Source of the DNA: a virus
Taxonomy: Duplodnaviria > Caudoviricetes
Length of the DNA: 64,000 nucleotides
Reading direction: 5' to 3' (one strand)
IMG/VR virus record: IMGVR_UViG_3300028374_000002
Coordinates: 137,265 to 201,264 of that record
The number at the start of each line of letters is the position of its first letter. Within the stretch, counting starts at the first letter, position 1. Under the pieces are notes generated by a model. That model did no database searches and had not been told where the DNA came from. It saw only the letters and a program-made list of their open reading frames with translations. Shown here one piece after another: positions 1 to 64,000 of this stretch. The position numbers and the translations under genes were made by a program.

Positions 1-1269
1 AGATAAGCATCTATTCATTTTCTCATAATGGTAGTACTTGTCCTTATTAAGTTCAGAATGCCAATATAAACCATTATACTCTATTGCTATCTTTTTTTCC
101 TTTATTAAAAAGTCAATTTCGTAAGGACTAATCAAAGTCCTATCACTATGTATAGCATTTTGGTCTAATTCTTTTAAAAAATCTAATATATTAGATTCTT
201 GACTAGATTTCCCAGAGTTTATTGGATTACACACAGTACAAGTTTCTATACTAGCATCTATTCTTCTTTGTAATGTTGTTGGATGTATCTCAAATTGATG
301 ACCACAACTATTATTTTTACTTAATAAAACAAATCCTTCTCTACTTGAATTAGAAATGAACGTAAATCCTTTATCATTATAGAACTTTATTCTATTTTTA
401 AGTATCACGTTCTTATATCTATCTGATTTTAAGTAAGTCTTATATTCATCACTTTTTGTATAATGATCAACACCAAACTTATCCAAAAAATGTTTCTTAG
501 ACTTCTCTTTGAATTCGATAGTTTTAAAGTAATTATCAACACCATACTTTTCCATATTTGAATCCTCTATCTTATCTCTTATCTTGATACTTTTTAAGGG
601 ATGTGCAACACCATATCTTTCAAAAGATATGTTCTTATAACTTATCCAAAAATCTTGTGTTTTAGAAATATGATTAACACCATACTTTTCTATATTAGTC
701 TGGCTTATTTTATTCTGAACCTCCTTTGATTTAGATGGATGGTCAACACCATACTTCTCTAAGGAAAACTCTTTAGTCTTTTCTTTAAATTCATCTGTTT
801 TGAAATAATGGTCAACACCATACTTTTCCTCGATAGTTGTTTTCCACCTTTCTCTAACTTCCTCATTTTGAAATGATGACTTATGACCCCACCTCTCAAT
901 ATTTGTTTGTTCTTGCTTCTTTTTAATATCTTGTGATTTAGCTATGTTATCAACACCATACTTTTCTAAAACAGTTTTTTTCCTTTTCTCCTTGGTCTTG
1001 TTACTGCTCTGTGCACACTTAGTACTACAATACGTCTTATATCCCTCTGTCCACTTTTTATTAAAGCTAACTCTGTTTATGCAAGAACTACACAGTACAT
1101 AAGATGTTTTTTTATTTACAAAACACCAAAGACGTTCTTTAAACGATAATTCTAAATCTATTGTATATTCAACTATTTTATCATATATATCACCATGGTT
1201 ATTTATGAAATATGATTCCCTTAACCTACTTGGTTTATTATCTATTATCTTTATTATTTTATCCTTCAT
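1..1269 (-). CDS. Putative homing endonuclease, KYGV-repeat family (partial, runs off window start)
   Basis: Translated by hand, not in the ORF track: ATG at 1269, open for 423 codons to base 1. MKDKIIKII...YKTYCSTKC, multiple EKYGVDH/N repeats, CTVCNP, then ELDFLIKEKKIAIEYNGLYWHSE as in the paralogues. Confidence 0.8.
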   Translation of the reverse strand, partial: MKDKIIKIIDNKPSRLRESYFINNHGDIYDKIVEYTIDLELSFKERLWCFVNKKTSYVLCSSCINRVSFNKKWTEGYKTYCSTKCAQSSNKTKEKRKKTVLEKYGVDNIAKSQDIKKKQEQTNIERWGHKSSFQNEEVRERWKTTIEEKYGVDHYFKTDEFKEKTKEFSLEKYGVDHPSKSKEVQNKISQTNIEKYGVNHISKTQDFWISYKNISFERYGVAHPLKSIKIRDKIEDSNMEKYGVDNYFKTIEFKEKSKKHFLDKFGVDHYTKSDEYKTYLKSDRYKNVILKNRIKFYNDKGFTFISNSSREGFVLLSKNNSCGHQFEIHPTTLQRRIDASIETCTVCNPINSGKSSQESNILDFLKELDQNAIHSDRTLISPYEIDFLIKEKKIAIEYNGLYWHSELNKDKYYHYEKMNRCLS

Positions 1270-1275
1270 AATTTA

Positions 1276-2136
1276 TTAATTTGTGAAATGTGAAGATAAA
1301 TACTCAAACACATCTAAATCATAAGGTATCCTTACTAACTCAAACCCATTATCTATACACCATCTATTTTTTAAACCATCATATTCGACTAGCTTTTTAT
1401 AATATTCTTCCCCACCGAATATATCAACTGGTTTAAAATGTTGTATTCCATCATACTCTATAAATGTCCTTATACCCTCTATGTAAAAATCAAACCTTAA
1501 CTTCTTATCTTCTATCTTAACAACATATTCTTTTTCATATTTGATTTCAACTAAGTCTAGAAATTCTATTATTTCCCTCTCGCCCTTTGATTTAGAACAC
1601 ACAGGACAGTTTGTGTTCATATGTAGGATATAATTAGGTTTAGTATCAAATTCTGTATTGCAATCAGTACAGAGGTGTTTATGCCTATGGTGCGATCCTT
1701 TATATTCTGTTGATAATAGCTTTATATTATTAGGCAGTATTGACTTGTATTTATCTATAGAGAATATCTTACCAGAACATGACGGACATCCATTTGTAGA
1801 ACTTAATATAGATTTAGGACTTGTTATAAATTCCATATCACATGTTTTACACTTATGTAAAGTCTTTTCTCTCATACTTATATAATTACCTAAAAGTTCT
1901 ATATCCTTAGTTCTTAAAGATTCCTCATATTTAATTTTCCTATCTGTACAATTACATTTTATTTTACTAATTTCTTTGGGCTTTTTCTTATATATTCTAT
2001 TGCATTTAGTACATGAGAATTTAATAGCAGTCTTTGAATCTATATAGTCTGACTCCCTTTTAATATTAGGATAATTATTTAATAGCCTAGTATCAAGTTG
2101 TTCGTTTGTTATTTTCTTACCAGATTTTGACCACAT
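1276..2136 (-). CDS. Putative endonuclease: Zn-ribbon repeats plus C-terminal PD-(D/E)XK/DUF559-like domain
   Basis: Repeated CxxC pairs; SKGE..I..FL, LRFDFYI, IEYDGIQH motif; sits directly downstream of the capsid gene. Confidence 0.7.
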   Translation of the reverse strand: MWSKSGKKITNEQLDTRLLNNYPNIKRESDYIDSKTAIKFSCTKCNRIYKKKPKEISKIKCNCTDRKIKYEESLRTKDIELLGNYISMREKTLHKCKTCDMEFITSPKSILSSTNGCPSCSGKIFSIDKYKSILPNNIKLLSTEYKGSHHRHKHLCTDCNTEFDTKPNYILHMNTNCPVCSKSKGEREIIEFLDLVEIKYEKEYVVKIEDKKLRFDFYIEGIRTFIEYDGIQHFKPVDIFGGEEYYKKLVEYDGLKNRWCIDNGFELVRIPYDLDVFEYLSSHFTN

Positions 2137-2197
2137 AATTTATATATTAAATAGGATTCTTTACTGTATTATAGCACAATAGTACGCAAAGTTTTTA

Positions 2198-2234
2198 ACA
2201 AAAAAAAGAGGAACAAATTAATTGTTCCTCTTTT
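2198..2234 (-). terminator. Intrinsic terminator after the major capsid gene
   Basis: Inverted repeat aaaagaggaacaa-tta-attgttcctctttt with A/T tails. Confidence 0.75.
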
Positions 2235-2254
2235 CCTATTTATATTCTTATGAA

Positions 2255-3958
2255 TTAGTTTAATAATCCATTCTCGTCTGTAATTCTCAAAGTCATAAAT
2301 TGCTTTTGTGGGAACCAGCCTACTTCAGCTACTGCGTATCTTGAACGTAATAACATTCTAGGTGCAAAGGTAGCTTCCGAGATAACACTAATTGATTGTG
2401 CCATTAAGTAAGGTACAAATATGATACCTGGTTGGTCAGGATTGTTCTTTCTACCTAGAGCAATTCTGTTGTCGTTATACTTCATATATGGATCAACATA
2501 TATTGATATATCCCCGATAGAACCTACTGGGTAAAGTTGTCCAGCTCCGTTTAGTTTAGATTTTACTGGGTTAAGAGTATAACCTGAAACATCCGATAAA
2601 GCTGCTGCTAAACCACCGTTAGTAACTAAATACTGTGCTGGTCCAACACGTCCTTCTGTTGCAATGTAGTTAGATGCATGCATTATCTTTGTGATAAGCT
2701 TTCTTTGCACAGCGTGAGTTGTCTCACCACCTACGTTAGCACCTGCATAGTTCGTGTTTAAATCGAACAAAGGCACTCCTGTACCTCCTCCTGGTGGTGT
2801 TCTTAATGGTGCAGACTCTCTGTTAAGTTCTCCCATTTCAAATACTTTAGCAACAATTTGCTTAGATATTGTTTGAGAAAGTTCATTAACAAGAATGCTT
2901 TCCATTTTTTGAACGATATCCATACCAGTGTTGGCTTTGATATCTTCAATTTCAGTTCTTCTAAGTGCTGATGTTATCTCGATAGTACCAACGGCAATTG
3001 TTTTAGAAGAAATTTTCGGCCCAATGATACCTGCGTATCTCTTGTCATCTTGCTCTCTATCCATTGGATAGTTTCCAGAAAAACCATTTTCACTTGTATT
3101 CCAGTTTGCAGAAAAACCTGGTAATTGGTCTTCAAGTGCAGAAATAAGTTCAACTTTTGCACCAGATACTGTTACACCAGCAACATTAACTAATTGATCA
3201 GTCATTGCAGTTGTTGAATCAAAAGTGTTTCTTGTTTGGTCAAATGCCCATGTAGTTCCAGCAGTTCCAACAGCACCATGAGATGTGTTAAATTGTCTGT
3301 AAGCTCTAAACATTGGGAATCCATCAATACGTGAAAATCCTAAAAATTCTACTTGTCCTGTTTTATCAGATGCTTCTGTTGTAGTGATACCAGTATCTGG
3401 AGCGGTTTGTGCTGCGATATCATTGAAAAGCGTTCCGTTTTGTAAACCACCTTGTGATTCTACAATACCAGCAGTATTTAGTTGCTCCTTAAGTGCAGCT
3501 CTAACATCTGCGATATTATCAGCATTAAGTTTAAAAACTTGTGGTCTTTCGTCAGAAGCACCTAAATGTGCATCATCATATCTAAAATCTACGTAAAGTA
3601 AATCGATTTTTGGTCCAGGAGAAGGCTTTACTGCAACAAGGTCTAAACCTATTGTTTGTGCAGCAATCTTCATAGCTACTGGAAGTAAGTTTTGGCCTAC
3701 ATCTCCAGATCCCTGTGATCCACCGTTTTGTCCAAAAGCATTACCGATTGTTGAACCAGATAATGTTGATGGCTGTGCAGCTACAACACCTCCCATACCT
3801 GATACGTTAGATGCGTTTGCGTAAGCGTTTTCATTAATTGAGTGGAATTCTGCGTACTCGCTCATCCAGTCAATTCTGTCGCCAGAAACACCCATGTTCT
3901 CTAGAACTGGTGTCCACTTCTTCTTGGCTTTTTGATTGTCTATTCTAATGTGTGACAT
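2255..3958 (-). CDS. gp23: Major capsid protein (T4 gp23-like)
   Basis: KKWTPVLE N-terminus; ILVNELSQTISKQIV, NYIATEGRVGPAQYLVTN, IYVDPY, PGIIFVPY, RSRYAVAE motifs typical of gp23. Confidence 0.92.
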   Translation of the reverse strand: MSHIRIDNQKAKKKWTPVLENMGVSGDRIDWMSEYAEFHSINENAYANASNVSGMGGVVAAQPSTLSGSTIGNAFGQNGGSQGSGDVGQNLLPVAMKIAAQTIGLDLVAVKPSPGPKIDLLYVDFRYDDAHLGASDERPQVFKLNADNIADVRAALKEQLNTAGIVESQGGLQNGTLFNDIAAQTAPDTGITTTEASDKTGQVEFLGFSRIDGFPMFRAYRQFNTSHGAVGTAGTTWAFDQTRNTFDSTTAMTDQLVNVAGVTVSGAKVELISALEDQLPGFSANWNTSENGFSGNYPMDREQDDKRYAGIIGPKISSKTIAVGTIEITSALRRTEIEDIKANTGMDIVQKMESILVNELSQTISKQIVAKVFEMGELNRESAPLRTPPGGGTGVPLFDLNTNYAGANVGGETTHAVQRKLITKIMHASNYIATEGRVGPAQYLVTNGGLAAALSDVSGYTLNPVKSKLNGAGQLYPVGSIGDISIYVDPYMKYNDNRIALGRKNNPDQPGIIFVPYLMAQSISVISEATFAPRMLLRSRYAVAEVGWFPQKQFMTLRITDENGLLN

Positions 3959-4038
3959 AATTTTTGTTTTATTTTTTTTAAATTTGATATAATCTATATA
4001 TAAACCCTTTTTTTACCTTTTTTTGAAAGGTGGATTTT

Positions 4039-6177
4039 TTATAGACTTTTGAACCTTTCTAATATTGCATTAGTTTCATCATCAGATAAATTATCCTCTT
4101 GGATTAGTTTATCATGTGAAATTAATTTCTTACTAGTCGCTTCGTTTTTCTTGATATTTCTAGTATCCCAGAAATGCTCAACTTGACTTTCGGTTATCAT
4201 GTTATCTTCTGGATAAAGTCTAGCTTGTGAAAGCACTGACTTTTTAGAAGTCCCATCTAACTGCTCCCAGACTGGCTTGATACTATCAGGCATTAGTCTG
4301 ACAACTCTGTCTTCTAGAGTTTCGTTCTTTGTTGATAAAGATTCGCTTATTAAACTTAGAACGTCTTTCTGTGTGAAATAACTACTTTCGTTTATATGTA
4401 GTTTAACGTTGTCTTGTTCTTCGTTAGTTAAAGCGTAATAACTATCTATTTGTGATTTGTTTAAGAACTTTAAAAAATTCAAATCACTCGTCTCAGAAAC
4501 TTTTCGTTTTTTAGCCTCTTCGATTAATTTATCAATAGATTCTGATAAGTCTGAATCACTTAATTCTGATTCTTCCATTTCACAATCTTCATCTTCTTTT
4601 TCTTCGTGTGCATGAGCAACTTCTGCCATTGTCTTAGCAATACCAGTTTGCTTTCTAGTACCTTCTTCATCGTGCATATCTTCTTCATCATGCATATCTT
4701 CATCATGCTTACCTTCTTCATCGTGCATACCTTCTTCATCGTGCATACCTTCTTGAACACCAAATCCAACAGACTCTAGTGTTGGGAATTGCTCTCCTTT
4801 AGATTCAAATAATTTACCACCATTAAGTTTTTCTACTATCATTCCTTGGTAGTCAACAGACTTGTCAAGGCTTTCAGCGATATACTCTGAATATGCAATG
4901 TTGTCATCTAGATTCTCTGCAATGTATTCTGAATAAGCAATATTACCATCAAGGTGTTCTGCTAGGTACTCTGAATAGTTAATAGAGTTATCTACATTTT
5001 CAGCAATGTATTCACTATAAGAAATGTTCTTACTTACGTTTTCAGCGATGTATTCTGAATAATTAATGTTCTTATCTAGATTTTCAGCGATGTATTCTGA
5101 ATAGTTAATGTTCTTATCTAGATTTTCAGCAATGTATTCTGAATATCCAATGTTCTTATCTAGATTTTCTGCAACATATTCACTATAAGCAATGTTCTTG
5201 TCTAAATTTTCAGCAATGTATTCTGAATAGTTAATGTTCTTATCTAAGTTTTCAGCAACATATTCAGAATAGCTAATAGCTTTTTCTAAATTCTCTGCTA
5301 AATAGTCGTTATGCTTAGCTAGTTTACCAGTTGTCTCCTTTAATGATTTATTTTCATTAACCATTACTTGTACTTTCTCTGATAAATAATCTAAGTATCC
5401 TATTACTTTTTCGTTAGTAGTATTAAGTTCTTCGTAATACTCTAATAATTGTTCTAGTTTCTTAGGGTTCATACTTCCCTTAGTTACTGCTCCCTTAACT
5501 TCCTTTTTAGTTTCGTTAAGCTCTTTAACTAAATACTGTGAGTAATCAGTTAATTGTTTCTTTGTTACAAATTCATTTTTGTTCATGTTGAATAATTCGT
5601 TTATTTTTGATTCATCGGACATTTCATATATCCTAAAGTTAGATTTGGCATCGTTGTAGCCTAATGATTCATTAAGTACGGTAACATTCATTTTAGCGGA
5701 TGCAAATCCAGGATCTGCTACAATGTCGTAAGTGAATAGTTTTTTAAGTGATACAGAACCGTCAGATTCAGTAACACCCGCTGCTCTTGATGATACAAAA
5801 ACAGGACAACCATCATTTACTAATGATTTTGCTTCTTTTCCCCAATAGGTACTTAAAAGCATAATCTCACCCTCTACTGAGTTCTTTTCTTGTACATAAT
5901 CTGCCTTTCTAATTATGTGCGAAGCTCTTGATAAAGAAGTATCGAATACGTCTGGGTGATCAAACTCACCATAAACAACTCCTAGACTATTCATTCTTTC
6001 ATTAAGTTCGCCCAAAGCTGGGAGAAACTTATCTGCTGAATAAACTCTATCGTTTCGATTTTTTACCCCGAATTCAGTGAAAGTCCCATTCATAACATAT
6101 TCACCCTTCTTAGCAGAACCGTTAGATTCTTTAATCAAGGAGTTTGTCGAATTTTCTACTATTAATACTGGTTTCAT
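4039..6177 (-). CDS. gp21: Prohead core protease fused to a long scaffold-like domain (gp21/gp22-like)
   Basis: GTFTEFGVKNRNDRVY, GEFDHP, VFVSSRAAG, TYDIVADPGF protease motifs, followed by coiled-coil, 14-aa repeats and an acidic tail; immediately upstream of the capsid gene. Confidence 0.88.
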   Translation of the reverse strand: MKPVLIVENSTNSLIKESNGSAKKGEYVMNGTFTEFGVKNRNDRVYSADKFLPALGELNERMNSLGVVYGEFDHPDVFDTSLSRASHIIRKADYVQEKNSVEGEIMLLSTYWGKEAKSLVNDGCPVFVSSRAAGVTESDGSVSLKKLFTYDIVADPGFASAKMNVTVLNESLGYNDAKSNFRIYEMSDESKINELFNMNKNEFVTKKQLTDYSQYLVKELNETKKEVKGAVTKGSMNPKKLEQLLEYYEELNTTNEKVIGYLDYLSEKVQVMVNENKSLKETTGKLAKHNDYLAENLEKAISYSEYVAENLDKNINYSEYIAENLDKNIAYSEYVAENLDKNIGYSEYIAENLDKNINYSEYIAENLDKNINYSEYIAENVSKNISYSEYIAENVDNSINYSEYLAEHLDGNIAYSEYIAENLDDNIAYSEYIAESLDKSVDYQGMIVEKLNGGKLFESKGEQFPTLESVGFGVQEGMHDEEGMHDEEGKHDEDMHDEEDMHDEEGTRKQTGIAKTMAEVAHAHEEKEDEDCEMEESELSDSDLSESIDKLIEEAKKRKVSETSDLNFLKFLNKSQIDSYYALTNEEQDNVKLHINESSYFTQKDVLSLISESLSTKNETLEDRVVRLMPDSIKPVWEQLDGTSKKSVLSQARLYPEDNMITESQVEHFWDTRNIKKNEATSKKLISHDKLIQEDNLSDDETNAILERFKSL
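4855..5310 (-). repeat. About 10 tandem 42-bp (14-aa) coding repeats, consensus NINYSEYIAENLDK
   Basis: Ten YSEY units counted in the protein; 42-bp periodicity visible in the DNA (coordinates approximate). Confidence 0.9.
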
Positions 6178-6327
6178 TTATTAGATTTTATTTTTTCCTA
6201 TATCGTATATATAATGAGTTATTTCTCCTTAAATAAAAAGGTGGATTTTTTATACGATTGTCGGATTTTTTAGTTAATTTTGAGAACTTTCACCGAATTT
6301 AATATATATACTAAAATAGTTACCCAT

Positions 6328-7878
6328 ATGAAATTCAAGACAACAAGAGGACTTACTATAGAAAAGCTAAAAAGTGAGTTCCCATCATACTATAATAAAA
6401 TGGTTAACTTCTTAATAGAAGATGATGACATAACACTATCTGAAAAAATATGGTTGTTTCAAAATGAATTAAAACAAAAACCAAAATGTCTGAACTGTAA
6501 TAGTAAGGTAAGTTTCACTAAATTTTATAAAGGTTACAGAACATATTGTAGTAGAAGTTGTGCTACCAAGTATAGCCATGGATTTAAAGAGGTAAAGGAT
6601 AAGAGAGTTAAGAAAATGATAGAATGTAACAACAATCCAAAGACTAGGAAGAAAATGACCGAAAGTGCTAACATAACAAAGTCTAATTTTTCTGATACTA
6701 AAAAAAGAGAAATAAACAATAAGAGGTCAAAGACAGTAAATGATAAATGGGGTGTTAAAAACATATCAAATGCAGAAAGTATTAAACAGAAAATAAGTAC
6801 TAGACTACAAGAGGTACTACCTGGTATTAGGCTTGAAAAGACTAAAGATAGAATTACAAGTGCTGGGTTTTCTGTAATAGATATAGACAATGGTAATTTT
6901 AAATTATTATGCAGTAAATGTAAAAAAGAGTTTAATATTTCTAGTAAACTATTTAACCAAAGAAATAGATTTGATATTGAGCCTTGTCTAAATTGTAACC
7001 CCAATAACAATGATTCTTTTTTTGAAAGCAGTATATGTGATTTTATCAAAGAAAATTATGACGGTGAGGTAAAAGATAAATGTAGAGATTTTAAAAAATA
7101 TGAAATAGATGTGTATTTACCAGAGTTATCAATAGGTTTTGAATGCAACGGTCTTTGGTGGCATTCTGAGAGGTATAAGGAAAATAGTTATCATAAATCT
7201 AAAAACGATTTCTTCAAAGAGAAAGGGATACAAATAATACACATTTGGGAAGATGATTGGAAATTTAAAAAAGAAATAATTAAAAGTAGAGTACTTAACA
7301 TAGTTAGCAAAACTAATGAAAGGATATGGGGCAGAAAATGTGAGATAAGAGAAGTTAATAGTAATGTGTATAGAAAATTTGTAGATAAAAATCATTTACA
7401 AGGCCATGCACCAGCCAAATATAAGCTAGGTCTATATTATAATGACAATCTAGTATCTGTTATGTCATTTTCTAAGTTAAGGAGGAATTTAGGTTATAAG
7501 ACAAATCCAGATAATCATTACGAATTACTAAGGTTTTGTAGTAGTAAAAACACCACTATTGTTGGTGGATCATCTAAATTATTGAAATATTTTATAAGGG
7601 AATATAAACCTACTAAAATAATTTCTTATGCTAGTAAAGATTGGTCAGTTGGTAATTTATATAATAAACTAGGATTTATTGAAATAAAAGAAACTGTTCC
7701 TAATTATTTTTATTTCCACAAAGATGAAGGTCTTAGAATAAATAGATTTAACTTTAGGAAAGATGTATTAGTTAAAGAAGGATATGACAAAGATAAATCA
7801 GAACACCAAATAATGAATGATAGGAAGTATTATAGAGTTTATGACACTGGGTCATTATTGTTTGAAATGAATATATAA
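6328..7878 (+). CDS. Putative homing endonuclease, KYGV family, with C-terminal GNAT-like domain
   Basis: EIDVYLPELSIGFECNGLWWHSE, NHLQG, ELLRFCS, GGSSKLLKYF, LYNKLGF; ATG at 6328 preferred because it follows TTAATATATA at 6299-6308. Confidence 0.75.
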   Translation: MKFKTTRGLTIEKLKSEFPSYYNKMVNFLIEDDDITLSEKIWLFQNELKQKPKCLNCNSKVSFTKFYKGYRTYCSRSCATKYSHGFKEVKDKRVKKMIECNNNPKTRKKMTESANITKSNFSDTKKREINNKRSKTVNDKWGVKNISNAESIKQKISTRLQEVLPGIRLEKTKDRITSAGFSVIDIDNGNFKLLCSKCKKEFNISSKLFNQRNRFDIEPCLNCNPNNNDSFFESSICDFIKENYDGEVKDKCRDFKKYEIDVYLPELSIGFECNGLWWHSERYKENSYHKSKNDFFKEKGIQIIHIWEDDWKFKKEIIKSRVLNIVSKTNERIWGRKCEIREVNSNVYRKFVDKNHLQGHAPAKYKLGLYYNDNLVSVMSFSKLRRNLGYKTNPDNHYELLRFCSSKNTTIVGGSSKLLKYFIREYKPTKIISYASKDWSVGNLYNKLGFIEIKETVPNYFYFHKDEGLRINRFNFRKDVLVKEGYDKDKSEHQIMNDRKYYRVYDTGSLLFEMNI

Positions 7879-7881
7879 GTT

Positions 7882-9495
7882 ATGATAAAAGAAGATATTT
7901 CTAATTTAGGAAAGTATAGCAAGGCTAAAATAACTGCCATATGTGATAATTGTCTTAATGAAAAGAAAACAACAATGAAATTATATACATCATATGGATA
8001 TAAAGCAGGTGTGTACTTATGTAGGAGTTGTAAGATGAAGAAGAATAATCTAGAAAAATATGGAGTTGATAATGTGTTTAAACTAGACAGTGTTAAAGAT
8101 AAAATAAAAAGTAGCAACCAAGAAAAATACGGTGTTGATAATGTATCACAGTCTGATATTATTAAAGATAAAATAAGAGTTAGTAATTTAGAAAAGTATG
8201 GAGTGGAACACCATATGAAGAATAATAATGTTTTACAGAAACAGAAAGATAGCAATTTAAAAAAATATGGTGTAGAGAATATTTCTTCACTAGATAGTGT
8301 TAAAGAAAAAAAGATATCTACATGTCTTAAAAATAATGATGTTGAATTTATATTCCTAGACAAAGTCTTTATAGAAAACAGAAGAAACAACAATTTAGAA
8401 AAATATGGCGTAGAGAGTGTTCTTAGTTCAAAAGAAATAAGAGACAAAATAAAAAATACTAATTTAAAAAGGTATGGCGTAAGAAATCCCTCTATGAATA
8501 AAGACATTTCTAATAAAATAAAAAGCAGTGTATTAAGAACCAAACATAAACAAATATTAGACAGAGGTGATATTTTATCTATTGATAGTGATAATAGAAT
8601 GTTCGAAGCTTTTTGTAATAGTTGTAATAATAAATTTGATATAAGCTATTTTCTATACTACAAGCGAAGAGAAACTAATACAGAGATATGTACTATATGC
8701 AATGAGATAGATAAGCACCAATCTGGGGAAGAAATAAAAGTATTTAATTTTATAAATGATAATTATAGTGGTGTTATAATACAAAACCATAGAATATTAA
8801 ACAAAGAATTGGATATATATTTACCAGAATTAAATATTGCTTTTGAAGTGAATGGACTATATTGGCATTCTGAAATATTCAAAAGCAAAAATTATCACAA
8901 GGATAAGTATGACATGTGCAAAAGTAATAATATACAACTTATACATCTATGGGAAGATAATTTGGACTATAATTTCGAAATTATAAAATCAATGATATTG
9001 AACAAGATTAATATGTCAATTTATAAAATATGGGCAAGGAAATGTATTATTAAAGAAGTATGTGATAATAATGTTATCAAGGAGTTTTTAAATAAGAACC
9101 ATATACAAGGATATGCTTCTTCGTCTGTGAAGGTTGGACTATACCATAATGAAGAGTTGGTTAGCCTTATGACATTCAAAAAAAGTAAAGATAAATATGA
9201 TTTAAATAGATTTTGTAATAAATTAAATACCAGTGTTGTAGGTGGTGCTTCAAGATTATTAAAGTATTTTAATAGGAATTATTCAAATAAAATATTTACT
9301 TTTTCTGATAATTCTTATAGCAATGGCGATTTATATAAGACATTAGGATTTGATATAGAATACAATCTTAAACCAGACTATAAATATGTACAAAACAATA
9401 TAAGGATTCATAAGTTTAACTTCAGAAATAAAGACACCTCTGGATTATACAGAATCTATGATGCTGGTAAAGTTAAATATTACATGAGGGGATAA
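7882..9495 (+). CDS. Putative homing endonuclease, KYGV family
   Basis: Many LEKYGV repeats, CTICN, ELDIYLPELNIAFEVNGLYWHS, GGASRLLKYF, LYKTLGF. Confidence 0.75.
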   Translation: MIKEDISNLGKYSKAKITAICDNCLNEKKTTMKLYTSYGYKAGVYLCRSCKMKKNNLEKYGVDNVFKLDSVKDKIKSSNQEKYGVDNVSQSDIIKDKIRVSNLEKYGVEHHMKNNNVLQKQKDSNLKKYGVENISSLDSVKEKKISTCLKNNDVEFIFLDKVFIENRRNNNLEKYGVESVLSSKEIRDKIKNTNLKRYGVRNPSMNKDISNKIKSSVLRTKHKQILDRGDILSIDSDNRMFEAFCNSCNNKFDISYFLYYKRRETNTEICTICNEIDKHQSGEEIKVFNFINDNYSGVIIQNHRILNKELDIYLPELNIAFEVNGLYWHSEIFKSKNYHKDKYDMCKSNNIQLIHLWEDNLDYNFEIIKSMILNKINMSIYKIWARKCIIKEVCDNNVIKEFLNKNHIQGYASSSVKVGLYHNEELVSLMTFKKSKDKYDLNRFCNKLNTSVVGGASRLLKYFNRNYSNKIFTFSDNSYSNGDLYKTLGFDIEYNLKPDYKYVQNNIRIHKFNFRNKDTSGLYRIYDAGKVKYYMRG

Positions 9496-9535
9496 GCCAT
9501 TTATTTATAAATACATTAAAAATAAATGAGTTTTT

Positions 9536-9892
9536 ATGATATTAACTAGAGAGGTCTCTATCAAGATAAGTGAGTCTAACTTTCAATACTATGATAACTT
9601 AGGATATGATGTAACAATTGGTGAGTACTTATTAATACCAATAGATTTACTATCCAGGGGATCACATAGAGAGATAAAGTGTAAGTGTGATACTTGTGGT
9701 GTTGAGAAAGATGTGTTATTTAAAAACTATGTTAAATATGGTAATAAATGGGGTGAATATTTTTGTAGAAAGTGTTCAGAATTTAAAAGAAAGAAAACGC
9801 TTAAAAGAAATTTTGGTGTAGATTATCCTATTCAAAATGAAGATTTAAAAAAGAAAATAAAATCATCTAGTTCTTCTAAAGAAAAATCTTAA
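9536..9892 (+). CDS. Truncated paralogue of the KYGV endonuclease family (N-terminal Zn-binding part only)
   Basis: YYDNLGY...LSRGSHREIKCKCDTCG matches the N-termini of 15987-17771 and 20132-21868; one FGVDYP repeat, then stop. Confidence 0.6.
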   Translation: MILTREVSIKISESNFQYYDNLGYDVTIGEYLLIPIDLLSRGSHREIKCKCDTCGVEKDVLFKNYVKYGNKWGEYFCRKCSEFKRKKTLKRNFGVDYPIQNEDLKKKIKSSSSSKEKS

Positions 9893-10653
9893 TCAATAAC
9901 ATTATATCCATCTATTCCCCTAACTTTATCTATAGGTGGTACTTCAAATCCAAAACCATCTAAAAAGCTATAAAGCCTATCGTATAGAATAGTGTTTTTG
10001 CCTCTTATAACTTCAAATTCTTGAAATTCTTCGATTAGTTCTTCATCTGTAAGAGAATTGTTTCTAATCTCACCCATCATAGGTTGATTTTTAAAATAAT
10101 TATATAGGTAGAATAATGGATTACCATACATTTTTATATCCCCACCAACTTCTGGAAATCCTTCAAATGATGTTATGTTATTATTACTAATGTCTAAATC
10201 CCCCTCTATTCTTTTTGATATATAATCAAACGATTCTATTTTATTGTTACCACAAAACAGACCACCGTTTATAACTTCTGGTAGATATTTAAAACTTTTT
10301 ATTTCATTACCAGCAAAGTCATAATGATGACCTACTTTACTAGGACCACCTTTAAGTGTTTTTAGATTATTCATAGCACAACTATAATCACCACCAACCT
10401 CTGTTGGTCCATTATTTAGGCTAAATATACCTGACTTGTATGCATTAAAAGAAAATTTAACTTTATTTATTTTTATAGGTAGCATATATCCAACTTTATC
10501 AAATATAGAGGTTTGGAAGTTATCATTTATATCTATTGAGTAGTCATCATTTATAGTATAGTTTACTATACCGTGTGTTGTAACAAATTCTTTTATTTGG
10601 CTTATCTTTTCTTTATCACTTTTAAAGTCCTCATATAATTTAATATTTCCCAC
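9889..10653 (-). CDS. 21-aa LRR-like repeat protein (outlying paralogue of the 45.9-55.1 kb array)
   Basis: NYTINDDYSIDI, LKTLKGGPSKVG repeats and C-terminal EFEVIRGKNTILYDRL match the array genes; GTG start after a TTAATATATA motif. Confidence 0.8.
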   Translation of the reverse strand: MGNIKLYEDFKSDKEKISQIKEFVTTHGIVNYTINDDYSIDINDNFQTSIFDKVGYMLPIKINKVKFSFNAYKSGIFSLNNGPTEVGGDYSCAMNNLKTLKGGPSKVGHHYDFAGNEIKSFKYLPEVINGGLFCGNNKIESFDYISKRIEGDLDISNNNITSFEGFPEVGGDIKMYGNPLFYLYNYFKNQPMMGEIRNNSLTDEELIEEFQEFEVIRGKNTILYDRLYSFLDGFGFEVPPIDKVRGIDGYNVID

Positions 10654-10702
10654 GAAGTATATATTAAGTTAAAACTTTACTTTTTAAAAATATATAATAA
10701 AC

Positions 10703-12574
10703 ATGGAAAATAATAAAAAAGAAGGTGTTATAAACTTCTCAGTGAATGGGAATGCATCAATAGAAATTGATAAAACTAAGATATACATACACAAAAGCAA
10801 GACTTTAAATGCTTTAAATAAGGATTTAGTGAGTGTAAATGTTTATAAAAATAAATCAAGGCAAGAAGCTGAAGTAATCGAGGTATTAAAGAGAAATAGG
10901 AAAACATTTGTAGGTAAGGCAAGAGTAGGGAAAAAGACTATTTTTGTAGTTGCTGATGATAATAAAACACCTGTTGACTTCTATATAAAGGGTGGTTTAA
11001 CTTGTAAAAATGGACAGAAGGTAATAGTAGAGTTTACTAAATGGAATGATGGTAAATCACCACAAGGGAAGATAATTGAGATATTGGGAGACTCTGGTGA
11101 AAATAATGCAGAAATGAACTCAATAATGCATGATTATAATCTACCAGTAGAGTTTCCTAGAGATGTTGAGAAGGAAGCATCCAAAATCCCAAAGGAAATA
11201 TCAATGAAAGATATTAGCGAAAGGAGAGATATGAGGGGAATTAAGACATTCACTATTGATCCAAAGAGTGCCAAGGATTTTGATGATGCACTTTCAGTTA
11301 AGAATATTGAAAGTGGTTTAATAGAAGTAGGTATTCATATAGCAGATGTTGGACATTATGTAAAGGACGGAACTTTACTAAATGATGAGGCTATTAAAAG
11401 AGCAACATCGGTATATCTCGTTGATAGAGTTATACCAATGCTACCAGAGGTTTTAAGTAATGACATATGTTCTTTGAAGCCACATGTAGATAGATTAGCA
11501 TTTTCTGTAATCTTAACTATAAATGAGGATGGTAAGATATTAAAAGAATGGTTTGGTAAGACAATAATAAATTCAGATAATAGATTTACATATGCAGAAG
11601 CACAAAGTATAATAGAGGGAGATAGCCATGTATTAGATTACGAAGTTAGGATATTAGACACAATTGCAAGGAAAATAAGAAAGAAAAGAATTGGAGAAGG
11701 TTCAATAGAAATGGGTGGTGTAGAAATACAATTTAAGTTAGCACCAGATAATAAAAAACCAATAGGTGTTTATTATAAGGTACAGAAAGAGGCTAATAAG
11801 CTTATAGAGGAATATATGTTACTAGCCAACAAAGCAGTTGCTAAGAAGCTATCAAATGCACAAAGAACAGGTGTTTATAGAGTACACAACACTCCTTCTA
11901 TTGAGAAACTTAATGCACTAGCAGATATATGTGAAAGTTTTGGCTATAGTGTAGACTTAGAGAAAACTTCTAATGATTTAAAAAAGGAGTTGAATAAATT
12001 ACTAATAGAGATAAAAGACCAACCAGAAGAAAATATGATACAGACACTAGTAACTAGGTCTATGTCTAAGGCATATTATACTATAAAGAATATTGGACAT
12101 TATGGGTTAGGATTTTCACACTACTCACATTTTACATCTCCAATAAGAAGATACCCTGATCTTATAACACATAGGCTATTGTTAGGCTTATTAGAGAATA
12201 AGCCTAAGTCTAATCCTCTATCTATTGAAGAAGATGCAGAGTGGTGTTCACAAAGAGAAATAATAGCATCTAAGGCTCAGAGGGATTCTATAAAATACAA
12301 GCAAGTTGAATTTCTAATGGACAAGATTGGACAAATATTCCAAGGTGTCATCACTGGTGTTACTGACTGGGGCATATATGTAGAATTAACAGATAATAAA
12401 TGCGAGGGTATGATAGCACCAAATGATTTAGGAGATGGTAAGTGGAGAATAGATACTAAGAAATATACAGGTGATAATAAACTAGGTGATAAACTATCAC
12501 TGGGTGATGAAATTACAATTGTTGTAGATAATGTGGACTTGGATAAGAAACAGATAAACTTTAAAAAGTTTTAA
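10703..12574 (+). CDS. rnr: Ribonuclease R (RNB family)
   Basis: FTIDPKSAKDFDDALS catalytic motif, HIADV, YSHFTSPIRRYPDLITHR, C-terminal S1 domain. Confidence 0.93.
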   Translation: MENNKKEGVINFSVNGNASIEIDKTKIYIHKSKTLNALNKDLVSVNVYKNKSRQEAEVIEVLKRNRKTFVGKARVGKKTIFVVADDNKTPVDFYIKGGLTCKNGQKVIVEFTKWNDGKSPQGKIIEILGDSGENNAEMNSIMHDYNLPVEFPRDVEKEASKIPKEISMKDISERRDMRGIKTFTIDPKSAKDFDDALSVKNIESGLIEVGIHIADVGHYVKDGTLLNDEAIKRATSVYLVDRVIPMLPEVLSNDICSLKPHVDRLAFSVILTINEDGKILKEWFGKTIINSDNRFTYAEAQSIIEGDSHVLDYEVRILDTIARKIRKKRIGEGSIEMGGVEIQFKLAPDNKKPIGVYYKVQKEANKLIEEYMLLANKAVAKKLSNAQRTGVYRVHNTPSIEKLNALADICESFGYSVDLEKTSNDLKKELNKLLIEIKDQPEENMIQTLVTRSMSKAYYTIKNIGHYGLGFSHYSHFTSPIRRYPDLITHRLLLGLLENKPKSNPLSIEEDAEWCSQREIIASKAQRDSIKYKQVEFLMDKIGQIFQGVITGVTDWGIYVELTDNKCEGMIAPNDLGDGKWRIDTKKYTGDNKLGDKLSLGDEITIVVDNVDLDKKQINFKKF

Positions 12575-12593
12575 TTAGAACAAAAACTAGCAC

Positions 12594-12633
12594 AAATAAA
12601 AACATGACTGAATATTCAGTCATGTTTTTATTT
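12594..12633. terminator. Bidirectional terminator: 40-bp perfect palindrome between convergent rnr and portal genes
   Basis: aaataaaaacatgactgaat|attcagtcatgtttttattt. Confidence 0.8.
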
Positions 12634-12654
12634 TTGTACCAATCCATAATTATT

Positions 12655-14349
12655 TTAGAACTCAAACTCATCACCACCACCAGTATCTGGACTTGGATCA
12701 TCTGTGCCACCAATATCTAAATCATCACCACCGTCATCTATTGCAGAGTCGTCTGTGTCACCTGGTCCACCATCCATGGGAGCACCTCCCTCACCTTCGA
12801 AACCTTCAACACCAACTGCCGAACCCGCACCTTTATTATTATCTCTAGCCCAGTATCTTTCATTCTCTGCTTTCTCTTCTGGTGTTAATTTAAACACATT
12901 GTCCATAATCCATTCTATATGAAAGTATGGCTGTTCTTCATTTCTCATAACCCCTAATAAGCTACTAACAACATCTGCCTTTTTAGACATATTATTTATC
13001 TTCTTCCAGTCCTCAAATGTTTGATTGCTATAGAAGTATATGTCTATTTGGTTTATAAAGTTTTCATCATCAGTAAGTTCTGGGAATTCTATAAGCAGTT
13101 GTAACCTCACTGGTTTGACAATCATTTCTTTAAAATTCGCTCTAAGTCTACTAATAAAGTTATGAAATTTTATCTCATCTCTGGTCATATCTGATGCATC
13201 GGTAAATAAATTACCACCACCATTTTCAGACTCGAATCTCTGTACAGGTATTTTAGAAGCTCTTTTGAGTGCTCTGTAAAACCAATTTAACATAGTTTCA
13301 TCATTTAAATCATGACCTTCTTGCTTAACAAGTTCCATATTAGGAGTACCTGCATCACCCTCTGGGAACCATATTTGTTTATTATAATGCAATTGTTTAG
13401 AACCATTCATAGATAATGTTCCTAAATCATCATCCCATTCTACGTCTTCTGAATAGTCATGTATTAATTGTCCTATTTGTTCTTCTGCTCTTTGTCTAGA
13501 CATTCCCTTAATAGGAACTGTAAATTTTTGATAAACTTGAGCATTTAATACGTTAAACATTATTCTTGTCTGTTCAAGTATTTTAAGTTGGTTATATGGT
13601 TTTATAAGACCCTCCACATAAGAAGTTTCTGAATAATCATTTTGTGTAGAATATGATATATAAACTATCTGTGAATCTAGAAATATTCTTCTTAACTGTG
13701 GATCTTCTGGATATTGTATCCATAAGTGTCCAACATTAGGTTCATAAGCAGGTACTAATGTATCTGGTCTTAATCCATTAAATCCAATAATATTCTTCTT
13801 TTTATCATCAAAGATTATTTCTGATGCTAAATAGCCATCGATTAAGAAATCTTTCATCATATTCCACGCAGTAATATTGTCAGAAAATCCATACTTAGTA
13901 TAAACTTTTTTGAAATATTCTAGATATTTATCTTGTATCTCTTGTGAATATTCATTTGAAAGTGATCTTGCTGAACAAAAATCACTTTCATCGTTATATA
14001 CTATACATTCATCACACACAGAAGATACAAAATCTCTTATATCATCCTTTATAGAATACTCTCTAAGTATTCTTCTTTTATCAGCATATGATTTGTCAAG
14101 ATACGGAATAGATTTTCTACTTAATACAGATGATACGGCCCTTTGGCTGAAGAAATCATACATTGAATTCCCCTTTGATGAATAAGGATCTTCATTGATT
14201 CCTATACCTACTTGGTTTCTTATAATCATATCATTATAATTCATTCCATAATTTGAAAGATTTCTAAGTATTTTACTAAAGATTCCTTTATTCTCTATTG
14301 CTGAATTTGCAGTACCAAAATCTGAACTAGTAGTATTATATGTTGCCAT
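12655..14349 (-). CDS. gp20: Portal protein (T4 gp20-like)
   Basis: VCDECIVY, FLIDGYLASEII, YNQLKILE, WFPEGDAGTPNMELV, WFYRALKRASKIPVQRF, ITRDEIKF-like motifs. Confidence 0.88.
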   Translation of the reverse strand: MATYNTTSSDFGTANSAIENKGIFSKILRNLSNYGMNYNDMIIRNQVGIGINEDPYSSKGNSMYDFFSQRAVSSVLSRKSIPYLDKSYADKRRILREYSIKDDIRDFVSSVCDECIVYNDESDFCSARSLSNEYSQEIQDKYLEYFKKVYTKYGFSDNITAWNMMKDFLIDGYLASEIIFDDKKKNIIGFNGLRPDTLVPAYEPNVGHLWIQYPEDPQLRRIFLDSQIVYISYSTQNDYSETSYVEGLIKPYNQLKILEQTRIMFNVLNAQVYQKFTVPIKGMSRQRAEEQIGQLIHDYSEDVEWDDDLGTLSMNGSKQLHYNKQIWFPEGDAGTPNMELVKQEGHDLNDETMLNWFYRALKRASKIPVQRFESENGGGNLFTDASDMTRDEIKFHNFISRLRANFKEMIVKPVRLQLLIEFPELTDDENFINQIDIYFYSNQTFEDWKKINNMSKKADVVSSLLGVMRNEEQPYFHIEWIMDNVFKLTPEEKAENERYWARDNNKGAGSAVGVEGFEGEGGAPMDGGPGDTDDSAIDDGGDDLDIGGTDDPSPDTGGGDEFEF

Positions 14350-14415
14350 TTATGATTTGTATTTACATTATATATTAAGTTACAAACCTCCCATTAATCG
14401 CTTGATTAGCAAGGG

Positions 14416-15102
14416 TTAATACTTTTTAATATTTCTTTGTAATCTTTTTATATGTCCTTTAAGGACATCGTATTTTTCAGATATCTCAGAATTAACATCA
14501 TAAAAATCGCTTAATAATGATAATGTCATCTCTCTATGTCTCTGTTCTCTTTTAGCTAGCTTAGCTTCCCATATTTGCATAAGCTTCATAGGATCATATT
14601 TATTTTTTGGATGTTGGTGGTATAAGAATCTTGGAAGTATGTCTAAGCTAACTTTATGAACTACTTTTATTCTAGATACATCATATTCATTAAGAGCATA
14701 TTCAAATCCCAACCTCCTAAGTTCATCATATATACCTTGTAGGTCTACTTTTAGATAGTTATTATCTTCAAAATCTTTCTCTGTTATGTACTTATCAAAT
14801 AATAATACCCTAACCTCTAATGGTATAAAATTAAAGTTAACACCAAATGCTATAACCTTCCCAGACATCTTTCTATAATCTGCTAGAAATATTGGCGAGT
14901 ATTTCATCCAATTAGACTCATCTTGGTAATGTAAAAAATAGAATCCACCATTTGACATTTTAGAAACTGGTATTGCATTAAACTCTTTTGTAGTTTTTGT
15001 ATATTGCTCATAAAAGTATAAGCTGTTGTTCTTGAAATTATCAGAAATACTATTACCATGTAATAATAAATCTAGCTTTGTTCGTTTAAATAGTTCTGCC
15101 AT
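14416..15102 (-). CDS. Probable DNA end protector protein (gp2-like)
   Basis: YSPIFL...FGVNFNFIPLEVRVLLFD resembles the gp2 GLNLHYLP motif; lies between portal and gp4. Confidence 0.55.
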   Translation of the reverse strand: MAELFKRTKLDLLLHGNSISDNFKNNSLYFYEQYTKTTKEFNAIPVSKMSNGGFYFLHYQDESNWMKYSPIFLADYRKMSGKVIAFGVNFNFIPLEVRVLLFDKYITEKDFEDNNYLKVDLQGIYDELRRLGFEYALNEYDVSRIKVVHKVSLDILPRFLYHQHPKNKYDPMKLMQIWEAKLAKREQRHREMTLSLLSDFYDVNSEISEKYDVLKGHIKRLQRNIKKY

Positions 15103-15149
15103 AGTATATATATTATTTTAGAAAAAGAACATTTCTTAATATATACAAT

Positions 15150-15671
15150 ATGTTAAACTCAAAACCAAATAACAAAAAGTATCACCAAGGTAATTATAGA
15201 CCTAAGAATAGAGATAAGATAGTTAAAATGAATTCAGAAGGTGGTGTCTATTTCAGAAGTGGTCTAGAACAAAGATTTATGGTTTACTTAGACATGAATG
15301 ATAATGTTAAGAAATGGGGTGCAGAATGTTTGAAGATAAGCTACCAAAAAATGAATCCAAGTTCTGGTGCTTTAAAACAACATACTTACTACCCAGATTT
15401 CTACTATGAACTAAGAGGTAGTGATGGTGTTTTAAAACAAGTAGTTGTTGAAGTTAAGCCTATGAAAGAGTACAGAAATGTACAAATGCTTATGGAGAAT
15501 AAGCTAAAAGTACCAGAAAATGGCTTAAAGAAGTTGAGGAATTTTGAATACGACCTAAAAATGGCACATACAAACAGAAGCAAGTGGGAGGCAATGATAA
15601 AGTGGTGTGATAAAAAAGGTTATAAGTTTATAATAATAACAGAAGAGCATCTAAAGCAGTATGGCGTTTAA
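15150..15671 (+). CDS. gp4: Head completion nuclease (gp4, TnsA-like)
   Basis: YFRSGLE..FMVYLD, KKWGAE, HTYYPDFY, VEVKP, KWEA...F.IITEEHL. Confidence 0.85.
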   Translation: MLNSKPNNKKYHQGNYRPKNRDKIVKMNSEGGVYFRSGLEQRFMVYLDMNDNVKKWGAECLKISYQKMNPSSGALKQHTYYPDFYYELRGSDGVLKQVVVEVKPMKEYRNVQMLMENKLKVPENGLKKLRNFEYDLKMAHTNRSKWEAMIKWCDKKGYKFIIITEEHLKQYGV

Positions 15672-15943
15672 ATAACTAATATCTCGTTTAGGTTTAGTAA
15701 ATTATTCATCTCATGTCTCATAAGCTTAACTGTTTCTAAGCCTTTTATTAAATTAGATTTTAATAAAACATCAATAGGCTCACCAATAGCTCTCTCGTAG
15801 TATTCTGGGACTTTATTCCTGCCACTATAGATTGATTTTAAATATTTGTCTCTAGATTGTAAATCTGAATGTATGGAACAACCACATGGTCTGTTATTAT
15901 TCTTTTCACTTTCTTCCCATAGTTGTAAAACAGCTCTTGTCAT
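15668..15943 (-). CDS. Hypothetical protein
   Basis: 91-aa ORF with normal composition, convergent with gp4. Confidence 0.55.
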   Translation of the reverse strand: MTRAVLQLWEESEKNNNRPCGCSIHSDLQSRDKYLKSIYSGRNKVPEYYERAIGEPIDVLLKSNLIKGLETVKLMRHEMNNLLNLNEILVI

Positions 15944-15986
15944 ATATTATTATTTGTGATTATTATATATGAATTAATTTAAATGT

Positions 15987-17771
15987 TTAACTTTTATATA
16001 GCCATTTTTCTTGACCAGTCGAAAATATTCTATAATAACCCCTTTCGTTCATTATTTCTAACTCAGTCTTATCTTTATCAAATCCTTGTTTTACTAGCTT
16101 TCTTTTAGAGTAATTATATCTGTGTATTCTTTTCCCATTTATAACCCAAAAATAATTAGGTTTAGATAATGTATCAAAAACAAAACCTAACTTTTTATAG
16201 ACACCACCACCAAATAATGATATGTCGGCATATGATATTAAATATTCAAACTTAGTATTGTCTACGAAATACTTAAATAGTTTAGAAGCACCACCAATAA
16301 CACTAGTATTTAATTCATTACAAAACCTAATTAATTCATATTCTTTTTTATTGTTTGTTCTCCTCCATCCGAATGTCATTAAACTAACTAACTCATCATT
16401 AAAATATAATCCTAAGTTTATTGAAGAAGATGCATATCCTTGTATATGATTATTGTTTAGAAATAATTTATAATCTTTGGTATTGACCTCTCTTATATCA
16501 CATTTTCTAGCATATATTCTATTATTTACTTTACCCAATCTATTCCTTATGATTGATTTTATTATTTCTTTCTTGCTATCCCAGTCGTCCTCCCATATAT
16601 GTAGCAGAGATATCCCCTCTTCATTGCACTTATTTGTTTTACTGATATGATAATCACTACTTTTGAATAGTTCAGAGTGCCAGTATATGCCGTTACACTC
16701 AATAGCTATATTATATTCTGGTATGTATATATCAATCTCCTTACCTTTTAGTATTTTTTTATCATTTTTTATATAGCCAATTCCTAGACTCTCTATAAAA
16801 GAACCAACTTGTGTTTCGAAGTTAGAATATAATACACCAACTGGGTTGCATTGTGTACATATCATCTTACATGAGTTAAACCTTGCTCTTAATAAACCTT
16901 TGTTTATATCAAAGGTATTATTACATTCTTTATGTATTAATGAGAATGTCTCATTTTTATATGAATTAAGTATATACTTATCTGATATTAGTTCTGCATA
17001 TCTTTTAAATGTTTTTCTCTGTTTAGTATTCTTTGCCTTTAACTTAAAATTTTCATTCTTAGAAGGATGCTCACCCCAGTTTGAAAAATTTGTAGATTTT
17101 ACCTTCTCTTTATATTCTATAGTTTTTGAATAATTACTAACACCCCATTTCTCTATAGAAGTTTCTTTTATTTTGTCTTTATAGTAGTCTGATTTGGATA
17201 TCCAATCTACACCATATTTATCATTAAATGATTTTCTTGATTTGGATATAGTCGATTTACTTTGCATAGACCAGTCTACACCTAAGTTCTTTTGATTAGT
17301 TTCTTTTATTTTGTTAATAACGCCAATAGACTTAGAAGGATTAGTAACACCATACCTATCTAAAGATGTTTGTACGAACTTATCCTTCCATTCTTTCGTC
17401 TTAGAATAGTGGGAAACATTATATTTGTCTAGAAGGCTTTTCTTAAGAGTTTGTTTAACTTCTTCTGATTGCATTGGATTTTTAACACCATACTTTTTAA
17501 GAGAAGTCTTTTCAGATTTTATCTTTTTACAAGAGTTGCAATAATATATCCCACTTAGACCATTCGTGTAATTCCAGTAGTCTTTAAAGCCATTAGAGAC
17601 TTCTTTGTTACAGTTTTGGCATATACATGTAATCTTAGATGAAGTTCCCTTAGACAAGTGTTCTACGCTTATATCTATATATTTACCAACACTAATATCA
17701 TATCCAAATGATTTGTAATATTTTATATTCCTAGAGTGACCCTTTATCTTTATCTTTTTTTCTTTTATCAT
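15987..17771 (-). CDS. Putative homing endonuclease, KYGV family
   Basis: KYGV/KWGV repeats, CTQCNP, EIDIYIPEYNIAIECNGIYWHS, GNAT-like tail. Confidence 0.75.
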   Translation of the reverse strand: MIKEKKIKIKGHSRNIKYYKSFGYDISVGKYIDISVEHLSKGTSSKITCICQNCNKEVSNGFKDYWNYTNGLSGIYYCNSCKKIKSEKTSLKKYGVKNPMQSEEVKQTLKKSLLDKYNVSHYSKTKEWKDKFVQTSLDRYGVTNPSKSIGVINKIKETNQKNLGVDWSMQSKSTISKSRKSFNDKYGVDWISKSDYYKDKIKETSIEKWGVSNYSKTIEYKEKVKSTNFSNWGEHPSKNENFKLKAKNTKQRKTFKRYAELISDKYILNSYKNETFSLIHKECNNTFDINKGLLRARFNSCKMICTQCNPVGVLYSNFETQVGSFIESLGIGYIKNDKKILKGKEIDIYIPEYNIAIECNGIYWHSELFKSSDYHISKTNKCNEEGISLLHIWEDDWDSKKEIIKSIIRNRLGKVNNRIYARKCDIREVNTKDYKLFLNNNHIQGYASSSINLGLYFNDELVSLMTFGWRRTNNKKEYELIRFCNELNTSVIGGASKLFKYFVDNTKFEYLISYADISLFGGGVYKKLGFVFDTLSKPNYFWVINGKRIHRYNYSKRKLVKQGFDKDKTELEIMNERGYYRIFSTGQEKWLYKS

Positions 17772-17828
17772 TATATGTTATATCTATATATCTAAAAGAG
17801 TTGTTGCTAAAGGGTGTGAAAATATAAA

Positions 17829-18194
17829 TTATAGAGAATGAATACCATTACCATCGTTAGAACCCTCTATTGATAGTACCTTTATTAGATTATCACCATC
17901 GCCTTTCTTTTTATAGAGTTCATTAAATCCCTTAGCTAACCCTCGTTTAAATATTTCTGTGAAGTATGCAAAGGCATTTACTGACTTAGCTTCGTTAAAG
18001 TTATACCAATTTTGGTACATGTCTAAAACGCCTGATTGGTAGCAATCCATTTTATCATCATTTGACCAGTACCTCATTTTCTTAATGGTTTTATTTCCTA
18101 GTAATTCTAGCATCTTCTCAGCCTTTCTAGTAAGCTTACCTCTTGCTTTTGATACTATTATTTCTACATATAGTTCTTTGTTGTTTAAATACAT
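17829..18194 (-). CDS. gp55: Late-transcription sigma factor (T4 gp55-like, short)
   Basis: YLNNKELY, DCYQSG..DM..NWYNFN, NAFAYFTEI motif characteristic of gp55. Confidence 0.8.
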   Translation of the reverse strand: MYLNNKELYVEIIVSKARGKLTRKAEKMLELLGNKTIKKMRYWSNDDKMDCYQSGVLDMYQNWYNFNEAKSVNAFAYFTEIFKRGLAKGFNELYKKKGDGDNLIKVLSIEGSNDGNGIHSL

Positions 18195-19106
18195 TTATGT
18201 TCTATTATTTTTATATATATTATATATATTTTTATCAATAAGTTTTAACTTTTCATTAACAGATTCGTCATATTTGATTATTAATAGATTTATTCTATTA
18301 TTTGCACAAAATTCTTGTTTTATCTTATCTTTTTTTCTATTATATTCCAAATTTTTAACACCACCAAAGTATTTTACTGGCTTATAGTGTTGTTCACCAT
18401 TATATTCAATACAAATATTGTATTTTGGTATATAGAAATCAAATCTTAAAGGAAGCTTATTTACACAACCATTAAAGGATTTTTGAAATTCATATAATAT
18501 TTTATTTTTGTCTAGAAAAATACTTATCATACTCTCCCCCTTTGACTTATTACAGTCTGGGCATCCATTCATGCTATATAAGTGATTATCAGGTCTTTGG
18601 CTAAAAATGCCATGCTTAACACATATTATATCAACATGTGTTTTGTTATTTGTATAATTAACATTAGAATAATCCCATTTATGTTCTCCCCATATACTTT
18701 TAGAACTATCTATAAAGTCAGCTTGTAGTTTTGCCCTTTTACATACATCACAATCTTTTTCTTGGTTTAGATGTTGTTTAGGATAAATTTGAAAATAAGT
18801 ACCATGACTTCGGCAACCTATTGTTAATTTACTCCTAGAACACTTGTACAAAGTTTTTGAATAATCCCATTTATGTTCTCCCCATACTCTCTTAGACTCT
18901 TGTATGAATTTATCTGTTGTCTTTACTTTTGTAGAGCATAATGGACACAGGTTGCCTTTTCTTATTTGTTTTAAGTTTCTAGAAAATTTAGTTTTGTGTT
19001 TATTGCAGACTATAATGGATTTAGTTGTATTGTTAGTATATTCGAAATATGAAAAATTATAATTAATTAGTTCTGTAACTTCTTCATAAAAGTTTGCTTT
19101 TTTCAT
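18195..19106 (-). CDS. Putative homing endonuclease (repeated CxxH/CxxC DNA-binding modules plus PD-(D/E)XK domain)
   Basis: Duplicated VWGEHKWDYS modules, CVKHG.F, GCPDC, SKGE, LRFDFYIP, IEYNGEQHY. Confidence 0.72.
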   Translation of the reverse strand: MKKANFYEEVTELINYNFSYFEYTNNTTKSIIVCNKHKTKFSRNLKQIRKGNLCPLCSTKVKTTDKFIQESKRVWGEHKWDYSKTLYKCSRSKLTIGCRSHGTYFQIYPKQHLNQEKDCDVCKRAKLQADFIDSSKSIWGEHKWDYSNVNYTNNKTHVDIICVKHGIFSQRPDNHLYSMNGCPDCNKSKGESMISIFLDKNKILYEFQKSFNGCVNKLPLRFDFYIPKYNICIEYNGEQHYKPVKYFGGVKNLEYNRKKDKIKQEFCANNRINLLIIKYDESVNEKLKLIDKNIYNIYKNNRT

Positions 19107-19190
19107 ATAGGCTATATATTAAGTTAAATATGTAACAAATAATTGGTGATAAGTAGTTTATTTTTATTATATTTGTATAAAACTTAAAAT

Positions 19191-20102
19191 ATGAAAAAAG
19201 CATTTATATTTATAGGGTTGCCATTGTCAGGTAAATCTATGTATATTGAATCTAGAAAGAAAAAAGACTGGATTGGTATTAAGGTTGTATCTGCTGATAA
19301 TATAAAGCTAACACACCCTGACTATAATCACAACGTCCCAGAACATGTGCATTTGTGGAGTACAAAAATGGCAGAGGAAGAGATAATTACTCTAGCTAAA
19401 CAAGGGTTGTCTAAGATTGTTATGGATGGTGGTGGTATTAACAATAGCTATACCATCAGAATAATTAATATGCTTAAGGACAATGGGTATAAAACAGAAT
19501 TAATTCATATCAAAACCCCTTTACAAGTATGTCTTAGCAGAAATGAAAAACGTGAGAGGAAAGTACCACACATTGATATAATAAGAAAAGCAGCCAAAGA
19601 GAATATACAATTTAATAGAATATCAGAAATTTGTGATATTTCAACTGTTGTTAATCACTTTTCTAATAAAAACATATTTGTAGATATGGATGGTGTTATA
19701 GCTGGATTATCTTTACTACCTACATATGAGGACAAAGTAGATTTTGTTAATAATGAAATATTCAAAACGCTATTACCAGTAAACCCCGTAATTGATAAAC
19801 TAGAAAAATTAAAAGAAGAAGGAAGAAATATCTATATATTATCAGCAATTCCAAATTCACTTTCGTATATAGATAAAAATGAGTGGTTAGATAAGCATTT
19901 CAACATAGACAAGGATAAGAGATTTTTTGTAAATTCGGGTAGGCACAAAGCAGAGATGTTAGATAATCTTAGATTAAAGTTAAAGCTAGAGAAAAGGGAT
20001 GTATGTCTTATAGAAGACACACACTCTACTCTAGAAAAAGTAAGAGATTATGATATGAATCCTATACACGTATCAGAATTTCTCACAGATGGTTTTGTAT
20101 AA
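19191..20102 (+). CDS. P-loop kinase fused to HAD phosphatase (Pnkp-like / 5'-nucleotidase-like)
   Basis: IGLPLSGKS Walker A, VMDGGG, CLSRNEKR lid; C-terminal IFVDMDGV HAD motif and LIEDT. Confidence 0.75.
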   Translation: MKKAFIFIGLPLSGKSMYIESRKKKDWIGIKVVSADNIKLTHPDYNHNVPEHVHLWSTKMAEEEIITLAKQGLSKIVMDGGGINNSYTIRIINMLKDNGYKTELIHIKTPLQVCLSRNEKRERKVPHIDIIRKAAKENIQFNRISEICDISTVVNHFSNKNIFVDMDGVIAGLSLLPTYEDKVDFVNNEIFKTLLPVNPVIDKLEKLKEEGRNIYILSAIPNSLSYIDKNEWLDKHFNIDKDKRFFVNSGRHKAEMLDNLRLKLKLEKRDVCLIEDTHSTLEKVRDYDMNPIHVSEFLTDGFV

Positions 20103-20103
20103 C

Positions 20104-20136
20104 AAAAAAGCTCTTGAATAACAAGAGCTTTTTAAT
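20104..20136. terminator. Bidirectional terminator, copy 1 of a 33-bp direct repeat
   Basis: aaaaaagctcttg-aataa-caagagctttttaat. Confidence 0.8.
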
Positions 20137-21868
20137 ATTTTTTCTCAAATTTTATTTTACCACAGTCCCATATCTTCTTATAGTTATTATCTTTCATAAA
20201 TTTACTTTCTGTTAGATTTGTATTTAAATTAGATTTTTTATAATTTGACTTATGTATTCTCTTACAACCAACGATATATTTATAGTCTGGTTTTGTTTCT
20301 TTAATTTTCACAAATCCTAAGTTTTTATATAGACCACCATCAGACCAGTCGCTATCAGCATAACTTATTAATCTTTTGGGACTGTGATTTTTAACGAAAT
20401 AACTCAATAATTTACTAGCACCTCCAATTACAGAAGTATTCTTTTTATTACAGAATCTGTTAAGATTCCACTCATCACTCATCATTCTTTTTCTACCTTC
20501 TAAATGATCAAAGGTCATTATACTAACCAATTCTTCATTGTGGTACAGTCCCAATTTTAGTGAGGATTTTGCTCTTCCCTGTATATGATTTTTGTCTAAG
20601 AAATTAGTTACAATCTTCGTATTTTTTATTTCTTTTATAACACATTTTCTAGCACCTATTTTATTACTTATACTCAACCAGTTACATATTTGTGATTTTA
20701 GTATTTCTATATTATTTACCCAATCATCTTCCCATATATGTATTATTCTGATTCCTTTATCAAGAAAATATTTACTCTTATCATAGTGATAGTTTTTTTC
20801 TTTATATTCTTCTGAATGCCAGTATAATCCATTAAATTCAAAACCTATATTAAGTTCTGGTAAGTAAACATCTATTTCTAAACCATCTCTATAAGATTTT
20901 ATTATAGAACCATTATATTTAGAAGTTATATATTCTAGTAGTTCTTTCTCTTTTATTGATTGTGAACTGCTTATGGGATAACATGTAGTACAAAGTGGTA
21001 GGTTAGACCTTGACCTTTTTAAATAATTATCTATATGTATTTTATAATCATGTTCTTTGTAACACCTCATCAAAGAGATACCATTATCAATATACTTAAT
21101 GTAATTATCATCACTAGATATTGAGAACTTTCCTGGTCTGAATATATCAGATTTCATAATATTATCAGAATCCCATTTATTAGACATAGTCTTTTTATTT
21201 TTTATCTTAAAATCATCAGATAGTAAATAGTTAGATTGACCATACCTATCCTTATTAGTCTTATTAACACTTTGTCTAACACTTTCTAACATTGAAGGAT
21301 TTTCAACACCATATTTTCTTATGTTTGTAGTCCTTGATTTATCTCTTACTTTTTTTGACATCATTGGATACTCGACACCATGATTTTTAAGACAAGTTTC
21401 TTTAAATTTATTTTTAAAATGCTTTGATTTAGATATATGGTCTACTCCATACTTATCAATTAATGTTTGGGATGACTTTTTTCTTATTTTTTTTGATTGT
21501 TGTAAGTATTCAACACCATATTTTTCTATATTGGTCTTTTTAACGCTTTCTTGTATTTCTTTTAGCATCATAGGATGGTCTACACCGTATTTTTTTATAC
21601 TAGTTTCTTTAGCCTTTAGAGATCCACACTTCATACAACAGGCATACTTACTACCATTTGATATATTTCTAAAATACTCTTTTATCTGTATATTGACTTC
21701 CTTGTTACAAAAATCACAAGATACATCCACATCGAGTCTTGATCCCTTGGATATATGTTCTATTTTTATTTCTATTTCATCTTTATGAACTTCATACCCA
21801 AGTGATTTATAATATTTTATCTTTCTACACCCTTTGGTCTTTATTGTTATGGTCTTTTTTATTATCAT
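20132..21868 (-). CDS. Putative homing endonuclease, KYGV family
   Basis: KYGV repeats, CTTCYP, EIDVYLPELNIGFEFNGLYWHS, GNAT-like tail. Confidence 0.75.
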   Translation of the reverse strand: MIIKKTITIKTKGCRKIKYYKSLGYEVHKDEIEIKIEHISKGSRLDVDVSCDFCNKEVNIQIKEYFRNISNGSKYACCMKCGSLKAKETSIKKYGVDHPMMLKEIQESVKKTNIEKYGVEYLQQSKKIRKKSSQTLIDKYGVDHISKSKHFKNKFKETCLKNHGVEYPMMSKKVRDKSRTTNIRKYGVENPSMLESVRQSVNKTNKDRYGQSNYLLSDDFKIKNKKTMSNKWDSDNIMKSDIFRPGKFSISSDDNYIKYIDNGISLMRCYKEHDYKIHIDNYLKRSRSNLPLCTTCYPISSSQSIKEKELLEYITSKYNGSIIKSYRDGLEIDVYLPELNIGFEFNGLYWHSEEYKEKNYHYDKSKYFLDKGIRIIHIWEDDWVNNIEILKSQICNWLSISNKIGARKCVIKEIKNTKIVTNFLDKNHIQGRAKSSLKLGLYHNEELVSIMTFDHLEGRKRMMSDEWNLNRFCNKKNTSVIGGASKLLSYFVKNHSPKRLISYADSDWSDGGLYKNLGFVKIKETKPDYKYIVGCKRIHKSNYKKSNLNTNLTESKFMKDNNYKKIWDCGKIKFEKKY

Positions 21869-21911
21869 AGCTTAATTCTTATATGCAATTTGTCTTTGGA
21901 AGTTTCAAACA

Positions 21912-21944
21912 AAAAAAGCTCTTGAATAACAAGAGCTTTTTAAT
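21912..21944. terminator. Terminator, copy 2 of the 33-bp direct repeat
   Basis: Identical to 20104-20136. Confidence 0.8.
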
Positions 21945-21963
21945 TTAAAAACTTTTAATGTAT

Positions 21964-23250
21964 TTATTTACTTAACTTCACTTTTTCATTATATTGAAGT
22001 TCTTTTACCCCACCTAATTCGGACTTAAGATTTTTATGTCTTTTCTCTAGATTTACCAATGCAGTAGAAAGTGTAGTAGACTCCCCAATCATTTGTATAG
22101 AACCCTTTACTTTTTCAATGTTAAAATTGACATCCTCTAGTTTTAAAGTGATTTCTCTTTCCTTATCTTCTAGTTTTCTCTTAACCATTGTTTCTTTACC
22201 CAACTTATTCTCATAAAAATAAGTTAAATCGTAGTTAAGTTCGTTTCGGACTTCATTTACTAATTCGATTGCAGATTCAAATTGAAAGAAGCTATTTCCA
22301 TATCTCTCATCACATCTATATAAGAAGGTTGCGTTCTTATAGTTAAAGGCATAACATTCTAAATAAGGATTTATTAAGTTATCAATTTTTTTAACAACGT
22401 CTAGTTCTACAAATTTATCCATATTTTTAGCAACTTCTTGAATAACTGGATAGAAGTTCTTGTTTATAATTGGTATAATAGGTGAATTAAATAATGATTC
22501 TAATGTACTTTCATCTTCAAGTTCATCATCATTAATATAAATAGATTTATTATCTACACCAAGACCTATAGTTAAATGTTCAGAAATTCTAAAATTTATT
22601 TTATCATTATCTATTTGAGCATATGTCATAGCAGATTCAATCAATCTTAATTTTCTAAGTTCTGATTCTTCTTTTATATGATCTTCTAATAGTGTTTTCT
22701 CAATTGCATCTTCTGTTAATAGAAACCATGAATCTTTGACAAGTGCTATATGACCATTCTCTACTTGTTCTACTATTGTGTGAACTGACTCTCCCTGACC
22801 ACCACTAAGTAAATTTGATTTTTTCTCAGGTGAAGAAGTTAAGTTATGTACAAATAGTTTTATCTCTGGCACCCACTCATATATCGATAACTCATTAAGA
22901 ACTTTTGACATTCTGTCTTGGTCTGATTGAAGGTTAATTGTTTCTAGAAGAACGTTTATAGGCTGTCTATATAATTCTCCTTGGTTTTTGGAATTAAGAA
23001 CATTATACAAGTTTTTAAGTTCGTATAAAAGTTGATACTCATCCATATCGGTGTTTAACCCTTCTAGCAGAGATTTTACTTGTTTGTCGTATGTATAAGG
23101 TTTCAACCTTTCATTCAAAGAAGTAATAATATTTTTCTCTGATTCATCGTTACAAACATTCATATGTCCCTCTACTATATTAGAGATTTCTTCTTGATCA
23201 AGCGAAAGTTCTCTTTTGAAGTTAAACAACTCTAGTTTAAGATTCTTCAT
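21964..23250 (-). CDS. Hypothetical protein, probably virion-associated, C-terminal coiled coil
   Basis: 428-aa ORF after a TTAATATATA motif (23281-23290); no recognised family. Confidence 0.6.
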   Translation of the reverse strand: MKNLKLELFNFKRELSLDQEEISNIVEGHMNVCNDESEKNIITSLNERLKPYTYDKQVKSLLEGLNTDMDEYQLLYELKNLYNVLNSKNQGELYRQPINVLLETINLQSDQDRMSKVLNELSIYEWVPEIKLFVHNLTSSPEKKSNLLSGGQGESVHTIVEQVENGHIALVKDSWFLLTEDAIEKTLLEDHIKEESELRKLRLIESAMTYAQIDNDKINFRISEHLTIGLGVDNKSIYINDDELEDESTLESLFNSPIIPIINKNFYPVIQEVAKNMDKFVELDVVKKIDNLINPYLECYAFNYKNATFLYRCDERYGNSFFQFESAIELVNEVRNELNYDLTYFYENKLGKETMVKRKLEDKEREITLKLEDVNFNIEKVKGSIQMIGESTTLSTALVNLEKRHKNLKSELGGVKELQYNEKVKLSK

Positions 23251-23314
23251 GTGTTATTATTTTATTTTTTTTCTATATTGTATATATTAATAGCAAAAAG
23301 CCATTTTTTTCTAT

Positions 23315-24247
23315 TTATTTATTATTTTGTCTATCACTTGGGGATTCTCCGTTAGGATTGCTATCTTGTGGAGCATTCCTTTCTCTTGCTTTTAGTATAT
23401 TGTTGTACCACTTACTTTTCTTAGGACTAATGGAGTATCCATCTTCTGAATTAACATAAGGCCAACTACTCTTGTCTGTAAAGCTACCCTTACCCCCTGG
23501 ATTACCTACAAAATCTTGATCAGGGCTAAAGTAATCACTATATCCACCAGTTGTTTGATAACCGTTTTGGTCAGTCATACCATCTCCCTCTTTAGTATAA
23601 CCAGGTGTGTCTATTTTGTCTTTTCTAAACGCTGGGTAGTATGTTTGTACCTCAAATGATATTGACATTTTTATTTCATTACTTGAAGATAAGTCCTTTT
23701 CACGAGTTATTTCTATATTAGATTCATCTGGTGTTAAAAGAACTGCATCTATGTTCATATAGTTATGCTCAAAATACATAAATCTATATAACCAAAGTGT
23801 ATCCAATAGTGCTTGACTACACTTAAATGTGTCTATTTCATTAGCTAACGTTATTTCTAGGTCATATAATACACTTACAGGTACTGCTCTTACTCTATTA
23901 AGTGTTTTTCTAACCTCTATTTTATTCTCAACTACTGTTCTTAACCAAACATTTGGATTTGCAAATTCATCAGATCTTACATTAAATGATTTAAGGGATA
24001 TATGTCCTCTTGGTATAATATCCGTGTTTAGTTCAACTTTTCTACTACCAGATGCTATATCATCTTGGAAACTGTCTAATAAAAACCGCTCATCACCTGT
24101 CATAGAGTAATACATTGGTACCTCAACTGCATAATCACCAGATGAGAATCTATTTACCCATCTTAGGCTACCCTCAAGTGTATCTAATACACAAACTGTT
24201 AAGTCTCTAAAGAATGTGTCATCCATGTTTTTTCTATTTCCTATCAT
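23315..24247 (-). CDS. gp15: Tail sheath stabiliser / tail terminator (gp15-like)
   Basis: FFRDLTV, VEVPMYY, IPRGHISL, RAVPVSVLYDLEI, EVQTYYP pattern. Confidence 0.68.
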   Translation of the reverse strand: MIGNRKNMDDTFFRDLTVCVLDTLEGSLRWVNRFSSGDYAVEVPMYYSMTGDERFLLDSFQDDIASGSRKVELNTDIIPRGHISLKSFNVRSDEFANPNVWLRTVVENKIEVRKTLNRVRAVPVSVLYDLEITLANEIDTFKCSQALLDTLWLYRFMYFEHNYMNIDAVLLTPDESNIEITREKDLSSSNEIKMSISFEVQTYYPAFRKDKIDTPGYTKEGDGMTDQNGYQTTGGYSDYFSPDQDFVGNPGGKGSFTDKSSWPYVNSEDGYSISPKKSKWYNNILKARERNAPQDSNPNGESPSDRQNNK

Positions 24248-24319
24248 ATTTTTATATATTAAATTAAACTTTCTCTAATCTAATTAATAAGTAATGTATA
24301 CAATACTAAACAAAAAGAC

Positions 24320-25285
24320 ATGAGTGTGAACAAATTACTCCTATGGGAGAAGTGGAGACCTAAAAAGGTAGAAGATATGATACTTCTTCCTAGAATTAAA
24401 AAACATTTTGAAAATGGGATAGAAGGAAATTATATATTCTATGGACATTACGGAACTGGGAAAACATCATTATCTAGGATACTGGTTGGTAGATACACAA
24501 AAGATAAACCTTATATAGAGATAAATAGTTCCTTATACACATCCATTGATGTACTTAGGAATGAAATAGAGGATTTTTGTAGATTCACACCAATGATAGA
24601 TGCTGGTGATGGAACTAAATATGTTTTTTTAGATGAGTTTGAGAGAGTTTCTATACAATTTCAGGATGCATTTAAAGCATTCATTGAAAAATATAGTAAA
24701 AATGGTGTTAGATTTATAATAACCACGAACCATATCAATAAGATATCGGATGGTATAAAGTCTAGAATCCCACAGATAAATTTTGATTGTGAGAATATAG
24801 AGGAAGAAAAGTTTTTAAAAAAAGAAATTTTCAAAAAAATTCAAAACGAAATATTACCAAGCGAAGGTAATACTATACCCAAAGAGGATCTAATAAAAAT
24901 AGTAACAAAGAAATTCCCAGACTTTAGATCAACAATCGAGGAGGTTCAAAGTTATATAAGAACAGGTGGCACATCTTCTAGTTCATCTAATGTATCAAAC
25001 GTGGTTAAACTAGAACTTTATGAGGTACTGTATAATTCCGAGCTAGATTATGAGCAAATATATCATTTTTTGATGTCTAAATTTGGCTCTGAAAGAATAG
25101 ATGTTATGATTAAGCTTTTAGGTAAGCCACTCATAGATTGGTCAATTGATGGAAACAAAAATATAGATAAATTATTTGAGTGTAATTTTATAATATCTGA
25201 CTATTCTAATTTATTAGAAAACTCGACTGATCCTATAGTTCTTGGTCTAACAGTAATTGGTAAACTTAGAAAAATTTTAATCTAA
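24320..25285 (+). CDS. gp44: Sliding clamp loader subunit (gp44 / RFC small)
   Basis: LWEKWRPKKVEDMIL, GHYGTGKT, VFLDEFE, FIITTNH, IKSR, FPDFRSTI. Confidence 0.88.
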   Translation: MSVNKLLLWEKWRPKKVEDMILLPRIKKHFENGIEGNYIFYGHYGTGKTSLSRILVGRYTKDKPYIEINSSLYTSIDVLRNEIEDFCRFTPMIDAGDGTKYVFLDEFERVSIQFQDAFKAFIEKYSKNGVRFIITTNHINKISDGIKSRIPQINFDCENIEEEKFLKKEIFKKIQNEILPSEGNTIPKEDLIKIVTKKFPDFRSTIEEVQSYIRTGGTSSSSSNVSNVVKLELYEVLYNSELDYEQIYHFLMSKFGSERIDVMIKLLGKPLIDWSIDGNKNIDKLFECNFIISDYSNLLENSTDPIVLGLTVIGKLRKILI

Positions 25286-25873
25286 ATTTTTAAATACATG
25301 TGAAGATGTGTATATAGATACATCATTACCAACTACCATAACACCTACATTTCCTTTATGATGTGGGTGTTCTATTATCTTATTTACAACACCTAATTCT
25401 TCACCATAAGTAGCCTTGTATATAAAATCACCCACTTTAATATCTTGAGCCTTTCTATTTTCGCTTAACCACTTTTTTAATTCGTTCTTTATTTGCCTCT
25501 TAGTTTTCACTCGCTTAATTTCATCACCATTACCCTTTTTGTTATTACATCCATAACACATTGGTTGGTAATTATCAATATGATTAGCACCGCCCTTAGA
25601 CTTAGGGATAATGTGGTCAACGTTTAATGGATAAAGGTTGTCATCATATATGTCAATATGAATGTTCCCTGCCTTATCTAATCCATGACCTATTTGTGTT
25701 CCTACGTGTCCACATTCTACACATTTAACACCTTTGTGATAGAATGTTTGTAGTCTCCTATGATCTTTGTATTTATATAGGTTTTCAAGAGGCTCTGTTT
25801 TAAATATTTTATATTTAAATACTTTAGCTTTTTGTGTTTCTTTTAATTCTTTAAAATTTTCTAATACTTTCAT
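25277..25873 (-). CDS. HNH endonuclease
   Basis: CVEC...LNVDHIIPKSKGGANHIDNYQPMCYGCNNKKG. Confidence 0.85.
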   Translation of the reverse strand: MKVLENFKELKETQKAKVFKYKIFKTEPLENLYKYKDHRRLQTFYHKGVKCVECGHVGTQIGHGLDKAGNIHIDIYDDNLYPLNVDHIIPKSKGGANHIDNYQPMCYGCNNKKGNGDEIKRVKTKRQIKNELKKWLSENRKAQDIKVGDFIYKATYGEELGVVNKIIEHPHHKGNVGVMVVGNDVSIYTSSHVFKNLD

Positions 25874-25921
25874 ATTCTATATATTTTATATGCAAAGATA
25901 AACAAAATTAATATATAAACA

Positions 25922-26299
25922 ATGGCATCACTTAGTTTTACCGATTTTTACATAAAATACCCTGGGCATCCTAGTTTTAACAACATAGAATTGGTTGAAG
26001 ATGATGTCATAAGAGTTATTGTGCAGAAGTACGAGATGATAATATTCACAAATAAGGGTGATTTATTAGGCGATCCTAATTTTGGTGCTGATTTACCAAA
26101 CCTATTGTACGAAACTAAATTATCTGCCGAATTTATAGAGGGGGATATTAAAGCACAAATAGCAGACTATATTCCAGAGGTTGATAACATTGAGTATGAA
26201 CTTAAAGTTGAATTTTTTGAAGATCCTGATAGGTTTCAAGAATATATGGTAATTGGTTTTAAGATAAGAGACATAGAGATATTTGCCAGCGTACTATAA
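25922..26299 (+). CDS. gp25: Baseplate wedge subunit (gp25-like)
   Basis: IFTNKGDLLGDPNFGADLPNLLYE, IADYIPEV. Confidence 0.75.
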   Translation: MASLSFTDFYIKYPGHPSFNNIELVEDDVIRVIVQKYEMIIFTNKGDLLGDPNFGADLPNLLYETKLSAEFIEGDIKAQIADYIPEVDNIEYELKVEFFEDPDRFQEYMVIGFKIRDIEIFASVL

Positions 26300-26914
26300 T
26301 TATTTAATAGGACAATTTTTACCAGAGTATATATATCCTTTGTTTCTAGATATATCAACACCAATCGATTTACTAGAAATATAAACATCTTCTAGACATT
26401 CAGTATCAGAACCACCTACTATAACATATCTTCTATACTTATCATTACTTAGTCTTTTATATAGTTTTTTAGGGATTTGAAACCATTTATGATTATTTCC
26501 AATATATACAATTGCAGTTCCCTTAGTTGTTTTGAATATATCACCTTTATTTAGTTTATCATTACTTTCTTTATTCTTTATGTTATCATAGGTGTTTTTA
26601 TCTAATATCTTTTTATAGTAATCTACACTAACATCATAGTTATACCTTTTTTCTATAATTTCAGTTTGGTTAGGAAAATGATATAAATCCTGCTCAATAT
26701 TTATTTCTGGGTCATGATCAAATAAATATTCGTTCCCCACTTTACCATTTATGTGATTATCCCATATTTGGAACACCTCATCAAATTCATTACAATACTT
26801 TTTTAATTCCTTAACATAATTATCAGTAAAATACTTTTTAAAACTTTTTTGAACATCAACGATTATAAGAATATCATCAGTTCTATTACTTTCAAATGTA
26901 TTTATGTATTTCAT
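26300..26914 (-). CDS. Isochorismatase/cysteine-hydrolase family protein with capsid-targeting-like leader
   Basis: ILIIVDVQKSF, EIIEKRY, VGGSDTECLEDV reproduce the Asp-Lys-Cys triad pattern; leader MKYINTFES. Confidence 0.62.
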   Translation of the reverse strand: MKYINTFESNRTDDILIIVDVQKSFKKYFTDNYVKELKKYCNEFDEVFQIWDNHINGKVGNEYLFDHDPEINIEQDLYHFPNQTEIIEKRYNYDVSVDYYKKILDKNTYDNIKNKESNDKLNKGDIFKTTKGTAIVYIGNNHKWFQIPKKLYKRLSNDKYRRYVIVGGSDTECLEDVYISSKSIGVDISRNKGYIYSGKNCPIK

Positions 26915-26982
26915 AGTATTATATATTAAAAATCCCCATCATTTCTTTGACAGGGATTTAATTTATTTGGTACTTTTAATTA

Positions 26983-27543
26983 TTATATTGGCAAATCTTC
27001 ATCATCATCTTCCTCTACATCTTCAAACCCTTCTTCGTCTTGTGCTTGTTGTGTTTGGTCTTGTTGTGTTTGGTCTTCTTCATCTTGCATTTGTGCTTTG
27101 TCAAATCCTTCTTCAGCTTGAATTTGTGTTTCGTCTTGCGTCTCTTCTTGACCACCTTGCATTTGTGTTTCATCTTGCATCTCTTCTTGGCTACCATCCA
27201 TTTGTGTTTGGATTTGAGGTTGTGTTTGTACTTGATCACCTTCACTATCACCACCTATCAAGGCTCTTGAAGATAGTATGTCATTATCTAAGAACTTTTT
27301 AGCAACATGCTTAACTAACTCTTCTGCAATGTCGAAATCGCCAAAAAGTTTCTTTAAGTCCTCACCTGTTTCATCTTTTACTTTCTTACTATAAGCGTTT
27401 ATAAGACTTTTAGGAACATCAATAGTTGTTCTAACTTTATATGTATCTTCTACTTGAAATACATTTTCATTTATATTTGGTGTTTTGTCTTTACTAACTT
27501 TCTTATCTGTTCTATGTGATTCGAAATTTTGAATGCGTTTCAT
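26983..27543 (-). CDS. Acidic, Gln-rich low-complexity protein with MKRIQNFES leader
   Basis: QDETQ/QEE repeats in the C-terminal half. Confidence 0.65.
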   Translation of the reverse strand: MKRIQNFESHRTDKKVSKDKTPNINENVFQVEDTYKVRTTIDVPKSLINAYSKKVKDETGEDLKKLFGDFDIAEELVKHVAKKFLDNDILSSRALIGGDSEGDQVQTQPQIQTQMDGSQEEMQDETQMQGGQEETQDETQIQAEEGFDKAQMQDEEDQTQQDQTQQAQDEEGFEDVEEDDDEDLPI

Positions 27544-27596
27544 AATTTTTGTTATTTTTATAATTTATATATTAATATCTTAAACTCTCTTTTTTG

Positions 27597-28094
27597 CTAT
27601 AATGATCCACCAATTAAGAATGCACCTATTATAACAATAATGCTACTAACACCACCCCAAAACACTTTTTTCTCTAATTTATCGACTTGTGTTTCATATA
27701 TATCAACTTTAGTATTCAAATTACCAACTTGTGATCTATAAGTTTCTTCTATTAACATATTATTAGCTATTTGTGATTGTAAGTTTAATATTTGTTCGTC
27801 TTTATTGTTTACTAACTCAAATAAATTGGTTATTTGTATCTCTTGCTCACCTATAACTTTCTCTAAATCATTTACAACCCTTATTGTTATTGAATCCAAG
27901 CCTTGTCCTAATATGTCATTCTTTTCCATAAGTTCTAGTATATCTAACTTAGTATCAACATATCTAGCTTGTTCCATTGTTATAACAACATATTGATTAC
28001 CTAAAGAATCTTTTTCATATTTAGGATAATCTTGACCATATAGAGCAAATGTTGATAGGATGGCTATCAAAGTTATTATTATTTTTTTTCTCAT
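27597..28094 (-). CDS. Membrane-anchored coiled-coil protein, possible spanin component
   Basis: Signal peptide (MRKKIIITLIAILSTFALYG), coiled coil, C-terminal hydrophobic helix. Confidence 0.5.
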   Translation of the reverse strand: MRKKIIITLIAILSTFALYGQDYPKYEKDSLGNQYVVITMEQARYVDTKLDILELMEKNDILGQGLDSITIRVVNDLEKVIGEQEIQITNLFELVNNKDEQILNLQSQIANNMLIEETYRSQVGNLNTKVDIYETQVDKLEKKVFWGGVSSIIVIIGAFLIGGSL

Positions 28095-28504
28095 TTATTT
28101 AATTTTATTTTTAAAGATTTAAGCAATCTCTCATCACTTTTATCAGGTGCTTTATTTAGGCTATCTATTTCTTTTTTATTCTTTTCTATTTTAGCTTGCA
28201 GAGATTTTAATAATTTCTTACTAAGATATGCTTCTCTCTTAGCTTGTATTATAGAATCTTGGCTTTGTTCTATCTTTGTAGAAAGTATACTATCCATTTC
28301 TTTTAATAAAACATATTCTCCCTTTATACTATCTAATTCAAATGTCAAGGAATCTCTTTTGGCTATAAGACTCTCATTTTTAGCATTAAGCCTTTCTATA
28401 TCTTCCTTGTATGAATCATCTGTTTCGAAATATTCCTTGTATATAAAAAATACTAATAGAAAGAATAAGACTGTTATTAGTATTGATTTATTATCTAATT
28501 TCAT
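28091..28504 (-). CDS. N-terminal TM plus coiled-coil protein, possible i-spanin
   Basis: TM SILITVLFFLLVFFIY, then long heptad region; 4-nt overlap with the downstream gene. Confidence 0.5.
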   Translation of the reverse strand: MKLDNKSILITVLFFLLVFFIYKEYFETDDSYKEDIERLNAKNESLIAKRDSLTFELDSIKGEYVLLKEMDSILSTKIEQSQDSIIQAKREAYLSKKLLKSLQAKIEKNKKEIDSLNKAPDKSDERLLKSLKIKLNK

Positions 28505-28572
28505 ATATTTTATTTTTTTTCTTATATATTATATTGCATTATCCACATATTATTTATATATTTGTCAAAAAA

Positions 28573-29091
28573 ATGATTAGAGAATTATACTGTTTTGATT
28601 TTGATAAAACACTGTGCTTAACACCAGAGCCAAAAGAAGGTAAAGTTATATGGAAAGAAAAGACTGGTGAGGATTGGGGACACCGAGGTTGGTGGGGTAA
28701 GCCTGACTCTTTAGATACTAGTGTATTTGATATACCAAAGGTTGATTGGATTTATGAAGAATATCTAAGGGCAGTTGCTAGACCAGGTTCTTACGTCATT
28801 ATGGCTACTGGGAGACAGAATAGAGTAATGGGAATGAGATCCCGTGTTGAAGAAATTATTAGAAGCCACAATATGTCCTTTGATGAGGTTCATTTATGTA
28901 GTGGTCACGATACATTTACATTTAAAGTAAAGCTATTTGAAAATCAAATAGAAAATACTAAATGTGAACACTTCACTATGTATGATGATAGGGCTGAGCA
29001 TTTAGAAAAATTCGCTAGGTGGGGAGAAACACAAAAGATAAAGATTACAATAATCGACTCAATTAACAAAACTATAAAAACATTTAATTAA
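28573..29091 (+). CDS. HAD-family protein (Swiss-Army-knife RNA-repair-like HAD domain)
   Basis: LYCFDFDKTL..TP.P, WW..P..L, MATGR, MYDDR; ATG 28573 follows TATATTTG promoter at 28557-28564. Confidence 0.65.
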   Translation: MIRELYCFDFDKTLCLTPEPKEGKVIWKEKTGEDWGHRGWWGKPDSLDTSVFDIPKVDWIYEEYLRAVARPGSYVIMATGRQNRVMGMRSRVEEIIRSHNMSFDEVHLCSGHDTFTFKVKLFENQIENTKCEHFTMYDDRAEHLEKFARWGETQKIKITIIDSINKTIKTFN

Positions 29092-29096
29092 TAGCT

Positions 29097-29375
29097 ATGA
29101 CAAAGATAAAAGAAGAAACTAAGACAGAAGTAGAAGAAATATTATCTAGTCCATATAGACTAGATTTACACAATGACTCCCATAATTCATTTGAACATGT
29201 TATTAAGTGTTTGATAAATATATGTGGACACGAAAAAGAACAAGCAAATCAATGTGCACACATTGTACACTTTAAAGGTATTTGTGATGTTAAGTATGGT
29301 GATTATGAGACTATTTCTAGTATGAAAGAAAAATTGTCAAATAATGGACTGCTTGTTACTATGGAGGAAAACTAG
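29097..29375 (+). CDS. clpS: ATP-dependent Clp protease adaptor ClpS
   Basis: RLDLHNDSHNSFEHVIKCL..IC.H..EQA.QCAHIVHFKG.C.VK.G. Confidence 0.85.
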   Translation: MTKIKEETKTEVEEILSSPYRLDLHNDSHNSFEHVIKCLINICGHEKEQANQCAHIVHFKGICDVKYGDYETISSMKEKLSNNGLLVTMEEN

Positions 29376-29379
29376 CTGA

Positions 29380-32300
29380 TTACCTGCGTCTTCCATATCC
29401 ACTACTTGACTTATATTTACTCTGACCATATCCACCACCAGTTCTAGAACCAAGTGTTTTTTTCTTCACATCTAAAAAGTGTGTGTAATCATTACTTTCT
29501 ATATAATCAGATTTCTTCATACACTCATTTATGTAATCAACTATTTCCTTATCAACATGTTTGTTCATCCATTCGTGTATCATCTCTGTAAACTCGTTCT
29601 TTTCGAATATAGATGTAGCATTTACAATAGTCATGACACAATTATGTACAACTATCCCATTTGCTACATAACTATTATCATCCTCTACTTCTAAATTATA
29701 AGTTGTTCCAGTATAATTATACTTTTCATTTCTTTGTAGTACTGACGAATATTCAAAATCAGAAATCTTTCTCATACATGACCTTTCTAAACTATCTTCA
29801 TAAATAGATACCCAATATTGGCTTTTCGTAGGCTTACCATATCTATGTCTTTTATTATAGGATATTACTGCATGTTTGTCTAATGATATAGATATATCTC
29901 TCATAGTCAATGCTAGTTGAAAACTAGTTGAACATCCTATGTAATGTTTAGTCTTACCAGGTGTTTCACAGAGCCAACCATCTCCCTTTATCCAATAATC
30001 TAGGACTAGGGACATTTTCTCTTTATCTAGTTTGTTATAGAGCATTTCGGGGAATATTTTCTCTTTATCTTCATCATAGCATTTAGAAAATATTTCCCAT
30101 AAGAATCTATTATAAAATATCACAGTAGTGCAATTATTTCTATTCTGTACATGATATTTTAAATTCCAGTTATTTATTATATCCTTCATTTCATCAATAA
30201 GAGTTAAATCTTTATCATTAAAGGCTAAAGTTATTCGGTAAGTATTATGAGATGGTTTATAACTGTTACCATCTGCTAAGAATAAGCCTAAAAACTTAGC
30301 AAAATTATTATCTAGTTCTATTTCCTTTATTTTAAAATTAGATGACGGAGAATATTTATTCCTTTCAAATAATTCTTGATATTTGATATTATTAACATCA
30401 CCAGTATATAGAGGTGATTTTATAACAACACACCTAGATTTATTAGAAATGTCACTTGGTAAAATCCACTCTCGCTTAAGATAATTATTATAATTCTTTC
30501 TATTTTTCTTTGAGTAGTCATTTTTTGGAACATATATAGGATGGTTATATGTTATATCTAAGCTAGGTTGGCCTCTAAATTTGATTCTGTGCATAACACC
30601 ATCAAAATCTTTTTTACATATATTTGTTACTGGTTTGTAATTTCCTAAATGTGTTAACACCAACTCACCTAATTTGATATCTTTTATTCTTTTATAACCA
30701 TTTATAGTCTTTATAAGAGTGTTTGGCAAAACGCAATCATCGTTTCCATTATCTGCTGCATATTTTATATTACCAGAACTAGTTGTATGTTTTACAAATG
30801 TGGTTATTTCCCTTATGGTGTCTTCATTATTTATTGAGAAAGATTTACTAAGCATTAGAGATTGGTAGTCTTTTATAAGTAAATTTTTTAAACTTGTTAC
30901 TTTAAGTCCTACCTTTTCTTCTGGTGAATCTATTCTGTGCTTATATCTAACAAATACAGAAGAACCATAATCATTAATACCATCAAAAACATGAGGTAGT
31001 TCTGCTAGTAATGTATTTCCATAGTTGTTAAGTTCTAAAACTATTTTAAGGTTATCTGGATTAAAATATTCAAAAGCTAATATATAAAGCAATTCTGACA
31101 TTTGTTTAATAGATATTATATTACTTCGATATATCCCAATTTGTTCTAGTTTGAAAAAATCCTTTATTGATGAATACTTTTCTTTTTGTATATCTATGAC
31201 CTCTCTACTTTTATTACTTATTCTGAATATGTTTATAACAGAAAAATCTTGACCTAATCCCTCTGCAAGGTCAATTGATAAGACTATTTTATATTCTTTT
31301 CTTTTTATAGGGTTGTATATATCATAATCATCAACCCATTTTAAATTTTCATAGGAAAAATTTAGCTTATCTTCAAATTCATATATCTCCTCCCACTCAT
31401 AAAGAATTTTATTATTCAATAAATGGTCTATAATATTTTCACTTAGTAAAGATTTACTAGCATTTACAAATCTAAGACCGTATTCTTGGTTAAAAGCATC
31501 TTCTCCACCAATATCTTTTATTGCCTCATCCTTCCATGTAGTAAGTTCTGCTAACTCTAGTATAGATATCTCTTTACCATCGGGTGTTTTTATATTAAAT
31601 CCAACAACATCCTCATCATGACAATAATCATTATTATAAACCTCGATTACATATTTTTGTAAATCAACACTCCAACTCATTTCGACCTTAGTATCAGCAC
31701 CCCATTTATTATGTACTTGATTAAGAATATCATCCTTTTCTATTTTGTTTTCGTATAATTTATGATCATTAAGCCTTATATATGTAACAAACCTACCAGG
31801 GACTTGATACCAGTAAACCCTCATAGGGGTGTAGTTGTTTCTTTGTGGGTCACCAGCTGGTCGTTCTGCATTAGTAAGTAATTTATGAAATAAATTCATA
31901 CCATTTGGTGTAGATGTGATTATTATTTTAGAGTTTTTTATTGCAGATACTGTTGGAAAAACCGCAGTATAATATGGTTCTATTATGTTTGAAGGAATAT
32001 GTGCAAATTCATCTAAATAAAGAACATCAATAGTAAAACCAATAGCTGGAGTCTTTGTCCTAGCAGAGGTCTTAATACGACAACCATTGTCAAATGTTAG
32101 TGATTTTTGATTCCATGTTTTTATACCAGGTTTTAAAAAAAATGGTAGTAATGAATAAATGGATTTTATCTTGTCAACAATCTCAACTGATGTATCTCCC
32201 TTGTTAGCTACAATCATAATGTTTTTATCATTATTGAATAGTATTGTATGGAGCATAAATATAGAAGCAGATATAGTATTATGTGAAAGTATCCCATTCG

Positions 32301-32727
32301 TGTAGAACCTATGATTCTGATGGTCTACCGATAAATCAAACATAGATGATTTATAATCTTCCCTTTTTATATGCTTCACAATACTATTGCCATTTTTGGT
32401 CTTTATAGTATCGCCTATTTTTAATTCTTTACAGAATACTTCATCAAAATATTCATCAAATAATATATGATTATCTGCACAAGTTAAGCTAAGACCGTCA
32501 ATAGTTTTGATATTATAATGATTAAATGGTTGTGTTAAATGTATCTCTGATACTGCCTCATATCCAGTATCAGTCTTTACTCTAATATCTATTAAAGATA
32601 TAGATTTTAATATTTTTTTAGAAATATCATCCTCATCCAATGATACATTTCTATATTGGTATTTTTCTATCAACTCAATAGATTTTTCTATCAACTCAAT
32701 CAATATTTTTTTAAGAAGTGTAATCAT
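29380..32727 (-). CDS. terL: Terminase large subunit, C-terminal part: split-intein C-fragment + ATPase/nuclease + contiguous LAGLIDADG intein
   Basis: After GILSHN|T: NIMIVANKG, KTWNQKSLTFDNG, LYLDEFAHI, IIITSTPNGMN, SIDLAEGLGQDFS, GNDD...VMT, as in gp17. Confidence 0.88.
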   Translation of the reverse strand: MITLLKKILIELIEKSIELIEKYQYRNVSLDEDDISKKILKSISLIDIRVKTDTGYEAVSEIHLTQPFNHYNIKTIDGLSLTCADNHILFDEYFDEVFCKELKIGDTIKTKNGNSIVKHIKREDYKSSMFDLSVDHQNHRFYTNGILSHNTISASIFMLHTILFNNDKNIMIVANKGDTSVEIVDKIKSIYSLLPFFLKPGIKTWNQKSLTFDNGCRIKTSARTKTPAIGFTIDVLYLDEFAHIPSNIIEPYYTAVFPTVSAIKNSKIIITSTPNGMNLFHKLLTNAERPAGDPQRNNYTPMRVYWYQVPGRFVTYIRLNDHKLYENKIEKDDILNQVHNKWGADTKVEMSWSVDLQKYVIEVYNNDYCHDEDVVGFNIKTPDGKEISILELAELTTWKDEAIKDIGGEDAFNQEYGLRFVNASKSLLSENIIDHLLNNKILYEWEEIYEFEDKLNFSYENLKWVDDYDIYNPIKRKEYKIVLSIDLAEGLGQDFSVINIFRISNKSREVIDIQKEKYSSIKDFFKLEQIGIYRSNIISIKQMSELLYILAFEYFNPDNLKIVLELNNYGNTLLAELPHVFDGINDYGSSVFVRYKHRIDSPEEKVGLKVTSLKNLLIKDYQSLMLSKSFSINNEDTIREITTFVKHTTSSGNIKYAADNGNDDCVLPNTLIKTINGYKRIKDIKLGELVLTHLGNYKPVTNICKKDFDGVMHRIKFRGQPSLDITYNHPIYVPKNDYSKKNRKNYNNYLKREWILPSDISNKSRCVVIKSPLYTGDVNNIKYQELFERNKYSPSSNFKIKEIELDNNFAKFLGLFLADGNSYKPSHNTYRITLAFNDKDLTLIDEMKDIINNWNLKYHVQNRNNCTTVIFYNRFLWEIFSKCYDEDKEKIFPEMLYNKLDKEKMSLVLDYWIKGDGWLCETPGKTKHYIGCSTSFQLALTMRDISISLDKHAVISYNKRHRYGKPTKSQYWVSIYEDSLERSCMRKISDFEYSSVLQRNEKYNYTGTTYNLEVEDDNSYVANGIVVHNCVMTIVNATSIFEKNEFTEMIHEWMNKHVDKEIVDYINECMKKSDYIESNDYTHFLDVKKKTLGSRTGGGYGQSKYKSSSGYGRRR
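29641..30735 (-). mobile_element. Contiguous intein (365 aa) with LAGLIDADG endonuclease in the TerL nuclease domain
   Basis: GNDD|CVLPNT...ITYNHP...FLGLFLADG...LDYWIKGDG...TYNLEVED...GIVVHN|CVMT. Confidence 0.9.
32278..32727 (-). mobile_element. Split intein C-fragment (150 aa)
   Basis: Block B LTCADNH, block F MFDLSV, block G GILSHN followed by Thr(+1). Confidence 0.85.
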
Positions 32728-32745
32728 TTTTTTTATTATTTTTAT

Positions 32746-33741
32746 CTATACATTATTTAAAAAATCTATACATTTTTTAATAGTTAAATCTTTTTTGCTT
32801 TTATATTCAGTATCCCATATTATTAGAATATCAAATCCTTTTGATTTAGCAATATTTATTTTTAAATTATCTTTATCCCATATTTCCCTTGCAGTAGGTC
32901 CACTTTCTTTATAGAAAGGATGTGGGTAATCGTTCTCTTTGAAAGTTTTAGGATTTGCATGGTATAAATCACCATTGTATTCGATAATTTTCATTCTTTT
33001 TCTATCAGTGAAATCATATGAGAAAAATCCTACATCTTTAACTGATATAAAGAACTCTTTATTTTTTATTGCATAGTGTACACGTTTTAGTTCATTATCT
33101 GTATAAATCTTACTTATCTTTTTAAATAGGTCTTGTGATATTTCAGAATAGCCACATTTCATATTACCATTTTCTGCCAAATTTTTCTGCCAAAGTGTTT
33201 GTCTATCTAGCCATCTTTTCTTACCACCAACATCACCATATTTTTCTACACATTTTTTTAGAGAAAATGTACTTTGTCTTTCACTAAGCATCTTTTTAGA
33301 TGTTTCCTCATCATAACCTTTCAGTAAATAGTATTCTAAAGTAGTATCTGATATTCTATCCTTAATAGCTTCCTTTGCAAAAATACTTATATGCTTCTCT
33401 ATATTCTCTATACCTTCATATTTTGAAAAGTTCTTTGAAAATGGACTTCTCGATTTTCTTTCTAATTCAGTTGTATTTTCTTTGTGATTAGGATTTTTTC
33501 TGCCTCTTATTTTATCTGCAAACATTTTTTTATACTTTTCTGTCTTCATATGCTTACCACTTTTAATTGTTGTCTTAGCCTTATCTGATAATGCCATTAT
33601 AGGAGCACCTTCGTACAATTCTTTATATTCTTTAGTAGTCATATTATTATGTGCAAATTTTAAATGTTTACCATATATTCTTTTACATTGCTCACCACAT
33701 ATTCTACATGTTACAGTTTCTTTATTATCATTTATTATCAT
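32746..33741 (-). CDS. Free-standing putative homing endonuclease between the two TerL halves
   Basis: N-terminal CRIC..HL..AH Zn finger; C-terminal SYDFTD...IIEYNGDLYHAN...WDKD..K...A..KGF...IIWDTE (Vsr/PD-(D/E)XK-like). Confidence 0.68.
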   Translation of the reverse strand: MIINDNKETVTCRICGEQCKRIYGKHLKFAHNNMTTKEYKELYEGAPIMALSDKAKTTIKSGKHMKTEKYKKMFADKIRGRKNPNHKENTTELERKSRSPFSKNFSKYEGIENIEKHISIFAKEAIKDRISDTTLEYYLLKGYDEETSKKMLSERQSTFSLKKCVEKYGDVGGKKRWLDRQTLWQKNLAENGNMKCGYSEISQDLFKKISKIYTDNELKRVHYAIKNKEFFISVKDVGFFSYDFTDRKRMKIIEYNGDLYHANPKTFKENDYPHPFYKESGPTAREIWDKDNLKINIAKSKGFDILIIWDTEYKSKKDLTIKKCIDFLNNV

Positions 33742-33811
33742 AATTTATTCTGTTTTATTATTAAATGCTTTTATATATAAAAAGATGTTGGCTTGTTATC
33801 AAATAGGTAAA

Positions 33812-34327
33812 TTATTTTTCTAGCAAAAATAAAATATCATATAGTTTAATTTTTATTTTTTCTAATAATGTTAGTGATCTTTCTTGCTTAAGCATGTAGT
33901 AATATAGTTTACCAATTCTATATTCTTTTCTAATTTCCTTGCTCTTAATTTCGCATAAAGTGTTGAAGGTCAAGCACTTACCCACCTGCCTACTAGCCAT
34001 TAATATATTGAATCGATTATCAACAAAATTATCTAATATGTCAGCTTGATAGTCTCTAAGTGTTATTGCTCCAATAGAACCATCTTCTCTTTTCACCTTA
34101 CAGTATTTTTCGGTAAAATGGTGTATATCTAGTGCACATTTAATGTATTCTCCTTGCTCGGCACTTGTCATCTTAAATGTAAGACCTGATCTTCTTAACC
34201 CTATTTCATTTTTAAGCCATGGGTTTTGAAACCTTTTTAGTACTATACCATCATTTATCTTATCAGTAGCCTCGGTAACGTTCTCACTACTAAATACCAT
34301 TTGTCTTTCTTTCTTAATCTTTGCCAT
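33812..34327 (-). CDS. terL: Terminase large subunit, N-terminal part + split-intein N-fragment
   Basis: YIKCALDIHHFTEKYCKV, LRDYQ..IL, FNILMASRQVGK (Walker A), then CLTFNT intein block A. Confidence 0.88.
   Translation of the reverse strand: MAKIKKERQMVFSSENVTEATDKINDGIVLKRFQNPWLKNEIGLRRSGLTFKMTSAEQGEYIKCALDIHHFTEKYCKVKREDGSIGAITLRDYQADILDNFVDNRFNILMASRQVGKCLTFNTLCEIKSKEIRKEYRIGKLYYYMLKQERSLTLLEKIKIKLYDILFLLEK
33815..33976 (-). mobile_element. Split intein N-fragment (54 aa)
   Basis: Cys1 directly after RQVGK; ORF stops 54 aa later without block B. Confidence 0.82.
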
Positions 34328-34369
34328 AAGCGACTTATTTTTTTATATATATTATAAAAAAACAGCTCT

Positions 34370-35020
34370 ATGTCTAAAACAGATAAAGAAAAAAGTAGGA
34401 TACAAGACGAATTTGATCAAATACAAGGGGAGAATAATGATTTTGATATATCAAAACATTTGGCAGAAGCAGAAGATTTACCAGACCTTGGTGAGATAAG
34501 CTTGTATGATTATGATGCAGATTTAAGCACATCATCACAGCAATCAGTGGAGGTTTTAAGTTCACTTATAGACTTATACCTAAGTGATGTTCCAAAACTA
34601 AAACAACATCCTTATATAAAAAATAAGATGAAGGAAGATGCTATGGTATATTCAGAGGCTATATTCTTGGCTAAAATGACTAGAAAAAACTTCCTTAACC
34701 AACTACGCCAAATTGATAATGGGGAAAGCTCAGCTAGAATGCACGAAGTTGTTAACCAGACTATTGTGCAGGTTAGGGAAAACTCTAAATTTCTATCCAC
34801 ACAAAGAACTGACTTAGAAAAGTTCTATAAGAATCTAAGAACAGATATGGGATTAGACGATATTGAAAATTCAGAGGTTTTAGAGTCACAATCTGATAAA
34901 GCGAAAGATTCACAAGATGATGGTGATATTGTTGATAATAGAAAACTAAATGACCTTATAAAAGGAGCAATGATGAAAGAGAGTAATAATAAAAAAGAAA
35001 GTAAGGGTAAAAAGAAGTAA
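34370..35020 (+). CDS. Probable terminase small subunit (gp16-like)
   Basis: Helical; ESSARMHEVVNQTI resembles the gp16 SPRAYEV motif; divergent from TerL. Confidence 0.55.
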   Translation: MSKTDKEKSRIQDEFDQIQGENNDFDISKHLAEAEDLPDLGEISLYDYDADLSTSSQQSVEVLSSLIDLYLSDVPKLKQHPYIKNKMKEDAMVYSEAIFLAKMTRKNFLNQLRQIDNGESSARMHEVVNQTIVQVRENSKFLSTQRTDLEKFYKNLRTDMGLDDIENSEVLESQSDKAKDSQDDGDIVDNRKLNDLIKGAMMKESNNKKESKGKKK

Positions 35021-35872
35021 TTATATTTTTAAGTACTTAAATGTTTCAAAAGTTTTCACTAAATTATTAGCATGTATTAGAATATCTTTTTGTTTAAAGA
35101 TGTTTCTTTGGTTATATGTTACCTCCCTAACCATAACGTATTTATCTACTCTATTCGTAATGTCATGGATATTATTTTTTATACCATCGCTAGTATTACT
35201 CATTATTGTGGTAAACACATCGTTTATATTAATAGCCAAATCAATAGATTTTTTATTTTCATCATAAAAGTGGACTGTGTTATAATTCTCAACAACTGTA
35301 TCTGTAAATTTGTCACCATCAGTTTTATAACCGAACAAATGTTGTAATAAGAGTCTTGTTTTTAGATATGAGATATAATCTTTATCTCTATTATAGAATG
35401 TTTCTGATAGAAAGTAATAATCTTTTACTACTAGATTCATATCACCCAATTCCTTCTCTAAGCTATCTATAATCGTTTTGTAGCTACTTTTACTTTTTTT
35501 AGAACATATTATGTATATATCATCGTTTTTGTTTCTAAGGTGCTGAAAATGCTTCTTATAGATAGTGTAGTCTAAATTTTCTATAATACTTGTATTCATA
35601 AATTCTTGTAAGGAGAATGATAGGTCAGTTATGTTGAACTTCATACTTTTACTCTTAATCTTTAGTGTGTTGTAAAGGTTTTCTGGTAGCCAATATCCAA
35701 CATCATCAATATTAAGCATAGAATTATATTTCTTATAGATACCTTTTTTTATTAAATTGAATTCTGATTCAGTTAATTTAATGATGGGTATCGAAGGTTT
35801 ATTCTTAGAGACTAACCATACTGAATTATCTATCTTAATAAGTGTATCAATGTCAAAAAAATGTGCCTTCAT
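35021..35872 (-). CDS. Hypothetical protein, HAD-like fold
   Basis: AHFFDIDTLI at N-terminus, HFYDEN near C-terminus. Confidence 0.5.
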   Translation of the reverse strand: MKAHFFDIDTLIKIDNSVWLVSKNKPSIPIIKLTESEFNLIKKGIYKKYNSMLNIDDVGYWLPENLYNTLKIKSKSMKFNITDLSFSLQEFMNTSIIENLDYTIYKKHFQHLRNKNDDIYIICSKKSKSSYKTIIDSLEKELGDMNLVVKDYYFLSETFYNRDKDYISYLKTRLLLQHLFGYKTDGDKFTDTVVENYNTVHFYDENKKSIDLAININDVFTTIMSNTSDGIKNNIHDITNRVDKYVMVREVTYNQRNIFKQKDILIHANNLVKTFETFKYLKI

Positions 35873-35873
35873 A

Positions 35874-36125
35874 TTATTTGCTATATTTATTAGTTTCAGT
35901 ATACCTTATTTCCTCTTGTCCACCACCCTTTGGTTCATCTTCATATTCTCTATCTTCCCATGTTACTCCACCACTTGTTTGTGAGTTAAAGCTTTTGCAT
36001 TTACTACATTCCTTTGGAAATACACTTTTTCCATCTTTTTCTATTGCTTTATCAATATCATAGTAAAAGGGAGCTTTGCACCAAGGATTATTACACACTA
36101 ATCTTTTTTTATTTTCTCTATCCAT
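35874..36125 (-). CDS. Small Zn-ribbon protein
   Basis: CNNPWC...ECSKC; after TTAATATATA at 36130-36139. Confidence 0.65.
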   Translation of the reverse strand: MDRENKKRLVCNNPWCKAPFYYDIDKAIEKDGKSVFPKECSKCKSFNSQTSGGVTWEDREYEDEPKGGGQEEIRYTETNKYSK

Positions 36126-36280
36126 AATCTATATATTAATTAAAAAACATGCAAGATCATGACTATATAGATATTATAATATAAATTTTGTACTTGTATA
36201 GAATTTTAGTTAAAATAAATCCTTTTTACTTACAAAAACATGCAACATCATGATATATAAATATATTTAATATAAAATTT

Positions 36281-36736
36281 TCATTTTATTAGACTTTCGC
36301 TTAGTGCAAATTCATATATGTTAAGTAAATTTAGCTCATATTCAAATATAGATTTTACATCTGCTAATGTCTTTGAATTCTCTACTGCTTCAACTATCAT
36401 AGTTCCAAACTTTTCTTGAAAATGTATATATGATTCACACCACGGCTTATTGTAGTTTACAAGTGTATCCCACTCTTTTTGACCACCTGATAACCAGTAC
36501 AAACTTTTTTCTGGGATTACTGAATATTTCTTAAAATCGTCCAATCTAGTTTTCCATATACTATCTGTTGAATCGACCCTTTTCATTAATATCGATACTG
36601 CTTCTGCTACATCATCTGTTATTTGTTCACCAATTTCAAAGAAATAACCACATTCTGTTTTATAAATAGATACTATATTATCATTAAAAACTATATCTGA
36701 TAAATTCATCTTAACCAAAGTTTTTCTTTTTTTCAT
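36281..36736 (-). CDS. Hypothetical protein
   Basis: 151-aa ORF in an operon with neighbours. Confidence 0.65.
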   Translation of the reverse strand: MKKRKTLVKMNLSDIVFNDNIVSIYKTECGYFFEIGEQITDDVAEAVSILMKRVDSTDSIWKTRLDDFKKYSVIPEKSLYWLSGGQKEWDTLVNYNKPWCESYIHFQEKFGTMIVEAVENSKTLADVKSIFEYELNLLNIYEFALSESLIK

Positions 36737-36760
36737 AGCTATCTATTATTTTTTATACTC

Positions 36761-37045
36761 TTATATTCTTAATCCACTGTTCCACTTACCACTAAAAAGC
36801 CCATCTTCAAAAATTCCATTTAACCAATTACCATAAAATTCACCCCCTTTAAATACACCATAATACCAATTACCACTTAGGTAAACACCATCATGCCATA
36901 TTAGAGTATTCTTTCTTATTTCTATAACTGCGTTGGAAATTTCGGAGTCTATTAACCAATAGAATTCCTCTTCTTTAAGTATCTCTACTATCGTATCAAT
37001 ATCTTTATAGGCTTTATCTTTGTAAGTAATCTGTTTAAACTTCAT
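36761..37045 (-). CDS. Hypothetical protein with Gly/aromatic short repeats (W/F-x-x-G)
   Basis: WHDGVYLSGNWYYGVFKGGEFYGNWLNGIFEDG. Confidence 0.65.
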   Translation of the reverse strand: MKFKQITYKDKAYKDIDTIVEILKEEEFYWLIDSEISNAVIEIRKNTLIWHDGVYLSGNWYYGVFKGGEFYGNWLNGIFEDGLFSGKWNSGLRI

Positions 37046-37147
37046 TTTGTTATTAATTTACACTTTTATATATTATCATTTTAATATTGCTTTTTATCTA
37101 AAATCTATTTTATGGATAAAAATTAACATATTAAAAAAAATATAATA

Positions 37148-37183
37148 AAAAAAGCCAAAATAATATTATTTTGGCTTTTTTTA
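37148..37183 (-). terminator. Intrinsic terminator (palindromic)
   Basis: aaaaaagccaaaataatattattttggctttttt. Confidence 0.75.
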
Positions 37184-37212
37184 TCACTTTATGTACTAAA
37201 TAACATCAGTAC

Positions 37213-37578
37213 TTATAGGCTTTTGTCTAGAAATTCTTTTTCAATTAATGATATCTTATCTATACCTAATCTTGATATTTTATCAAGAATTTCGTCAGTG
37301 TCAAGACTATCTATTATACCTTCTTCAATATCTTGGAAATTTTCTGGTTGTATAGTTTCCAAAAACATTTCAATATCAATTACTGAAACTTCCTTAGAAG
37401 ATTTTGGATGTGTAAAGGCAACTATTCTGTACTCTTCATCCTTCGTAGTTATCCATACTTTACTAAACCCAGCTTTCTGAGCATTTTTTATACCATCTGG
37501 TGATAAAGCAGGATACTTATCTTGAAGTATTCTGTATTCTTTATCTCTCATCTCTGTTAAATCTATACAAATAATCAT
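37213..37578 (-). CDS. Hypothetical protein
   Basis: ATG at 37578 preferred; tandem TATATTTG promoter elements at 37602-37618; the longer ORF-track start overlaps the opposite-strand gene. Confidence 0.6.
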   Translation of the reverse strand: MIICIDLTEMRDKEYRILQDKYPALSPDGIKNAQKAGFSKVWITTKDEEYRIVAFTHPKSSKEVSVIDIEMFLETIQPENFQDIEEGIIDSLDTDEILDKISRLGIDKISLIEKEFLDKSL

Positions 37579-37676
37579 AATAATAGTTTTAAGGTTTGAT
37601 ACAAATATAACAAATATATTGACATCAAAAAATAAAACAAGTCTTTTATTTTTAATATATATAAAAAAATTCATAT

Positions 37677-39941
37677 ATGAAATACCTAAAAAGAAAAAAT
37701 ATATACTTAAGTGAAGCATTTGACATGTCAGGTGGATCATCAGGACCATTGGGCAATGACATAAATTGGGGAGATTCATTAGTGGGTAGAATGTTCAATT
37801 CTATAGCTAGGAGATTTACAGTTAATTATAATGTTAATAGGATTGAGGCAATAGCTAAAGGCATAGATAGTGAATTTGAAATATTGTTAGCATCTGGTGC
37901 TATAGAGGGAAGTGAGCAAGAAGATGAATTTAACTTTTTTAAAATATCATTTTTATTGGGTAAGTTAAAAGAAATAATTGACAACGAAGAGTCTATAAGT
38001 AAAATAAAAGAAAATGTAGAGAACCTTTTAGATTATATATCTGAAATGGATGAATTTAAGAACGATAGAGCTAGTATTAAAAAAGAATTAGAAGAAAGCC
38101 TTCTTAATTTTGAAGAATATTTAAAAGATATTAAAAGTGATTCTACTAATGATGATGGGGATAAAGATGAAACTGAAACTGAAACTGAAAGCGATGATTC
38201 AGAGGAAGAAACAGATTTAGATCATCAAGAGGTGGTTAAATTAATAGACATAATAACCGATATACTAGAGAAGGCAGAAGAACTTGAAGAAGAATATAAA
38301 AATGTTCCTAGTGTACCTAGCGTATCTAATAAAGTTAGTGATGAAGATGCAGCTATAGAAGGTATGTCAAGAGAACACAAACAGTACATCAAGCTAAGTA
38401 AGCAGATACAAGAACTAGTATCAGAAGAAAATGGCATTAAGCTAGATAAAAATTTTCTAACAAATCTAAAAAAACTATATAGTGATGGCAAATCTAAAAA
38501 ATACTGGATTGGCTTAGGAAGAAAGCTTCAATTAGCATACAAAAAATTTAGCAATAAATTTAATGAAAGTGCTGATATAGATTCTAGTGAAAGTGAAAGG
38601 GTGTCTATAGCTAGTAAGATATCAAATTTTGCTAAAAAATTAATGGGCATACCAGAAACAGAACTAGATGGCGACTTTGGTAGTTCTATTAAGAAGTTTA
38701 ATAAGTTATTTAAGAGAATAGTTGATACAGGCATAGATTCTAAAAACGAGAGCAAAATAATTAAATATAATGCCTTTATGAAGGTATATGAAAAATCTAC
38801 GAATGGGAAAGAAATTCAAAAATTCTTTTATAAAAACGTAGTATTAGATAATTGGATTGTTGACAAGAGTAAGGCTGATGATATTAAAGATATTGTTGAG
38901 AATTCTACAAAAGATATTAAAAAAATTGAAATAGATCCAATATTAAGCATAGTAAAGCTGTTTAACAAGGCTTTTAAGGTTTATACAACACAAACTATAC
39001 CTTCTGGTAGAAGTGGTGGTAGAGTCTCTAATAATGTGTTTAGAAGGTATACTAATTTAGGATCTAATGTAGGAACTCCAGATAATCCTGGTGGTGGACC
39101 ATTTATAATAAACAAAGTATTCAATAAATTTGAGGATAAGATACAGGATATTATTAGGGATAATAAATATAAAGCTTTATTTGACAAAGATACTGAAATA
39201 GAATTGGGTGATGGTAGAAAGGTTAAAGGTGGTGGTAAAATACTTCTTAGTTTTATACAAAAACTTCTAGATGGGGAAAATCTTTATAAAGGAAATGCTC
39301 AAAGTGTATTTTTTAAAGAATACTTTGGAATGGATGTGATACCTAAGAAAATAGGATCTGACAACATAACAGTTGGTAAAGATAATGAAGATTCACAAGA
39401 TAGTGATGAAGCTATTGTTAAAGATAATACACAAATTGATAAAGAAGTAATAGACACTTATTTTGAAGAGGTTAGTAAAATAACTGATACAGAAGGAACA
39501 ATATATGGTATGTTGATAGGAAAGCAATTAATGTTTTACCTTATTGTTATTAAAGTAGAGGATGAAGATGTGTATGTTAAGTATTCAGAAACATTTTTAA
39601 ACTTTTCTAAATATTTAGACCAAGACTATAATATTAAACCTGGTAAGATAAAAAATGTTGAATTAAGACCTAAACCAATGTTTTTTGGTAAGATGGATAG
39701 AGATTTATTTGATATAACTCCTGGTTCTGATATTAAAGTAGCAGCAGTTAATATTGATATGTTTAACACAAACAATGAAAGAACTATAGCTAAAAACTTT
39801 AAAGACTTAAAAGATGTTAGGAATATATTTCAATTAGTTGATAGCAATAAAGAACCTATCAAGTTTACTGACTTAGAGAAAACCGCATTTGGACCAATGG
39901 ATTCTAAAAACTATAAAGATTTAAAAGAAAAATTTAAATGA
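37677..39941 (+). CDS. Large hypothetical, probably virion internal protein
   Basis: 754 aa; leader MKYLKRKNIYLSEA; TTAATATATA at 37652-37661. Confidence 0.65.
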   Translation: MKYLKRKNIYLSEAFDMSGGSSGPLGNDINWGDSLVGRMFNSIARRFTVNYNVNRIEAIAKGIDSEFEILLASGAIEGSEQEDEFNFFKISFLLGKLKEIIDNEESISKIKENVENLLDYISEMDEFKNDRASIKKELEESLLNFEEYLKDIKSDSTNDDGDKDETETETESDDSEEETDLDHQEVVKLIDIITDILEKAEELEEEYKNVPSVPSVSNKVSDEDAAIEGMSREHKQYIKLSKQIQELVSEENGIKLDKNFLTNLKKLYSDGKSKKYWIGLGRKLQLAYKKFSNKFNESADIDSSESERVSIASKISNFAKKLMGIPETELDGDFGSSIKKFNKLFKRIVDTGIDSKNESKIIKYNAFMKVYEKSTNGKEIQKFFYKNVVLDNWIVDKSKADDIKDIVENSTKDIKKIEIDPILSIVKLFNKAFKVYTTQTIPSGRSGGRVSNNVFRRYTNLGSNVGTPDNPGGGPFIINKVFNKFEDKIQDIIRDNKYKALFDKDTEIELGDGRKVKGGGKILLSFIQKLLDGENLYKGNAQSVFFKEYFGMDVIPKKIGSDNITVGKDNEDSQDSDEAIVKDNTQIDKEVIDTYFEEVSKITDTEGTIYGMLIGKQLMFYLIVIKVEDEDVYVKYSETFLNFSKYLDQDYNIKPGKIKNVELRPKPMFFGKMDRDLFDITPGSDIKVAAVNIDMFNTNNERTIAKNFKDLKDVRNIFQLVDSNKEPIKFTDLEKTAFGPMDSKNYKDLKEKFK

Positions 39942-40462
39942 AACATTTAAAAAAGTACAAACTATTCTTAGAAGATTTTGAAGTTGAGGATAGTGATAGT
40001 GAAGATGTTAAACTATCTAAAGAAAAATTAGACAGAGTAAAGACACAAATATCATATTATAACTCTAATAAATCAAAAATAGATAAAATTTATCAAGATT
40101 TAGAAAATGGTAGTATTAAAGATGATTTAGATAAGGTAATTGGGACTGATGAAGATACAAACCCATTTCTAGTTAGTTACTCTAGTATAGCTAGTATAAC
40201 TAGAAGTATTGAGAAGTTAAAAAAGAGAGAAACTGATAAATCGATAGAAAAAAATGAGCTAAAGGATAGACTATCAGATGCTAGTGATGATATCTCAAAA
40301 GATATAAGTGATAGAATAAGCAAAGTCAATGATCAAATAATTAAAATTAAAAAAGATATTAATGATGCTAGTAAAAAATTATCTGTATTAGAGAAAAGTC
40401 ACAAAGAGAAAATGGATAATATAGAACAAGATATTAAAGATTGGATATCTAAAATTAAATAG
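39938..40462 (+). CDS. Coiled-coil protein with MKHLKKYKLFLEDF leader
   Basis: Heptad-rich C-terminal half; ATGA coupling to the upstream gene. Confidence 0.65.
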   Translation: MKHLKKYKLFLEDFEVEDSDSEDVKLSKEKLDRVKTQISYYNSNKSKIDKIYQDLENGSIKDDLDKVIGTDEDTNPFLVSYSSIASITRSIEKLKKRETDKSIEKNELKDRLSDASDDISKDISDRISKVNDQIIKIKKDINDASKKLSVLEKSHKEKMDNIEQDIKDWISKIK

Positions 40463-40537
40463 CTATTATCCAAAATAGAAAAAATGTCATTTTTTAGTTT
40501 TTATATATATACTAAATAAAAAAATTAAATAGAAAAT

Positions 40538-43500
40538 ATGGCAAATATTCAAATTGGCAAGTACAAAAGACCAGGTATATTCATAGAAGAATTTGATCAG
40601 TCAGTAAATTCATCACCAACAGTAGATGGGATAACTAACCTCGTTATAGGTACTTCTAAAAAAGGACCAGTTAACACACCAGTAAGATTGACAAATATAA
40701 ATGATTTAGAATCAGTTTTTGGACAAATAGACAGAGGTATGGAAAGAAAAGGATCATTCTTTCATAGAACGATTTCTAAGATGTTAGAAACTTCACCAGT
40801 TTTTGCATTGAATTTACTCTCAACTAATGACGAATTAGACACAATTAAATTTAAAACATTGTCAGCTTCTGCTGGTACAAATAATGATGTTTTGAAAGAA
40901 GGACCTTATAGAAGAGTTTTCGACACAACAGGCTTTTGGAGAAGGGATACTGAATCTTTCTTAAACTTAACAGATGATAATCAAAGAGCATTTAGCTTAA
41001 CAAACCTATCTGATAAGACAGTAACTGCATTCGTTTTTAAATCAAGACTAAGTGGATTTGATAGAACTTTGTTAGAATGGTACGGGTCAGAAGATAGAAT
41101 ACCACCATATGTATCTAGTAAAGACTACGCAGCAGACTACCTAGTAGATGTTGTTTTAGTAAGTGGGGATTGGTCAGATTACCAATCACTAGCGGTTGAT
41201 AACAGATGGAGTAGCTATTTCAATAATAATGGTCTTATAAAAGAAAGAGTAAGAGATTTTGCTAATGATAGAAATATTAATCTTCTAGAATACTATGAAG
41301 GTCTTTCACTTATTCCTTTTTTCAGAGATACAAATGGAAATAACATATTTATAGAAACTATTATAAACAGAGATACTGATAGAACTGGCTTATTCTGTGC
41401 ATTTAATAATGATGCAGTAGAGGTTGATTCTTATAATGGTTTAATTGACTTGTTAGGAAATACTACAACTGATGAAGATGTAGAATCAATTGACTTTTTG
41501 TCTTATAATGAAACTTTAAAAGAGGAAATTGAATTTATTCAAACTCCTTTAGACTTGCCTGGTAATGTAACTGCTATAATGGGTGGTGTAACAAATTACA
41601 CAGGTCAAGCATCACATGCGTTTACAGATACTGATGTTTCACCTGCTCCATTAGTAGAGGGCAATATTGAAAACGGTAATAATAGAACAGCATATTTTGC
41701 AGAGGGATCAACTTTTGGATTAACAAGAACTGATTTCGTTATAACTGCTAGCAATATAGAATTAACATATGAAGCTATTGAAGGTGCATTTGTAGTTATT
41801 GGGGATAGAAAAATAGATATCACTGATGGTTCTTATACATTAATCTTAGATGCTTCACAATACCCAGAGGCTACTAGTGGTCCAGTATCATATAGTTCGG
41901 TAGCAACTGTTAATACAAAGGGTGAAATAGCATTAAAGAATAGTGATGATGAAAATAATATGCCTGTAGCAATTACTGAATTAGCATTAGGTAAAATTGA
42001 AATAGTTATAGATGGTATTGAATTTGATATTTCATCAAATATACAAGACATAACAGTCGATGTAGCTGGCTTTGTAGACTTGGTGATTGGTGTTGATTAT
42101 AGCGTAAGTTATACAGAGAATGGTAAATTTGAAATTGAATTTTTAGATACTGCAACAACTGTATCTCTTTCTAATTACCAACAATCTAGAAGATTTAAGA
42201 TGTTTAACAGATTGGTTAGTGTAATTGATAATGTTAACAAAGATAAAGTCCTTATGAGCTTAGGCTCTACTGGTTTTAATGTTAGCTTAGGAAATGTAAC
42301 AATAGAAGATATAATTACTTCTACTAGCCAGAATAAGAAGTTTACATTGAATACACCATTAACAGAAGTTGAATTAGTGGATGTTCTTGCTGGATACTTA
42401 GTATTCTATACAGTAGATAATGAATTTATATTAGGATCAGAAGGTGCTAAAACTAAAGGAGAGGTAGCATCAAACGAAGAAGGTGTAATTGGTAAATATT
42501 CTGATTTCTACGATGCATTTAATGACGGAGTTATAAACACAAGAGATTCATTTGACCAAGTTGGTGTTGAGAATGGTGTATTTATGAAAATGTACTTAGA
42601 GGCTAATGGCGATATGATTTTTGAATCAACTGGTAAAGATATGTTAGCGACTGAGGCAATTGACGGTGATAACTTAACTAAATCTATTACAGTTAAATCA
42701 AAACTTGGTAATTTAAAACAAACTCTAGAATTAGAGGATGATGTTAATTACATTGAGACACCTAATAAGGTATTAATAGATGGGTCTAGATATACTGAGG
42801 TTAGAATAGGCGATTTCTTGAAATCTACAAAAACTCCTAGAGAATTAACTAGGATTATTTCTAAAAGAAGATATAATACTACTACTAATTTAGTTGAACT
42901 TACTTGTGATTCTGAAATATTAAAAGAAGATTTTAATGGTGATAGACAAACAACAAGATTTGTATCAGTAGATAATTATGCTAATACATATAAAGGTTTA
43001 GTTTTTGAAGGATTTAAAGTAAAGGAGTCTTCATTACCAGATGGTACAGAAGAAACTCAAAATAGAATACTAAACTTAGTAGCTAAAGGAACTCCCTTAT
43101 TTAAAGCAGTAACTAATAAAGAAGCTATTGACTTTAGATATTTAATTGACTCTTTTGGACTTGGATTAGTAGAAAATTCTAAATCTCAATTGGTAGATAT
43201 TTGTGGAGATAGATTAGATGCATTTGGATTTATAAACATGCCTTCTTTAAGACAGTTTAAAAAATCGCCAAACTTTACAGATTTGGAAGGTGTATTAAGT
43301 GTTGAGTTCTTAGCAGATGGTGGTAATAAAGAAAGTCTAAATCCAGTTGGATATTCATTCCCACAAGGAGTAGGTGATACATCGGTTGGGTATTTCACAC
43401 CTTATGTTACTGTAAATGATAATGGTCGTCCATTAGAGATGCCACCAGCATCTTATGTGGCTACAACTTATATGAGAAAGCATATTTCTAATATAACATC

Positions 43501-44029
43501 TATTACACCTTGGACAATAGCAGCTGGTGTTACAAATGGTAGAATAACAAATATCACAGGTCTAGAAATGGACTTTACTAAAGAAGATATTGAGTTCTTA
43601 AATCAAGCACAAATTAACCCTATTGTTTTCAAAAGAAATAGAGGATATATAATTGAGACAGAGAACACTGCACAAACATTGTTTAATTCTGCACTATCTT
43701 TTATACATGTTAGAGAGGTTCTTATAGAACTTGAAAGAGAATTATCTAATATGTTATTGGATTACCAATGGAAGTATAATACTCCTGATGTTAGAGCAGA
43801 AATTAAACTAAGAGCAGATGTTATATGTGAGACTTATGTGAGTAAGAATGGTTTATTCAACTTCTTTAATAAGATGGATGATGAAAATAACACACCAGAG
43901 ATAATAGATAACCAAATTGGGGTGCTTGACACGTTTGTTGAACCGATACGCGCAATGGGAATCATTGTTAATAACATTACTATCCTTAGAACTGGTGCTA
44001 TATCAGCAGGTGGATTTATAAATAGATAG
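40538..44029 (+). CDS. gp18: Tail sheath protein (gp18-like, enlarged)
   Basis: YKRPGIFIEEFDQS, GTSKKGPVNTP N-terminus; PPASYVA, AAGVTNG, AQINPI, LSFIHVREVLI, VEPIRAMGII C-terminus. Confidence 0.92.
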   Translation: MANIQIGKYKRPGIFIEEFDQSVNSSPTVDGITNLVIGTSKKGPVNTPVRLTNINDLESVFGQIDRGMERKGSFFHRTISKMLETSPVFALNLLSTNDELDTIKFKTLSASAGTNNDVLKEGPYRRVFDTTGFWRRDTESFLNLTDDNQRAFSLTNLSDKTVTAFVFKSRLSGFDRTLLEWYGSEDRIPPYVSSKDYAADYLVDVVLVSGDWSDYQSLAVDNRWSSYFNNNGLIKERVRDFANDRNINLLEYYEGLSLIPFFRDTNGNNIFIETIINRDTDRTGLFCAFNNDAVEVDSYNGLIDLLGNTTTDEDVESIDFLSYNETLKEEIEFIQTPLDLPGNVTAIMGGVTNYTGQASHAFTDTDVSPAPLVEGNIENGNNRTAYFAEGSTFGLTRTDFVITASNIELTYEAIEGAFVVIGDRKIDITDGSYTLILDASQYPEATSGPVSYSSVATVNTKGEIALKNSDDENNMPVAITELALGKIEIVIDGIEFDISSNIQDITVDVAGFVDLVIGVDYSVSYTENGKFEIEFLDTATTVSLSNYQQSRRFKMFNRLVSVIDNVNKDKVLMSLGSTGFNVSLGNVTIEDIITSTSQNKKFTLNTPLTEVELVDVLAGYLVFYTVDNEFILGSEGAKTKGEVASNEEGVIGKYSDFYDAFNDGVINTRDSFDQVGVENGVFMKMYLEANGDMIFESTGKDMLATEAIDGDNLTKSITVKSKLGNLKQTLELEDDVNYIETPNKVLIDGSRYTEVRIGDFLKSTKTPRELTRIISKRRYNTTTNLVELTCDSEILKEDFNGDRQTTRFVSVDNYANTYKGLVFEGFKVKESSLPDGTEETQNRILNLVAKGTPLFKAVTNKEAIDFRYLIDSFGLGLVENSKSQLVDICGDRLDAFGFINMPSLRQFKKSPNFTDLEGVLSVEFLADGGNKESLNPVGYSFPQGVGDTSVGYFTPYVTVNDNGRPLEMPPASYVATTYMRKHISNITSITPWTIAAGVTNGRITNITGLEMDFTKEDIEFLNQAQINPIVFKRNRGYIIETENTAQTLFNSALSFIHVREVLIELERELSNMLLDYQWKYNTPDVRAEIKLRADVICETYVSKNGLFNFFNKMDDENNTPEIIDNQIGVLDTFVEPIRAMGIIVNNITILRTGAISAGGFINR

Positions 44030-44052
44030 TAAATAGATAATAAATAATTACA

Positions 44053-44084
44053 AACCTCCATTTTAATCTAATGGGGGTTTTTTT
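44053..44084 (+). terminator. Terminator after sheath gene
   Basis: aaacctccatt...aatgggggttttttt. Confidence 0.65.
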
Positions 44085-44135
44085 AATTAAACAAACTATT
44101 TAAAAAGCATATAACATATAAATGAAAACTATCTT

Positions 44136-45836
44136 ATGATAAGCAAAGATTTCTTATATAATTATAAATTTGATAATAAGTCTGGTAAAATGTCTATGGA
44201 AAAGTATGTTTCAAAGAACTTTTTTGATGATTATACATACATAGTCAAATATTGTGAAGATAATAATATAAATCATCTATGTTTTAAAGAAAAGGTATAT
44301 CATGTTATAAATGATATAAAGACAGATGTCATTTGTGTCAATGAGTTGTGTGATAATCTAGTAAAATTTAAAAACTCATCTATGGGGTACTATGATTACT
44401 GTTCTAACAAATGTATAGGTAGTGATGATAAAATAAAAAAGAAAAAAGAAAACACCAATTTAAAAAAATTTGGACATAAACACGCAGCACATAGTGAGCA
44501 TGTTAAGGCAATAACTTCAAAAAAATATGAAAACCGAACAAATTCTTATAAAAAAAGTATCTTAAATAAGAGGATAAAAACACTAAATGATAGGTATGGT
44601 GTTAATAATGTAGCAAGTATAGATGGTCTTTTAGAAAGAAGAGTCGAGTCTTTTAAGAAAAATATAGATGCATACAAAGCATCATATAAAAAAACATCCC
44701 TTGATAGATATGGTGTAGACCATCCTTGGAAAAATGAAAAAATACACAAAAAAAGCATTCTCAATTCAAAAATCACTAAAAATGAAAACTTGTATAAAAA
44801 AGTACTAGATAAAATACACACATATGATAACATACACTTTATTAGTATAGATTATCACACTAGAGTAATAAGCCTACATTGCGATGTGTGTAATGAAGGG
44901 TTTAATATACATAGAGAATATTTGCATAACAGACAAAGTGTGGATAATGTAATATGTACAAAATGCAATCCAGTCAGTAGTAATATATCTGGTCTAGAGA
45001 AGGATTTAAAAATATATATAGAGAGCATATATGACGATTTAATAATTGAAAATGATAGAAAAGTTTTAGGTGGCAAGGAACTAGATATATATTTACCAAA
45101 TTCTAACATAGCATTTGAGTTTAATGGACTATATTGGCACAGTGAGATTAATAAAGCTAAGAAATACCATTATGATAAGACAAATATGTGCTTGAGTAAA
45201 GGTGTGTACCTTATGCATATATGGGAAGATGACTGGATATTGAGGAAAGATATAATAAAATCTATCATATCATATAAGCTCAAGAAAACAATAGGTTCTA
45301 TATATGCTAGGAAGTGTCTAATTAAAACAGTCAACACAGAAGATAGTAGAATATTTATGGATAATAATCATATACAGGGATATTCTAATTCTAATATAAA
45401 ATTAGGTCTATATCACAAAGATACCTTAGTATCACTTATGTGTTTCTCTAGACCAAGGGGTGGATCTGATAATGAATATGAATTAATTAGGTTTTGTAAT
45501 CTATTAAAAACAAATGTTGTTGGTGGTGCTAGTAAACTATTCAATTATTTATTAAAACAGTATAGTGTTAGCAGTGTTATCTCATTTTCAGACACCTCTA
45601 TGTTCGATGGCTCATTATATGAAAAATTGGGATTTGAACATACTAAAAATGTACCAATCGATTACAAATGGATTATTGGAAATAGAAGGTGTCATAAATC
45701 TAAGTATAGAAAATCACAGCTTATAAAAATGGGTTATGATATAGATAAATCTGAAAAGGAAATAATGTATGAAGATGTTATAAGTTATAGAATATGGGAC
45801 TGTGGGAAGGTCAAGTGGATTTATAAAACGCTATAG
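44136..45836 (+). CDS. Putative homing endonuclease, KYGV family
   Basis: YCSNKC, RYGV repeats, CTKCNP, ELDIYLPNSNIAFEFNGLYWHS, GNAT-like tail. Confidence 0.75.
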   Translation: MISKDFLYNYKFDNKSGKMSMEKYVSKNFFDDYTYIVKYCEDNNINHLCFKEKVYHVINDIKTDVICVNELCDNLVKFKNSSMGYYDYCSNKCIGSDDKIKKKKENTNLKKFGHKHAAHSEHVKAITSKKYENRTNSYKKSILNKRIKTLNDRYGVNNVASIDGLLERRVESFKKNIDAYKASYKKTSLDRYGVDHPWKNEKIHKKSILNSKITKNENLYKKVLDKIHTYDNIHFISIDYHTRVISLHCDVCNEGFNIHREYLHNRQSVDNVICTKCNPVSSNISGLEKDLKIYIESIYDDLIIENDRKVLGGKELDIYLPNSNIAFEFNGLYWHSEINKAKKYHYDKTNMCLSKGVYLMHIWEDDWILRKDIIKSIISYKLKKTIGSIYARKCLIKTVNTEDSRIFMDNNHIQGYSNSNIKLGLYHKDTLVSLMCFSRPRGGSDNEYELIRFCNLLKTNVVGGASKLFNYLLKQYSVSSVISFSDTSMFDGSLYEKLGFEHTKNVPIDYKWIIGNRRCHKSKYRKSQLIKMGYDIDKSEKEIMYEDVISYRIWDCGKVKWIYKTL

Positions 45837-45867
45837 ATATATTCCTAACCAAACTCAACTTACCTAT

Positions 45868-45877
45868 TTAATATATA
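45868..45877 (+). promoter_or_regulatory. Putative phage late promoter TTAATATATA ahead of the repeat-protein array
   Basis: Exact motif recurring just upstream of at least 18 start codons in the window. Confidence 0.6.
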
Positions 45878-45881
45878 GGTT

Positions 45882-46550
45882 ATGAAACATATAAAACCTT
45901 ATAAAATATTCGAGAGTACAAGTCTTAACTTCCCAACTACAAGAGAGGAAGTTATAGAAGTGTGTAAAAAATATAGAATAAAAAACTACACTATCAATGA
46001 CGATTTAAGTATTGATGTTGATGGTGATGTTGAATTAGATAGCAGAAATTTAGAATACTTACCACTTAAATTTAATTATGTAAATGGTCATTTTGATTGT
46101 GCTTATAATAGATTAGAAACATTAGAAGGTTGTCCACAAACAGTAGGTGGTTATTTTTTTTGTTTTGAAAATGAACTAAAGACATTAGAAGGTAGTCCAC
46201 AAACAGTAGGTGGTGATTTTGGTTGTTCACTTAATGAATTAATAACATTAGAAGGTAGCCCACAAACAGTAAATGGGAATTTTCTTTGTTTTGGAAATGA
46301 ATTAAAAGACTTAGAATACTTCCCAGAAGTAATTGGTAATGTATACATAAAGGAAAATCCAGTAGATTTATTAGTACATACTTTTATCGAAACTGCTGAT
46401 AGTTTTATGATAGAAGACTTCATAGATTATGAGATAGTTAGAAACAGAGATACTGTTATGTTAGATAGATTACAAACATTCATAAGGGATAATGATTTAA
46501 AGATGCCTAATTTAAAAGAAATTAAAAAACACTATAAAATAATAGAATAG
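45882..46550 (+). CDS. LRR-like 21-aa repeat protein, array copy 1
   Basis: MKHIKPYKIFES leader; LEG(C/S)PQTVGGxFxCxxN repeats; conserved C-cap ending KHYKIIE. Confidence 0.85.
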   Translation: MKHIKPYKIFESTSLNFPTTREEVIEVCKKYRIKNYTINDDLSIDVDGDVELDSRNLEYLPLKFNYVNGHFDCAYNRLETLEGCPQTVGGYFFCFENELKTLEGSPQTVGGDFGCSLNELITLEGSPQTVNGNFLCFGNELKDLEYFPEVIGNVYIKENPVDLLVHTFIETADSFMIEDFIDYEIVRNRDTVMLDRLQTFIRDNDLKMPNLKEIKKHYKIIE

Positions 46551-46552
46551 AA

Positions 46553-47095
46553 ATGAAACATATAAAACCCTACAAGATATTTGAGAGTACAAGTCCTAAC
46601 TTCCCAACTACAAGAGAGGGAGTTATACAAGTTTGTGAAAAGTATAGAATAGAAAACTATACTATTAACAATGACTTAACAATTGATGTTGATGGTGGTG
46701 TTTATTTAGGGGAGAAAGACTTAAAACACTTACCACTTAAATTTAATTATGTGAGTGGGATTTTCGTTTGCCGTATTAATAAACTAAAATCCTTGGAAGG
46801 TTGTCCTAAAACAGTAGGTGGTAATTTTTATTGTTCTAACAATGAATTAAGAGATTTAGAACATTTCCCAGAAGTAGATGGTATTATATCTATGAGAGAA
46901 AATCCAGTATATCTCTTAGTATACACCTTTATTCAGAATGCTGATAGTTTCCTAATAGAAGATTTTAACGACTATGAAATAGTTAGAAACAGAGATACTG
47001 TTATGTTAGATAGATTACAAACTTTTATAAGAGATAATAATCTAAGGATGCCTGAGTTAGAACTCATTAAAAACCACTATAAAATAATAGAATAG
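46553..47095 (+). CDS. LRR-like repeat protein, array copy 2 (shortest, 180 aa)
   Basis: Same caps, fewer repeats. Confidence 0.85.
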   Translation: MKHIKPYKIFESTSPNFPTTREGVIQVCEKYRIENYTINNDLTIDVDGGVYLGEKDLKHLPLKFNYVSGIFVCRINKLKSLEGCPKTVGGNFYCSNNELRDLEHFPEVDGIISMRENPVYLLVYTFIQNADSFLIEDFNDYEIVRNRDTVMLDRLQTFIRDNNLRMPELELIKNHYKIIE

Positions 47096-47097
47096 AA

Positions 47098-47766
47098 ATG
47101 AAACACATAAAACCTTACAAAATATTTGAAAGCAACAGTCCTAACTTCCCAACTACAAGAGAAGGTGTTATAGAAGCTTGTGAAAAGTGTTTAATAAATA
47201 TCTACACTATCAATGATGATTTAAGCATCGATGTTGGTGATGATGTTTTTTTAACTAATAGAAGCTTAGAGTATCTACCACTTAAATTTAACCATGTGAA
47301 AGGTTCTTTTATATGTAGCTTTAATGAATTAAAAACATTGGAGGGTAGTCCACAAACATTAGGTGGACAGTTTGATTGCTGTCATAATAAACTAAAGACA
47401 TTGGAGGGTAGTCCACAAACAGTAGATGGTAACTTTAATTGTTCTGCTAATATTCTAATGACATTAGAAGGTAGTCCAAAAACAATAAATGGTGATTTTG
47501 ATTGTTTTGATAATGATTTAACTGATTTAGAATATTTCCCAGAAGTAAATGGGGAAATATTTTTAGGGATTAATAAAATAAGTCATTTAGTACATAGCTT
47601 TATCAAAAATGCTGATAGCTTTATGATAGAAGATTTTAATGATTATGAGATAGTTAGAAACAGAGACACTGTTATGTTAGATAGATTACAAACATTCATA
47701 AGGGATAACGATTTAGAGATGCCTGACTTAGAACCCATTAAAAACCACTATAAAATAATAGAATAG
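47098..47766 (+). CDS. LRR-like repeat protein, array copy 3
   Basis: Same architecture, 222 aa. Confidence 0.85.
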   Translation: MKHIKPYKIFESNSPNFPTTREGVIEACEKCLINIYTINDDLSIDVGDDVFLTNRSLEYLPLKFNHVKGSFICSFNELKTLEGSPQTLGGQFDCCHNKLKTLEGSPQTVDGNFNCSANILMTLEGSPKTINGDFDCFDNDLTDLEYFPEVNGEIFLGINKISHLVHSFIKNADSFMIEDFNDYEIVRNRDTVMLDRLQTFIRDNDLEMPDLEPIKNHYKIIE

Positions 47767-47768
47767 AA

Positions 47769-48437
47769 ATGAAACATATAAAACCTTACAAAATATTTGA
47801 AAGCAACAGTCCTAACTTCCCAACTACAAGAGAGGAAGTTATAGAAGTTTGTAAAAAATATGATATAGAGAACTATACTATTAATGATGATTTAAGTATT
47901 GATGTTGATCATAACGTTATTTTAAATTTTAAAAGGTTAGAATATTTACCACTTAAATTTAATTATGTGAGTGGTGGTTTTAGTTGTCACCACAATAAAC
48001 TAAAAACATTAAAAGGTAGTCCACAAACAGTAGGTGGTTTTTTTGAATGCTCTTTTAATTATTTAGAATCACTAGAAGGTTGTCCACAAACAGTAGGTGG
48101 TTATTTTATGTGTTATGATAACGAATTAAGAACACTAGAAGGTAGTCCACAAAAAATAGATGGTGATTTTAATTGTGGTGATAATTATTTAACTGATTTA
48201 GAACATTTCCCAGAAGTAAGTGGTGGTATATACATAAATACAAACCCAGTAAATTTACTAGTATATACCTTTATCAAAAATGCTGATAGCTTTATGATAG
48301 AAGACTTTATAGACTATGAGATAATTAGGAACAGAGATACTGTTATGTTAGATAGGCTTCAAACATTCATAGAAGGATTTGATTTAGAAATACCTGACTT
48401 AGAAAAAATTAAAGAACACTATAAAATAATAGAATAA
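47769..48437 (+). CDS. LRR-like repeat protein, array copy 4
   Basis: Same architecture, 222 aa. Confidence 0.85.
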   Translation: MKHIKPYKIFESNSPNFPTTREEVIEVCKKYDIENYTINDDLSIDVDHNVILNFKRLEYLPLKFNYVSGGFSCHHNKLKTLKGSPQTVGGFFECSFNYLESLEGCPQTVGGYFMCYDNELRTLEGSPQKIDGDFNCGDNYLTDLEHFPEVSGGIYINTNPVNLLVYTFIKNADSFMIEDFIDYEIIRNRDTVMLDRLQTFIEGFDLEIPDLEKIKEHYKIIE

Positions 48438-48439
48438 AC

Positions 48440-49195
48440 ATGAAATATATAAAACCTTACAAAATATTCGAGAATGCTAGTCCTAACTTCCCAACTACAA
48501 GGGATGAAGTTATAGAAGTGTGTGAAAAGTATGAAATAGAAAATTATACCATAAACGATGATTTAAGTATCGGTGTTGATGGTGATGTTCATTTATATAG
48601 TAAAAATTTAGAATACTTACCACTTAGATTTAGTTATGTGAGTGGTGATTTTAGTTGTCACCACAATAAACTAAAAACATTAAAAGGTGGTCCACAAACA
48701 GTAGATGGTTATTTTTATTGCTTTAATAATAATTTAGAATCATTAGAAGGTTGTCCACAAACAGTAGGTGGGCGTTTTAATTGTTTTGAAAATGAACTAA
48801 AGACATTAGAAGGTAGTCCACAAACAGTAAATGGTGATTTTAATTGCTTTAATAATAAACTAGAATCATTAGAAGGTAGTCCACAAACAGTAGGTGGGCA
48901 TTTTAATTGTTCTTTTAATAAATTAACCGATTTAGAATATTTTCCAGAAGTAAATGGTTCGGTAATTATATATGGAAATATAGTAAATTTATTAGTATAT
49001 ACATTTGTGGAAAATGCTAATACTTTCCTCATAGAAAATGCTAATGCTTTCCTCATAGAAGATTTTGTAGACTACGAGATAGTTAGAAACGGTGATACTG
49101 TTATGTTAGATAGATTACAAACTTTTATAAGAGATAATAATCTAAGGATGCCTGAGTTAGAACCCATTAAAACCCACTATAAAATAATAGAATAG
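48440..49195 (+). CDS. LRR-like repeat protein, array copy 5
   Basis: 251 aa; extra repeat plus a 24-bp duplication (ENANTFLI/ENANAFLI). Confidence 0.85.
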   Translation: MKYIKPYKIFENASPNFPTTRDEVIEVCEKYEIENYTINDDLSIGVDGDVHLYSKNLEYLPLRFSYVSGDFSCHHNKLKTLKGGPQTVDGYFYCFNNNLESLEGCPQTVGGRFNCFENELKTLEGSPQTVNGDFNCFNNKLESLEGSPQTVGGHFNCSFNKLTDLEYFPEVNGSVIIYGNIVNLLVYTFVENANTFLIENANAFLIEDFVDYEIVRNGDTVMLDRLQTFIRDNNLRMPELEPIKTHYKIIE

Positions 49196-49196
49196 T

Positions 49197-49919
49197 ATGA
49201 AACATATAAAATTATACGAAGAATATAACAGTACTAAGGAAGTAGTAGAAGAAGTAATTAAATATGAGGTAATATTTGATGTAGTTGATGTATCAAGCGA
49301 CCCAGTTGCTAAGGAAGAATTTGATAATTATGAAGATGCCTTAGCATATTATGAGAAAACATATGAATATGATGATGGTGTATATAGGACAAGAACTCAT
49401 TCAAAAATGCTAGATGAAATAACATATTCTGTATCCTATGAATATGACAGTGATAATGAGGATAAAGACGATGTTGATGATGATGATAAAAATTGGGATA
49501 TAATCGATACTGATAATATGGAGTCAGAAGAATATCGAATTAATGATGATTCTGAAAATGTTTTGGAACAGATTGAGGATTGGTTCAAAGAAAAATATGA
49601 TTCAAATAGGACAAAATACCATGAGATAGATGTTTATTACAATGATGATGACTATAAGACTATACAAATTAGGTTTTCTAATCACACAGAAAACATTATG
49701 AACAATGATAGATTCAGAAGTAAGGATTATTACATATCAGTTGTTGTTTCTGATTATGATGTTACTGATAGCAGATTTGGTATGTCAAATAGTTTTGAGA
49801 GAAGGAATAACGAACATGAACTAAAATATGGTAGTAGTGATGATACTATACAAATGGAAATAGATATTGATTTTTTAATTAAAGAGTTAAAAGAGGAAAT
49901 ATTAGAAGACTTTGGATAG
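49197..49919 (+). CDS. Acidic hypothetical protein inserted in the array; shares only the leader (MKHIKLYEEY)
   Basis: No LEGxP repeats; D/E-rich; IQIRFSNH motif. Confidence 0.7.
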   Translation: MKHIKLYEEYNSTKEVVEEVIKYEVIFDVVDVSSDPVAKEEFDNYEDALAYYEKTYEYDDGVYRTRTHSKMLDEITYSVSYEYDSDNEDKDDVDDDDKNWDIIDTDNMESEEYRINDDSENVLEQIEDWFKEKYDSNRTKYHEIDVYYNDDDYKTIQIRFSNHTENIMNNDRFRSKDYYISVVVSDYDVTDSRFGMSNSFERRNNEHELKYGSSDDTIQMEIDIDFLIKELKEEILEDFG

Positions 49920-49956
49920 TAAATACATTACAAAATAAGTAATTAATATATACTTT

Positions 49957-50066
49957 ATGAAGCATATAAAACCTTATAAAAATATTAGACAGGTTACAAA
50001 CATTTATAAGTGATAATGGTTTAGATATGCTGGATTTGAAAGAAATTAAAAAAAATAATAGAATAA
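49957..50066 (+). pseudogene. Collapsed remnant of an array gene (5' end fused to 3' end)
   Basis: atgaagcatataaaaccttataaaaatat (MKHIKPYK) joined out of frame to ttagacaggttacaaacatttata...aaaataatagaataa (LDRLQTFI...IIE*). Confidence 0.85.
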
Positions 50067-50068
50067 AC

Positions 50069-50737
50069 ATGAAACATATAAAACCTTATAAGATATTCGA
50101 GAGCAATAGTCCTAACTTCCCAACCACAAGAGAGGAAGTTATACAAGTGTGTGAAAAGTATGAAATAGAAAACTACACTATTAATGATGATTTAAGCATT
50201 GATGTTGATGATAACGTTCATTTAGGTTTTAAAATGTTAGAATATTTACCTCTTAAATTTAATTATGTAAGTGGTGGTTTTGGTTGTTATGAAAATAAAT
50301 TAATATCATTAGAAGGTAGTCCACAAATATTAGATGGTTCTTTTCTTTGTTTTGAAAATGAATTAAAATCGTTAGAAGGTAGTCCATCAGTAGTGAATGG
50401 TAATTTTATATGTTATGAAAATGAATTAGAATCATTAGAAGGTTGTCCACAAACAGTAGGTGGTGATTTTTCTTGTTCTGATAATAAATTAAAAGATTTA
50501 GAACACTTCCCAGAAGTAAATGGTATCATATCTATGAGGGGAAATCCATTAGATTTATTAGTACATACCTTTATCAAAAATGCTGATATCTTTATGATAG
50601 AAGACTTTACAGACTATGAAATAGTTAGAAACAGAGATACTGTTATGTTAGATAGATTAGAAACTTTCATTAGAGATAATGATTTAAAAATGCCTGACTT
50701 AGAAGGTATTAAAAAACACTATAAAATAATAGAATAA
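50069..50737 (+). CDS. LRR-like repeat protein, array copy 6
   Basis: True start 50069 (MKHIKPYK); the ORF-track extension is the pseudogene tail. Confidence 0.85.
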   Translation: MKHIKPYKIFESNSPNFPTTREEVIQVCEKYEIENYTINDDLSIDVDDNVHLGFKMLEYLPLKFNYVSGGFGCYENKLISLEGSPQILDGSFLCFENELKSLEGSPSVVNGNFICYENELESLEGCPQTVGGDFSCSDNKLKDLEHFPEVNGIISMRGNPLDLLVHTFIKNADIFMIEDFTDYEIVRNRDTVMLDRLETFIRDNDLKMPDLEGIKKHYKIIE

Positions 50738-50749
50738 AATAGAATAAAC

Positions 50750-51418
50750 ATGAAACATATAAAACCTTATAAGATATTCGAGAGCAATAGTCCTAACTTC
50801 CCAACCACAAGAGAGGAAGTTATACAAGTGTGTGAAAAGTATGAAATAGAAAACTACACTATTAATGATGATTTAAGCATTGATGTTGATGATAACGTTC
50901 ATTTAGGTTTTAAAATGTTAGAATATTTACCTCTTAAATTTAATTATGTAAGTGGTAGTTTTAATTGTTTTTATAATAAATTAACATCATTGGAAGGTTG
51001 TCCACAAAAAGTAGGTGGTAGCTTTGGTTGTTTTTATAATAATTTAGAATCATTAGAAGGTTGTCCACAAACAGTAGGTGGTGATTTTTCTTGTTCTGAT
51101 AATGAATTAGTATCATTGAAAGGTGGCCCACATACAGTGGGTGGTAATTTTAATTGTGTTTATAATAAATTAACAGACTTAGAACACTTCCCAGAAGTAA
51201 ATGGAATTATAAGTATAAAGAAAAACACAGTATATCTATTAGTACATACTTTCATTGAAAATGCTAATAGTTTCCTCATAGAAGATTTTATAGACTATGA
51301 AATAGTTAGAAACGGAGACACTGTTATGTTAGATAGATTACAAACATTCATTAGAGATAATGATTTAGAGATGCCTGACTTAGAAGAAATTAAAGAACAC
51401 TATAAAATAATAGAATAA
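50750..51418 (+). CDS. LRR-like repeat protein, array copy 7
   Basis: 5' about 200 nt identical to copy 6, then diverges. Confidence 0.85.
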   Translation: MKHIKPYKIFESNSPNFPTTREEVIQVCEKYEIENYTINDDLSIDVDDNVHLGFKMLEYLPLKFNYVSGSFNCFYNKLTSLEGCPQKVGGSFGCFYNNLESLEGCPQTVGGDFSCSDNELVSLKGGPHTVGGNFNCVYNKLTDLEHFPEVNGIISIKKNTVYLLVHTFIENANSFLIEDFIDYEIVRNGDTVMLDRLQTFIRDNDLEMPDLEEIKEHYKIIE

Positions 51419-51420
51419 AC

Positions 51421-52218
51421 ATGAAATATATAAAACCTTATAAGATATTTGAGAATATATCTAACTATTTCCCAACTACAAGAGAAGAAGTTGTGGAAGT
51501 ATGTATAAAATTTGAAATTATAAATTATACTATCAATGATGATTTAAGTATAGATGTTGATGGTGATGTTGATATGGCGAATAAGGGAATAAGCAGCTTA
51601 CCAATTAAATTTGGAAAGGTAAGTGGTGATTTTGCTTGTGAGTCTAATTATCAATTCTTTACACTAGAGGGATGTCCTTATGAGGTTGGTGGGAGTTTTA
51701 GTTGTAATACCAATGAACTTTTTTCACTAAGGGGGTGTCCTAAGATAATAGGAATTGATTTTGATTGTGGGTATTGTCCAATAGATTCATTGGAAGGTTG
51801 CCCAGAAACAGTAGGTGGTAATTTTTATTGTGAGCATAGTGGTATAGAATCATTAGAATATATGACAAAAAATATTGGGGGATCTGTTATTTTAAACATG
51901 AATGAAATAAAATCATTCAAAGGGTGTCCAGATAGTATATTTGGTAATTTGTATATAAGTGATAATAATATCACAGACTTAGAATATATACCAAATGTAT
52001 CAGATTATATACACTTGCAAAGGAATCCAGTACACTCTATAGTAAACTCTTTCATTATAAAAGGTGATGATATGCTAATTGAAGATTTCCAAGACTATGA
52101 TATAATAATTGATAATAAATCTATAAATTTGTTTAGGTTAGAAAATTTCTTTAAAGATTTTAACCTACCAATGCCAGACTTAAAAAAAATAAAAAAACAT
52201 TATAAAATAATAGAATAA
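51421..52218 (+). CDS. LRR-like repeat protein, array copy 8 (divergent, 265 aa)
   Basis: TLEGCPYEVGGSFSCNTN-type repeats. Confidence 0.85.
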   Translation: MKYIKPYKIFENISNYFPTTREEVVEVCIKFEIINYTINDDLSIDVDGDVDMANKGISSLPIKFGKVSGDFACESNYQFFTLEGCPYEVGGSFSCNTNELFSLRGCPKIIGIDFDCGYCPIDSLEGCPETVGGNFYCEHSGIESLEYMTKNIGGSVILNMNEIKSFKGCPDSIFGNLYISDNNITDLEYIPNVSDYIHLQRNPVHSIVNSFIIKGDDMLIEDFQDYDIIIDNKSINLFRLENFFKDFNLPMPDLKKIKKHYKIIE

Positions 52219-52220
52219 GA

Positions 52221-53045
52221 ATGAAATATATAAAACCTTACAAGATATTTGAGAGTGTTAGTCCTAATTTCCCAACTACAAGGGATGAAGTTATAGAAGT
52301 GTGTGAAAAGTATGAAATATATAACTACATCATTAATGATGATTTAAGCATTAATGTTGAAGGTGATGTTGATTTAAATATTGATATCGATGAGGATATA
52401 GGCCTACAAAATATAAAATTAAAATATTTACCTGTTGTATTCAACTATGTAAAAGGCTCATTTTATTGTCAAGATAATGAATTAATATCACTAGAAGGTT
52501 CACCACGTGATGTTGGAATTTTTGATTGCTCTAATAATAAATTAAAAACACTTGAAGGTGGGCCAGTGGATGTGCGTGGTTTTTTCAGTTGTGATGATAA
52601 TAATTTAAAAACATTAAATGGGTCACCTTCTAATGTTTCTAGGTGGTTTTCCTGTTCTAATAATAATTTAAAAACATTAGAGGGTTCTCCAAATGTTGTA
52701 AACGGAGAGTTTGTTTGTCATAATAATGAGTTAGAATCATTAAAGGGTATTACTAAAAATATAACTGATAGATTATATATAAACCACAATAATATTAAAT
52801 CGTTGGATTACTTTCCAACAACAACAAGTATAATATTCACACAAGGAAATCCAATAGATGTACTAATAAGCACTTTTATCAGAAATGATAACTTCAATGA
52901 TCTTTTAGAAGAATTTGAAGAATTTGAAATATTAAGAAATGGTGTTGTTGTTTATCTAGATAGATTAAAAACCTTCATAGAAGGATTTGATTTGAAAATG
53001 CCTAGCTTAGATAGAATTAAACAAGAGTATAAAATAATAGAATAA
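52221..53045 (+). CDS. LRR-like repeat protein, array copy 9 (divergent, 274 aa)
   Basis: SLEGSPRDVGIFDCSNN-type repeats. Confidence 0.85.
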   Translation: MKYIKPYKIFESVSPNFPTTRDEVIEVCEKYEIYNYIINDDLSINVEGDVDLNIDIDEDIGLQNIKLKYLPVVFNYVKGSFYCQDNELISLEGSPRDVGIFDCSNNKLKTLEGGPVDVRGFFSCDDNNLKTLNGSPSNVSRWFSCSNNNLKTLEGSPNVVNGEFVCHNNELESLKGITKNITDRLYINHNNIKSLDYFPTTTSIIFTQGNPIDVLISTFIRNDNFNDLLEEFEEFEILRNGVVVYLDRLKTFIEGFDLKMPSLDRIKQEYKIIE

Positions 53046-53047
53046 AC

Positions 53048-53716
53048 ATGAAACATATAAAACCTTATAAAATATTTGAAAGCAACAGCCCTAACTTCCC
53101 AACTACAAGGGATGAAGTTATAGAAGTGTGTGAAAAGTATGAAATATATAACTACATCATTAATGATGATTTAAGCATAGATGTTGCTGATGATGTTTTT
53201 TTAACTAGAAGCTTAGAGTATCTACCACTTAAATTTAACCATGTGGAAGGTTCTTTTTTATGTGGCTTTAATGAATTAAAAACATTGGAGGGTAGTCCAC
53301 AAACATTAGGTGGGTTTTTTGATTGCTCTTATAATAAACTAAAGACATTAGAAGGTTGTCCACAAACAATAGTACGTGGTTCTTTTAAATGTTCTAATAA
53401 TAATATAATGACATTAGAAGGTAGTCCACAAACAATAAATGGTGATTTTATTTGTAGTGATAATAAGTTGGTAGATTTAGAACATTTCCCAGAAGTAAAT
53501 GGTATAATAAATATAGAGAAAAACACAGTAAATTTATTAGTATATACTTTTATTAATAAAGTGGATACTTTTATGATAGAAGACTTCATAGATTATGAAA
53601 TAGTTAGAAACAGAGATACTGTTATGTTAGATAGACTAGAGACCTTTATTAGTGATAATGATTTAATGATGCCAGACTTAAAAGAAATAAAAAAACATTA
53701 TAAAATAATAGAATAA
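53048..53716 (+). CDS. LRR-like repeat protein, array copy 10
   Basis: Same architecture, 222 aa. Confidence 0.85.
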   Translation: MKHIKPYKIFESNSPNFPTTRDEVIEVCEKYEIYNYIINDDLSIDVADDVFLTRSLEYLPLKFNHVEGSFLCGFNELKTLEGSPQTLGGFFDCSYNKLKTLEGCPQTIVRGSFKCSNNNIMTLEGSPQTINGDFICSDNKLVDLEHFPEVNGIINIEKNTVNLLVYTFINKVDTFMIEDFIDYEIVRNRDTVMLDRLETFISDNDLMMPDLKEIKKHYKIIE

Positions 53717-53718
53717 AC

Positions 53719-54450
53719 ATGAAACATATAAAACCTTACGAGATATTTGAGAGTGCTAGTCCTAATTTCCCAACTACAAGAGAGGAAGTTATAGAAGTGT
53801 GTGAAAGGTATAGAATAAAAAACTATACTATTAATGATGATTTAAGTATCGATGTTGATGGTGATGTTTATTTAGTGGATAAAGGCTTAGAATACTTACC
53901 ACTTAAATTTAATTATGTAAGTGGTAATTTTGTTTGTTCTGATAATAAATTAAAGACATTAGAAGGTAGTCCACAAACAGTAGGTGGTTATTTTTTTTGT
54001 TTTGAAAATGAACTAAAGACATTAGAAGGTAGTCCACAAACAGTAGGTGGTACTTTTAATTGTTCTTACAATGAATTAATAACATTAGAAGGTAGCCCAC
54101 AAACAGTAAATGGGAATTTTCTTTGTTTTGGAAATGAATTAATAACATTAGAAGGTAGCCCACAAACAGTAAATGGGAATTTTCTTTGTTTTGGAAATGA
54201 ATTAAAAGACTTAGAATACTTCCCAGAAGTAAGTGGTAATGTATACATAAAGGGAAACACAGTATATCTATTAGTGTATACTTTTATTAGAACTGCTAGT
54301 AGTTTTATGATAGAAGATTTTATAGACTATGAAATAGTTAGGAACAGAGATACTGTTATGTTAGATAGATTACAAACATTCATAAGGGATAATGATTTAA
54401 AGATGCCTAATTTAAAAGAAATTAAAAAACACTATAAAATAATAGAATAG
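53719..54450 (+). CDS. LRR-like repeat protein, array copy 11
   Basis: 243 aa; exact 63-bp tandem duplication at 54070-54205. Confidence 0.85.
   Translation: MKHIKPYEIFESASPNFPTTREEVIEVCERYRIKNYTINDDLSIDVDGDVYLVDKGLEYLPLKFNYVSGNFVCSDNKLKTLEGSPQTVGGYFFCFENELKTLEGSPQTVGGTFNCSYNELITLEGSPQTVNGNFLCFGNELITLEGSPQTVNGNFLCFGNELKDLEYFPEVSGNVYIKGNTVYLLVYTFIRTASSFMIEDFIDYEIVRNRDTVMLDRLQTFIRDNDLKMPNLKEIKKHYKIIE
54070..54205 (+). repeat. Exact 63-bp tandem duplication (one repeat unit) inside array copy 11
   Basis: aatgaattaataacattagaaggtagcccacaaacagtaaatgggaattttctttgttttgga twice. Confidence 0.9.
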
Positions 54451-54452
54451 AA

Positions 54453-55064
54453 ATGAAACATATAAAACATTACAAGATATTTGAGAGTACAAGTCCTAAC
54501 TTCCCAACTACAAGAGAGGAAGTTATAGAAGTGTGTGAAAGGTATAGAATAAAAAACTATACTATTAATGATGATTTAAGTATCGATGTTGATGGTGATG
54601 TTCATTTATATAGTAAAAATTTAGAATACTTACCACTTAGATTTAGTTATGTGAGTGGTGCATTTCTATGTTTTGATAATGAATTAAAAACATTAGAAGG
54701 TTGTCCACAAACAGTAGGTAGGTCTTTTTCCTGTTCTAATAATTTTTTAGCATCGTTGAAAGGATGTCCACAAACAGTACGTGGTAGTTTTAATTGCTCT
54801 TATAATAAAATAACAGACTTAGAACACTTTCCAGAAGATAGTCATACCATATACATAGAAAATAATCCAATATACAATCTAATAAATACGTTTATTTTTA
54901 AACCAAAAACTGATAGCTTTATGATAGAAGACTTTATAGATTATGAGATAGTTAGAAACGGGGATACTGTTATGTTGGATAGGCTACAAACATTTATAAG
55001 GGATAATGATTTAGAAATGCCTGATTTAGATGAAATTAAAAAACACTATAAAATAATAGAATAA
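54453..55064 (+). CDS. LRR-like repeat protein, array copy 12
   Basis: 203 aa, same caps. Confidence 0.85.
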   Translation: MKHIKHYKIFESTSPNFPTTREEVIEVCERYRIKNYTINDDLSIDVDGDVHLYSKNLEYLPLRFSYVSGAFLCFDNELKTLEGCPQTVGRSFSCSNNFLASLKGCPQTVRGSFNCSYNKITDLEHFPEDSHTIYIENNPIYNLINTFIFKPKTDSFMIEDFIDYEIVRNGDTVMLDRLQTFIRDNDLEMPDLDEIKKHYKIIE

Positions 55065-55165
55065 ATCCTCTAAGATAGTAAAATATATATTTAAACTTAT
55101 CATAATATTTGTATATAAATAGGGAAAAGTACAATAAAATATATATAAAATAAAAGAAATAAAAA

Positions 55166-56125
55166 ATGTCAGATAAAGAAAATCTTAGTGAAGAAGATTA
55201 CTTAAAAAAACACCTAGGAAACCAAGACTCTAATGGTAATAATCAAACGAATAGTGATATACCAACTAGTGATTATAAACAAGGTGAAGATTCAGAAGGT
55301 ATTAAAGTAAGTGATTTAAAATATTTCTCATTTAGTGTAGATATGCTACCATGTGGTAAGTTTTACCCAAGTGGATCAATGCTTATGATTAGACCAGCAG
55401 AAGTTGTTGAAATACAAGCATACTCTACTGTAGATGATAACAACTTCTATGATGTTGTTGAAAAAATGAATGGGATGTTACAATCTTGTGTCCGTATAAA
55501 GTTTCCAGATAATAAGATTGGATCTTATTTGGAATTAAAAGACCAAGATAGATTATATACCATATTTCTAATAAGAGAACTTACATTCCAAAAAGGTAAT
55601 TCTTTAACAGTTAAAGTTCCATCGCCATGTGGTAATGAAGAAGAGGAAATGTCTATTGAGTTAGTTAGAGATAACTTTGTGTTCCACGAAATAAGTGATA
55701 GTCTTAAAAAATACTTTACACCTAGTAATGGTACTTACAATTTTAAATTAACTAATAAAAAGAGCTTTGAACTTGCTCCACCAACAATAGGGATACAGAA
55801 ATCATTTAGTGATTATATAATCCAAGAAACTAATGCAGATAAAAAACCTAATTTAGCTTTTCTTAAAATAATTCCTTTTTTATTAGCTAACAGAACTAGT
55901 ATCTCATATGAGGGTATTAAGGCTAAGCTAAAAGACTTTAAAGATATGGATGAGGTTTCATTCCAATTTTTAAATTCAGCAGTTAACAAGCTTTCATTTG
56001 GTATTAAAGAACTTAAAAAAATATCAGAGTGTGGTGAGGAGGTACGCACACCCATGAAGTTTCCCAGCGGAGCATCAAGTATTTTCGTTGTTCAAGATGC
56101 CTTTGAAGCATATCTTGAAGAATAA
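55166..56125 (+). CDS. Baseplate hub protein (gp26-like)
   Basis: LPCGKFYP...LMIRPAEVVEI, LQSCV, DRLYTIFLIRELTF, C-terminal KKISECG..VRTPMKFP..ASSIF. Confidence 0.6.
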   Translation: MSDKENLSEEDYLKKHLGNQDSNGNNQTNSDIPTSDYKQGEDSEGIKVSDLKYFSFSVDMLPCGKFYPSGSMLMIRPAEVVEIQAYSTVDDNNFYDVVEKMNGMLQSCVRIKFPDNKIGSYLELKDQDRLYTIFLIRELTFQKGNSLTVKVPSPCGNEEEEMSIELVRDNFVFHEISDSLKKYFTPSNGTYNFKLTNKKSFELAPPTIGIQKSFSDYIIQETNADKKPNLAFLKIIPFLLANRTSISYEGIKAKLKDFKDMDEVSFQFLNSAVNKLSFGIKELKKISECGEEVRTPMKFPSGASSIFVVQDAFEAYLEE

Positions 56126-56345
56126 ATTAATGTTACAAAAACATTTCCACTTACAAGAGTATTCAATAGACTCTTGGCCATTTTGGATGTTTGAGGAAAA
56201 CATTAAGATAGTAAATGAAATAGTTGAGGAAGAAGAAAAGAACCAAGGAAAGCAAGAACAACAACAATCTTCTAACTTTGATGCTAACTCAATGATGAAA
56301 AATGCCCAAAGTATGACCAATAACATACCAAAGCCTAAATATTAA
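56097..56345 (+). CDS. Baseplate hub assembly protein (gp51-like small partner)
   Basis: LMLQKHFHLQEYSIDSWPFWMFEENIKIVNEIVEEE resembles the small partner gene that follows gp26-like genes in T4-like phages; overlaps the end of the hub gene. Confidence 0.55.
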   Translation: MPLKHILKNKLMLQKHFHLQEYSIDSWPFWMFEENIKIVNEIVEEEEKNQGKQEQQQSSNFDANSMMKNAQSMTNNIPKPKY

Positions 56346-56376
56346 GAAAGGGATAGGTTTATAGCCTATCCTTTTT
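56346..56376 (+). terminator. Intrinsic terminator
   Basis: gaaagggatagg-tttatag-cctatcccttttt. Confidence 0.8.
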
Positions 56377-56391
56377 AATTTATATAATTAA

Positions 56392-58050
56392 ATGGAAAAA
56401 GAAAGATTATACTTTATAGAGAATGTATTAAAAAATTCACCTAATAGGATTAAAGAATCTTATGTAAGCAAACATTATCCAATAGTATTTGAGCAAATAA
56501 TAGATATAACTAGGGATAAGGATTTCTCATTTAAACAAAGAATTTGGCATTGGGTTTATAATAACACTAATTTCATAAAATGCTACTGTGGTAATAAGGT
56601 ATCATTTGGACAATCTTGGAAAGGTGGATATAAAGAATATTGTTCTAACAAATGTTCTTCCAACTCACCAAGTGTTAAAGAAAAGGCAAAAAATACAATT
56701 GAAGAAAAGTATGGAGTTTCCCACTACTCTAAAACTGATGAGTTTAAAGAAAAATATAAAAAAACTAGTTTGGATAAATATGGTGTTGACAACTATTCCA
56801 AAACCAAAGACTATGTAAATAAGTCTAAAGAAACATATCTTAAAAAGTATGGTGTTGATTCATTTACAAAGACTGAAAAATATAATATAATATCTAGAAA
56901 CACATCATTTAAAAAGTATGGAGTTTCCCACTACTCTAAAACGGATGAGTTCAAAGAAAAGTTTTCTAAAACAATGATGGGTAAATACAATTCTGGTTCT
57001 TGCTTTGGTGGAGAGAATTATAGAGGAGAGAACTTTGAAATGTGTAAAAACAATTTATATGTAAAGTATCTAGGTAATGGTATAAGTAAATTTAAGTGTG
57101 ATGATGATAAATTACACACCTTTGATATAAGCACTGATAATTACTTTGGTAGGCTTTATAATTCTAATAAGTTATGCACTGTATGTAGTCCTATTTCTGA
57201 CTTAGATTCCATTAAGGAAAAAGAACTATATGAATATGTCAAAAGCATATCATCACATAATGTTGTTAAGAATTATAGGGATAAATACGAAATAGATGTT
57301 TACATACCAGAACTTAGCATAGGCTTTGAATTTAACGGTCTTTATTACCACTCTAACAAGTTTAAAAAGAATAACTATCATATTGTAAAGAAGAACTATT
57401 TTAAGGACAGAGGGATAAGGATTATACATATATGGGAAGATGATTGGGTAGATAGAAAGGAAATAATAAAATCTCAAATACTATATAATCTTAACAAAAT
57501 AGAAAATAGAGTATATGCTAGAAAATGCATTGTTAAGGAAATATGTACTAAAGCTTCATCTATATTTCTAAACGAAAACCATATACAAGGTACATGTAAT
57601 AGTGTATATAAAATAGGTTTGTTTTATAATGACGAATTGGTTTCTATTATGACGTTCGATAAATTTGAGGGGAGAAAGAAAATGGAAGAAGGTGGTTGGA
57701 ATTTAAACAGATACTGTTCTAAAACATACCATAATATAGTTGGTGCACCTTCTAAATTACTAAAACATTTCATAAATGAGAAGAGTCCAATTAGAATTAT
57801 AAGCTATGCAGATTACTATTGGAGTGATGGTAATTTATACGAACAGCTTGGCTTTAAAGAAAAGTATATTACAAAGCCAGATTATAAATATATTGTAAAT
57901 GGTAAGAGGGTTCATAAGTCCAACTATAAGAATAGTAATATTAAAACATCTATGACAGAGAGTGAATACACAAAATCTAATAATATTTACAAAGTTTATG
58001 ATTGTGGTAAAATAAAATATGAATTATTAAAACAAAAAAAAGCCAAATAA
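56392..58050 (+). CDS. Putative homing endonuclease, KYGV family
   Basis: YKEYCSNKC, KYGVSHYSKTDEFKE repeats, EIDVYIPELSIGFEFNGLYYHS, GNAT-like tail. Confidence 0.75.
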   Translation: MEKERLYFIENVLKNSPNRIKESYVSKHYPIVFEQIIDITRDKDFSFKQRIWHWVYNNTNFIKCYCGNKVSFGQSWKGGYKEYCSNKCSSNSPSVKEKAKNTIEEKYGVSHYSKTDEFKEKYKKTSLDKYGVDNYSKTKDYVNKSKETYLKKYGVDSFTKTEKYNIISRNTSFKKYGVSHYSKTDEFKEKFSKTMMGKYNSGSCFGGENYRGENFEMCKNNLYVKYLGNGISKFKCDDDKLHTFDISTDNYFGRLYNSNKLCTVCSPISDLDSIKEKELYEYVKSISSHNVVKNYRDKYEIDVYIPELSIGFEFNGLYYHSNKFKKNNYHIVKKNYFKDRGIRIIHIWEDDWVDRKEIIKSQILYNLNKIENRVYARKCIVKEICTKASSIFLNENHIQGTCNSVYKIGLFYNDELVSIMTFDKFEGRKKMEEGGWNLNRYCSKTYHNIVGAPSKLLKHFINEKSPIRIISYADYYWSDGNLYEQLGFKEKYITKPDYKYIVNGKRVHKSNYKNSNIKTSMTESEYTKSNNIYKVYDCGKIKYELLKQKKAK

Positions 58051-58069
58051 ATCATTATTTGGCTTTTTT
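58035..58069. terminator. Bidirectional terminator between endonuclease and tail tube genes
   Basis: aaaaaagccaaataa-atca-ttatttggctttttt. Confidence 0.75.
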
Positions 58070-58084
58070 ATAAATTATTATTTA

Positions 58085-58714
58085 TTAGTAACCCGATACT
58101 AATGGTGGGTTAATAGTAAAGTTTTGGTCTATGTATTCATCAATAAAGTAATCCCATACAAAATTTGCAGTGACTTCTTTGATGATATCATTAGAACTCC
58201 AATCTAAGTCATATCCGTCTAACTTTTTCATTTGAACGTTTTGGAAGGTAACTCGTCTTAATACAACACCTTTTTTATCATGTTGGTTAACTATTATAGT
58301 CCCAATTAAGTCACTCTTATAGTGAAGTGAGCCATTTTGTGAATTAAATACTAAATCATACCATGCTTTCATTGTGTTCCATGTCTCCATAGCACCTTCT
58401 TGATTAACATTTACCTGAAAAGGTATATTTACCTCACCAGATGTTTTAGTAGGTGTGGTTAGAAACTCTCTTGTAGAGTACTTGTAACGTTGCGTTACGC
58501 TCTGAATATCAAAGGCAGTTAGGTTGGCTGCATTTAAATCTATTTTAGTGGCATTTTCTAGCAAAAGAATAGGATCTCTACCTTGTGCTTGTAAGATAAC
58601 TGGTAAAATAAAGGTTACTTCAAATAGGTTTAGATATACAACCTCATCTGGGAGTGTCCCTGGTCCACCTGGACTTCCTACGTTTGATATTTGTGTAAAA
58701 TGTGGTAATGGCAT
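58085..58714 (-). CDS. gp19: Tail tube protein (gp19-like)
   Basis: NLFEVTFILP, WYDLVFNSQNG, GTIIVNQHDKKG, VTFQN, NFVWDYF. Confidence 0.78.
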   Translation of the reverse strand: MPLPHFTQISNVGSPGGPGTLPDEVVYLNLFEVTFILPVILQAQGRDPILLLENATKIDLNAANLTAFDIQSVTQRYKYSTREFLTTPTKTSGEVNIPFQVNVNQEGAMETWNTMKAWYDLVFNSQNGSLHYKSDLIGTIIVNQHDKKGVVLRRVTFQNVQMKKLDGYDLDWSSNDIIKEVTANFVWDYFIDEYIDQNFTINPPLVSGY

Positions 58715-58831
58715 AATTTTTAGTTATTTTTTATATTTTATATATTAATGTATTTTATCTCTCTAGTATATATATTAAATCAAAAAAACAACTTTTGCAT
58801 TAAATATGGTATAATTATATAAATAAGCAAT

Positions 58832-59971
58832 ATGGGCAAGATATTTTTGATAGGAGATACACACATTGGTTTGGGTTATCCCAATAAGACTGACAAGTGG
58901 TTGAAAGTTCATAAGGAGTACTTCGATGACTTCTTAATACCTACTCTAAGGAGGGAGGTAAAAGAAGGTGATATAATTATCCATCTAGGTGATTTTTTTG
59001 ATAATAGAAATGTTGTACCCATTAATCTATTAAATTTTGGAATGGATCAAGTTGAAAAGATAGCACAAATAGCACCATTTCATATACTTGTTGGTAACCA
59101 TGATTGTTGGTCTAGAAGTAGTGATGAGATAAACACTATAAGACCTTTTAAGTACATACCAGGCGTTAGTATTTACGATAAGGTATCAACACTAGAGTAT
59201 AATGGTTATAAGTTCCTTATGATGCCTTATTTCGAGAAAAAGAGTGAACAGATAAGACATTTAAATGAGAATAAGGATTGTGATTATGTTCTTTGTCATT
59301 CTGATTTAAACGGTGCTAAAATGCATTTAACATCAGTTGGTCATAAAAACAATGATATGATTGGTGTTGATGAATTTAAAGGATTTAAAGGTGTTTATTC
59401 TGGTCATATACATTTAGTTCAAAGGAATAAGAACTTCACATTTATAGGCTCTAACTTTCAGATGGACAGAAATGACTATGGTGACCAAAAAGGTATGTTT
59501 GTTATTGATACAGAAAATGATAAAGAAGAATTTATAGAAAACAATGTCTCGCCAGTATTTAAAAGAGTTAAAGTAACACAAGAGAGCGATTTAGATACTT
59601 TAGAAGAATTAAAGGATACTAAAGACTATATAGACTTATTCATATCTAATAATTTATTGATTAATGATAGGAAACTTAGAAGAAAATTAGAAATACTACT
59701 AGAAAGTGGTAAGTTTGCCTCTGTGGACTATATAGACGATATAACAAATGATTTAGAGGATGGTGATGAAGTAGATTCAGTAAATGAAGAATTTGATGAA
59801 GATAACTTAGATATATCTATTCAACTAGATTATGAAGATTATGTAAAGGAGTATATTCTAAAGCAAAAATATGATAATAATAAATTTAAGGATGGGATAT
59901 TAGAGCATTATTCTAACATAATAGGAATATATAAAGATAACTTTAAGCTTAACAAAAACGATAATGACTGA
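58832..59971 (+). CDS. gp47: Recombination endonuclease subunit (gp47 / SbcD / Mre11)
   Basis: IGDTHIG, HLGDFFDNR, VGNHD, LCHSDL, YSGHIH metallophosphoesterase motifs. Confidence 0.88.
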   Translation: MGKIFLIGDTHIGLGYPNKTDKWLKVHKEYFDDFLIPTLRREVKEGDIIIHLGDFFDNRNVVPINLLNFGMDQVEKIAQIAPFHILVGNHDCWSRSSDEINTIRPFKYIPGVSIYDKVSTLEYNGYKFLMMPYFEKKSEQIRHLNENKDCDYVLCHSDLNGAKMHLTSVGHKNNDMIGVDEFKGFKGVYSGHIHLVQRNKNFTFIGSNFQMDRNDYGDQKGMFVIDTENDKEEFIENNVSPVFKRVKVTQESDLDTLEELKDTKDYIDLFISNNLLINDRKLRRKLEILLESGKFASVDYIDDITNDLEDGDEVDSVNEEFDEDNLDISIQLDYEDYVKEYILKQKYDNNKFKDGILEHYSNIIGIYKDNFKLNKNDND

Positions 59972-60179
59972 GACCATTGATGCGTATGAGGTTTATGAAA
60001 GAATTTTCACAAACAGACCTTATGGTAAAAACTTAAAAATATACTCAAAAGATATAATAAAGATTGTGATAGAATTACTATCAGACTATGAAGAATATGA
60101 GATGTGTATTGAACTAGATAAATACCTAGAATCTAGGTTTGATCATAATAAGGGTTATAAAGACTTTAAAATGTTTTAG
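59964..60179 (+). CDS. Small hypothetical protein (UVR-like helical hairpin)
   Basis: IELLSDYEEYEMCIELDK. Confidence 0.55.
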   Translation: MTETIDAYEVYERIFTNRPYGKNLKIYSKDIIKIVIELLSDYEEYEMCIELDKYLESRFDHNKGYKDFKMF

Positions 60180-60185
60180 GATATC

Positions 60186-60878
60186 TTATTTATTCTTAAG
60201 TTTTCTATCTAGAATTTTAGAAATATTAGATCCAATAGTCATATGTATATTTTTTATATCATCTGATTCAACCTCTTCGATTTCACCCATAAACTTATAA
60301 AAAAATCTATAATATACGCTAGAGTCCAAATCCTCTGGTATCTCTTTTTTAATTGATAAGTCTATCTTATAGCTATTGTTTATGTTTATTTCGAAATCAA
60401 AAGTAGTTTTAGAACATGGTGTTGTTTTAAATTTAGGCTGGTACTTAACCTCAAATACTGAATAGTCTGTTATCTTATTTTTCCTCATATAAAAATTTAA
60501 AAACATTGCAGGTGCTTCTATAAAGTCTGATAGTGTTTGTAAATCATCACCAAAATCATTTGACTCTATTATATCCTCCATTCTTTTCTTTAAATCTATA
60601 ATTGAATCAAAATCTACCTTATGGTAAACGCAATTTATATCATATAAATATACAAATGAATTATCTTCTAACACAGTTTTGTCTAAATCTACTTTAAATA
60701 TAAATTTAGTGTGTATTATAGATACATCCTCAGCCTTTAACCCATGTATTGAAATAACTAGTTTTAAAAACTTTTTATCAATAGTTGATTCATATAGTGT
60801 CTCTACAGAATTAACCATTCCGCTATTTTCATCAAATATATCGCTAATTACATTTTCTATTTCAGATATCTTTATCAT
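60186..60878 (-). CDS. Hypothetical protein
   Basis: 230-aa ORF coupled to the upstream nucleotidyltransferase. Confidence 0.65.
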   Translation of the reverse strand: MIKISEIENVISDIFDENSGMVNSVETLYESTIDKKFLKLVISIHGLKAEDVSIIHTKFIFKVDLDKTVLEDNSFVYLYDINCVYHKVDFDSIIDLKKRMEDIIESNDFGDDLQTLSDFIEAPAMFLNFYMRKNKITDYSVFEVKYQPKFKTTPCSKTTFDFEININNSYKIDLSIKKEIPEDLDSSVYYRFFYKFMGEIEEVESDDIKNIHMTIGSNISKILDRKLKNK

Positions 60879-60880
60879 TA

Positions 60881-61624
60881 TTAAAATTGTTTTTCATAAG
60901 ATTCTTTTCTTAAATCAAGAACTTTCTCTATATATTTATTTCTTCTAAGTAATTTGAATACTAAATTACCTGTAGAATACTCACCACTTTCACTTTCTAG
61001 GCCAGACTTTCTATACTTTTTTATTTTATCCCAGACTTTCTTAACACGCTTTTTATATTCATCATAATCATATTTATCTATTTCGTCTTCTAAGTCATCA
61101 ACTAGCATCATAATACCCTTAGCCTTTTCTTTAATATCCATATCGTCTGGTATAAAGTCAACCTTAACAGGCTCTATATTCCATTTATTATTAAGTACTG
61201 AATACACACCAGAAGACCTATGTGGTTCTTTAATATCTTGTATATAGACTTCAACTTCAAAACCATTGACATATAAATCATATGATTTATTCCATAGGTT
61301 TTTAGCAGAATCCGTAAACTTTTTAACTAGTTTAGTATCAGAGTTAACCTTTTCAAAATCTATTATTATGTGTAAATCAAAGTCTGAATATTTCTCAGAC
61401 CAATTAAAGTTAGCCAGTGATCCAGTTAAGGTAATATCATCTATTTCAACATTTAGGCTAGTTGTATTATAAAAGTCTTGTGATATAGTTAATAACTTTT
61501 CACGCACCTCTTCTTTCATACTTTTATCTTCCCAAACTTTAGTGTTTAATTCATCTTTTATGTGAAAAGATTTAACTGCATCGAAATCCTTTTCCACAAA
61601 TTCTAAAAACTTAGTTACTTTCAT
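60881..61624 (-). CDS. Pol-beta superfamily nucleotidyltransferase
   Basis: ITLTGSLANFNWSEKYSDFDLHII (GS...DxD) and VEVYIQD third acidic residue; leader MKVTKFLEFVE. Confidence 0.8.
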   Translation of the reverse strand: MKVTKFLEFVEKDFDAVKSFHIKDELNTKVWEDKSMKEEVREKLLTISQDFYNTTSLNVEIDDITLTGSLANFNWSEKYSDFDLHIIIDFEKVNSDTKLVKKFTDSAKNLWNKSYDLYVNGFEVEVYIQDIKEPHRSSGVYSVLNNKWNIEPVKVDFIPDDMDIKEKAKGIMMLVDDLEDEIDKYDYDEYKKRVKKVWDKIKKYRKSGLESESGEYSTGNLVFKLLRRNKYIEKVLDLRKESYEKQF

Positions 61625-61703
61625 AATTATATATATTAAAATATTAAGACCACATTTCTAAACTTATTGTTTTAAATTAATATAATACTAAATAACAAAA
61701 GAT

Positions 61704-61913
61704 ATGAAACTTAGAGATAATGGAATTATAACAAAGGCAGACTATATTGGCAAGACTTTGGGCGAAGCTTCTAAACATGCAGAAAATGGTGGCTACGTCA
61801 CAAGGGTGGTTAGTAACAATGGTAATTCTCCTATGTTAGATATGGATGCTAATCAGAATAGAATTAATTTTATTATTAGTAACGATAGAGTTACTGATGT
61901 ATATGGTGGATAA
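61704..61913 (+). CDS. Small protein resembling peptidase inhibitor family I78
   Basis: YIGKT..EA...RVV.......MD....RINF.I.N..VTDVYGG. Confidence 0.5.
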   Translation: MKLRDNGIITKADYIGKTLGEASKHAENGGYVTRVVSNNGNSPMLDMDANQNRINFIISNDRVTDVYGG

Positions 61914-61935
61914 TTAAAAATAATTATAATAAAAC

Positions 61936-61966
61936 TTGTGAGAACCATTTAATAGTTTTATATTTG
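61936..61966 (+). promoter_or_regulatory. Bacteroidota-type sigma-A promoter upstream of tRNA cassette 1
   Basis: TTG at 61936-61938, 20-nt spacer, TATATTTG at 61959-61966. Confidence 0.65.
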
Positions 61967-62036
61967 CATAGTAAAATAAATATAAGATTTTTAAAGAAAA
62001 GTATAAAGAGAGAAAATAATTTTAATATATAGAATA

Positions 62037-62135
62037 ATGAGAACAATTAACACATTTAAGCATTTTAGTAAAAAGTCGTTTTGGTTTAGTCCAAGATCGG
62101 TAAAGAATGTTATTTGTTCTAATTTTATGATTTGA
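62037..62135 (+). CDS. Putative attenuator leader peptide 1 (MRTINTFKHFSKKSFWFSPRSVKNVICSNFMI)
   Basis: 32-codon ORF after TTAATATATA (62022-62031); Phe/Lys/His/Trp codon cluster; followed by a terminator and tRNA-Lys/Phe/His/Trp. Confidence 0.7.
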   Translation: MRTINTFKHFSKKSFWFSPRSVKNVICSNFMI

Positions 62136-62160
62136 TATAAAAATAGTAAAAAATATATTT

Positions 62161-62193
62161 AAAGCCGAGCTTCGAAAGAAATTCGGCTTTTTT
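62161..62193 (+). terminator. Intrinsic terminator / attenuator ahead of tRNA-Lys
   Basis: AAAGCCGAGCTTC-GAAA-GAAATTCGGCTTT-TTT; 13-bp stem with one mismatch, GNRA loop. Confidence 0.85.
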
Positions 62194-62202
62194 GTTTTAT
62201 AT

Positions 62203-62276
62203 AATTCTGTAGCTCAGCTGGTTAGAGCATCTCCCTTTTAAGGAGAGGGTCGTGGGTTCGAAACCCACCAGGATTA
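62203..62276 (+). tRNA. trnK: tRNA-Lys(UUU)
   Basis: Cloverleaf; anticodon arm TCTCC-CT TTT AA-GGAGA; T-arm GTGGG-TTCGAAA-CCCAC; no encoded CCA. Confidence 0.92.
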
Positions 62277-62281
62277 CACAT

Positions 62282-62354
62282 GGAGTAGTAGCTCAGTAGG
62301 TAGAGCACTTGGTTGAAGACCAAGGTGTCGTGGGTTCGAACCCCACCTTCTCCA
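62282..62354 (+). tRNA. trnF: tRNA-Phe(GAA)
   Basis: CTTGG-TT GAA GA-CCAAG; GTGGG-TTCGAAC-CCCAC. Confidence 0.92.
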
Positions 62355-62365
62355 CAAGATTAAAT

Positions 62366-62439
62366 GGTGTGTGTAGCTCAGTAGGTAGAGCGTTGGCTTG
62401 TGGTGTCAAAGGTCGGGGGTTCGAAACCCCTCATACACC
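62366..62439 (+). tRNA. trnH: tRNA-His(GUG)
   Basis: TTGGC-TT GTG GT-GTCAA; encoded G-1 pairing with C73. Confidence 0.92.
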
Positions 62440-62448
62440 CTAAATAAT

Positions 62449-62520
62449 ACGGACGTAGTTCAAAGGCTAGAATAACGATCTCCAAAATCGTAGATGAGAT
62501 TTCGAAATTCTCCGTCCGTG
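62449..62520 (+). tRNA. trnW: tRNA-Trp(CCA)
   Basis: ACGAT-CT CCA AA-ATCGT; acceptor ACGGACG/CGTCCGT. Confidence 0.88.
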
Positions 62521-62551
62521 CTAGAGTTTAATAAAAATAATATATAGTATA

Positions 62552-62623
62552 ATGAAACTTATAAACACATCGAGTAGTTCAAGTCGCTTAATAATTTCGA
62601 AAGAGATTCGATTGTGTGTGTAA
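62552..62623 (+). CDS. Putative attenuator leader peptide 2 (MKLINTSSSSSRLIISKEIRLCV)
   Basis: 23-codon ORF after ATAATATATA (62537-62546); TCG AGT AGT TCA AGT CGC run; followed by a terminator and tRNA-Arg/Ser/Ser. Confidence 0.78.
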   Translation: MKLINTSSSSSRLIISKEIRLCV

Positions 62624-62644
62624 TTATTTTTTAAAAATATTATT

Positions 62645-62675
62645 AGCCTTTCGAATTTATTTGAAAGGCTTTTTT
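62645..62675 (+). terminator. Intrinsic terminator / attenuator abutting tRNA-Arg
   Basis: AGCCTTTCGAA-TTTA-TTTGAAAGGCT-TTTTT. Confidence 0.85.
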
Positions 62676-62747
62676 AGTTCTATATTTCAACGGATAGAAT
62701 ACTCGGCTACGGACCGAGAGATAGGGGTTCGAATCCTCTTAGAACTA
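62676..62747 (+). tRNA. trnR: tRNA-Arg(ACG)
   Basis: CTCGG-CT ACG GA-CCGAG; acceptor AGTTCTA/TAGAACT. Confidence 0.9.
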
Positions 62748-62755
62748 CTAATTAT

Positions 62756-62845
62756 GGAAGATTTATCCGAAAGATTCTGGGTAGCGGAGACGGTCTTGAA
62801 AACCGTTTGCTTTAGGGCGTGTGGGTTCGAATCCCACATCTTCCG
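62756..62845 (+). tRNA. trnS: tRNA-Ser(UGA)
   Basis: ACGGT-CT TGA AA-ACCGT; long variable arm; G73; enlarged D-loop. Confidence 0.88.
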
Positions 62846-62857
62846 CATAATTTTAAT

Positions 62858-62946
62858 GGAAGCGTACTCAATGTTGGCAAAGAGGCTGGTTTGCTAAACC
62901 AGTAGGTCTGTAAAAGGGCGAGTGGGATCGACACCCACCGTTTCCG
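62858..62946 (+). tRNA. trnS: tRNA-Ser(GCU)
   Basis: CTGGT-TT GCT AA-ACCAG; long variable arm; G73; atypical T-loop ATCGACA. Confidence 0.86.
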
Positions 62947-63999
62947 CTAGTTTTTTATTAGTTCCTTTAATTCGTCTATTTGCTGTTGTAAGCTATCTAT
63001 CTTATTATTTTGCTCTTTATTCTCATTTTCCTGCTCTGCAAGTTTTAGAGATAAGAAACTATTATAATTAACAGACATCATTCCACCGTCTTCTGGTTTC
63101 TTAACAACTCCTGGATTTGTTTTTTCTATTTCTTGAGCTATAGTACCATATACAGTAATTCCTGGTTGAGTTTTTAATTCATAAGAATATACTGATTTTG
63201 ATATCTTTTTAATATTGGTTTTAAGCCTTTCGTCAGAGCCTTCGAAAAAGTTATCTGCTGTAAAATCTCCACTCCAATCTAAATTTTTATCAGATGTTAA
63301 AGCAAGCCTACCATTATTATCTACTCCAGAGTTTGATGCTAAGTGAAAATCTATATATCTTCCAATCTCCATTAATCCATCGGCACCAACATCAGGTATA
63401 AATGGCCAAGGTATATTTGCATTAGCACCTGCTATACTTAAACCATTTAAAGATGAAGCATCTACATTTGTAATCCGTGATCCATTTCCAATAAAGTTTT
63501 GTGCTGTAACATCGCCGAATGCTCTAAAATTACCCGACCCTCTACTAAATATAAACCTATTTAAAAATGAAGAGCCCGCGTCACGATATATAATATCAGC
63601 TCCCATATCAGCTATTAAAGTTGTTCCTGTAGCTTGGTATTTTAAATGACCTACATTACCAAAAGGTGAAGTACCACCTATTTTAAATTGAGAATTATCG
63701 TTAATAGTTAGTGCACTTCCTGAAAAATTATCACTGGTATTGCTTCTTAAAAAATCATTACTATCTAAACTATCTAAAGTTGCAGCATCTACATTTGTAA
63801 TCTGTGATCCATTTCCAATAAAGTTTTGTGCTGTAACATCGCCATTATAATCCAAATTACCGTTTTCTCTTAAAGTTAGAGATTTGTTAGAAGCATCATT
63901 TCGTATGCTAAGATCCGAGAACATAGTTATAGGAAATCCAATATAACCTTTGCGTGTTGTTCCGTTAGATTGATAAAATGAATAAAAAGAAGAGCTATT
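62947..63999 (-). CDS. Tail fibre protein, C-terminal part with intramolecular chaperone (peptidase S74); partial, start lies beyond window
   Basis: SDERLKTNIKKI...GTIAQEIE...VNY...coiled coil; frame stays open upstream of 63924 to the window end; duplicated GDVTAQNFIGNGS.ITNVDA module. Confidence 0.82.
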   Translation of the reverse strand, partial: NSSSFYSFYQSNGTTRKGYIGFPITMFSDLSIRNDASNKSLTLRENGNLDYNGDVTAQNFIGNGSQITNVDAATLDSLDSNDFLRSNTSDNFSGSALTINDNSQFKIGGTSPFGNVGHLKYQATGTTLIADMGADIIYRDAGSSFLNRFIFSRGSGNFRAFGDVTAQNFIGNGSRITNVDASSLNGLSIAGANANIPWPFIPDVGADGLMEIGRYIDFHLASNSGVDNNGRLALTSDKNLDWSGDFTADNFFEGSDERLKTNIKKISKSVYSYELKTQPGITVYGTIAQEIEKTNPGVVKKPEDGGMMSVNYNSFLSLKLAEQENENKEQNNKIDSLQQQIDELKELIKN

Positions 64000-64000
64000 A

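Follow-up and report, generated by a model that had tools for sequence, protein, structure and literature searches.

A short N-terminal leader on many proteins of an uncultured huge phage and its relatives resembles the capsid-targeting sequence of phage T4

A capsid-targeting sequence (CTS) of the T4 type is both necessary and sufficient for encapsidation of the protein that carries it, and is removed within the prohead. [quoted passage not shown] These internal proteins are basic, and the gp21 processing site is [LI]-x-E, which corresponds to T4 residues 8 and 10. The sequence is present on the internal proteins IPI, IPII and IPIII as well as on Alt, and is cleaved off by gp21, the prohead protease (PMC9026906, PMC3012670). 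Mutational work has identified residues 4 and 7 as the targeting residues (PMC9026906). The phages phiKZ, 201phi2-1 and SPN3US produce head and ejection proteins with long N-terminal propeptides, which a protease related to gp21 removes by cutting at (S/A/G)-x-E (PMC5694885).

An initial annotation of the 64,000-nucleotide stretch of phage DNA analyzed here (the window) proposed that about 19 otherwise unrelated proteins share a short N-terminal leader of this kind. All 19 N-termini are present where they had been placed, with a single start corrected from 50027 to 50069. The leader comprises 10-12 N-terminal residues and has the consensus M-K-[YH]-[LI]-K-x-[FY]-[ENK]-[ES]-[FY]. The genes are as follows, with scores from a matrix trained on the related phage LR745206.

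9889-10653, minus strand: dispersed LRR paralogue, leader MGNIKLYEDF (9.1 bits), with a GTG start that sits 5 nt after a TAATATATA motif
26300-26914, minus strand: conserved clade gene with a cysteine-hydrolase/nicotinamidase-like fold (weak fold match), leader MKYINTFES
26983-27543, minus strand: ORFan with no family match, leader MKRIQNFES
37677-39941, plus strand: 754-aa protein of no family, directly upstream of the tail sheath gene, weak leader MKYLKRKNIYLSEA (4.6 bits)
39938-40462, plus strand: 174-aa acidic protein, leader MKHLKKYKLFLEDF (13.3 bits), kept in orthologues
45882-46550, plus strand: LRR array gene 1, behind a TAATATATA motif, leader MKHIKPYKIFES in codons 1-12 (13.4 bits)
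46553-47095, plus strand: LRR array gene 2, with leader
47098-47766, plus strand: LRR array gene 3, with leader
47769-48437, plus strand: LRR array gene 4, with leader
48440-49195, plus strand: LRR array gene 5, leader MKYIKPYKIFEN
49197-49919, plus strand: non-LRR gene within the array, acidic body of no Pfam family, leader MKHIKLYEEY (11.6 bits)
50069-50737, plus strand: LRR array gene 6, leader MKHIKPYKIFES, true start at the internal ATG
50750-51418, plus strand: LRR array gene 7, with leader
51421-52218, plus strand: LRR array gene 8, with leader
52221-53045, plus strand: LRR array gene 9, with leader
53048-53716, plus strand: LRR array gene 10, with leader
53719-54450, plus strand: LRR array gene 11, with leader
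54453-55064, plus strand: LRR array gene 12, leader MKHIKHYKIFES
60881-61624, minus strand: viral nucleotidyltransferase-like protein (phrog_36119), weak leader MKVTKFLEFVE (6.4 bits)

Fifteen of these genes score 9-14 bits, and those at 26300, 26983 and 60881 score 5.6-7.2 bits. The weak-scoring genes have orthologues in LR745206 and LR756502 that bear clear leaders: orthologues of 26983 begin MKHIRTYENY and MKHIRQFESY, those of 37677 begin MKYLSKRSEYLKS and MRYLKQREEFIRN, and the LR745206 orthologue of 60881 begins MKLNKFYEFVQ.

A motif scan beyond the window, as the initial annotation had suggested, was conducted with this matrix on the 201-kb contig of this uncultured lake phage of the ~640-kb class. 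The phage occurs in lake or salt-lake samples, and none of the public runs listed as containing the window is an RNA run. At >8 bits, the leader is carried by 40 of the contig's 226 genes (crude gene calls), such that the members of the original set stand while its total was too low. The same threshold yields 93 of 882 genes in LR745206, a complete genome of 635 kb, and 63 of 954 in LR756501, which places the share of leader genes at 7-18% of all genes across the three genomes. By comparison, 0.3-0.7% of internal windows exceed 8 bits with the same matrix. A loose regular expression matches 26 of 203 non-array N-termini, versus 2.9% of internal 14-residue windows (binomial p = 2.5e-10). Back-translated DNA patterns occur 33 times in the contig, 53 times in LR745206, 62 times in LR756502 and 31 times in LR756504, and the reversed pattern gives 0-1 matches in these four sequences. 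The leader is therefore real and far above chance, and the internal-window and reversed-pattern controls rule out a composition artefact. Column information is high at residues 1-10, ends by residue 12 and is at background level by residue 13.

The proteins behind the leader had been called otherwise unrelated. This was overstated for the window, because 13 of the 19 genes (the 12 array genes and 9889) are paralogues of one LRR family, although the remaining six indeed have no detectable similarity among them. Pfam and PHROGs searches with 20 leader proteins returned almost no matches, and the ESM Atlas gave no usable match for the 754-aa protein. When 168 leader proteins are clustered by BLAST, 127 clusters result. 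The bodies are acidic, with a median pI of 4.8 versus 5.55 (p = 3e-11); medians range from 4.8 to 5.1, and 57-85% of the bodies lie below pI 5.5. Many small leader proteins of LR745206 have, as judged by eye, a loosely similar acidic stretch behind the leader. None of 23, 32 and 29 genes with T4 homologues, which serve replication, nucleotide metabolism, shell and tail, carries the leader.

Conservation of the peptide is evident among orthologues. The leader pattern is found in both members of 9 of the 18 orthologue pairs inspected, and most of the others have a close variant. In the 26300 family, the leader is kept in all 120 homologues listed of 1158 found (58-98% identical to the query), and is followed by a variable linker of 4-5 residues. 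AlphaFold2 models assign pLDDT values <50 to residues 1-10 of the 26300 protein and to residues 1-14 of LRR array gene 1, whose solenoid reaches ~97. As modeled on these two unrelated, confident folds, the leader appears to be a flexible peptide detached from the fold. Its prefix shifts in concert by lineage, from MK[YH]LK in the window phage and LR745206 to MIK in LR756501, and the same shift is seen within orthologous families. This behavior fits one shared receptor.

The likeness to the T4 CTS noted in the initial annotation has now been measured. When 249 T4 N-termini are ranked with a leader-core matrix trained on LR745206 leaders, ipI is first (15.0 bits) and ipIII and ipII are fourth to fifth (11.9 bits); 0.3% of internal windows exceed 10 bits. 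T4 residues Y4 and F7 align with the two conserved aromatics of the leader, which are three residues apart, and the likeness to MKT[YF][QK]EF thus includes both aromatic determinants. The T4 protein gp61.1, which is hypothetical and not annotated as a virion component, ranks second of the 249, so that known head proteins are not the only ones with the motif.

As in T4, the peptide occupies the extreme N-terminus over some 10-19 residues, precedes otherwise diverse proteins, and has a K-T-[FY]-x-E-[FY] core with its aromatics at the mapped targeting positions. It also has a candidate Glu-ending site behind it and occurs in a phage that encodes gp20-, gp21- and gp23-type head genes, and its genes reside in variable islands, as do T-even internal-protein loci. 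The leader departs from the T4 sequence in a prefix extended by three residues (MK[YH]L) and in lacking an invariant I-x-E at positions 8-10, and each genome has 40 to >90 carriers rather than 3-4. Furthermore, T4 carriers are small, basic and DNA-associated, whereas the bodies here are acidic, with LRR arrays and enzymes among them. Encapsulin cargo-loading peptides are likewise short, disordered and portable, and address diverse cargo into an HK97-fold shell, but they typically sit at the C-terminus, attach to the shell protein itself, remain uncleaved and are unrelated in sequence. The phiKZ-type propeptides share with the leader a giant-phage setting, a related protease that cuts after Glu and a proposed role in prohead targeting, and the paralogues gp53 and gp54 have an identical N-terminal 15-mer (PMC5694885). 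However, those propeptides mostly exceed 100 residues without a single shared short motif, only ~8 proteins are processed, and the residue three before Glu is small rather than hydrophobic or aromatic (PMC5694885).

The window encodes a head module of the T4 type, in which the protease looks intact, with the following genes.

2255-3958, minus strand: gp23-like major capsid protein (PF07068, E 5e-28)
4039-6177, minus strand: gp21/S77-type prohead protease fused to a scaffold-like C-terminal half, 712 aa (phrog_207, E 2e-27)
4831-5313, minus strand: a 14-aa unit, NLDKNI-x-YSEY[IVL]AE, repeated eleven times in tandem within the protease-scaffold gene
12655-14349, minus strand: T4 gp20-like portal protein (PF07230, E 3e-53)

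The fused protein is assigned to the S77 proteases by the PHROG head maturation protease profile together with catalytic His (EFDHP/ELNHP) and Ser (VSSRAAG/VSSRGLG) motifs that align with T4 gp21. Its match to PF03420 is weak (E 0.0025, below the Pfam cut-off), and this family is recorded on close homologues. The phage thus encodes a gp21 (S77) protease together with a core and shell of the T4 type. The scaffold repeats are conserved in four relatives, degenerate in LR756500 and absent in pT24. Leaders are numerous in the genomes that have at least 10 repeats, less so where the repeats are degenerate, and absent from pT24, although the six genomes compared are related to one another.

Candidate processing sites ending in Glu are found in several of these proteins: IVE↓N at the protease N-terminus, where it is invariant, IAE↓N in the scaffold repeats, and INE↓N, the likely cut site in the N-terminal region of the capsid protein, where it accompanies WMSEYAEF in alignment with T4 gp23 and relatives. 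Among leaders, 94-100% have a Glu at most six residues after the first aromatic (controls, 37-42%) and 71-84% have a hydrophobic-x-Glu at varying position (controls, 23-29%), with both comparisons partly circular because the matrix rewards Glu. The residue after the Glu is mostly S, N or A. Three residues before the Glu, an aromatic or polar residue is frequent, and in K-T-F-E-S-F, the commonest form, this position is not hydrophobic. The LRR array leader has a textbook I-F-E↓S. No [LI]-x-E at fixed distance exists in the leaders, nor was a fixed cleavage site found downstream of residue 12. We also considered that the leader could be a copy of the scaffold repeat, as YSEYIAE resembles T4 YQEFIAE by eye. 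However, the repeats score no higher with the leader matrix than other internal windows do. This idea is speculation only, and the docking site proposed below is for the same reason a guess.

Because the leader matches the head-loading tag of T4, it probably marks head cargo. The best explanation, for which we consider the chances to be evenly balanced, is a greatly expanded, lineage-specific propeptide of the T4 capsid-targeting style. The two aromatics, three apart, would dock the new protein on the prohead scaffolding core, which here is most likely formed by the scaffold-like part of the fusion protein encoded at 4039-6177. The gp21-type protease would then cut after the nearby Glu, at hydrophobic-x-Glu sites such as that of the LRR array, and the mature protein would be free inside the head and could leave with the DNA. 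We infer docking, cleavage, encapsidation, injection and early action of the leader proteins, in the first minutes of infection, by analogy. Promoter class also speaks for this reading: the phage motif AATATATA, which likewise precedes head and tail genes, is enriched upstream of leader genes (OR 2.7, p = 4.5e-6), while the host-type motif TAnnTTTG is rarer there (OR 0.35, p = 0.007). The original interpretation gains from the measured T4 likeness, the T4-type head module, the conserved, detached peptide and its absence from genes with T4 homologues, and loses from the acidic carriers and the overstated diversity of the bodies. Acidic bodies, the tagging of 7-18% of genes and the lack of [LI]-x-E at fixed distance argue against a plain equation with the T4 internal proteins. 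To our knowledge, such a share is far above any known set of packaged proteins.

Three other readings compete with a head-loading tag. A by-product of nucleotide constraints at gene starts, whether from AT-rich codons, Shine-Dalgarno-independent initiation or leaderless mRNAs beginning at the ATG, could be expected in a genome of 28% GC in which M-K starts are common everywhere. In ~100 genes AATATATA ends 4-5 nt before the ATG, a spacing that suggests leaderless transcripts. Yet only 42 of 144 leader genes have this close promoter motif. Moreover, synonymous codon use at leader positions equals genome-wide use (for example, AAA at 74% versus 74%), and therefore the motif is under selection at the amino-acid level; Leu is spelled with five different codons, Phe and Tyr interchange, and synonymous variants are visible. 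Tenacibaculum phage pT24 has a GC content of 28.7%, infects a host of the same phylum and encodes a head module homologous to that of the window phage, yet 0 of its 283 N-termini score >10 bits. Codon usage and this control largely refute a nucleotide-level or translation-start origin, which we regard as extremely improbable. A historical relic without a sorting role, left by one explosively duplicating small-gene family or a recombining 5′ cassette whose N-terminus diverges slowest, would fit with the grouping of leader genes into islands or tandem arrays (adjacent pairs number 27 versus 9.7 expected, and 24 versus 6.9 on the 201-kb contig), with the predominance of one LRR family in the window, and with the similar acidic stretches seen by eye in LR745206. 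We nevertheless judge it quite improbable. The leader stands before proteins that clearly differ in fold (LRR solenoid, cysteine-hydrolase-like, nucleotidyltransferase-like, and the 754-aa protein), is constant in the listed 26300 homologues while the linker drifts, and is not accompanied by shared upstream DNA outside arrays. In addition, the concerted change of prefix per lineage needs selection by a common partner.

That partner might lie outside the prohead. The leader could be a linear recognition tag for a phage chaperone, a Clp-type system, a modifying enzyme, or a site at the membrane or cell pole, with the T4 likeness reflecting a simple amphipathic aromatic motif that arose twice. 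A conserved, disordered and portable peptide fits any tag, the very many carriers and their acidic bodies are unlike T4 internal proteins, and gp61.1 bears the same core without known packaging. A ClpS gene is present in the window (29097-29375), and ORFs of the contig have DnaK- and DnaJ-like N-termini, judged in the gene list by the look of the N-termini only. Leaders begin with M-K, and such N-termini are not ClpS N-degrons under the N-end rule, so that version was dropped. Against the broader proposal, the matrix picks precisely the internal proteins from the T4 N-termini, the conserved aromatics coincide with mapped targeting residues, and the Glu-ending site is compatible with the encoded protease; no enzyme or partner gene was seen travelling with the leader genes. 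We consider a non-prohead partner unlikely, though it is the most serious of these rivals.

Returning to the capsid-targeting propeptide, a bolder version, which is tentative and on the doubtful side, holds that this clade of 460-735-kb phages scaled up the T4 head-loading tag to a general address system, by which ~100 different, fast-evolving and mostly acidic proteins are sent into the capsid and delivered with the DNA. Among this cargo would be diversified LRR binders encoded in tandem arrays, along with enzymes such as a nucleotidyltransferase and a nicotinamidase-like hydrolase. A possible docking partner is the scaffold half of the protease, in which the YSEYIAE repeat, present eleven times, comes close to the T4 tag.

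If the tag loads heads, sequence alone would be enough to recognize, by a motif of 10 residues, which proteins uncultured huge phages deliver, and this set would amount to about a tenth of their otherwise unannotated genes. The leader by itself would then predict the injected counter-defence arsenal of such phages and point to candidates for anti-defence and first-minute host takeover, among them hypervariable LRR arrays reminiscent of a binding-protein repertoire. It would also make available a second, divergent tag with which foreign proteins could be packaged into phage heads. Even if it has another role, the leader would still be among the most widespread unexplained short linear motifs of any viral proteome. 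If it does serve in head loading, the T4 CTS would be ancient, scalable and common to Straboviridae and the largest known phages.

The leader, an N-terminal motif of 10-12 residues (M-K-[YH]-[LI]-K-x-[FY]-[ENK]-[ES]-[FY]), is present at all 19 N-termini where the initial annotation had placed it. The gene starts proposed there also hold, except that one array gene begins at 50069 and gene 9889-10653 uses a GTG start. The window (28% GC) derives from a 201-kb contig whose completeness is 28% according to CheckV, and metagenomes from lakes and salt lakes contain its DNA. The tail sheath shares 64% identity with that of LR745206 (635 kb) and 58% with that of LR756502 (642 kb), both of them uncultured huge phages; LR756504, LR756501 (735 kb), LR756500 and Tenacibaculum phage pT24 are remoter relatives.

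Genes of the whole contig and of three fetched genomes were called crudely (first ATG, greedy non-overlap), and N-termini were scored with a matrix made from leader positions 5-12. With a cut-off of 8 bits, the leader is carried by 40 of the 226 contig genes, 93 of 882 in LR745206 and 63 of 954 in LR756501, compared with 0.3-0.7% of internal windows; the original figure of about 19 carriers is therefore an under-count. A loose regular expression matched 26 of 203 N-termini outside the array versus 2.9% of internal windows (p = 2.5e-10), and a back-translated DNA pattern has 33 matches in the contig, 53 in LR745206, 62 in LR756502 and 31 in LR756504, versus 0-1 for a reversed-pattern control. 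In LR745206, 72 leaders in a fixed register carry high information over residues 1-10 that has vanished by residue 13; it extends to positions which our choice of leaders had left free, such as Y/H at 3 and F/Y at 10. The bodies behind the leader had been called otherwise unrelated, which overstates the case in the window, where the 12 tandem array genes and 9889-10653 constitute one LRR family; genome-wide, though, the bodies of 168 leader proteins form 127 BLAST clusters. Between gene 49197-49919 and the array gene at 50069 lies a truncated remnant of an array gene (49957-50010, +; MKHIKPYK, with stop codons shortly after). The leader observation holds, on a larger scale than first reported.

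Synonymous codon use equals that of the genome at every conserved leader position, as evident by Lys AAA (74% versus 74%) and by the use of five Leu codons, and thus selection acts on the leader at the amino-acid level. We rejected an effect of composition or of gene starts because none of the 283 N-termini of pT24 exceeds 10 bits, although this phage has a comparable GC content (28.7%), infects a host from the same phylum and encodes a homologous head module. The leader was also kept through speciation. Of the orthologue pairs shared by the contig and LR745206, 18 were inspected: in nine, the pattern is matched on both sides, and most others carry a close variant. The 204-residue protein encoded at 26300 has 1158 homologues, and all 120 of those listed begin M-[KRQ]-[YF]-[IL]-K-x-[FY]-E-[NS]-[YFH], after which 4-5 weakly conserved linker residues lead into a highly conserved body. 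Its gene (26300-26914, -) belongs to the core set of the clade, and the product, with invariant Asp and Cys and a weak nicotinamidase/isochorismatase-like fold, may be an NAD-related enzyme. AlphaFold2 confidently modelled two unrelated bodies (a nicotinamidase/cysteine-hydrolase-like fold and an LRR solenoid) and left residues 1-10 and 1-14 of the two proteins at pLDDT <50 without secondary structure, which places the leader outside the predicted fold. Together, these properties characterize a short linear motif that a partner recognizes. Prefix style differs between lineages and does so coordinately, orthologous families included, as would be expected if one receptor serves all carriers.

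The window carries a T4-type head module, listed here with the tail sheath:

2255-3958 (-), gp23-like capsid protein
4039-6177 (-), prohead protease fused to a long C-terminal half
12655-14349, gp20-like portal
29380-32727, large terminase with intein
40538-44029, tail sheath

Alignment of the protease with gp21, the T4 prohead protease, covers the catalytic His (EFDHP versus ELNHP) and Ser (VSSRAAG versus VSSRGLG) motifs. The large terminase, a single gene of ~710 codons in relatives, is seemingly split (29380-34327, -) into a 171-residue ORF matching the N-terminal part of T4 gp17 (33812-34327) and a 1115-residue ORF with the remainder and the intein, separated by a zinc-finger, endonuclease-like ORF (32746-33741). 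Also encoded are a ClpS adaptor homologue (29097-29375, +; PF02617, E = 2.5e-15), an RNase R/II-type exoribonuclease flanked by head genes (10703-12574, +; RNB, E = 9e-110) and a TnsA-like endonuclease (15150-15671, +).

The matrix, trained on LR745206, was used to score the N-terminus of each of 249 T4 ORFs from a crude gene call; only 0.3% of internal T4 windows exceed 10 bits. The internal protein ipI ranks first (15.0 bits) and ipIII and ipII fourth and fifth (11.9 bits); rank three goes to a spurious N-terminus, produced by a wrong start call for imm. The likeness to the T4 capsid-targeting tag proposed initially is thereby borne out by a quantitative ranking, in addition to the matching head machinery. 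Residues K2-T3-Y4-Q5-E6-F7 of T4 align with leader positions 5-10, and thus the huge-phage leader is the T4 tag lengthened by three residues at its N-terminus; the form usual in LR756501, MIKKF-x-x-FE, is longer by only one. Amber-suppressor mapping of the T4 tag assigned targeting mainly to residues 4 and 7 and processing to residues 8 and 10 (PMC9026906), and the two targeting residues coincide exactly with the leader's two conserved aromatics. Within the literature that was searchable, we found no paper linking capsid-targeting sequences to huge phages.

There is no fixed cleavage site past the leader, since nothing is conserved beyond residue 12. Glu occurs within six residues after the first aromatic in 94-100% of leaders (controls 37-42%), and hydrophobic-x-Glu within eight in 71-84% (controls 23-29%), although a matrix that rewards Glu makes both statistics partly circular; Ser, Asn or Ala most often follows the triplet. 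T4-type sites are found in the LRR array (a textbook I-F-E|S), at the invariant protease N-terminus (I-V-E|N; L-I-E in gp21), in the protease C-terminal repeats (I-A-E|N, eleven times) and in the capsid protein where T4 gp23 is cut (I-N-E|N), which suggests that the protease kept a T4-like preference. In the N-terminal region of the capsid protein, INE|N follows a scaffold-repeat-like WMSEYAEF (codons 30-44), a region kept in LR745206 and LR756501 and replaced in pT24 and T4.

The repeats themselves (4831-5313, -) are eleven tandem 14-residue units, NLDKNI-x-YSEY[IVL]AE, each ending with a T4-type I-A-E site, in the scaffold-like half of the protease protein; a KLFES motif and an acidic tract lie downstream. 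About ten copies are present in LR745206, LR756502, LR756504 and LR756501; LR756500 has degenerate repeats and pT24 none. They occur together with abundant leaders across six genomes, all of which are related. YSEY[IVL]AE nearly copies the T4 tag (YQEFIAE), which would make the repeats a candidate docking partner, but the phage's own leader matrix does not single them out, and so docking there is only a guess.

The host-type Bacteroidota -7 motif TAnnTTTG is depleted at leader genes (6 of 144 versus 105 of 940, p = 0.007) and instead precedes ~11% of non-leader genes. The phage motif AATATATA is enriched (42 of 144 versus 123 of 940, p = 4.5e-6), and variants of it precede portal, capsid, protease, sheath and tube genes. 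This pattern would fit expression outside the host-RNA-polymerase early class. In ~100 genes of the contig and LR745206, AATATATA ends 4-5 nucleotides upstream of the start codon (e.g. window 45862-45881 and 10654-10673), a spacing that suggests leaderless mRNAs; in a second class (portal, capsid, sheath, tube) the motif lies 18-36 nucleotides upstream, ahead of an A-rich stretch. The leader is missing from every gene with a T4 homologue, a set that covers replication, nucleotide metabolism, shell and tail (0 of 23, 0 of 32 and 0 of 29). By our arithmetic, some 100 different 18-kDa proteins, each packaged at tens of copies, would equal 10-20% of the DNA mass, similar to the roughly 1000 internal-protein molecules of T4 (PMC3012670) and to the ejection proteins of SPN3US, which exceed 40 MDa (PMC7411985).

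Leader genes of LR745206 form 27 adjacent pairs versus 9.7 expected, a number reached by no permutation. Near the genome ends, small leader genes follow one another in long runs of as many as roughly twelve (LR745206 450900-459400 and 607600-626000; LR756502 10300-26700), which resemble hyperplastic islands. These islands parallel the internal proteins of T-even phages, a diverse and quickly changing set with the tag alone in common (PMC9026906, PMC3012670).

Several observations count against reading the leader proteins as capsid cargo. Their bodies are acidic, whereas T4 internal proteins are basic, and the number of carriers is without precedent. T4 gp61.1, a 54-residue hypothetical protein adjoining the primase gene (NC_000866 18966-19130, L055), begins MKTFKEFIKED, ranks second of the 249 (14.5 bits) and is as similar to the targeting sequence as ipI; the core motif is therefore also found on a protein that is not known to enter the head. 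We consider it an even chance that the whole chain applies, in which the leader proteins of this phage would be packaged, clipped and injected.

Follow-up and report, generated by a model that had tools for sequence, protein, structure and literature searches.

An atypically split intein and a Vsr-like endonuclease gene fracture the terminase gene of a large lake phage at Walker A, with a predicted helix pair at the break

Introduction

The AceL-TerL, GOS-TerL and consensus Cat split inteins were reportedly described by Thiel in 2014, Bachmann and Mootz in 2015 and Stevens in 2018, with PDB entry 6dsl as structure. Published atypical TerL split inteins have an IntN of 15–37 aa, an IntC of 104–115 aa and, without exception, Cys+1 (PMC11766414, PMC13014065). 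Terminase genes fractured by a split intein together with an endonuclease have been known since Dassa et al. 2009, who found a Vsr-like endonuclease family at half of their loci and one locus, a gp17-like terminase from Lake Gatun, that was ‘fractured at an unusual point’ and whose 122-aa C part has all motifs but N1 (PMC2677866). Split inteins have also been engineered with coiled coils or dimerisers, one case being FKBP/FRB on Sce VMA (PMC11766414).

Here we analysed a window of 64,000 nt from a very large uncultured lake phage in which the large terminase gene (terL) is fractured, with all ORFs on the minus strand. We consider it highly probable that a mobile cassette occupies Walker A between GK and T, that this cassette combines an atypical S2-type split intein with a Vsr-like/EDxHD homing-endonuclease gene in the break, and that TerL is rebuilt by trans-splicing. 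A first-pass annotation had assigned the locus to two known kinds, fractured genes and atypical TerL inteins, and the assignment agrees with the systems of Dassa et al. 2009, AceL-TerL and GOS-TerL. As in the fractured genes of Dassa et al., a split intein interrupts a conserved enzyme gene and has a free-standing endonuclease gene inserted between its halves. Because intein specialists would regard such an arrangement as textbook, the locus alone would be another member of a known family. What is new relative to published atypical split inteins is a two-helix module at the split, which those inteins do not have.

The Lake Gatun gp17-like locus shares with ours a myovirus-type terminase gene, a split intein and, between its two parts, a free-standing endonuclease gene (PMC2677866), but our IntN and IntC are 54 and 150 aa long, since each holds one helix of a conserved hairpin. 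With AceL-TerL, GOS-TerL and Cat the locus has in common a TerL-hosted natural split after the first helix (S2 position, PMC13014065) and Cys1 class-1 chemistry, and its IntC is homologous by sequence to that of Cat. It differs from them in that its IntN is outside the 15–37 aa range (PMC13014065), in Thr+1 rather than Cys+1 (PMC11766414) and in an extra ~29 + 30 residues that correspond to the predicted helix pair.

Results

The first ORF (33812–34327) encodes a product of 171 aa, in which the 117-aa TerL N-extein (33977–34327) is followed by 54 intein residues, starting CLTFNT, and then a stop codon. The N-extein ends with the first half of Walker A (RQVGK), matches the PHROG terminase large subunit profiles 5989, 36964 and 2, and is 98–100% identical across relatives L005–L014. 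Beyond an A/T-rich spacer of 70 nt (33742–33811), the second ORF (32746–33741) encodes a free-standing endonuclease of 331 aa, and an A-rich spacer of 18 nt (32728–32745) precedes the start codon of the third ORF (29380–32727), whose 1115-aa product begins with a 150-aa IntC ending GILSHN and continues with TISASIF. The C-extein is in two parts, 514 aa from Thr+1 (30736–32277), which contain the second half of Walker A and match Pfam Terminase_6N (E = 3.8e-14) and PHROG terminase profiles, and 86 aa plus the stop codon (29380–29640). The first-pass annotation had read this anatomy correctly, including the early stop in the N-gene, the separate endonuclease-like ORF, both spacer lengths and the new ORF that supplies blocks B, F and G. 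Its claim that joining the halves restores the GK-T of Walker A is borne out by an intein-less relative (L015), in which RQVGK runs uninterrupted into TISSAIF. PHROG profile 5989 is likewise continuous and gapless over the two exteins (residues 42–120 of the first ORF matching profile positions 95–172, and residues 2–131 of the C-extein matching 171–293), so the fracture is not a product of chance.

Genes of this phage usually have an A-rich leader, and no Shine-Dalgarno motif was found upstream of the endonuclease gene or for any of the 59 long ORFs of the window. The 70-nt spacer upstream of the endonuclease gene held neither a stable hairpin (MFE −3.7 kcal/mol, z +1.67) nor an RBS-sequestering hairpin of the type described by Dassa et al. 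(PMC2677866). The three ORFs are probably carried on one transcript, as a terminator-like site is absent between them; no RNA run proved to contain this stretch.

Residues 1–25 of IntN (33902–33976) form its core, with Cys1, block A, the first beta-strands and the start of helix alpha1. Cys1 directly follows RQVGK and is invariant in all 14 N fragments of relatives. The IntN tail, residues 26–54 (33815–33901, stop codon 33812–33814), is a hydrophobic/amphipathic helix that is kept in relatives, where IntN measures 46–62 aa. IntC opens with a head helix, residues 1–26 (32650–32727), in which a 19-nt exact direct repeat recurs with a 21-nt period (32682–32700 and 32661–32679). The following residues 27–42 (32602–32649) are the nearly invariant (Y)RNxSLDEDDISKKIL, with D31, E32, D34, I35, S36, K37, K38 and I39 identical in 15 sequences of 45–71% overall identity. 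Residues 43–150 (32278–32601) make up the HINT core with block B (ADNH, His87), block F and block G (His149-Asn150). A84, D85 and H87 of block B are invariant in 15 sequences, the counterpart in CatC being SDNH, and the terminal H149 and N150 and the +1 nucleophile T151 are invariant in 14–15 relatives at 45–71% identity. Across the 150 best relatives the +1 residue was Thr in 107, Ser in 30 and Cys in 1.

Compared with solved inteins using phmmer, IntC matched CatC (6dsl_B, E = 6e-7), gp41-1 (3e-5) and VidaL (6e-5), and the alignments spanned residues 20–128 of the 128 in gp41-1 and residues 8–111 of CatC. IntN therefore supplies only the first ~20–25 intein residues (block A), and this comparison, of the kind that the first-pass annotation had proposed as a check, upholds its view of an atypical split, with block A on IntN and blocks B, F and G on IntC. 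The AF2 model of a contiguous homologue (L038), not of the window's split pair, has a HINT fold (pLDDT 79.6) and resembles VidaL 6vgv (Z 18.3, rmsd 2.1, 136 residues aligned) and ~30 other inteins (Z > 15). With Cys1, the block B His, the terminal His-Asn, the +1 Thr and the HINT fold of the homologue all present, the cassette intein would belong to class 1. Values of pN/pS were 0.34 in the IntN tail and 0.49 in the head helix of IntC, as against 0.36–0.40 in the HINT parts and 0.23 in IntC residues 27–42, and are indicative only because pS is near saturation.

The equivalents of the IntN tail and the IntC head form the first and second helix of one hairpin in the L038 model, at moderate confidence only (pLDDT 54–80). 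The break is thus predicted to fall in the loop between two conserved helices that make up a hairpin and are predicted to pair. A model of the IntN/IntC complex reached an ipSAE of 0.85, compared to 0.01 for the best control, where 58 of 80 solved complexes attained the mark applied, as did 2 of 110 mismatched pairs; runs had at least 78% of contacts in common, with a partner pLDDT of at least 73. The IntN core (residues 28–43 and 51–59 of chain 2) was docked in the IntC HINT core, a part of the model whose score may owe to memorisation, since the structure of a comparable complex (Cat, 6dsl) has been determined. Contacts spaced by 3–4 residues were predicted between IntN residues 32–53 and IntC residues 6–24, in a heptad-like series on IntC (residues 6, 9–10, 13–14, 16–17, 20–21 and 23–24), and these IntC positions are upstream of the part that can be aligned to CatC (IntC residue 38 being CatC residue 8). 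The hairpin is dispensable for splitting as such, given that 69 of the 150 best cluster representatives have a split intein that lacks it.

The endonuclease consists of a Ros/MucR-type C2H2 zinc finger (aa 7–45), a helical middle and a Vsr-like/EDxHD-type nuclease domain (aa 196–331). It has 526 homologues, some titled very-short-patch-repair endonuclease, and ROS_MUCR and DUF559 were the Pfam families found in 23 and 11 of 27 homologues, respectively. In its AF2 model (pLDDT 85), residues 196–331 were similar to Vsr 1cw0 (Z 11.6, rmsd 2.8, 117 aligned), 3hrl (Z 10.6) and I-Bth0305I 3r3p (Z 10.2, rmsd 2.8, 95/97 residues aligned; Taylor et al. 2011, PMC3239194), all Vsr-type scores that exceeded the next unrelated ones, and the nuclease domain is, as modelled, of the Vsr-type fold. 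D243, E254 and H261 are invariant across the 27 homologues, and N256, D258 and D271 nearly so, and their tentative pairing with D196/N208/H213/D222 of I-Bth0305I is by spacing, not by residue-level superposition; a sequence-level match to 3r3p was not found. Besides the fold, I-Bth0305I and the EDxHD family share with our endonuclease an association with inteins in fractured genes, and the Asp, Glu and His positions that may correspond to their catalytic residues are conserved, whereas the DNA-binding part of our endonuclease is a Ros/MucR-type C2H2 zinc finger with a helical region rather than NUMOD repeats.

A second, contiguous intein of 365 aa with a LAGLIDADG endonuclease domain (29641–30735) lies within the third ORF, entered at GNDD/C and left at VVHN/C, and has Pfam matches to Intein_splicing (1.5e-15), Hint_2 and LAGLIDADG_WhiA. 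It is missing from L014, the exteins of which are 100% identical, and is polymorphic in contigs from two lake runs, which skip exactly 1095 nt.

The fractured layout recurs with intact frames in many viral contigs at TerL identities of 30–75%, and a contiguous version of the intein was present in L038, and in ~13 of the 150 best cluster representatives as well. L027 and L029 carry the endonuclease gene in antisense orientation, and six antisense ordinary genes separate the intein halves in L042/L044, a layout whose N-side junction in L042 recurs in an independent ENA assembly. DNA of L014 is ~100% identical to the window for kilobases on either side of the cassette. Identity falls to 45–50% from 9 nt before the N junction and is restored ~60 nt before the C junction, and the final three extein codons of L014 before the N junction differ by three synonymous changes (a 9-nt co-converted flank). 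The intein tree conflicts with the extein tree for L014, and contigs with both cassette alleles occur in the same salt-lake runs.

Discussion

From the anatomy, homologies, residue conservation, allele polymorphism and recombination boundaries of this locus we infer a course of splicing, helix pairing and homing. The N-precursor of 171 aa, the endonuclease of 331 aa and the C-precursor of 1115 aa would be translated separately. The IntN strands would dock on the incomplete HINT fold of IntC, while the IntN tail helix would pair with the IntC head helix, the two being halves of a hairpin that unsplit relatives have in one piece. Standard trans-splicing by Cys1, the block B His, the terminal His-Asn and Thr+1 would then recreate the GKT P-loop, and cis-splicing of the second intein would yield a TerL of 717 aa. 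In co-infections, the endonuclease would cut terL alleles that are intein-less or differently occupied, leading to gene conversion of the whole cassette, a homing step to which the cassette swap with its 9-nt flank and the presence/absence polymorphism point only indirectly.

The interruption could instead be removed at the RNA level, with the endonuclease ORF inside a group I or other intron of a contiguous intein gene and a single precursor splicing in cis. Vsr-like/EDxHD genes such as I-Bth0305I do occur in group I introns (PMC3239194, PMC2677866), and the contiguous intein versions among the relatives fit such a gene. However, Rfam searches at E ≤ 1 over positions 28500–35500 on both strands gave zero matches, a group I ribozyme core included, and only 70 and 18 nt lie outside the ORF, folding no better than shuffles. 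Both the IntN tail, as far as its stop codon, and the IntC head, beginning at its start codon, show protein-level conservation and purifying selection, and relatives have antisense genes between the halves. For these reasons we regard RNA splicing as very improbable. An equally slight chance attaches to an insertion that has killed this terL while a second, intact terminase gene elsewhere does the work, for which there is room in that the 201-kb record holds just 28% of the genome by CheckV estimate. Against this, Terminase_6N has a single match in that record, the fractured layout keeps its frames intact in many phages down to ~30% TerL identity, and pN/pS of the exteins is 0.20.

Assembly of the TerL pieces without ligation is improbable too, if less so. 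The helices and intein halves would hold the pieces together non-covalently and the intein chemistry would be vestigial, as in the split NrdA of phage Aeh1, an enzyme fragmented by a homing endonuclease and assembled through appended interaction domains (PMC3045599); the predicted pair of additional helices would suit this role. Invariance of the splicing residues (Cys1, block B His, His-Asn and Thr+1) at 45–71% identity argues against vestigial chemistry, as does the splicing of homologous atypical TerL inteins in vitro (PMC11766414), and without excision ~200 intein residues would stay in the Walker A P-loop. Trans-splicing of the fractured TerL is thus the reading that we favour.

As to the helices, we tentatively propose, at somewhat short of an even chance, that IntN residues 26–54 and IntC residues 1–26 are halves of an intein-internal hairpin acting as a natural heterodimerising zipper that pre-associates the fragments, with the endonuclease gene exactly in its loop, and that the matched IntN/IntC variants of the window type and the L014 type, which co-circulate in one phage population, are potentially orthogonal pairs. 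Engineered dimeriser-fused split inteins similarly join intein halves through an auxiliary interaction module on both fragments, but the module here is predicted to be natural, conserved, internal to the intein and continuous in unsplit relatives. The suggestion in the first-pass annotation that the pair is a candidate new tool holds to a limited extent, because the 54-aa IntN is long and the family is already in use as AceL-TerL, GOS-TerL and Cat.

The relatives show every stage of the gene-fracture model at one insertion point, from no intein through a contiguous mini-intein with or without the hairpin, and a split intein with a sense or antisense endonuclease gene, to unlinked halves. Two cassette alleles coexist in near-identical phages of the same lake samples, with the second intein present or absent, and recombination boundaries only a few bases away from the splice junctions are unusually clean natural evidence for a cassette that moves as a unit. 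If the helices drive association, they would parallel in nature the dimeriser-assisted split inteins made by engineers and would offer a simple handle on affinity and orthogonality.

The terL gene is fractured at the Walker A motif

The gene for the terminase large subunit (TerL) of this phage is spread over three consecutive minus-strand ORFs, with spacers of 70 nt and 18 nt between them. ORF1 (33812–34327, 171 aa) comprises 117 aa of the terminase N-terminus ending in RQVGK, followed by 54 intein residues from Cys onward; ORF2 (32746–33741, 331 aa) is an endonuclease gene; and ORF3 (29380–32727, 1115 aa) supplies 150 intein residues ending in SHN, after which TISASIF and the remaining TerL follow. 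The first-pass annotation had described a terminase interrupted by an atypically split intein with an endonuclease gene between the halves, and on re-reading of the ORFs its anatomy and all of its numbers (ORF sizes, junctions and spacers) proved correct. PHROG profile 5989 ran seamlessly over the break, with positions 95–172 on ORF1 and 171–293 on the C-extein, and Terminase_6N from Pfam lay directly after the C-terminal intein half (IntC). Pfam gave no match on ORF1, whose terminase identity came from the PHROG library instead. In a relative that lacks the insertion (L015), RQVGK is followed uninterrupted and in a single frame by TISSAIF, which places the insertion point between Lys and Thr of the Walker A GKT.

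Intein identity and chemistry

The best sequence match of IntC was CatC, the C half of a consensus of atypically split TerL inteins (PDB 6dsl_B, E = 6e-7), followed by gp41-1 and VidaL, so that comparison with known inteins bore out the reading of the element as a TerL split intein. IntC spans residues 20–128 of the 128 in gp41-1, which leaves just the first 20–25 or so (block A) to the N-terminal half (IntN). A phmmer search of IntN plus five extein residues against the PDB gave no match because the query was too short. Across related viral contigs (45–71% identity), alignments of 14 N fragments and 15 C fragments showed that Cys1, the His of ADNH in block B, His149-Asn150 and Thr+1 are invariant. 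A joint alignment of the contiguous intein with N and C fragments misplaced the N fragments and was dropped in favor of another. A contiguous homologue (L038) was modeled with a HINT fold that aligned to VidaL over 136 residues at Z 18.3 and rmsd 2.1; for about thirty more inteins Z exceeded 15.

A pair of predicted helices extends the two intein halves

In published natural atypical splits, IntN is 15–37 aa and IntC 104–115 aa long (PMC13014065, PMC11766414), whereas the halves in the window measure 54 and 150 aa. IntN is longer by some 29 residues at its end, IntC by some 30 at its start, and a nearly invariant LDEDDISKKI follows. A short loop joins the same two segments in L038, where they are modeled as a long helical hairpin (H28–51 and H57–80, pLDDT 54–80), and the loop of this hairpin is the exact place of the IntN ORF stop and IntC ORF start in fractured relatives. 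The complex model of window IntN and IntC gave an ipSAE of 0.85, compared to 0.01 for the best control, though a like complex (Cat) is already solved and may have informed the HINT part of this score. Of 80 solved complexes 58 attained the ipSAE mark, as did 2 of 110 mismatched pairs; the runs shared no less than 78% of their contacts, and partner pLDDT was 73 or higher. Contacts in the complex model, spaced by 3–4 residues, pair IntN residues 32–53 with IntC residues 6–24, a region upstream of the CatC-aligning part of IntC. Judged from these models, the helices of the IntN tail and IntC head could form a plausible natural zipper, with the chances for and against about evenly balanced. A literature search of limited coverage returned no relevant natural helical or coiled-coil extension on split inteins. 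Within the coding sequence of the IntC head helix, 19 nt are repeated exactly and in direct orientation with a period of 21 nt (32661–32700, minus strand; LIELIEKS / IELIEKY), a repeat not found in the same form in more distant relatives.

The middle gene encodes a putative homing endonuclease

The ORF2 protein had 526 homologues, a few of which are named ‘very-short-patch-repair endonuclease’. Its N-terminus is a Ros/MucR-type C2H2 zinc finger (Pfam ROS_MUCR in 23 of 27 homologues) with C12, C15, H26 and H31 nearly invariant, and 11 of the 27 homologues had a DUF559 match at the C-terminus. Searches of PDB sequences by phmmer and profile returned only weak matches, to a Ros zinc finger (E = 0.017) and to the DUF559 protein 3hrl (E = 0.29), and Foldseek with the whole ORF2 model gave nothing at E ≤ 0.001; the fold match was resolved by VIA-align on the same candidates. 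Residues 196–331 of the AF2 model (pLDDT 85) superposed on Vsr (Z 11.6), 3hrl (Z 10.6) and the I-Bth0305I catalytic domain (Z 10.2, 95 of 97 residues). By its modeled fold, ORF2 is a putative homing endonuclease of the Vsr-like ‘EDxHD’ family. A Vsr-like endonuclease family occurs in half of the fractured genes of Dassa et al. (PMC2677866), and the EDxHD family was characterized by Taylor et al. (PMC3239194), whose endonuclease has NUMOD repeats as its DNA-binding part, while ORF2 has a zinc finger.

Protein versus RNA splicing

The two halves of terL could in principle be rejoined in RNA or in protein. Rfam gave no model match at E ≤ 1, and the two tiny spacers folded no better than shuffles and are unstructured. 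Ratios of pN/pS were 0.34 for the IntN tail, 0.49 for the IntC head and 0.36–0.40 for the HINT parts; with pS near saturation these are only indicative, and to that extent suggest that the tail and head evolve as protein. In L027 (2753–4480) and L029 (5257–6984), the gap is filled by a different, 575-aa endonuclease-like gene with DUF7487 repeats and a weak Vsr-type REase match, located on the minus strand, opposite to terL. L042 (3537–10324; also L044) has no endonuclease gene, and the terL halves are parted by six ordinary opposite-strand genes, homologues of window genes at 35021–37045. The IntC-terL ORF of L042 is preceded by a divergent region of 162 nt of its own, and the IntN-side junction of this layout was seen again in an independent ENA assembly. 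Cis RNA splicing cannot mend the L027, L029 and L042 layouts, which leaves protein trans-splicing as the only economical reading of how TerL would be rejoined. The first-pass observation is confirmed, and its interpretation supported.

Two cassette alleles and a second intein

DNA of the window and of a close relative (L014) is ~100% identical for kilobases on either side of the cassette formed by IntN, the endonuclease gene and IntC. Starting 9 nt ahead of the N-terminal junction, identity drops to 45–50%, with three synonymous differences in the last three extein codons, and ~60 nt ahead of the C-terminal junction it is back at 95–100%. Within the cassette, the endonuclease gene is 93–98% identical in its 5′ half (33295–33714, zinc finger and helical part), while its 3′ half plus IntC is at 33–73% (33–68% in the nuclease half), a profile indicative of a recombination breakpoint within that gene. 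Extein and intein trees disagree over L014, and the intein-less L015 is sister to a fractured allele. Contigs of two salt-lake runs include both cassette types, and the assembly is broken precisely at 32346 and at 30730. The allele pattern looks like repeated gene conversion of a homing cassette, in which both intein halves would have been swapped together and the DNA between them partly kept, as fits a need for matched halves.

The same terL carries a second, contiguous intein of 365 aa (29641–30735, minus strand) with a LAGLIDADG domain, bounded by GNDD/C and VVHN/C. It is absent from L014, where the exteins are 100% identical, and present in L042 at 52% identity; contigs of two salt-lake runs showed an exact 1095-nt skip beside the occupied form.

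Genomic context

The window makes up the final 64 kb of an IMG/VR viral contig of 201 kb. CheckV puts the completeness of this contig at 28%, so it represents part of a very large phage. Near-identical DNA was present in 23 metagenome runs from lake water and salt lakes. Megablast of 29380–34327 found no match among GenBank phages. None of the 59 long ORFs (≥120 aa) in the window has a Shine-Dalgarno-like 4-mer upstream, and leaders are 56% A; AGAATAAA precedes many ORF starts, including that of the endonuclease gene. The promoter scan was not informative (50 sites, 43.6 ± 7 expected), and no terminator-like sites were found between ORF1, ORF2 and ORF3. An A/T palindrome (34342–34366) is located in the 42-nt divergent region between the terL N-terminal gene and a plus-strand gene at 34370, and the 91 nt around it have a folding energy of −17 kcal/mol (z −2.25).

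Range of states among relatives

A profile search of 1.84 billion representatives (E ≤ 0.001) gave 2276 matches, and classes were counted on the best 150. Split forms with the head helix accounted for 47 and split forms without it, with an IntC of 114–125 aa, for 69; about 13 were contiguous with the hairpin and about 18 contiguous without. Splitting does not require the hairpin. Almost all of these best 150 matches had Thr or Ser at +1. L038 encodes a contiguous 198-aa version of the split intein (845–1438), and its extein is sister to that of a fractured relative (L037); it may represent the ancestral state, or the halves may have fused again once the endonuclease gene was lost, and the trees provide no root to separate the two. 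In two further contiguous proteins (P0244 and P0265), 283–344 additional residues stand between blocks A and B, at the same atypical site; these inserts had no Pfam match and may be a nested (endonuclease) domain at a non-canonical intein position. In a more distant relative from the source lake (run X1, contig record 3), the end of the N-extein and that of IntC are only 675 letters apart, compared to 1658 in the window, a spacing compatible with a cassette without an endonuclease gene.

A terL gene fractured by a split intein is an already known kind of locus. AceL-TerL, GOS-TerL and Cat are characterized relatives of a gp17-like terminase locus. Dassa et al. (2009; PMC2677866) described that locus as ‘fractured at an unusual point’; its C part of 122 aa has every motif but N1. 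The element described here differs in four ways: its hairpin, its fragment lengths, Thr+1 and the second intein in terL. The value of the locus lies mainly in the conserved helix pair and in the range of natural states, unusually complete, that is seen at a single insertion site.

Follow-up and report, generated by a model that had tools for sequence, protein, structure and literature searches.

Tandem leucine-rich repeat genes with variable positions on a predicted binding face in a Mahaphage-clade megaphage

The array and its surroundings

The DNA considered here (the window) is a stretch of 64,000 nucleotides from IMGVR_UViG_3300028374_000002, a 201-kb record that amounts to about 28% of the genome of a Mahaphage-clade megaphage with a T4-type head module. 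Between its tail sheath and tail tube genes, at 45882-55064 on the plus strand, lie twelve full genes encoding leucine-rich repeat (LRR) proteins. The ORF list bears out the initial annotation in that the twelve stand head to tail, mostly 1-2 nt apart; wider gaps, of 12 and 149 nt, precede 50750 and 50069, respectively. The run is not uninterrupted, however. The first five genes, at 45882-46550 (gene 1, 222 aa), 46553-47095 (gene 2, 180 aa, the shortest, with two units), 47098-47766 (gene 3, 222 aa), 47769-48437 (gene 4, 222 aa, 99.7% identical to L043:202-870), and 48440-49195 (gene 5, 251 aa, with an 8-aa duplication in its C-terminal cap), are followed on the same strand by an unrelated acidic ORF of 240 aa (49197-49919), whose N terminus reads MKHIKLYEEY and for which no family was found in Pfam, PHROG, or PADLOC. 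Next comes the C-cap remnant of a decayed array gene (49982-50065; record 187246-187329), which matches query residues 193-220 (E 3.3e-5) and is joined in frame to the ORF of gene 7. That ORF opens at 50027; counted from its MKHIKPYKIFE start, gene 7 occupies 50069-50737 and encodes 222 aa. The array continues with gene 8 (50750-51418, 222 aa), the divergent genes 9 (51421-52218, 265 aa, 99.7% identical to L043:3361-4158) and 10 (52221-53045, 274 aa), gene 11 (53048-53716, 222 aa), gene 12 (53719-54450, 243 aa, with a recent unit duplication), and gene 13 (54453-55064, 203 aa, 94.9% identical to one copy in the second array). The lengths had been read as stepping by about 21 aa; those of 251 and 203 aa reflect small C-cap insertions instead.

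The twelve copies of the window understate the family. Across the record there are 25 complete copies, distributed over three arrays: the 12 described here, 10 at record positions 61424-68832, and 3 at the left end of the record. Two divergent members lie on the minus strand, at 9889-10653 of the window and at 74468-74926 of the record. The former, which had been picked out as an outlying paralogue, is indeed one: its 254 residues, about 33% identical to the family, include the family-type leader, N-cap, LRR units, and C-cap. It lies between the portal and protease genes, within the head-gene module, but guilt by association was rejected as an argument because that position is not kept in relatives.

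Short-read contigs from four lake or salt-lake runs place the phage and the flanks of the array in those samples. They stop inside the array, and joints between them, having short sides, were not relied on, so the exact gene order given in the record may hold errors. The local order 265-274-222 aa recurs on independent IMG/VR contigs at 95.8-99.9% identity.

A promoter-like motif, TAATATATA, stands on the plus strand at 45869-45877, 13 nt before the first array gene. Throughout the record, 75 of the 112 matches to T[TA]ATATATA fall 9-60 nt upstream of a same-strand start, where position alone would predict 3%. The motif heads each of the three arrays and precedes the genes for the major capsid protein (MCP), portal, protease, and sheath, but about one gene in three has it upstream, and among these are ORFs of the ribonucleotide reductase region. 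Since those ORFs carry it too, it does not indicate late expression and was discarded as a marker of timing. A terminator-like hairpin with a 14-pair stem (56346-56376, plus strand) lies downstream of the array and of a 319-aa gene (55166-56125) and probably ends an operon comprising both. No comparable hairpin was found within the array.

Repeat unit and predicted fold

The 21-aa unit and its register are upheld by 86 internal units, 85 of them unique. Residues F1, C3, and L11 are invariant and N6, L8, G13, and P15 nearly so (entropy 0-0.4 bits), while entropy rises to 2.2-2.6 bits at positions 7, 9, and 19 and to 3.3, 3.1, 3.5, and 2.9 bits at positions 2, 4, 5, and 21. These last four are the x residues of xFxCxxN. 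The entropies thus agree with the initial annotation, which described a conserved framework with changing x positions, and all the variable motifs it quoted (e.g., GYFFCFEN and GDFGCSLN) were found. The core FxCxxNxLxxL recurs with a period of 21 residues, in keeping with the LRR superfamily, whose tandem units span 20-30 residues and share an LxxLxLxxNxL core. Constant N- and C-terminal caps enclose 2-10 repeats, giving acidic proteins of 20-38 kDa.

Pfam LRR models fell below cut-off (11-18 bits for LRR_4, where 27 are needed), and the Pfam, PHROGs, and PADLOC libraries offered nothing useful on the family. The best sequence relative of solved structure is InlJ of Listeria (3bz5; profile E 2.9e-18, four matched stretches), and there are also profile matches to the LRR domains of YopM, IpaH, and SspH. 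AF2 models of gene 1 (m54a1050e354b, pLDDT 90.4, residues 1-6 below 50) and gene 10 (m1dd41e9c0c4d, pLDDT 86.9, residues 1-12 below 50) are confident solenoids, as had been foreseen, with one strand pair per unit. Foldseek comparisons with the PDB were weak (E 0.02 or worse), so the assignment of fold was made on the sequence profile and on VIA-align, whose best 50 PDB matches are all LRR proteins (Z 8.3-10.7; YopM 10.7, IpaH9.8 10.2, SspH1 10.1). By these predictions the family consists of solenoids of the 21-residue cysteine-ladder type. DSSP places x21-F1-x2 in a strand, so that positions 21 and 2 should point away from the core; together with LRR homology, this suggests that the variable residues are exposed. 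The models put the variable x residues in or beside the short beta-strand of each repeat, that is, on the concave face, where the earlier reading had presumed a binding surface. It is at the face formed by the short beta-strands that LRR proteins bind ligands.

InlJ resembles the phage proteins in its 21-residue unit, its Asn ladder, its conserved pattern of Leu residues, and the Cys that stands where the second core Leu would be, in the column to which C3 (86 of 86 units) aligns. InlJ, however, is a large surface-anchored bacterial adhesin, whereas the phage proteins, of 180-349 aa, are confined to phages and have their own N- and C-caps, a leader, and an LEGxPQTV segment. The type III effectors YopM, IpaH, and SspH share with them short units, of 20-22 residues in the form NxLxxLPxxP; these effectors are delivered into another cell, where their LRR domains recognise targets. 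The phage proteins differ in having no NEL ligase or other effector domain, and any delivery would use a phage head and tail instead of a secretion system and would have a bacterium as its target. In ten larger proteins with the same LRR module, Pfam found one PcfJ-like domain only.

Diversification and turnover

By Nei-Gojobori counting, dN/dS at the variable sites came to 2.1-2.5, but these overstated values were set aside because of the extreme AT bias (GC3 0.08). Under a composition-corrected codon model (MG94-F3x4, applied in identity bands of 80-90% and >90%), framework and caps are clearly under purifying selection (omega 0.17-0.35). At the variable sites, omega is 1.26 in the 80-90% band, which is not significant, and unbounded in the >90% band (LRT 5.4); by raw count, 16 close pairs show 23.8 nonsynonymous and 0.2 synonymous changes there. 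The rate of evolution at the variable sites matches or exceeds neutrality, and the remainder of the gene is constrained. The elevated dN/dS expected at x positions is seen in the closest comparisons and is not significant in the deeper ones, and the evidence for positive selection is no more than suggestive.

An omega indistinguishable from 1 in the 80-90% band is what might be seen if the genes were a selfishly expanding repeat family lacking specific ligands, the variable positions being merely unconstrained surface residues. Residue use speaks against this. At these positions, H, Y, N, F, S, and D occur at 2-3.5x the proteome level (3.5x for His) and Lys at 0.08x, so the residues there are not drifting freely. 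Selfish expansion also fits poorly with the constraint on caps and framework, with the intactness of the copies (25 without stop codons, a single remnant), and with the persistence of the family in thousands of viral contigs. We regard it as very improbable.

Among 22 paralogues, N-cap identity and C-cap identity are uncorrelated (r 0.04); the array genes are mosaics and recombine freely. They are also gained and lost, so that the content of the array varies even between strains about 97-99% identical in the upstream flank, with 2, 5, or 6 genes between the conserved sheath flank (97-98% identical) and the acidic ORF, and the gap between sheath and tube genes is 14 kb here but 1.4 kb in LR745206. 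Metagenomes yielded more than 1,100 close homologues, and at E<=1e-30 the family has about 4,000 cluster representatives. The ESM Atlas holds at least 79 clusters, all viral, and the family was not found in 185,579 prokaryote genomes. It is a phage-specific multigene family, and we found no description of it in the literature.

The likeness to lamprey variable lymphocyte receptors (VLRs) and to plant NLR/RLP proteins lies in constant caps and framework, in variability centred on x residues within the LRR strand, in the variable number of repeats, and in the exchange of modules between copies. Unlike those systems, the phage family has no somatic assembly, NB-ARC, or signalling domain; its diversity is germline, held in tandem paralogues and reshuffled by recombination between genomes. 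The parallel with VLRs drawn at the outset therefore stands for the binding face but not for programmed assembly, in which donor cassettes complete a partial germline gene somatically; of this there is no sign, since all copies are complete germline ORFs with their own caps. RVT_1, marking the reverse transcriptase of diversity-generating retroelements (DGR), had no match in the 201-kb record, or about 28% of the genome. Family B of giant phage SPN3US, with 20 virion paralogues, is likewise a lineage-specific expansion whose numbers vary between relatives (PMC5694885), and giant eukaryotic viruses have expanded LRR/FNIP repeat-protein families (PMC9525666), but these have other folds or repeat types, and neither paper reports an analysis of a hypervariable face.

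Strain-level turnover combined with fast-evolving binding residues is typical of receptor-binding proteins. One might therefore take the LRR proteins for virion-surface adhesins, anchored by their caps to capsid or tail and binding host-surface or environmental ligands through the variable face, with a wider adsorption or host range as the effect. The location between sheath and tube genes would suit such a role, and tail-associated LRR domains of phage Goslar have been proposed to act in host recognition (PMC13742148). The array site, however, is a hot spot for insertions, and the closest complete genome has none there, so position says little about function, and the other two arrays lie elsewhere in the record. 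Furthermore, the proteins are small and have no fibre, trimerisation, or known anchor domain. Adhesins seem to us distinctly unlikely.

The leader and a possible route into the host

The LRR proteins begin with an 11-residue leader, MKHIKPYKIFE, ending in I-x-E. Across 38 sequences, I4, K5, Y7, I9, F10, and E11 never change. In 95 genes, the codons for Y7, K8, F10, and E11 vary synonymously only, so the constraint there acts on the peptide; I4 and I9 are encoded by ATA in every case, and the junction codons are fixed in their DNA sequence. Both AF2 models show the leader disordered and detached from the fold. The same ordered motif occurs on 19 proteins outside the family, compared with 4.2 +/- 1.9 in within-peptide shuffles; for the ten largest of these, Pfam and PHROGs gave families of unknown function or nothing. 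YKIIE, at the C terminus, was considered as a second protease-like motif and rejected, as its codons show almost no synonymous variation; what is conserved here is probably the DNA, in which the following gene has its initiation region.

The head module includes a Gp23-type MCP, a gp20-type portal, and a prohead protease whose gene (4039-6177, minus strand) also encodes a scaffold-like region; the protein matches phrog_207 (E 2.2e-27) and, weakly, Peptidase_S77 (E 0.0025). The scaffold part contains ten SEY(I/V/L)AE sites, conserved in 121 homologues. In T4, the protease gp21 cleaves after L/I-x-E, and in the 10-residue capsid-targeting sequence, targeting depends on residues 4 and 7 and processing on residues 8 and 10 (PMC9026906). 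The phage has the corresponding elements: a gp21-type prohead protease with a scaffold core, and a candidate N-terminal propeptide of about 10 residues ending in L/I-x-E with I9-F10-E11 invariant. The protease at 4039-6177 is our proposed candidate for the enzyme that processes the leader. Given a leader ending in I-x-E, a T4-type head module, and the SEY(I/V/L)AE sites of the scaffold, loading of the LRR proteins into the capsid and their injection are plausible.

T4 internal proteins IPI, IPII, and IPIII offer the closest parallel to the proposed route. They too begin with a short tag that has hydrophobic or aromatic residues at positions 4 and 7 and an I-x-E processing site; the portal, protease, and capsid genes of the megaphage are themselves of T4 type; and the T4 gene set is likewise polymorphic and fast-changing (PMC3012670, PMC9026906). 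The bodies of the proteins have no sequence homology, and the three proteins of T4 contrast with 25 or more paralogues here. T4 internal proteins are basic; the mature LRR proteins, with their repeat-protein fold, are strongly acidic (pI 4.3-5.0, about 4.5; net charge -7 to -23).

That contrast in charge would be consistent with the same diversified binders being made and used within the infected cell and never packaged, the leader having some other purpose such as efficient translation initiation, action as a degron, or docking to a phage factor. A promoter-like motif common to non-structural genes fits this also, and the fixed ATA codons and frozen junction codons imply some nucleotide-level constraint around the starts. 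Such roles do not readily account for a leader that accepts synonymous change only at Y7, K8, F10, and E11, that recurs in the same order on unrelated orphan proteins, that ends in an I-x-E pattern found ten times in the scaffold, and that is disordered and detached from the fold. We think this reading rather unlikely.

The best explanation, which we put forward tentatively and as falling short of probable, is that the phage carries a diversified repertoire of host-binding LRR proteins, targeted to the capsid by their leader and ejected with the DNA. Separately considered, the array is probably a diversified set of host-binding proteins, and perhaps one injected with the DNA. MKHIKPYKIFE would act as a T4-style capsid-targeting propeptide, by which the protein docks to the prohead's scaffold core, and the prohead protease would then cut after Glu11 (I-F-E|S). 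The mature proteins, ejected with the DNA into a host that is probably a Bacteroidota bacterium, would be active before any phage gene is expressed. Each copy would bind a different host macromolecule through its variable face, an arms race would keep the repertoire diverse, and the conserved caps might only stabilise the fold or might dock to a common partner. Several observations count against this explanation: the strong acidity of the mature proteins, the size of the cargo (the tag would sit on about 1 in 5 proteins of the record, some 45 candidates), the lack of significance of omega >1 in deeper comparisons, and the sharing of the promoter motif with non-structural ORFs.

That the LRR proteins are directed against host defence is pure conjecture. 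The broader notion, that Mahaphage-clade megaphages use a T4-like tag to load dozens of different LRR binders into the capsid, along with other tagged orphan proteins, and inject this library with the DNA as a ready-made and fast-evolving counter-immunity repertoire, is speculative and, on balance, rather doubtful.

Plant and animal immune systems and injected bacterial effectors use LRR scaffolds with hypervariable faces for recognition. A large, recombining, virus-only LRR family in the largest known phages, very abundant yet missing from Pfam, suggests repertoire-style recognition in conflict with the host. If the leader is a capsid-targeting tag, then it singles out roughly 45 candidates for injection in this fragment alone and would provide a sequence rule for spotting injected cargo in uncultured megaphages. 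Small, stable, and modular, the solenoids could double as binder scaffolds. And if the reading as an injected library is true, they would amount to the phage's own innate recognition set against host proteins.

Organization and distribution of the family

The initial annotation had described 12 head-to-tail LRR-like paralogues in tandem, and this array was confirmed at 45882-55064 (plus strand, 180-274 codons per gene, intergenic spacing mostly 1-2 nt). It is the last of three arrays in the 201,264-bp record, which have 3 (left end), 10 (positions 61424-68832 of the record), and 12 (window) full-length members, 25 in all. The record is 28% complete by CheckV, and the window is its final 64 kb. 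The outlier noted at 9889-10653 (minus strand) proved to be a divergent member of the same family, one of two divergent copies in the record. The second, outside the window (record positions 74468-74926, minus strand, 152 aa), begins with MKHLKTFNES and so bridges the leader of the LRR proteins and the MKxLKTFES starts of unrelated orphans. The window array is interrupted by an unrelated acidic orphan ORF of 240 codons (49197-49919) that has only its first five residues, MKHIK, in common with the family; this ORF adjoins the array in related strains too, at 94-99% identity. Shortly after it, 84 nt are left of the C-terminal end of a family gene (49982-50065), in frame with the next LRR gene, gene 7 (50069-50737), and continuous with it.

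When 38 members are aligned, the proteins divide into four parts: a leader of 11 residues (MKHIKPYKIFE), an N-cap conserved up to about residue 69, 2 to 10 repeat units of 21 residues, and a C-cap, also conserved, some 70 residues long. Among 86 internal units compared, 85 are unique. Unit positions F1, C3, and L11 are invariant and N6, L8, G13, and P15 nearly so, while entropy at positions 2, 4, 5, and 21, the x positions of xFxCxxN, reaches 3.3, 3.1, 3.5, and 2.9 bits, respectively (positions 7, 9, and 19 lie at 2.2-2.6 bits). The family was not captured by the Pfam models searched, nor did literature searches find a published description of it. Compared with solved structures, the alignment profile matched Listeria InlJ (E = 2.9e-18), YopM (3.8e-9), and the LRR domains of IpaH, SspH, and SlrP. 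The LRR of InlJ has units of 21 residues and a cysteine ladder, according to a title cited in PMC9525666.

The capsid protein of the phage belongs to the T4 Gp23 family and is 74% identical to its counterparts in LR745206 and LR756502 (635 and 642 kb), members of the Mahaphage clade, whose predicted hosts are Bacteroidetes (PMC7162821). The terminase large subunit ORF (29380-32727, minus strand, 1,115 aa) has additional matches to reductase, helicase, and polymerase PHROGs in its mid-region and is probably split by an intein. The phage sequence was found in lake-water and salt-lake metagenomes, and metagenomes hold more than 1,100 close homologues of the family. Cluster representatives number 30,268 with a cut-off of E<=1e-3 and 4,012 with one of E<=1e-30, and longer proteins with the same LRR module are numerous among them. 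At least 79 clusters were found in the ESM Atlas, all viral, and a search of 185,579 prokaryote genomes with the cap peptides gave zero matches. The same repeat, without the family caps, occurs in a cultured Vibrio phage.

Fold and variation of the repeat face

The proteins had been proposed to be solenoids, and the predicted models bear this out. AlphaFold2 predicted solenoids with confidence for both proteins modelled, a typical member of 222 aa (pLDDT 90.4, pTM 0.84) and a divergent member of 274 aa (pLDDT 86.9), and the best 50 VIA-align matches among 48,161 PDB chains were all LRR proteins (Z 8.3-10.7). Foldseek matches were weak, as is usual for repeat proteins. According to DSSP on the 274-aa model, the short strand of each unit contains x21-F1-x2, and since F1 lies in the core, positions 21 and 2 should face away from it; C3 is followed by positions 4 and 5, ahead of the Asn ladder. 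The x positions of LxxLxLxxN are general ligand-binding sites in LRR proteins, and in the predicted fold it is to these that the hypervariable positions 21, 2, 4, and 5 correspond.

For measures of selection, 70 complete genes of the family, drawn from 22 related IMG/VR loci, were added to the set, and codons were compared in pairs that did not overlap and that matched in length and repeat register. By the Nei-Gojobori method, dN/dS was 2.45 at the four hypervariable positions (20 pairs, 80-90% identity), as against 0.2-0.3 for framework and caps; the 16 pairs of more than 90% identity gave 23.8 nonsynonymous and 0.2 synonymous changes at the hypervariable positions. Because the G+C content of third positions at the hypervariable sites is only 8%, the pooled codon pairs were refitted under MG94-F3x4. 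Omega at the hypervariable sites was then 1.26 in the 80-90% band (LRT 0.2 against omega = 1) and unbounded in the >90% band (LRT 5.4), compared with 0.17 and 0.22 for the framework and 0.21-0.28 and 0.21-0.35 for the caps. The expectation of elevated dN/dS at the x positions thus holds in part: the hypervariable sites evolve at least at the neutral rate and outpace the rest of the gene five- to sevenfold, but the evidence for omega greater than 1 is suggestive only. His, Tyr, Asn, Phe, Ser, and Asp are 2-3.5 fold commoner at these sites, and Lys makes up 0.9% of them (10.3% of the proteome). Judged by this bias, the sites do not drift freely. Such a mix of residues is typical of protein-binding surfaces.

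Turnover and insertion of the array

Among 22 typical paralogues (231 pairs), N-cap and C-cap identities are uncorrelated (r = 0.04), and only 8 pairs of units are at least 95% identical, which argues that the genes are mosaics of well-diverged modules. In related strains, some genes are 99.7-99.9% identical while neighboring genes are about 83% identical or missing, and the number of genes between the sheath flank (97-98% identical) and the acidic ORF is 2, 5, and 6 in the three strains compared. The distance from sheath to tube gene is 14 kb in this phage but 1.4 kb in the complete relative LR745206, so the array and the two homing-endonuclease genes that flank it between sheath and tube are insertions. 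The window is rich in large homing-endonuclease genes (phrog_3339/559), at 44136-45836, 56392-58050, 6280-9495, and 1-2136. LR745206 holds one distant family copy. Another relative, LR756501 (735 kb), has a five-gene array with different caps, at its positions 4096-7722, encoding LRR proteins with MIKxFxxFE-type starts, an additional N-terminal domain (about 70 aa, with a GxPSGEVL motif), and none of this family's C-cap.

Expression signals, leader, and possible loading into the head

The sequence TAATATATA stands 13 nt 5' of the first ATG in all three arrays. The more general motif T[TA]ATATATA has 112 hits in the record, 75 of them 9-60 nt 5' of a same-strand start (the genes for capsid protein, portal, protease, and sheath are among those concerned), and it is probably the main promoter element of the phage. 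Examples in the window are at 45869, 40501, and 14377, and distances of 13 and about 28 nt are favored; a motif only 13 nt from the start implies very short transcript leaders. With this motif at its head and a strong terminator-like hairpin (56346-56376) only past the next gene, the window array looks like a single operon. The last five codons of array genes (Y-K-I-I-E; for example, the junction at 46536-46555) show almost no synonymous variation, unlike the leader codons, in a comparison of 95 family genes from the record and related contigs. These frozen codons probably serve at the nucleotide level, as an initiation signal for the next gene or as a recombination handle.

In the leader, constraint acts on the peptide: at Y7, K8, F10, and E11, both synonymous codons are used freely in the 95 genes though the residues are fixed or nearly so, and I4, K5, Y7, I9, F10, and E11 are invariant in the 38-member alignment. 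Both AlphaFold2 models leave the leader disordered (residues 1-6 of the 222-aa protein, 1-12 of the 274-aa protein). The pattern [ILV][KRQN]x[FY], followed by E within four residues, occurs at the N-termini of 19 of 212 non-family proteins, where within-peptide shuffles lead one to expect 4.2 +/- 1.9. The ten largest of these match families of unknown function only, or none. Relatives have similar starts (MIKKFGLFES, MKNFTRFINE).

The portal of the phage is of the gp20 type. Immediately upstream of the capsid gene lies the gene (4039-6177, minus strand) for a protein of 712 residues in which a prohead protease is fused to a coiled coil resembling a scaffold. The protease takes up the N-terminal 175 residues of this protein (phrog_207, E = 2.2e-27; the Peptidase_S77 match is weak). 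The middle of the protein carries ten copies of SEY(I/V/L)AE with a 14-residue period (5-11 copies across 121 homologues), probably serial protease sites at which the scaffold would be cut into small pieces; an acidic, MHDEE-rich stretch follows the ten repeats. In T4, gp21 cleaves after L/I-x-E, and of the 10 residues of the capsid-targeting sequence, which alone is enough for loading foreign proteins into heads, residues 4 and 7 serve targeting and 8 and 10 processing (PMC9026906, PMC3012670). MKHIKPYKIFE fits this pattern, with a candidate cut site at I-F-E↓S, so that the mature protein would begin at Ser12 (SxSPNFPTTR). The leader would then be a T4-style capsid-targeting peptide removed at that site by the prohead protease, a coherent reading of the peptide. 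Against this reading, the LRR proteins in their mature form have a pI of about 4.5 and are strongly acidic, unlike T4 internal proteins, which are basic.

That the family is a diversified repertoire of LRR binders is well supported. Given the evidence from the leader, their delivery from the capsid is plausible, the chances for and against being roughly equal, and a role against host defence would be a guess.

Follow-up and report, generated by a model that had tools for sequence, protein, structure and literature searches.

Why does a short open reading frame (ORF) with a run of Lys, Phe, His and Trp codons stand directly in front of the phage genes for tRNA-Lys, tRNA-Phe, tRNA-His and tRNA-Trp, with a hairpin in between? 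The question is raised by a 201-kb phage genome from a lake, of which a stretch of 64,000 nucleotides (the window; positions 137,265 to 201,264 of IMG/VR record IMGVR_UViG_3300028374_000002) was analysed, with uncultured relatives of the phage used for comparison. What purpose tRNA genes serve in phages has been disputed for decades, and the proposals now under discussion are codon compensation, the replacement of degraded host tRNAs and the escape from tRNA-cleaving defences (PMC10264068, PMC11555353, PMC12409363).

Results

The codon run of leader 1 and the tRNA genes downstream

Leader 1 (62037 to 62135, plus strand) is an ORF of 32 codons followed by TGA, as the initial annotation had stated, and the frame is open in 17 of 17 aligned homologues (27 to 39 codons). 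Its regulatory run, codons 7 to 17 (FKHFSKKSFWF; 62055 to 62087, plus strand), had been described as containing nine codons out of 11 that are read by the four tRNAs encoded downstream, and this count proved correct; the remaining two, AGT and TCG, indeed encode Ser and can be decoded by Ser tRNAs of the next cassette (cassette 2). The putatively regulated cassette itself (62203 to 62521, plus strand) comprises tRNA-Lys(UUU) (62203 to 62277), tRNA-Phe(GAA) (62282 to 62355), tRNA-His(GUG) (62367 to 62440) and tRNA-Trp(CCA) (62449 to 62521), all on the plus strand, called by ARAGORN and matched by Rfam model RF00005 with 55 to 70 bits. Lys, Phe, His and Trp codons make up 17 to 18% of the codons of the source genome. 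A cognate match of 9 out of 11 was reached by leader 1 alone among the 636 ATG-ORFs of 20 to 45 codons in the 201-kb genome and by none of the 57,140 11-codon windows in its long ORFs. Measured against genome codon usage and small ORFs, the enrichment is thus beyond chance, with a simulated P of about 1e-4.

The two Ser codons might suggest that leader 1 also senses cassette 2, but such cross-sensing is unsupported. Of 17 homologues, 16 retain the AGT codon (position 11), which lies within a conserved helix (alignment columns 30 to 37 with 75 to 82), also when the Ser tRNAs of the phage are encoded at another place; therefore, cross-sensing through AGT and TCG is not needed as an explanation and was rejected.

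A second, parallel unit follows on the plus strand (62538 to 62947), with a motif at 62538 to 62546, leader 2 (62552 to 62623, plus strand) with six consecutive Ser/Arg codons (P about 5e-6), terminator 2 (62645 to 62670, plus strand) and then tRNA-Arg(ACG), tRNA-Ser(UGA) and tRNA-Ser(GCU). The antiterminator of leader 2 has a z of -2.9 compared with shuffles. Inspected by eye, leader 2 was also considered as a degenerate tRNA or tRNA-like element, which was rejected; Rfam gives no tRNA match there. Apart from sub-threshold noise, a cmscan search (Rfam) of 61600 to 63000 with E up to 1 gave tRNAs only, and a Pfam search with the neighbouring genes (60186 to 60878, 60881 to 61624 and 61704 to 61913) gave no match.

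Parallel units in related phages

The same mini-ORF/terminator/tRNA unit is present in five uncultured phages of 460 to 735 kb and in 12 IMG/VR variants. Upon blastn against the cultured phages in INPHARED, only tRNA-level matches were obtained, LR745206 excepted. The window and the five huge phages were scanned for an ATG-ORF, a hairpin with a T-run and a tRNA gene; codon content was not used. tRNA genes of the huge phages were called with ARAGORN at a relaxed threshold and overlaps were removed; the default settings miss several tRNAs that are the first of their cassette. The scan gave 28 units, 26 of which were deemed credible.

The leaders of these 26 units all correspond to the tRNA blocks that they precede. 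The codons of the leaders fitted the anticodons of their own blocks with a score of 8.59, compared to 3.00 ± 0.52 after permutation (z, 10.8; 0 of 200,000 permutations). The initial annotation had argued that two adjacent leaders, each fitting its own tRNA set, are hardly coincidental, and this comparison disfavours coincidence strongly. For single phages, the true pairing of leaders and blocks was the unique best of 40,320 in LR745206 and of 720 in LR756502; in LR756504, 11 of 40,320 pairings score as high as the true one. The match extends to synonymous codons. Arg codons were CGN in 7 of 7 cases before tRNA-Arg(ACG) and AGA in 5 of 5 before tRNA-Arg(UCU) (Fisher p, 0.0013), and Ile codons were ATA in 9 of 12 cases before tRNA-Ile(UAU) and ATY in 10 of 11 before tRNA-Ile(GAU) (p, 0.0028). 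Moreover, leader composition follows rearrangements of the cassettes: in L011 and L022, the Lys tRNAs are found in a block of their own with their own Lys-rich mini-ORF, and the His/Glu/Val/Trp/Ile block of L044 is preceded by a leader rich in H, E, V, W and I.

Promoter-like motif and presumed translation start

A phage promoter-like motif, TTAATATATA (62022 to 62031, plus strand), lies 5 nt upstream of the leader 1 ATG. TAATATATA occurs in 78 copies in the 201-kb genome; 27 of these are followed by an ATG after 4 to 5 nt, and 23 of the 27 ATGs open ORFs of at least 50 codons, that is, real genes. The ATG of leader 1 (62037), 5 nt past the motif, is at the start position shared with these 23 genes. 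The motif also precedes homologous leaders in other phages and is present in all homologues. Of the 185 long ORFs of the source genome, just 2 have a Shine-Dalgarno-like sequence; leader 1 has none, and its start appears to be leaderless or without a Shine-Dalgarno sequence.

Two promoter elements had been proposed ahead of the ORF, this phage motif and a "host-type" promoter. The phage motif stands. The "host-type" promoter (61936 to 61964) matches in 9 of 12 positions, which is chance level (12 such matches versus 7.0 ± 2.6 expected), and it was rejected. Nor is it required, given that all homologues have the conserved TAATATATA motif. A sigma-70-like match of 10 of 12 positions is located at 62132 to 62159 (TTGATA, 16 nt, TATATT), with its predicted start inside the 5' arm of the terminator. 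If active, it would bypass the switch described below; such matches are near chance in this AT-rich DNA.

Alternative structures of the leader 1 RNA

The terminator that had been placed between leader 1 and tRNA-Lys was found again as a hairpin and U-tract at 62161 to 62198. The predicted intrinsic terminator stem (62161 to 62173 with 62178 to 62190, plus strand; -12 to -14 kcal/mol) is followed by U6-G-U4, the U-tract reaching to 62198, and the distance from the end of the terminator to tRNA-Lys is 9 nt. It was located with RNAfold; a simple consensus terminator scan gave no call because the loop is above the limit of that scan. Five pairs of the helix have compensatory changes in an alignment of homologues (A2).

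In the minimum-free-energy fold, region 1 (62040 to 62052, plus strand), the 5' arm of an outer stem (anti-antiterminator), pairs with 62108 to 62120. Region 1 is within reach of a ribosome stalled at codons 7 to 10, which would cover it. The homologous helix (columns 14 to 22 with 83 to 91 of A2) is the weakest one, with 62% of the cells paired. An inner hairpin is predicted at 62076 to 62100 (62076 to 62084 with 62091 to 62100, plus strand); its 5' arm carries the codons for Phe15 and Trp16, its 3' arm overlaps the antiterminator segment, and a small UGG-containing hairpin is found at the corresponding place in homologues. Region 2, the switch segment (62090 to 62120, plus strand), can pair alternatively with region 1 or with region 3. 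In the first case, the outer stem and the inner hairpin form; in the second, 62105 to 62115 pairs with 62151 to 62160, and 62097 to 62101 (extending to 62090 to 62101) pairs with 62164 to 62168/75. Region 3/4 spans 62151 to 62198 (plus strand), and its flank, 62151 to 62160, is the partner in the second, A/U-rich antiterminator helix.

The initial annotation had described the antiterminator as a pairing of 62093 to 62101 with 62164 to 62172. This pairing is real, with 8 of 9 positions paired, including one G-U, and an RNAduplex energy of -8.9 kcal/mol versus -6.2 ± 1.5 for dinucleotide shuffles (z, -1.84; p, 0.04). However, it is not the whole element, which is bipartite and larger and includes the helix 62105 to 62115/62151 to 62160; on the arm alone, the antiterminator of the window is weak. 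In five near-relative IMG/VR contigs, the sole difference is a 2-nt change (GA to AC at 62095 to 62096) inside the proposed antiterminator, which keeps or improves the pairing (CUCGGU with GCCGAG). These five contigs are 99% identical to the source phage across the leader region, and therefore covariation is uninformative in them.

In all 26 credible units, the segment just 3' of the codon run is complementary to the 5' arm of the terminator, with a mean z of -2.74 compared with shuffles. Within the Lys/Phe/His/Trp leader family, antiterminator segment and terminator arm covary, the segment/arm pairs being CUCGGU/GCCGAG, GUUCGG/CCGAAC, AACUUGG/CCAAGUU, UUCGGGGUU/AACCCCGAA and AAGACUUGG/CCAAGUCUU. 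The energy of the family's own segment/arm pairs was -97.4, compared to -65.2 ± 7.5 when the pairs were permuted (0 of 100,000). The peptide 3' of the codon run varies freely in the family, and the complementarity to the terminator is kept. When the two folds were applied to A2, 80% of the cells were paired in the terminated fold, with 11 pairs having double changes, versus 30 to 50% in slid controls, and 74% in the antiterminated fold versus 25 to 46% in slid controls. Not every member of the family shows a clear region 1:2 element.

Constrained folds of the window with a ribosome footprint at codon 7, 10, 13 or 16 gave the switch as predicted. Across the 26 units, equilibrium folding with ribosome masks did not separate the states, the arm being paired at 0.67 when the leader was free, 0.61 when the ribosome was stalled and 0.61 when it was at the stop codon. 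Equilibrium folding was accordingly used to describe the window only and not as evidence on the family. As stalled and unstalled leaders are not told apart in this way, the switch would have to be kinetic.

Discussion

Leader 1 as a probable attenuator

The 26 codon-matched units, the specificity for synonymous codons and the covariation of antiterminator and terminator strongly support the earlier suggestion of a multi-codon sensor. Judged from these sequence comparisons, leader 1 is probably a multivalent leader-peptide (ribosome-mediated) transcription attenuator of the phage genes for tRNA-Lys, tRNA-Phe, tRNA-His and tRNA-Trp. In the mechanism that we propose, transcription and translation of leader 1 would be coupled. 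If decoding of the Lys, Phe, His and Trp codons is fast, the ribosome would reach the stop codon and depart; the 5' arm and the inner hairpin would then retake the switch segment, the terminator would form and transcription would stop before tRNA-Lys. A shortage of any one of the charged tRNAs would make the ribosome stall in codons 7 to 17 and cover region 1, and the switch segment would be free to pair with the emerging 62151 to 62160 and 62164 to 62175, so that the terminator is blocked and transcription would proceed to the four tRNA genes, from whose transcript RNase P and 3' processing would free the tRNAs. The new tRNAs would relieve the stall, and therefore a negative feedback loop on decoding capacity would result, in which leader 1 would combine the four tRNA species in an OR gate. 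Cassette 2 and at least 24 tRNA blocks in the related huge phages may be gated by the same design with other codon sets. The sensor of leader 1 should also respond to amino-acid starvation, where extra tRNA is of no help, and the physiological signal is thus uncertain.

A leader that is translated and responds to these same tRNAs could still have an output other than termination with the classical polarity, namely processing or stability of the precursor RNA, access of Rho, or a feed-forward in which efficient translation promotes tRNA synthesis. The poor separation of stalled and free states by equilibrium folds would fit such an output, as would the Lys mini-leaders L011 and L022, in which the hairpin abuts the stop codon and has a weak U-run, so that a terminating ribosome could melt the hairpin directly. 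In the window, however, the stop codon is 26 nt before the terminator stem, beyond a terminating ribosome; furthermore, the hairpins are canonical, with stems rich in GC and with U6-8 tracts, and the complementary segment is always just downstream of the codon run, like in classical attenuators. We therefore regard a nonclassical output as improbable.

Matching of codons and anticodons alone is no proof that a ribosome is involved, and the codon run could instead serve as a set of specifiers for the anticodons of uncharged tRNAs, which would be sensed by the RNA directly, without translation, as in a T-box. However, a conserved frame is open from an ATG at the canonical position and ends before the terminator in 26 of 26 units, many units have runs of 5 to 9 cognate codons and not one specifier, a conserved NCCA-binding bulge was not seen, and the Rfam search (E up to 1) gave no match to a T-box or other cis-regulatory RNA. 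Direct sensing of this kind is very unlikely. The same applies to the possibility that the ORFs encode functional micro-proteins, or that a structured 5' leader serves solely for tRNA maturation, with the likeness to the tRNA sets as a by-product. The peptides of the family do share a core that is fairly well conserved, HKHFSKSxKWF, and have N-termini of the type M-R/K-T-I-N, but the conserved stretches coincide with RNA helices, the synonymous choices (CGN versus AGA, ATA versus ATY) follow the anticodons present and not the peptide, and past the codon run, it is the complementarity to the terminator that is kept and not the peptide. Slightly less likely still, in our view, is that leader 1 is a chance small ORF in an AT-rich spacer, the hairpin an ordinary terminator of the upstream unit and the tRNAs constitutive through read-through or another promoter: TTT and AAA codons are abundant in AT-rich genomes, the antiterminator of the window is only marginally better than shuffles and the sigma-70-like match overlaps the spacer, but the codon enrichment is unique in the genome, 26 parallel units each fit the tRNAs that follow them, even at the level of synonymous codons, distant phages share the ORF, the terminator and their complementarity, with covariation, and the 9-nt gap between terminator and tRNA-Lys is too short for a promoter downstream of the terminator.

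Relation to known regulatory systems

Multivalent attenuation as proposed for leader 1 is known from enterobacteria, where the leader of ilvGMEDA has Ile, Leu and Val codons and the thr leader has Thr and Ile codons; trpL, hisL, pheL and leuL are further leader peptides of this kind. Like these, leader 1 has a short ORF, presumed to be translated, with clustered regulatory codons for several amino acids, a predicted intrinsic terminator before the regulated genes and a mutually exclusive antiterminator just past the codon run. Unlike these, it is phage-borne, its start is apparently leaderless or without a Shine-Dalgarno sequence, and the genes it would regulate are not biosynthetic but encode the tRNAs that read its sensor codons; therefore, the loop would close on decoding capacity itself. 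None of the Rfam leader families (Trp, His, Leu, Thr and Phe leaders and Bacteroid-trp) matched 61600 to 63000 in the cmscan search with E up to 1. The pheST-himA attenuator of Escherichia coli, with its leader pheM, senses Phe codons and controls Phe-tRNA synthetase. There, too, attenuation is aimed at a component of the translation apparatus, but pheM is bacterial, responds to one amino acid and controls the gene of a synthetase protein and no tRNA gene. T-boxes (RF00230) also sense the state of tRNAs and have a terminator/antiterminator switch upstream of translation-related genes. However, they bind uncharged tRNA directly and require neither a ribosome nor an ORF, whereas leader 1 has a conserved ORF with many cognate codons; neither a Stem I specifier loop nor the T-box antiterminator sequence was matched in 61600 to 63000 (E up to 1).

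The Bacteroid-trp leader motif (RF01692) is a predicted leader-peptide attenuator of trp genes in Bacteroidota. It would show that leader-peptide attenuation exists in the probable host phylum; it controls biosynthetic genes, and leader 1 differs from it in sequence and gave no match. For related huge phages, Bacteroidetes are the predicted hosts (PMC7162821). The source phage is without Shine-Dalgarno sequences, a trait cited alongside Bacteroidota as the probable host phylum.

Described attenuators, as far as we know, all regulate genes for amino-acid biosynthesis, amino-acid transport or aminoacyl-tRNA synthetases. The four tRNA genes behind leader 1 are outside these classes, and therefore leader 1 was not placed in a described leader family. 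A full-text literature search found no description of leader-peptide control, in the style of the trp operon, of tRNA genes. If our reading is true, these phages gauge decoding capacity and supply tRNAs on demand, and the question of what phage tRNAs are for becomes directly testable. Leader-peptide attenuation would be extended to viruses, to RNA genes as the regulated product and to closed feedback in which the product is the molecule sensed. With a length of about 165 nt, the leaders could also serve as small natural reporters of whether a chosen tRNA is available, and in the genomes of huge phages they would mark the transcription units within tRNA arrays, for which there is at present no annotation.

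The attenuators could, more tentatively, be on-demand counter-defence switches that sense the loss of particular host tRNAs during infection and only then release the matching phage tRNAs, with every multi-codon leader as an OR gate for the tRNA species of its cassette, a possibility that we consider rather doubtful. The loss might be caused by anticodon nucleases (PrrC, PARIS/AriB, retron or Schlafen type) or by an overall decay of the translation machinery of the host. The source phage is a small relative of the huge phages and has kept only two such tRNA cassettes. On the counter-defence view, these would mark the host tRNAs that are attacked most often, and tRNA-Arg(ACG) would be among them, although CGN accounts for only 0.29% of the codons of the source phage in all (CGC, 0.03%; CGA, 0.08%).

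Codon content of the leader 1 ORF

The leader 1 ORF (62037-62135, 32 codons) is present as initially annotated, and its codons 7 to 17 read FKHFSKKSFWF, 9 of these 11 being decoded by the tRNA-Lys(UUU), tRNA-Phe(GAA), tRNA-His(GUG), and tRNA-Trp(CCA) of the downstream cassette 1 (62203-62521). The seven codons for these amino acids make up 17 to 18% of codons in the phage genome. Among 636 ATG-initiated ORFs of 20 to 45 codons, leader 1 alone reached 9 of 11, and this value never occurred in 57,140 windows taken from long ORFs of the genome; the simulated probability was ~1e-4. For the six consecutive Ser/Arg codons of leader 2 (62552-62623), the simulated chance probability was ~5e-6.

The start motif TAATATATA has 78 copies genome-wide, of which 27 are followed by ATG after 4 to 5 nt, and 23 of these 27 ATGs start an ORF of 50 or more codons. 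Both leader ATGs have the same spacing after TAATATATA as real gene starts, which argues for their use as start codons. Shine-Dalgarno-like 4-mers precede 2 of 185 long ORFs in the whole genome, versus 14% at an in-gene control position. This scarcity, together with the TAATATATA-ATG spacing, suggests that many genes are leaderless or nearly so and that the host is of the Bacteroidota type; the leader ORFs, too, are probably carried on leaderless or nearly leaderless mRNAs. The "host-type" promoter proposed at 61936 matched only at chance level. The neighboring 247-amino-acid gene (60881-61624) gave no Pfam domain.

Leader-cassette units in huge phages

The window is the final 64 kb of one 201,264-bp contig with 29% G+C. 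Genes for a major head protein, portal, prohead protease, tail sheath, and large terminase identify a tailed phage. Its terminase is most closely related to that of the 634-kb uncultured phage LR745206 (67% identity), followed by those of 636- to 735-kb genomes from the same study; Bacteroidetes are the predicted hosts of these huge phages (PMC7162821). DNA nearly identical to the phage occurs in lake-water and salt-lake metagenomes. Three paralogous proteins of 537 to 594 amino acids (7882-9495, 15987-17771, and 56392-58050) match HNH/homing-endonuclease families (phrog_3339 and phrog_559).

Five IMG/VR contigs were 99% identical to the window region and contributed little. The homologous region of LR745206, however, contains three leader units: a leader 1 homologue (6020-6115 of that region), after which come a terminator and then His, Phe, His, Phe, Trp, and Trp tRNAs; a mini-ORF of nine codons, four of them Lys, before four Lys tRNAs; and a Ser/Arg-rich leader before tRNA-Arg(ACG) and four Ser tRNAs. 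Every tRNA region in five huge phages was scanned for an ATG-ORF followed by a hairpin with T-run and a tRNA, codon content being left unused. The scan gave 28 units, 26 of them apparently real, in which, for example, Gln-codon runs precede three or four Gln tRNAs, Ile/Arg/Met-rich leaders precede Arg(UCU), Ile, and Met tRNAs, Ala/Ile/Val/Glu/Gly-rich leaders precede Glu, Ala, Ile, Val, and Gly tRNAs, Tyr/Glu-rich leaders precede Tyr and Glu tRNAs, and His/Ile/Trp/Glu/Val-rich leaders precede His, Glu, Val, Trp, and Ile tRNAs.

When leaders and cassettes were permuted over all 28 units, the true pairing scored 8.59 versus 3.00 ± 0.52 (z = 10.8; 0 of 200,000 permutations). Since homologous units across genomes are not independent, the permutation was repeated inside single genomes, whose units differ in type. 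No other of the 40,320 pairings in LR745206, and no other of the 720 in LR756502, scored as high as the true one; in LR756504, 11 of 40,320 pairings scored as high. Moreover, the match extends to synonymous codons: Arg codons are CGN in 7 of 7 cases before tRNA-Arg(ACG) and AGA in 5 of 5 before tRNA-Arg(UCU) (Fisher P = 0.0013), and Ile codons are ATA in 9 of 12 cases before tRNA-Ile(UAU) and ATT/ATC in 10 of 11 before tRNA-Ile(GAU) (Fisher P = 0.0028). CGC (0.03%) and CGA (0.08%) are the rarest codons of the phage genome, yet leader 2 draws both of its Arg codons from this kind, while leader 1 uses AGA for its two nonregulatory ones. Such specificity allows selection for decoding to be told apart from selection for the peptide itself.

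The Lys mini-ORFs (M-K-T-K-x-K-Y-K-R; nine codons, four Lys) precede three or four Lys tRNAs in LR745206 (L011:6777-6840) and in a second phage region, L022 (~70 nt upstream of tRNA-Lys at 2662). Their hairpin adjoins the stop codon and has a weak U-run; it could be melted by a terminating ribosome, and these units may therefore switch by a different logic from the long leaders.

Predicted terminator and antiterminator

The terminator claimed between the ORF and tRNA-Lys is indeed a good intrinsic terminator by predicted fold (stem 62161-62173 with 62178-62190 plus U-tract; -12 to -14 kcal/mol), ending 9 nt before tRNA-Lys. The proposed antiterminator, 62093-62101 with 62164-62172, pairs at 8 of 9 positions including one G-U, and its duplex energy is -8.9 kcal/mol versus -6.2 ± 1.5 for shuffles (P = 0.04); this terminator-arm part alone is weak. 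In the fold predicted without a ribosome, the terminator forms, 62040-62052 being paired with 62108-62120 and 62076-62084 with 62091-62100. With a ribosome footprint at codon 7, 10, 13, or 16, the outer 5' arm is covered, and the constrained folds contain two helices, 62105-62115 with 62151-62160 and 62097-62101 (up to 62090-62101) with 62164-62168 (up to 62175), the latter occupying the terminator 5' arm. Thus, the pairing stands, but the antiterminator is bipartite and larger than the 9-nt element of the initial annotation. That the outer-helix 5' arm lies there accounts for the similar M-R/K-x-I-N-T start of both leaders and most family leaders.

In all 26 units, the leader segment just 3' of the codon run can base-pair with the terminator 5' arm (mean z = -2.74 versus dinucleotide shuffles). 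A pattern scan of IMG/VR gave 12 more variants of the Lys/Phe/His/Trp leader with the core HKHFSKSxKWF, followed, where the downstream sequence is known, by a terminator and then Phe, His, Trp, or Lys tRNAs. Across this family, leader segment and terminator 5' arm change together: CUCGGU with GCCGAG, GUUCGG with CCGAAC, AACUUGG with CCAAGUU, UUCGGGGUU with AACCCCGAA, and AAGACUUGG with CCAAGUCUU. The segments' own pairings total -97.4 kcal/mol versus -65.2 ± 7.5 when permuted (0 of 100,000).

In an alignment of 17 homologues made blind to structure, the "terminated" fold (outer stem, inner stem over the F-S-K codons, and terminator) had 80% of aligned positions able to pair versus 30 to 50% in slid controls; double changes were seen in 11 pairs. 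The "antiterminated" fold, in which two nested helices join the distal ORF with the flank and arm of the terminator, had 74% versus 25 to 46%. The AGT Ser codon is kept as part of a helix and hence is poor evidence for the suggested cross-sensing of cassette 2. Equilibrium folds with a ribosome did not separate stalled and unstalled states across the family, so kinetic control must be assumed, as for classical attenuators.

Between the stop codon of the leader and the terminator is a sigma-70-like match (62132-62159; TTGATA, 16 nt, TATATT; 10 of 12). This match may be a bypass promoter, with its predicted start inside the terminator 5' arm, or an AT-rich chance match. Such matches are near chance frequency in this AT-rich DNA, and the part resembling a -10 box falls on the second antiterminator helix.

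Proposed attenuation of tRNA genes

The ORF, codon match, terminator, and alternative pairings, and the conservation of these, are features of the sequence itself. If transcription and translation of the leader are coupled, shortage of a charged tRNA would stall the ribosome on the leader codons, the stall would allow read-through into the tRNA genes, and the newly made tRNAs would relieve it. The multicodon attenuator originally proposed, each leader matching its own tRNAs, is supported by permutation, codon specificity, and covariation, and leader 1 is probably a leader-peptide attenuator of phage tRNA genes. The leader region matched no Rfam leader family and no T-box model. Among described systems, it comes nearest to the multivalent leader-peptide attenuators of ilvGMEDA and thr and also to the pheST attenuator. 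The phage unit shares with these a short leader ORF with a credible start, clustered regulatory codons, an intrinsic terminator, and a predicted antiterminator that excludes the terminator; in contrast to these, the genes it would regulate are tRNA genes. In full-text literature searches, no account of tRNA genes under leader-peptide control was found, and the words "attenuat" and "leader" are absent from the huge-phage paper (PMC7162821). What is new here is that regulation of this known kind would act on tRNA genes, and in a virus.

tRNA genes

The 201-kb genome has seven tRNA genes in two blocks, all inside the window. None of the four in cassette 1 encodes the 3' CCA; CAC, CAA, TAA, and CTA-like bases follow the discriminator. 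The anticodon stem of tRNA-Lys (62230-62246) carries two compensatory pair changes relative to four of five close relatives (L006, L007, L009, and L010), C-G to G-C and C-G to T-A (columns 334-347 of alignment A1), with an identical anticodon loop, and thus the tRNA is under structural selection. tRNA-Arg(ACG) (62676-62748) is retained though CGN makes up only 0.29% of phage codons (AGA, 2.4%); codon compensation for phage genes does not readily account for this.

Default ARAGORN missed several post-terminator tRNAs with odd D-arms or long variable arms in huge phages (the first tRNA in regions L017, L022, L038, and L039), so default tRNA counts for these phages are too low. ARAGORN also called two adjacent CUA-anticodon (amber-reading) tRNAs in LR756501 (L033:2086-2240) and one UUA-anticodon (ochre-reading) tRNA in an IMG/VR contig (L067), which are possible suppressor tRNAs of huge phages.
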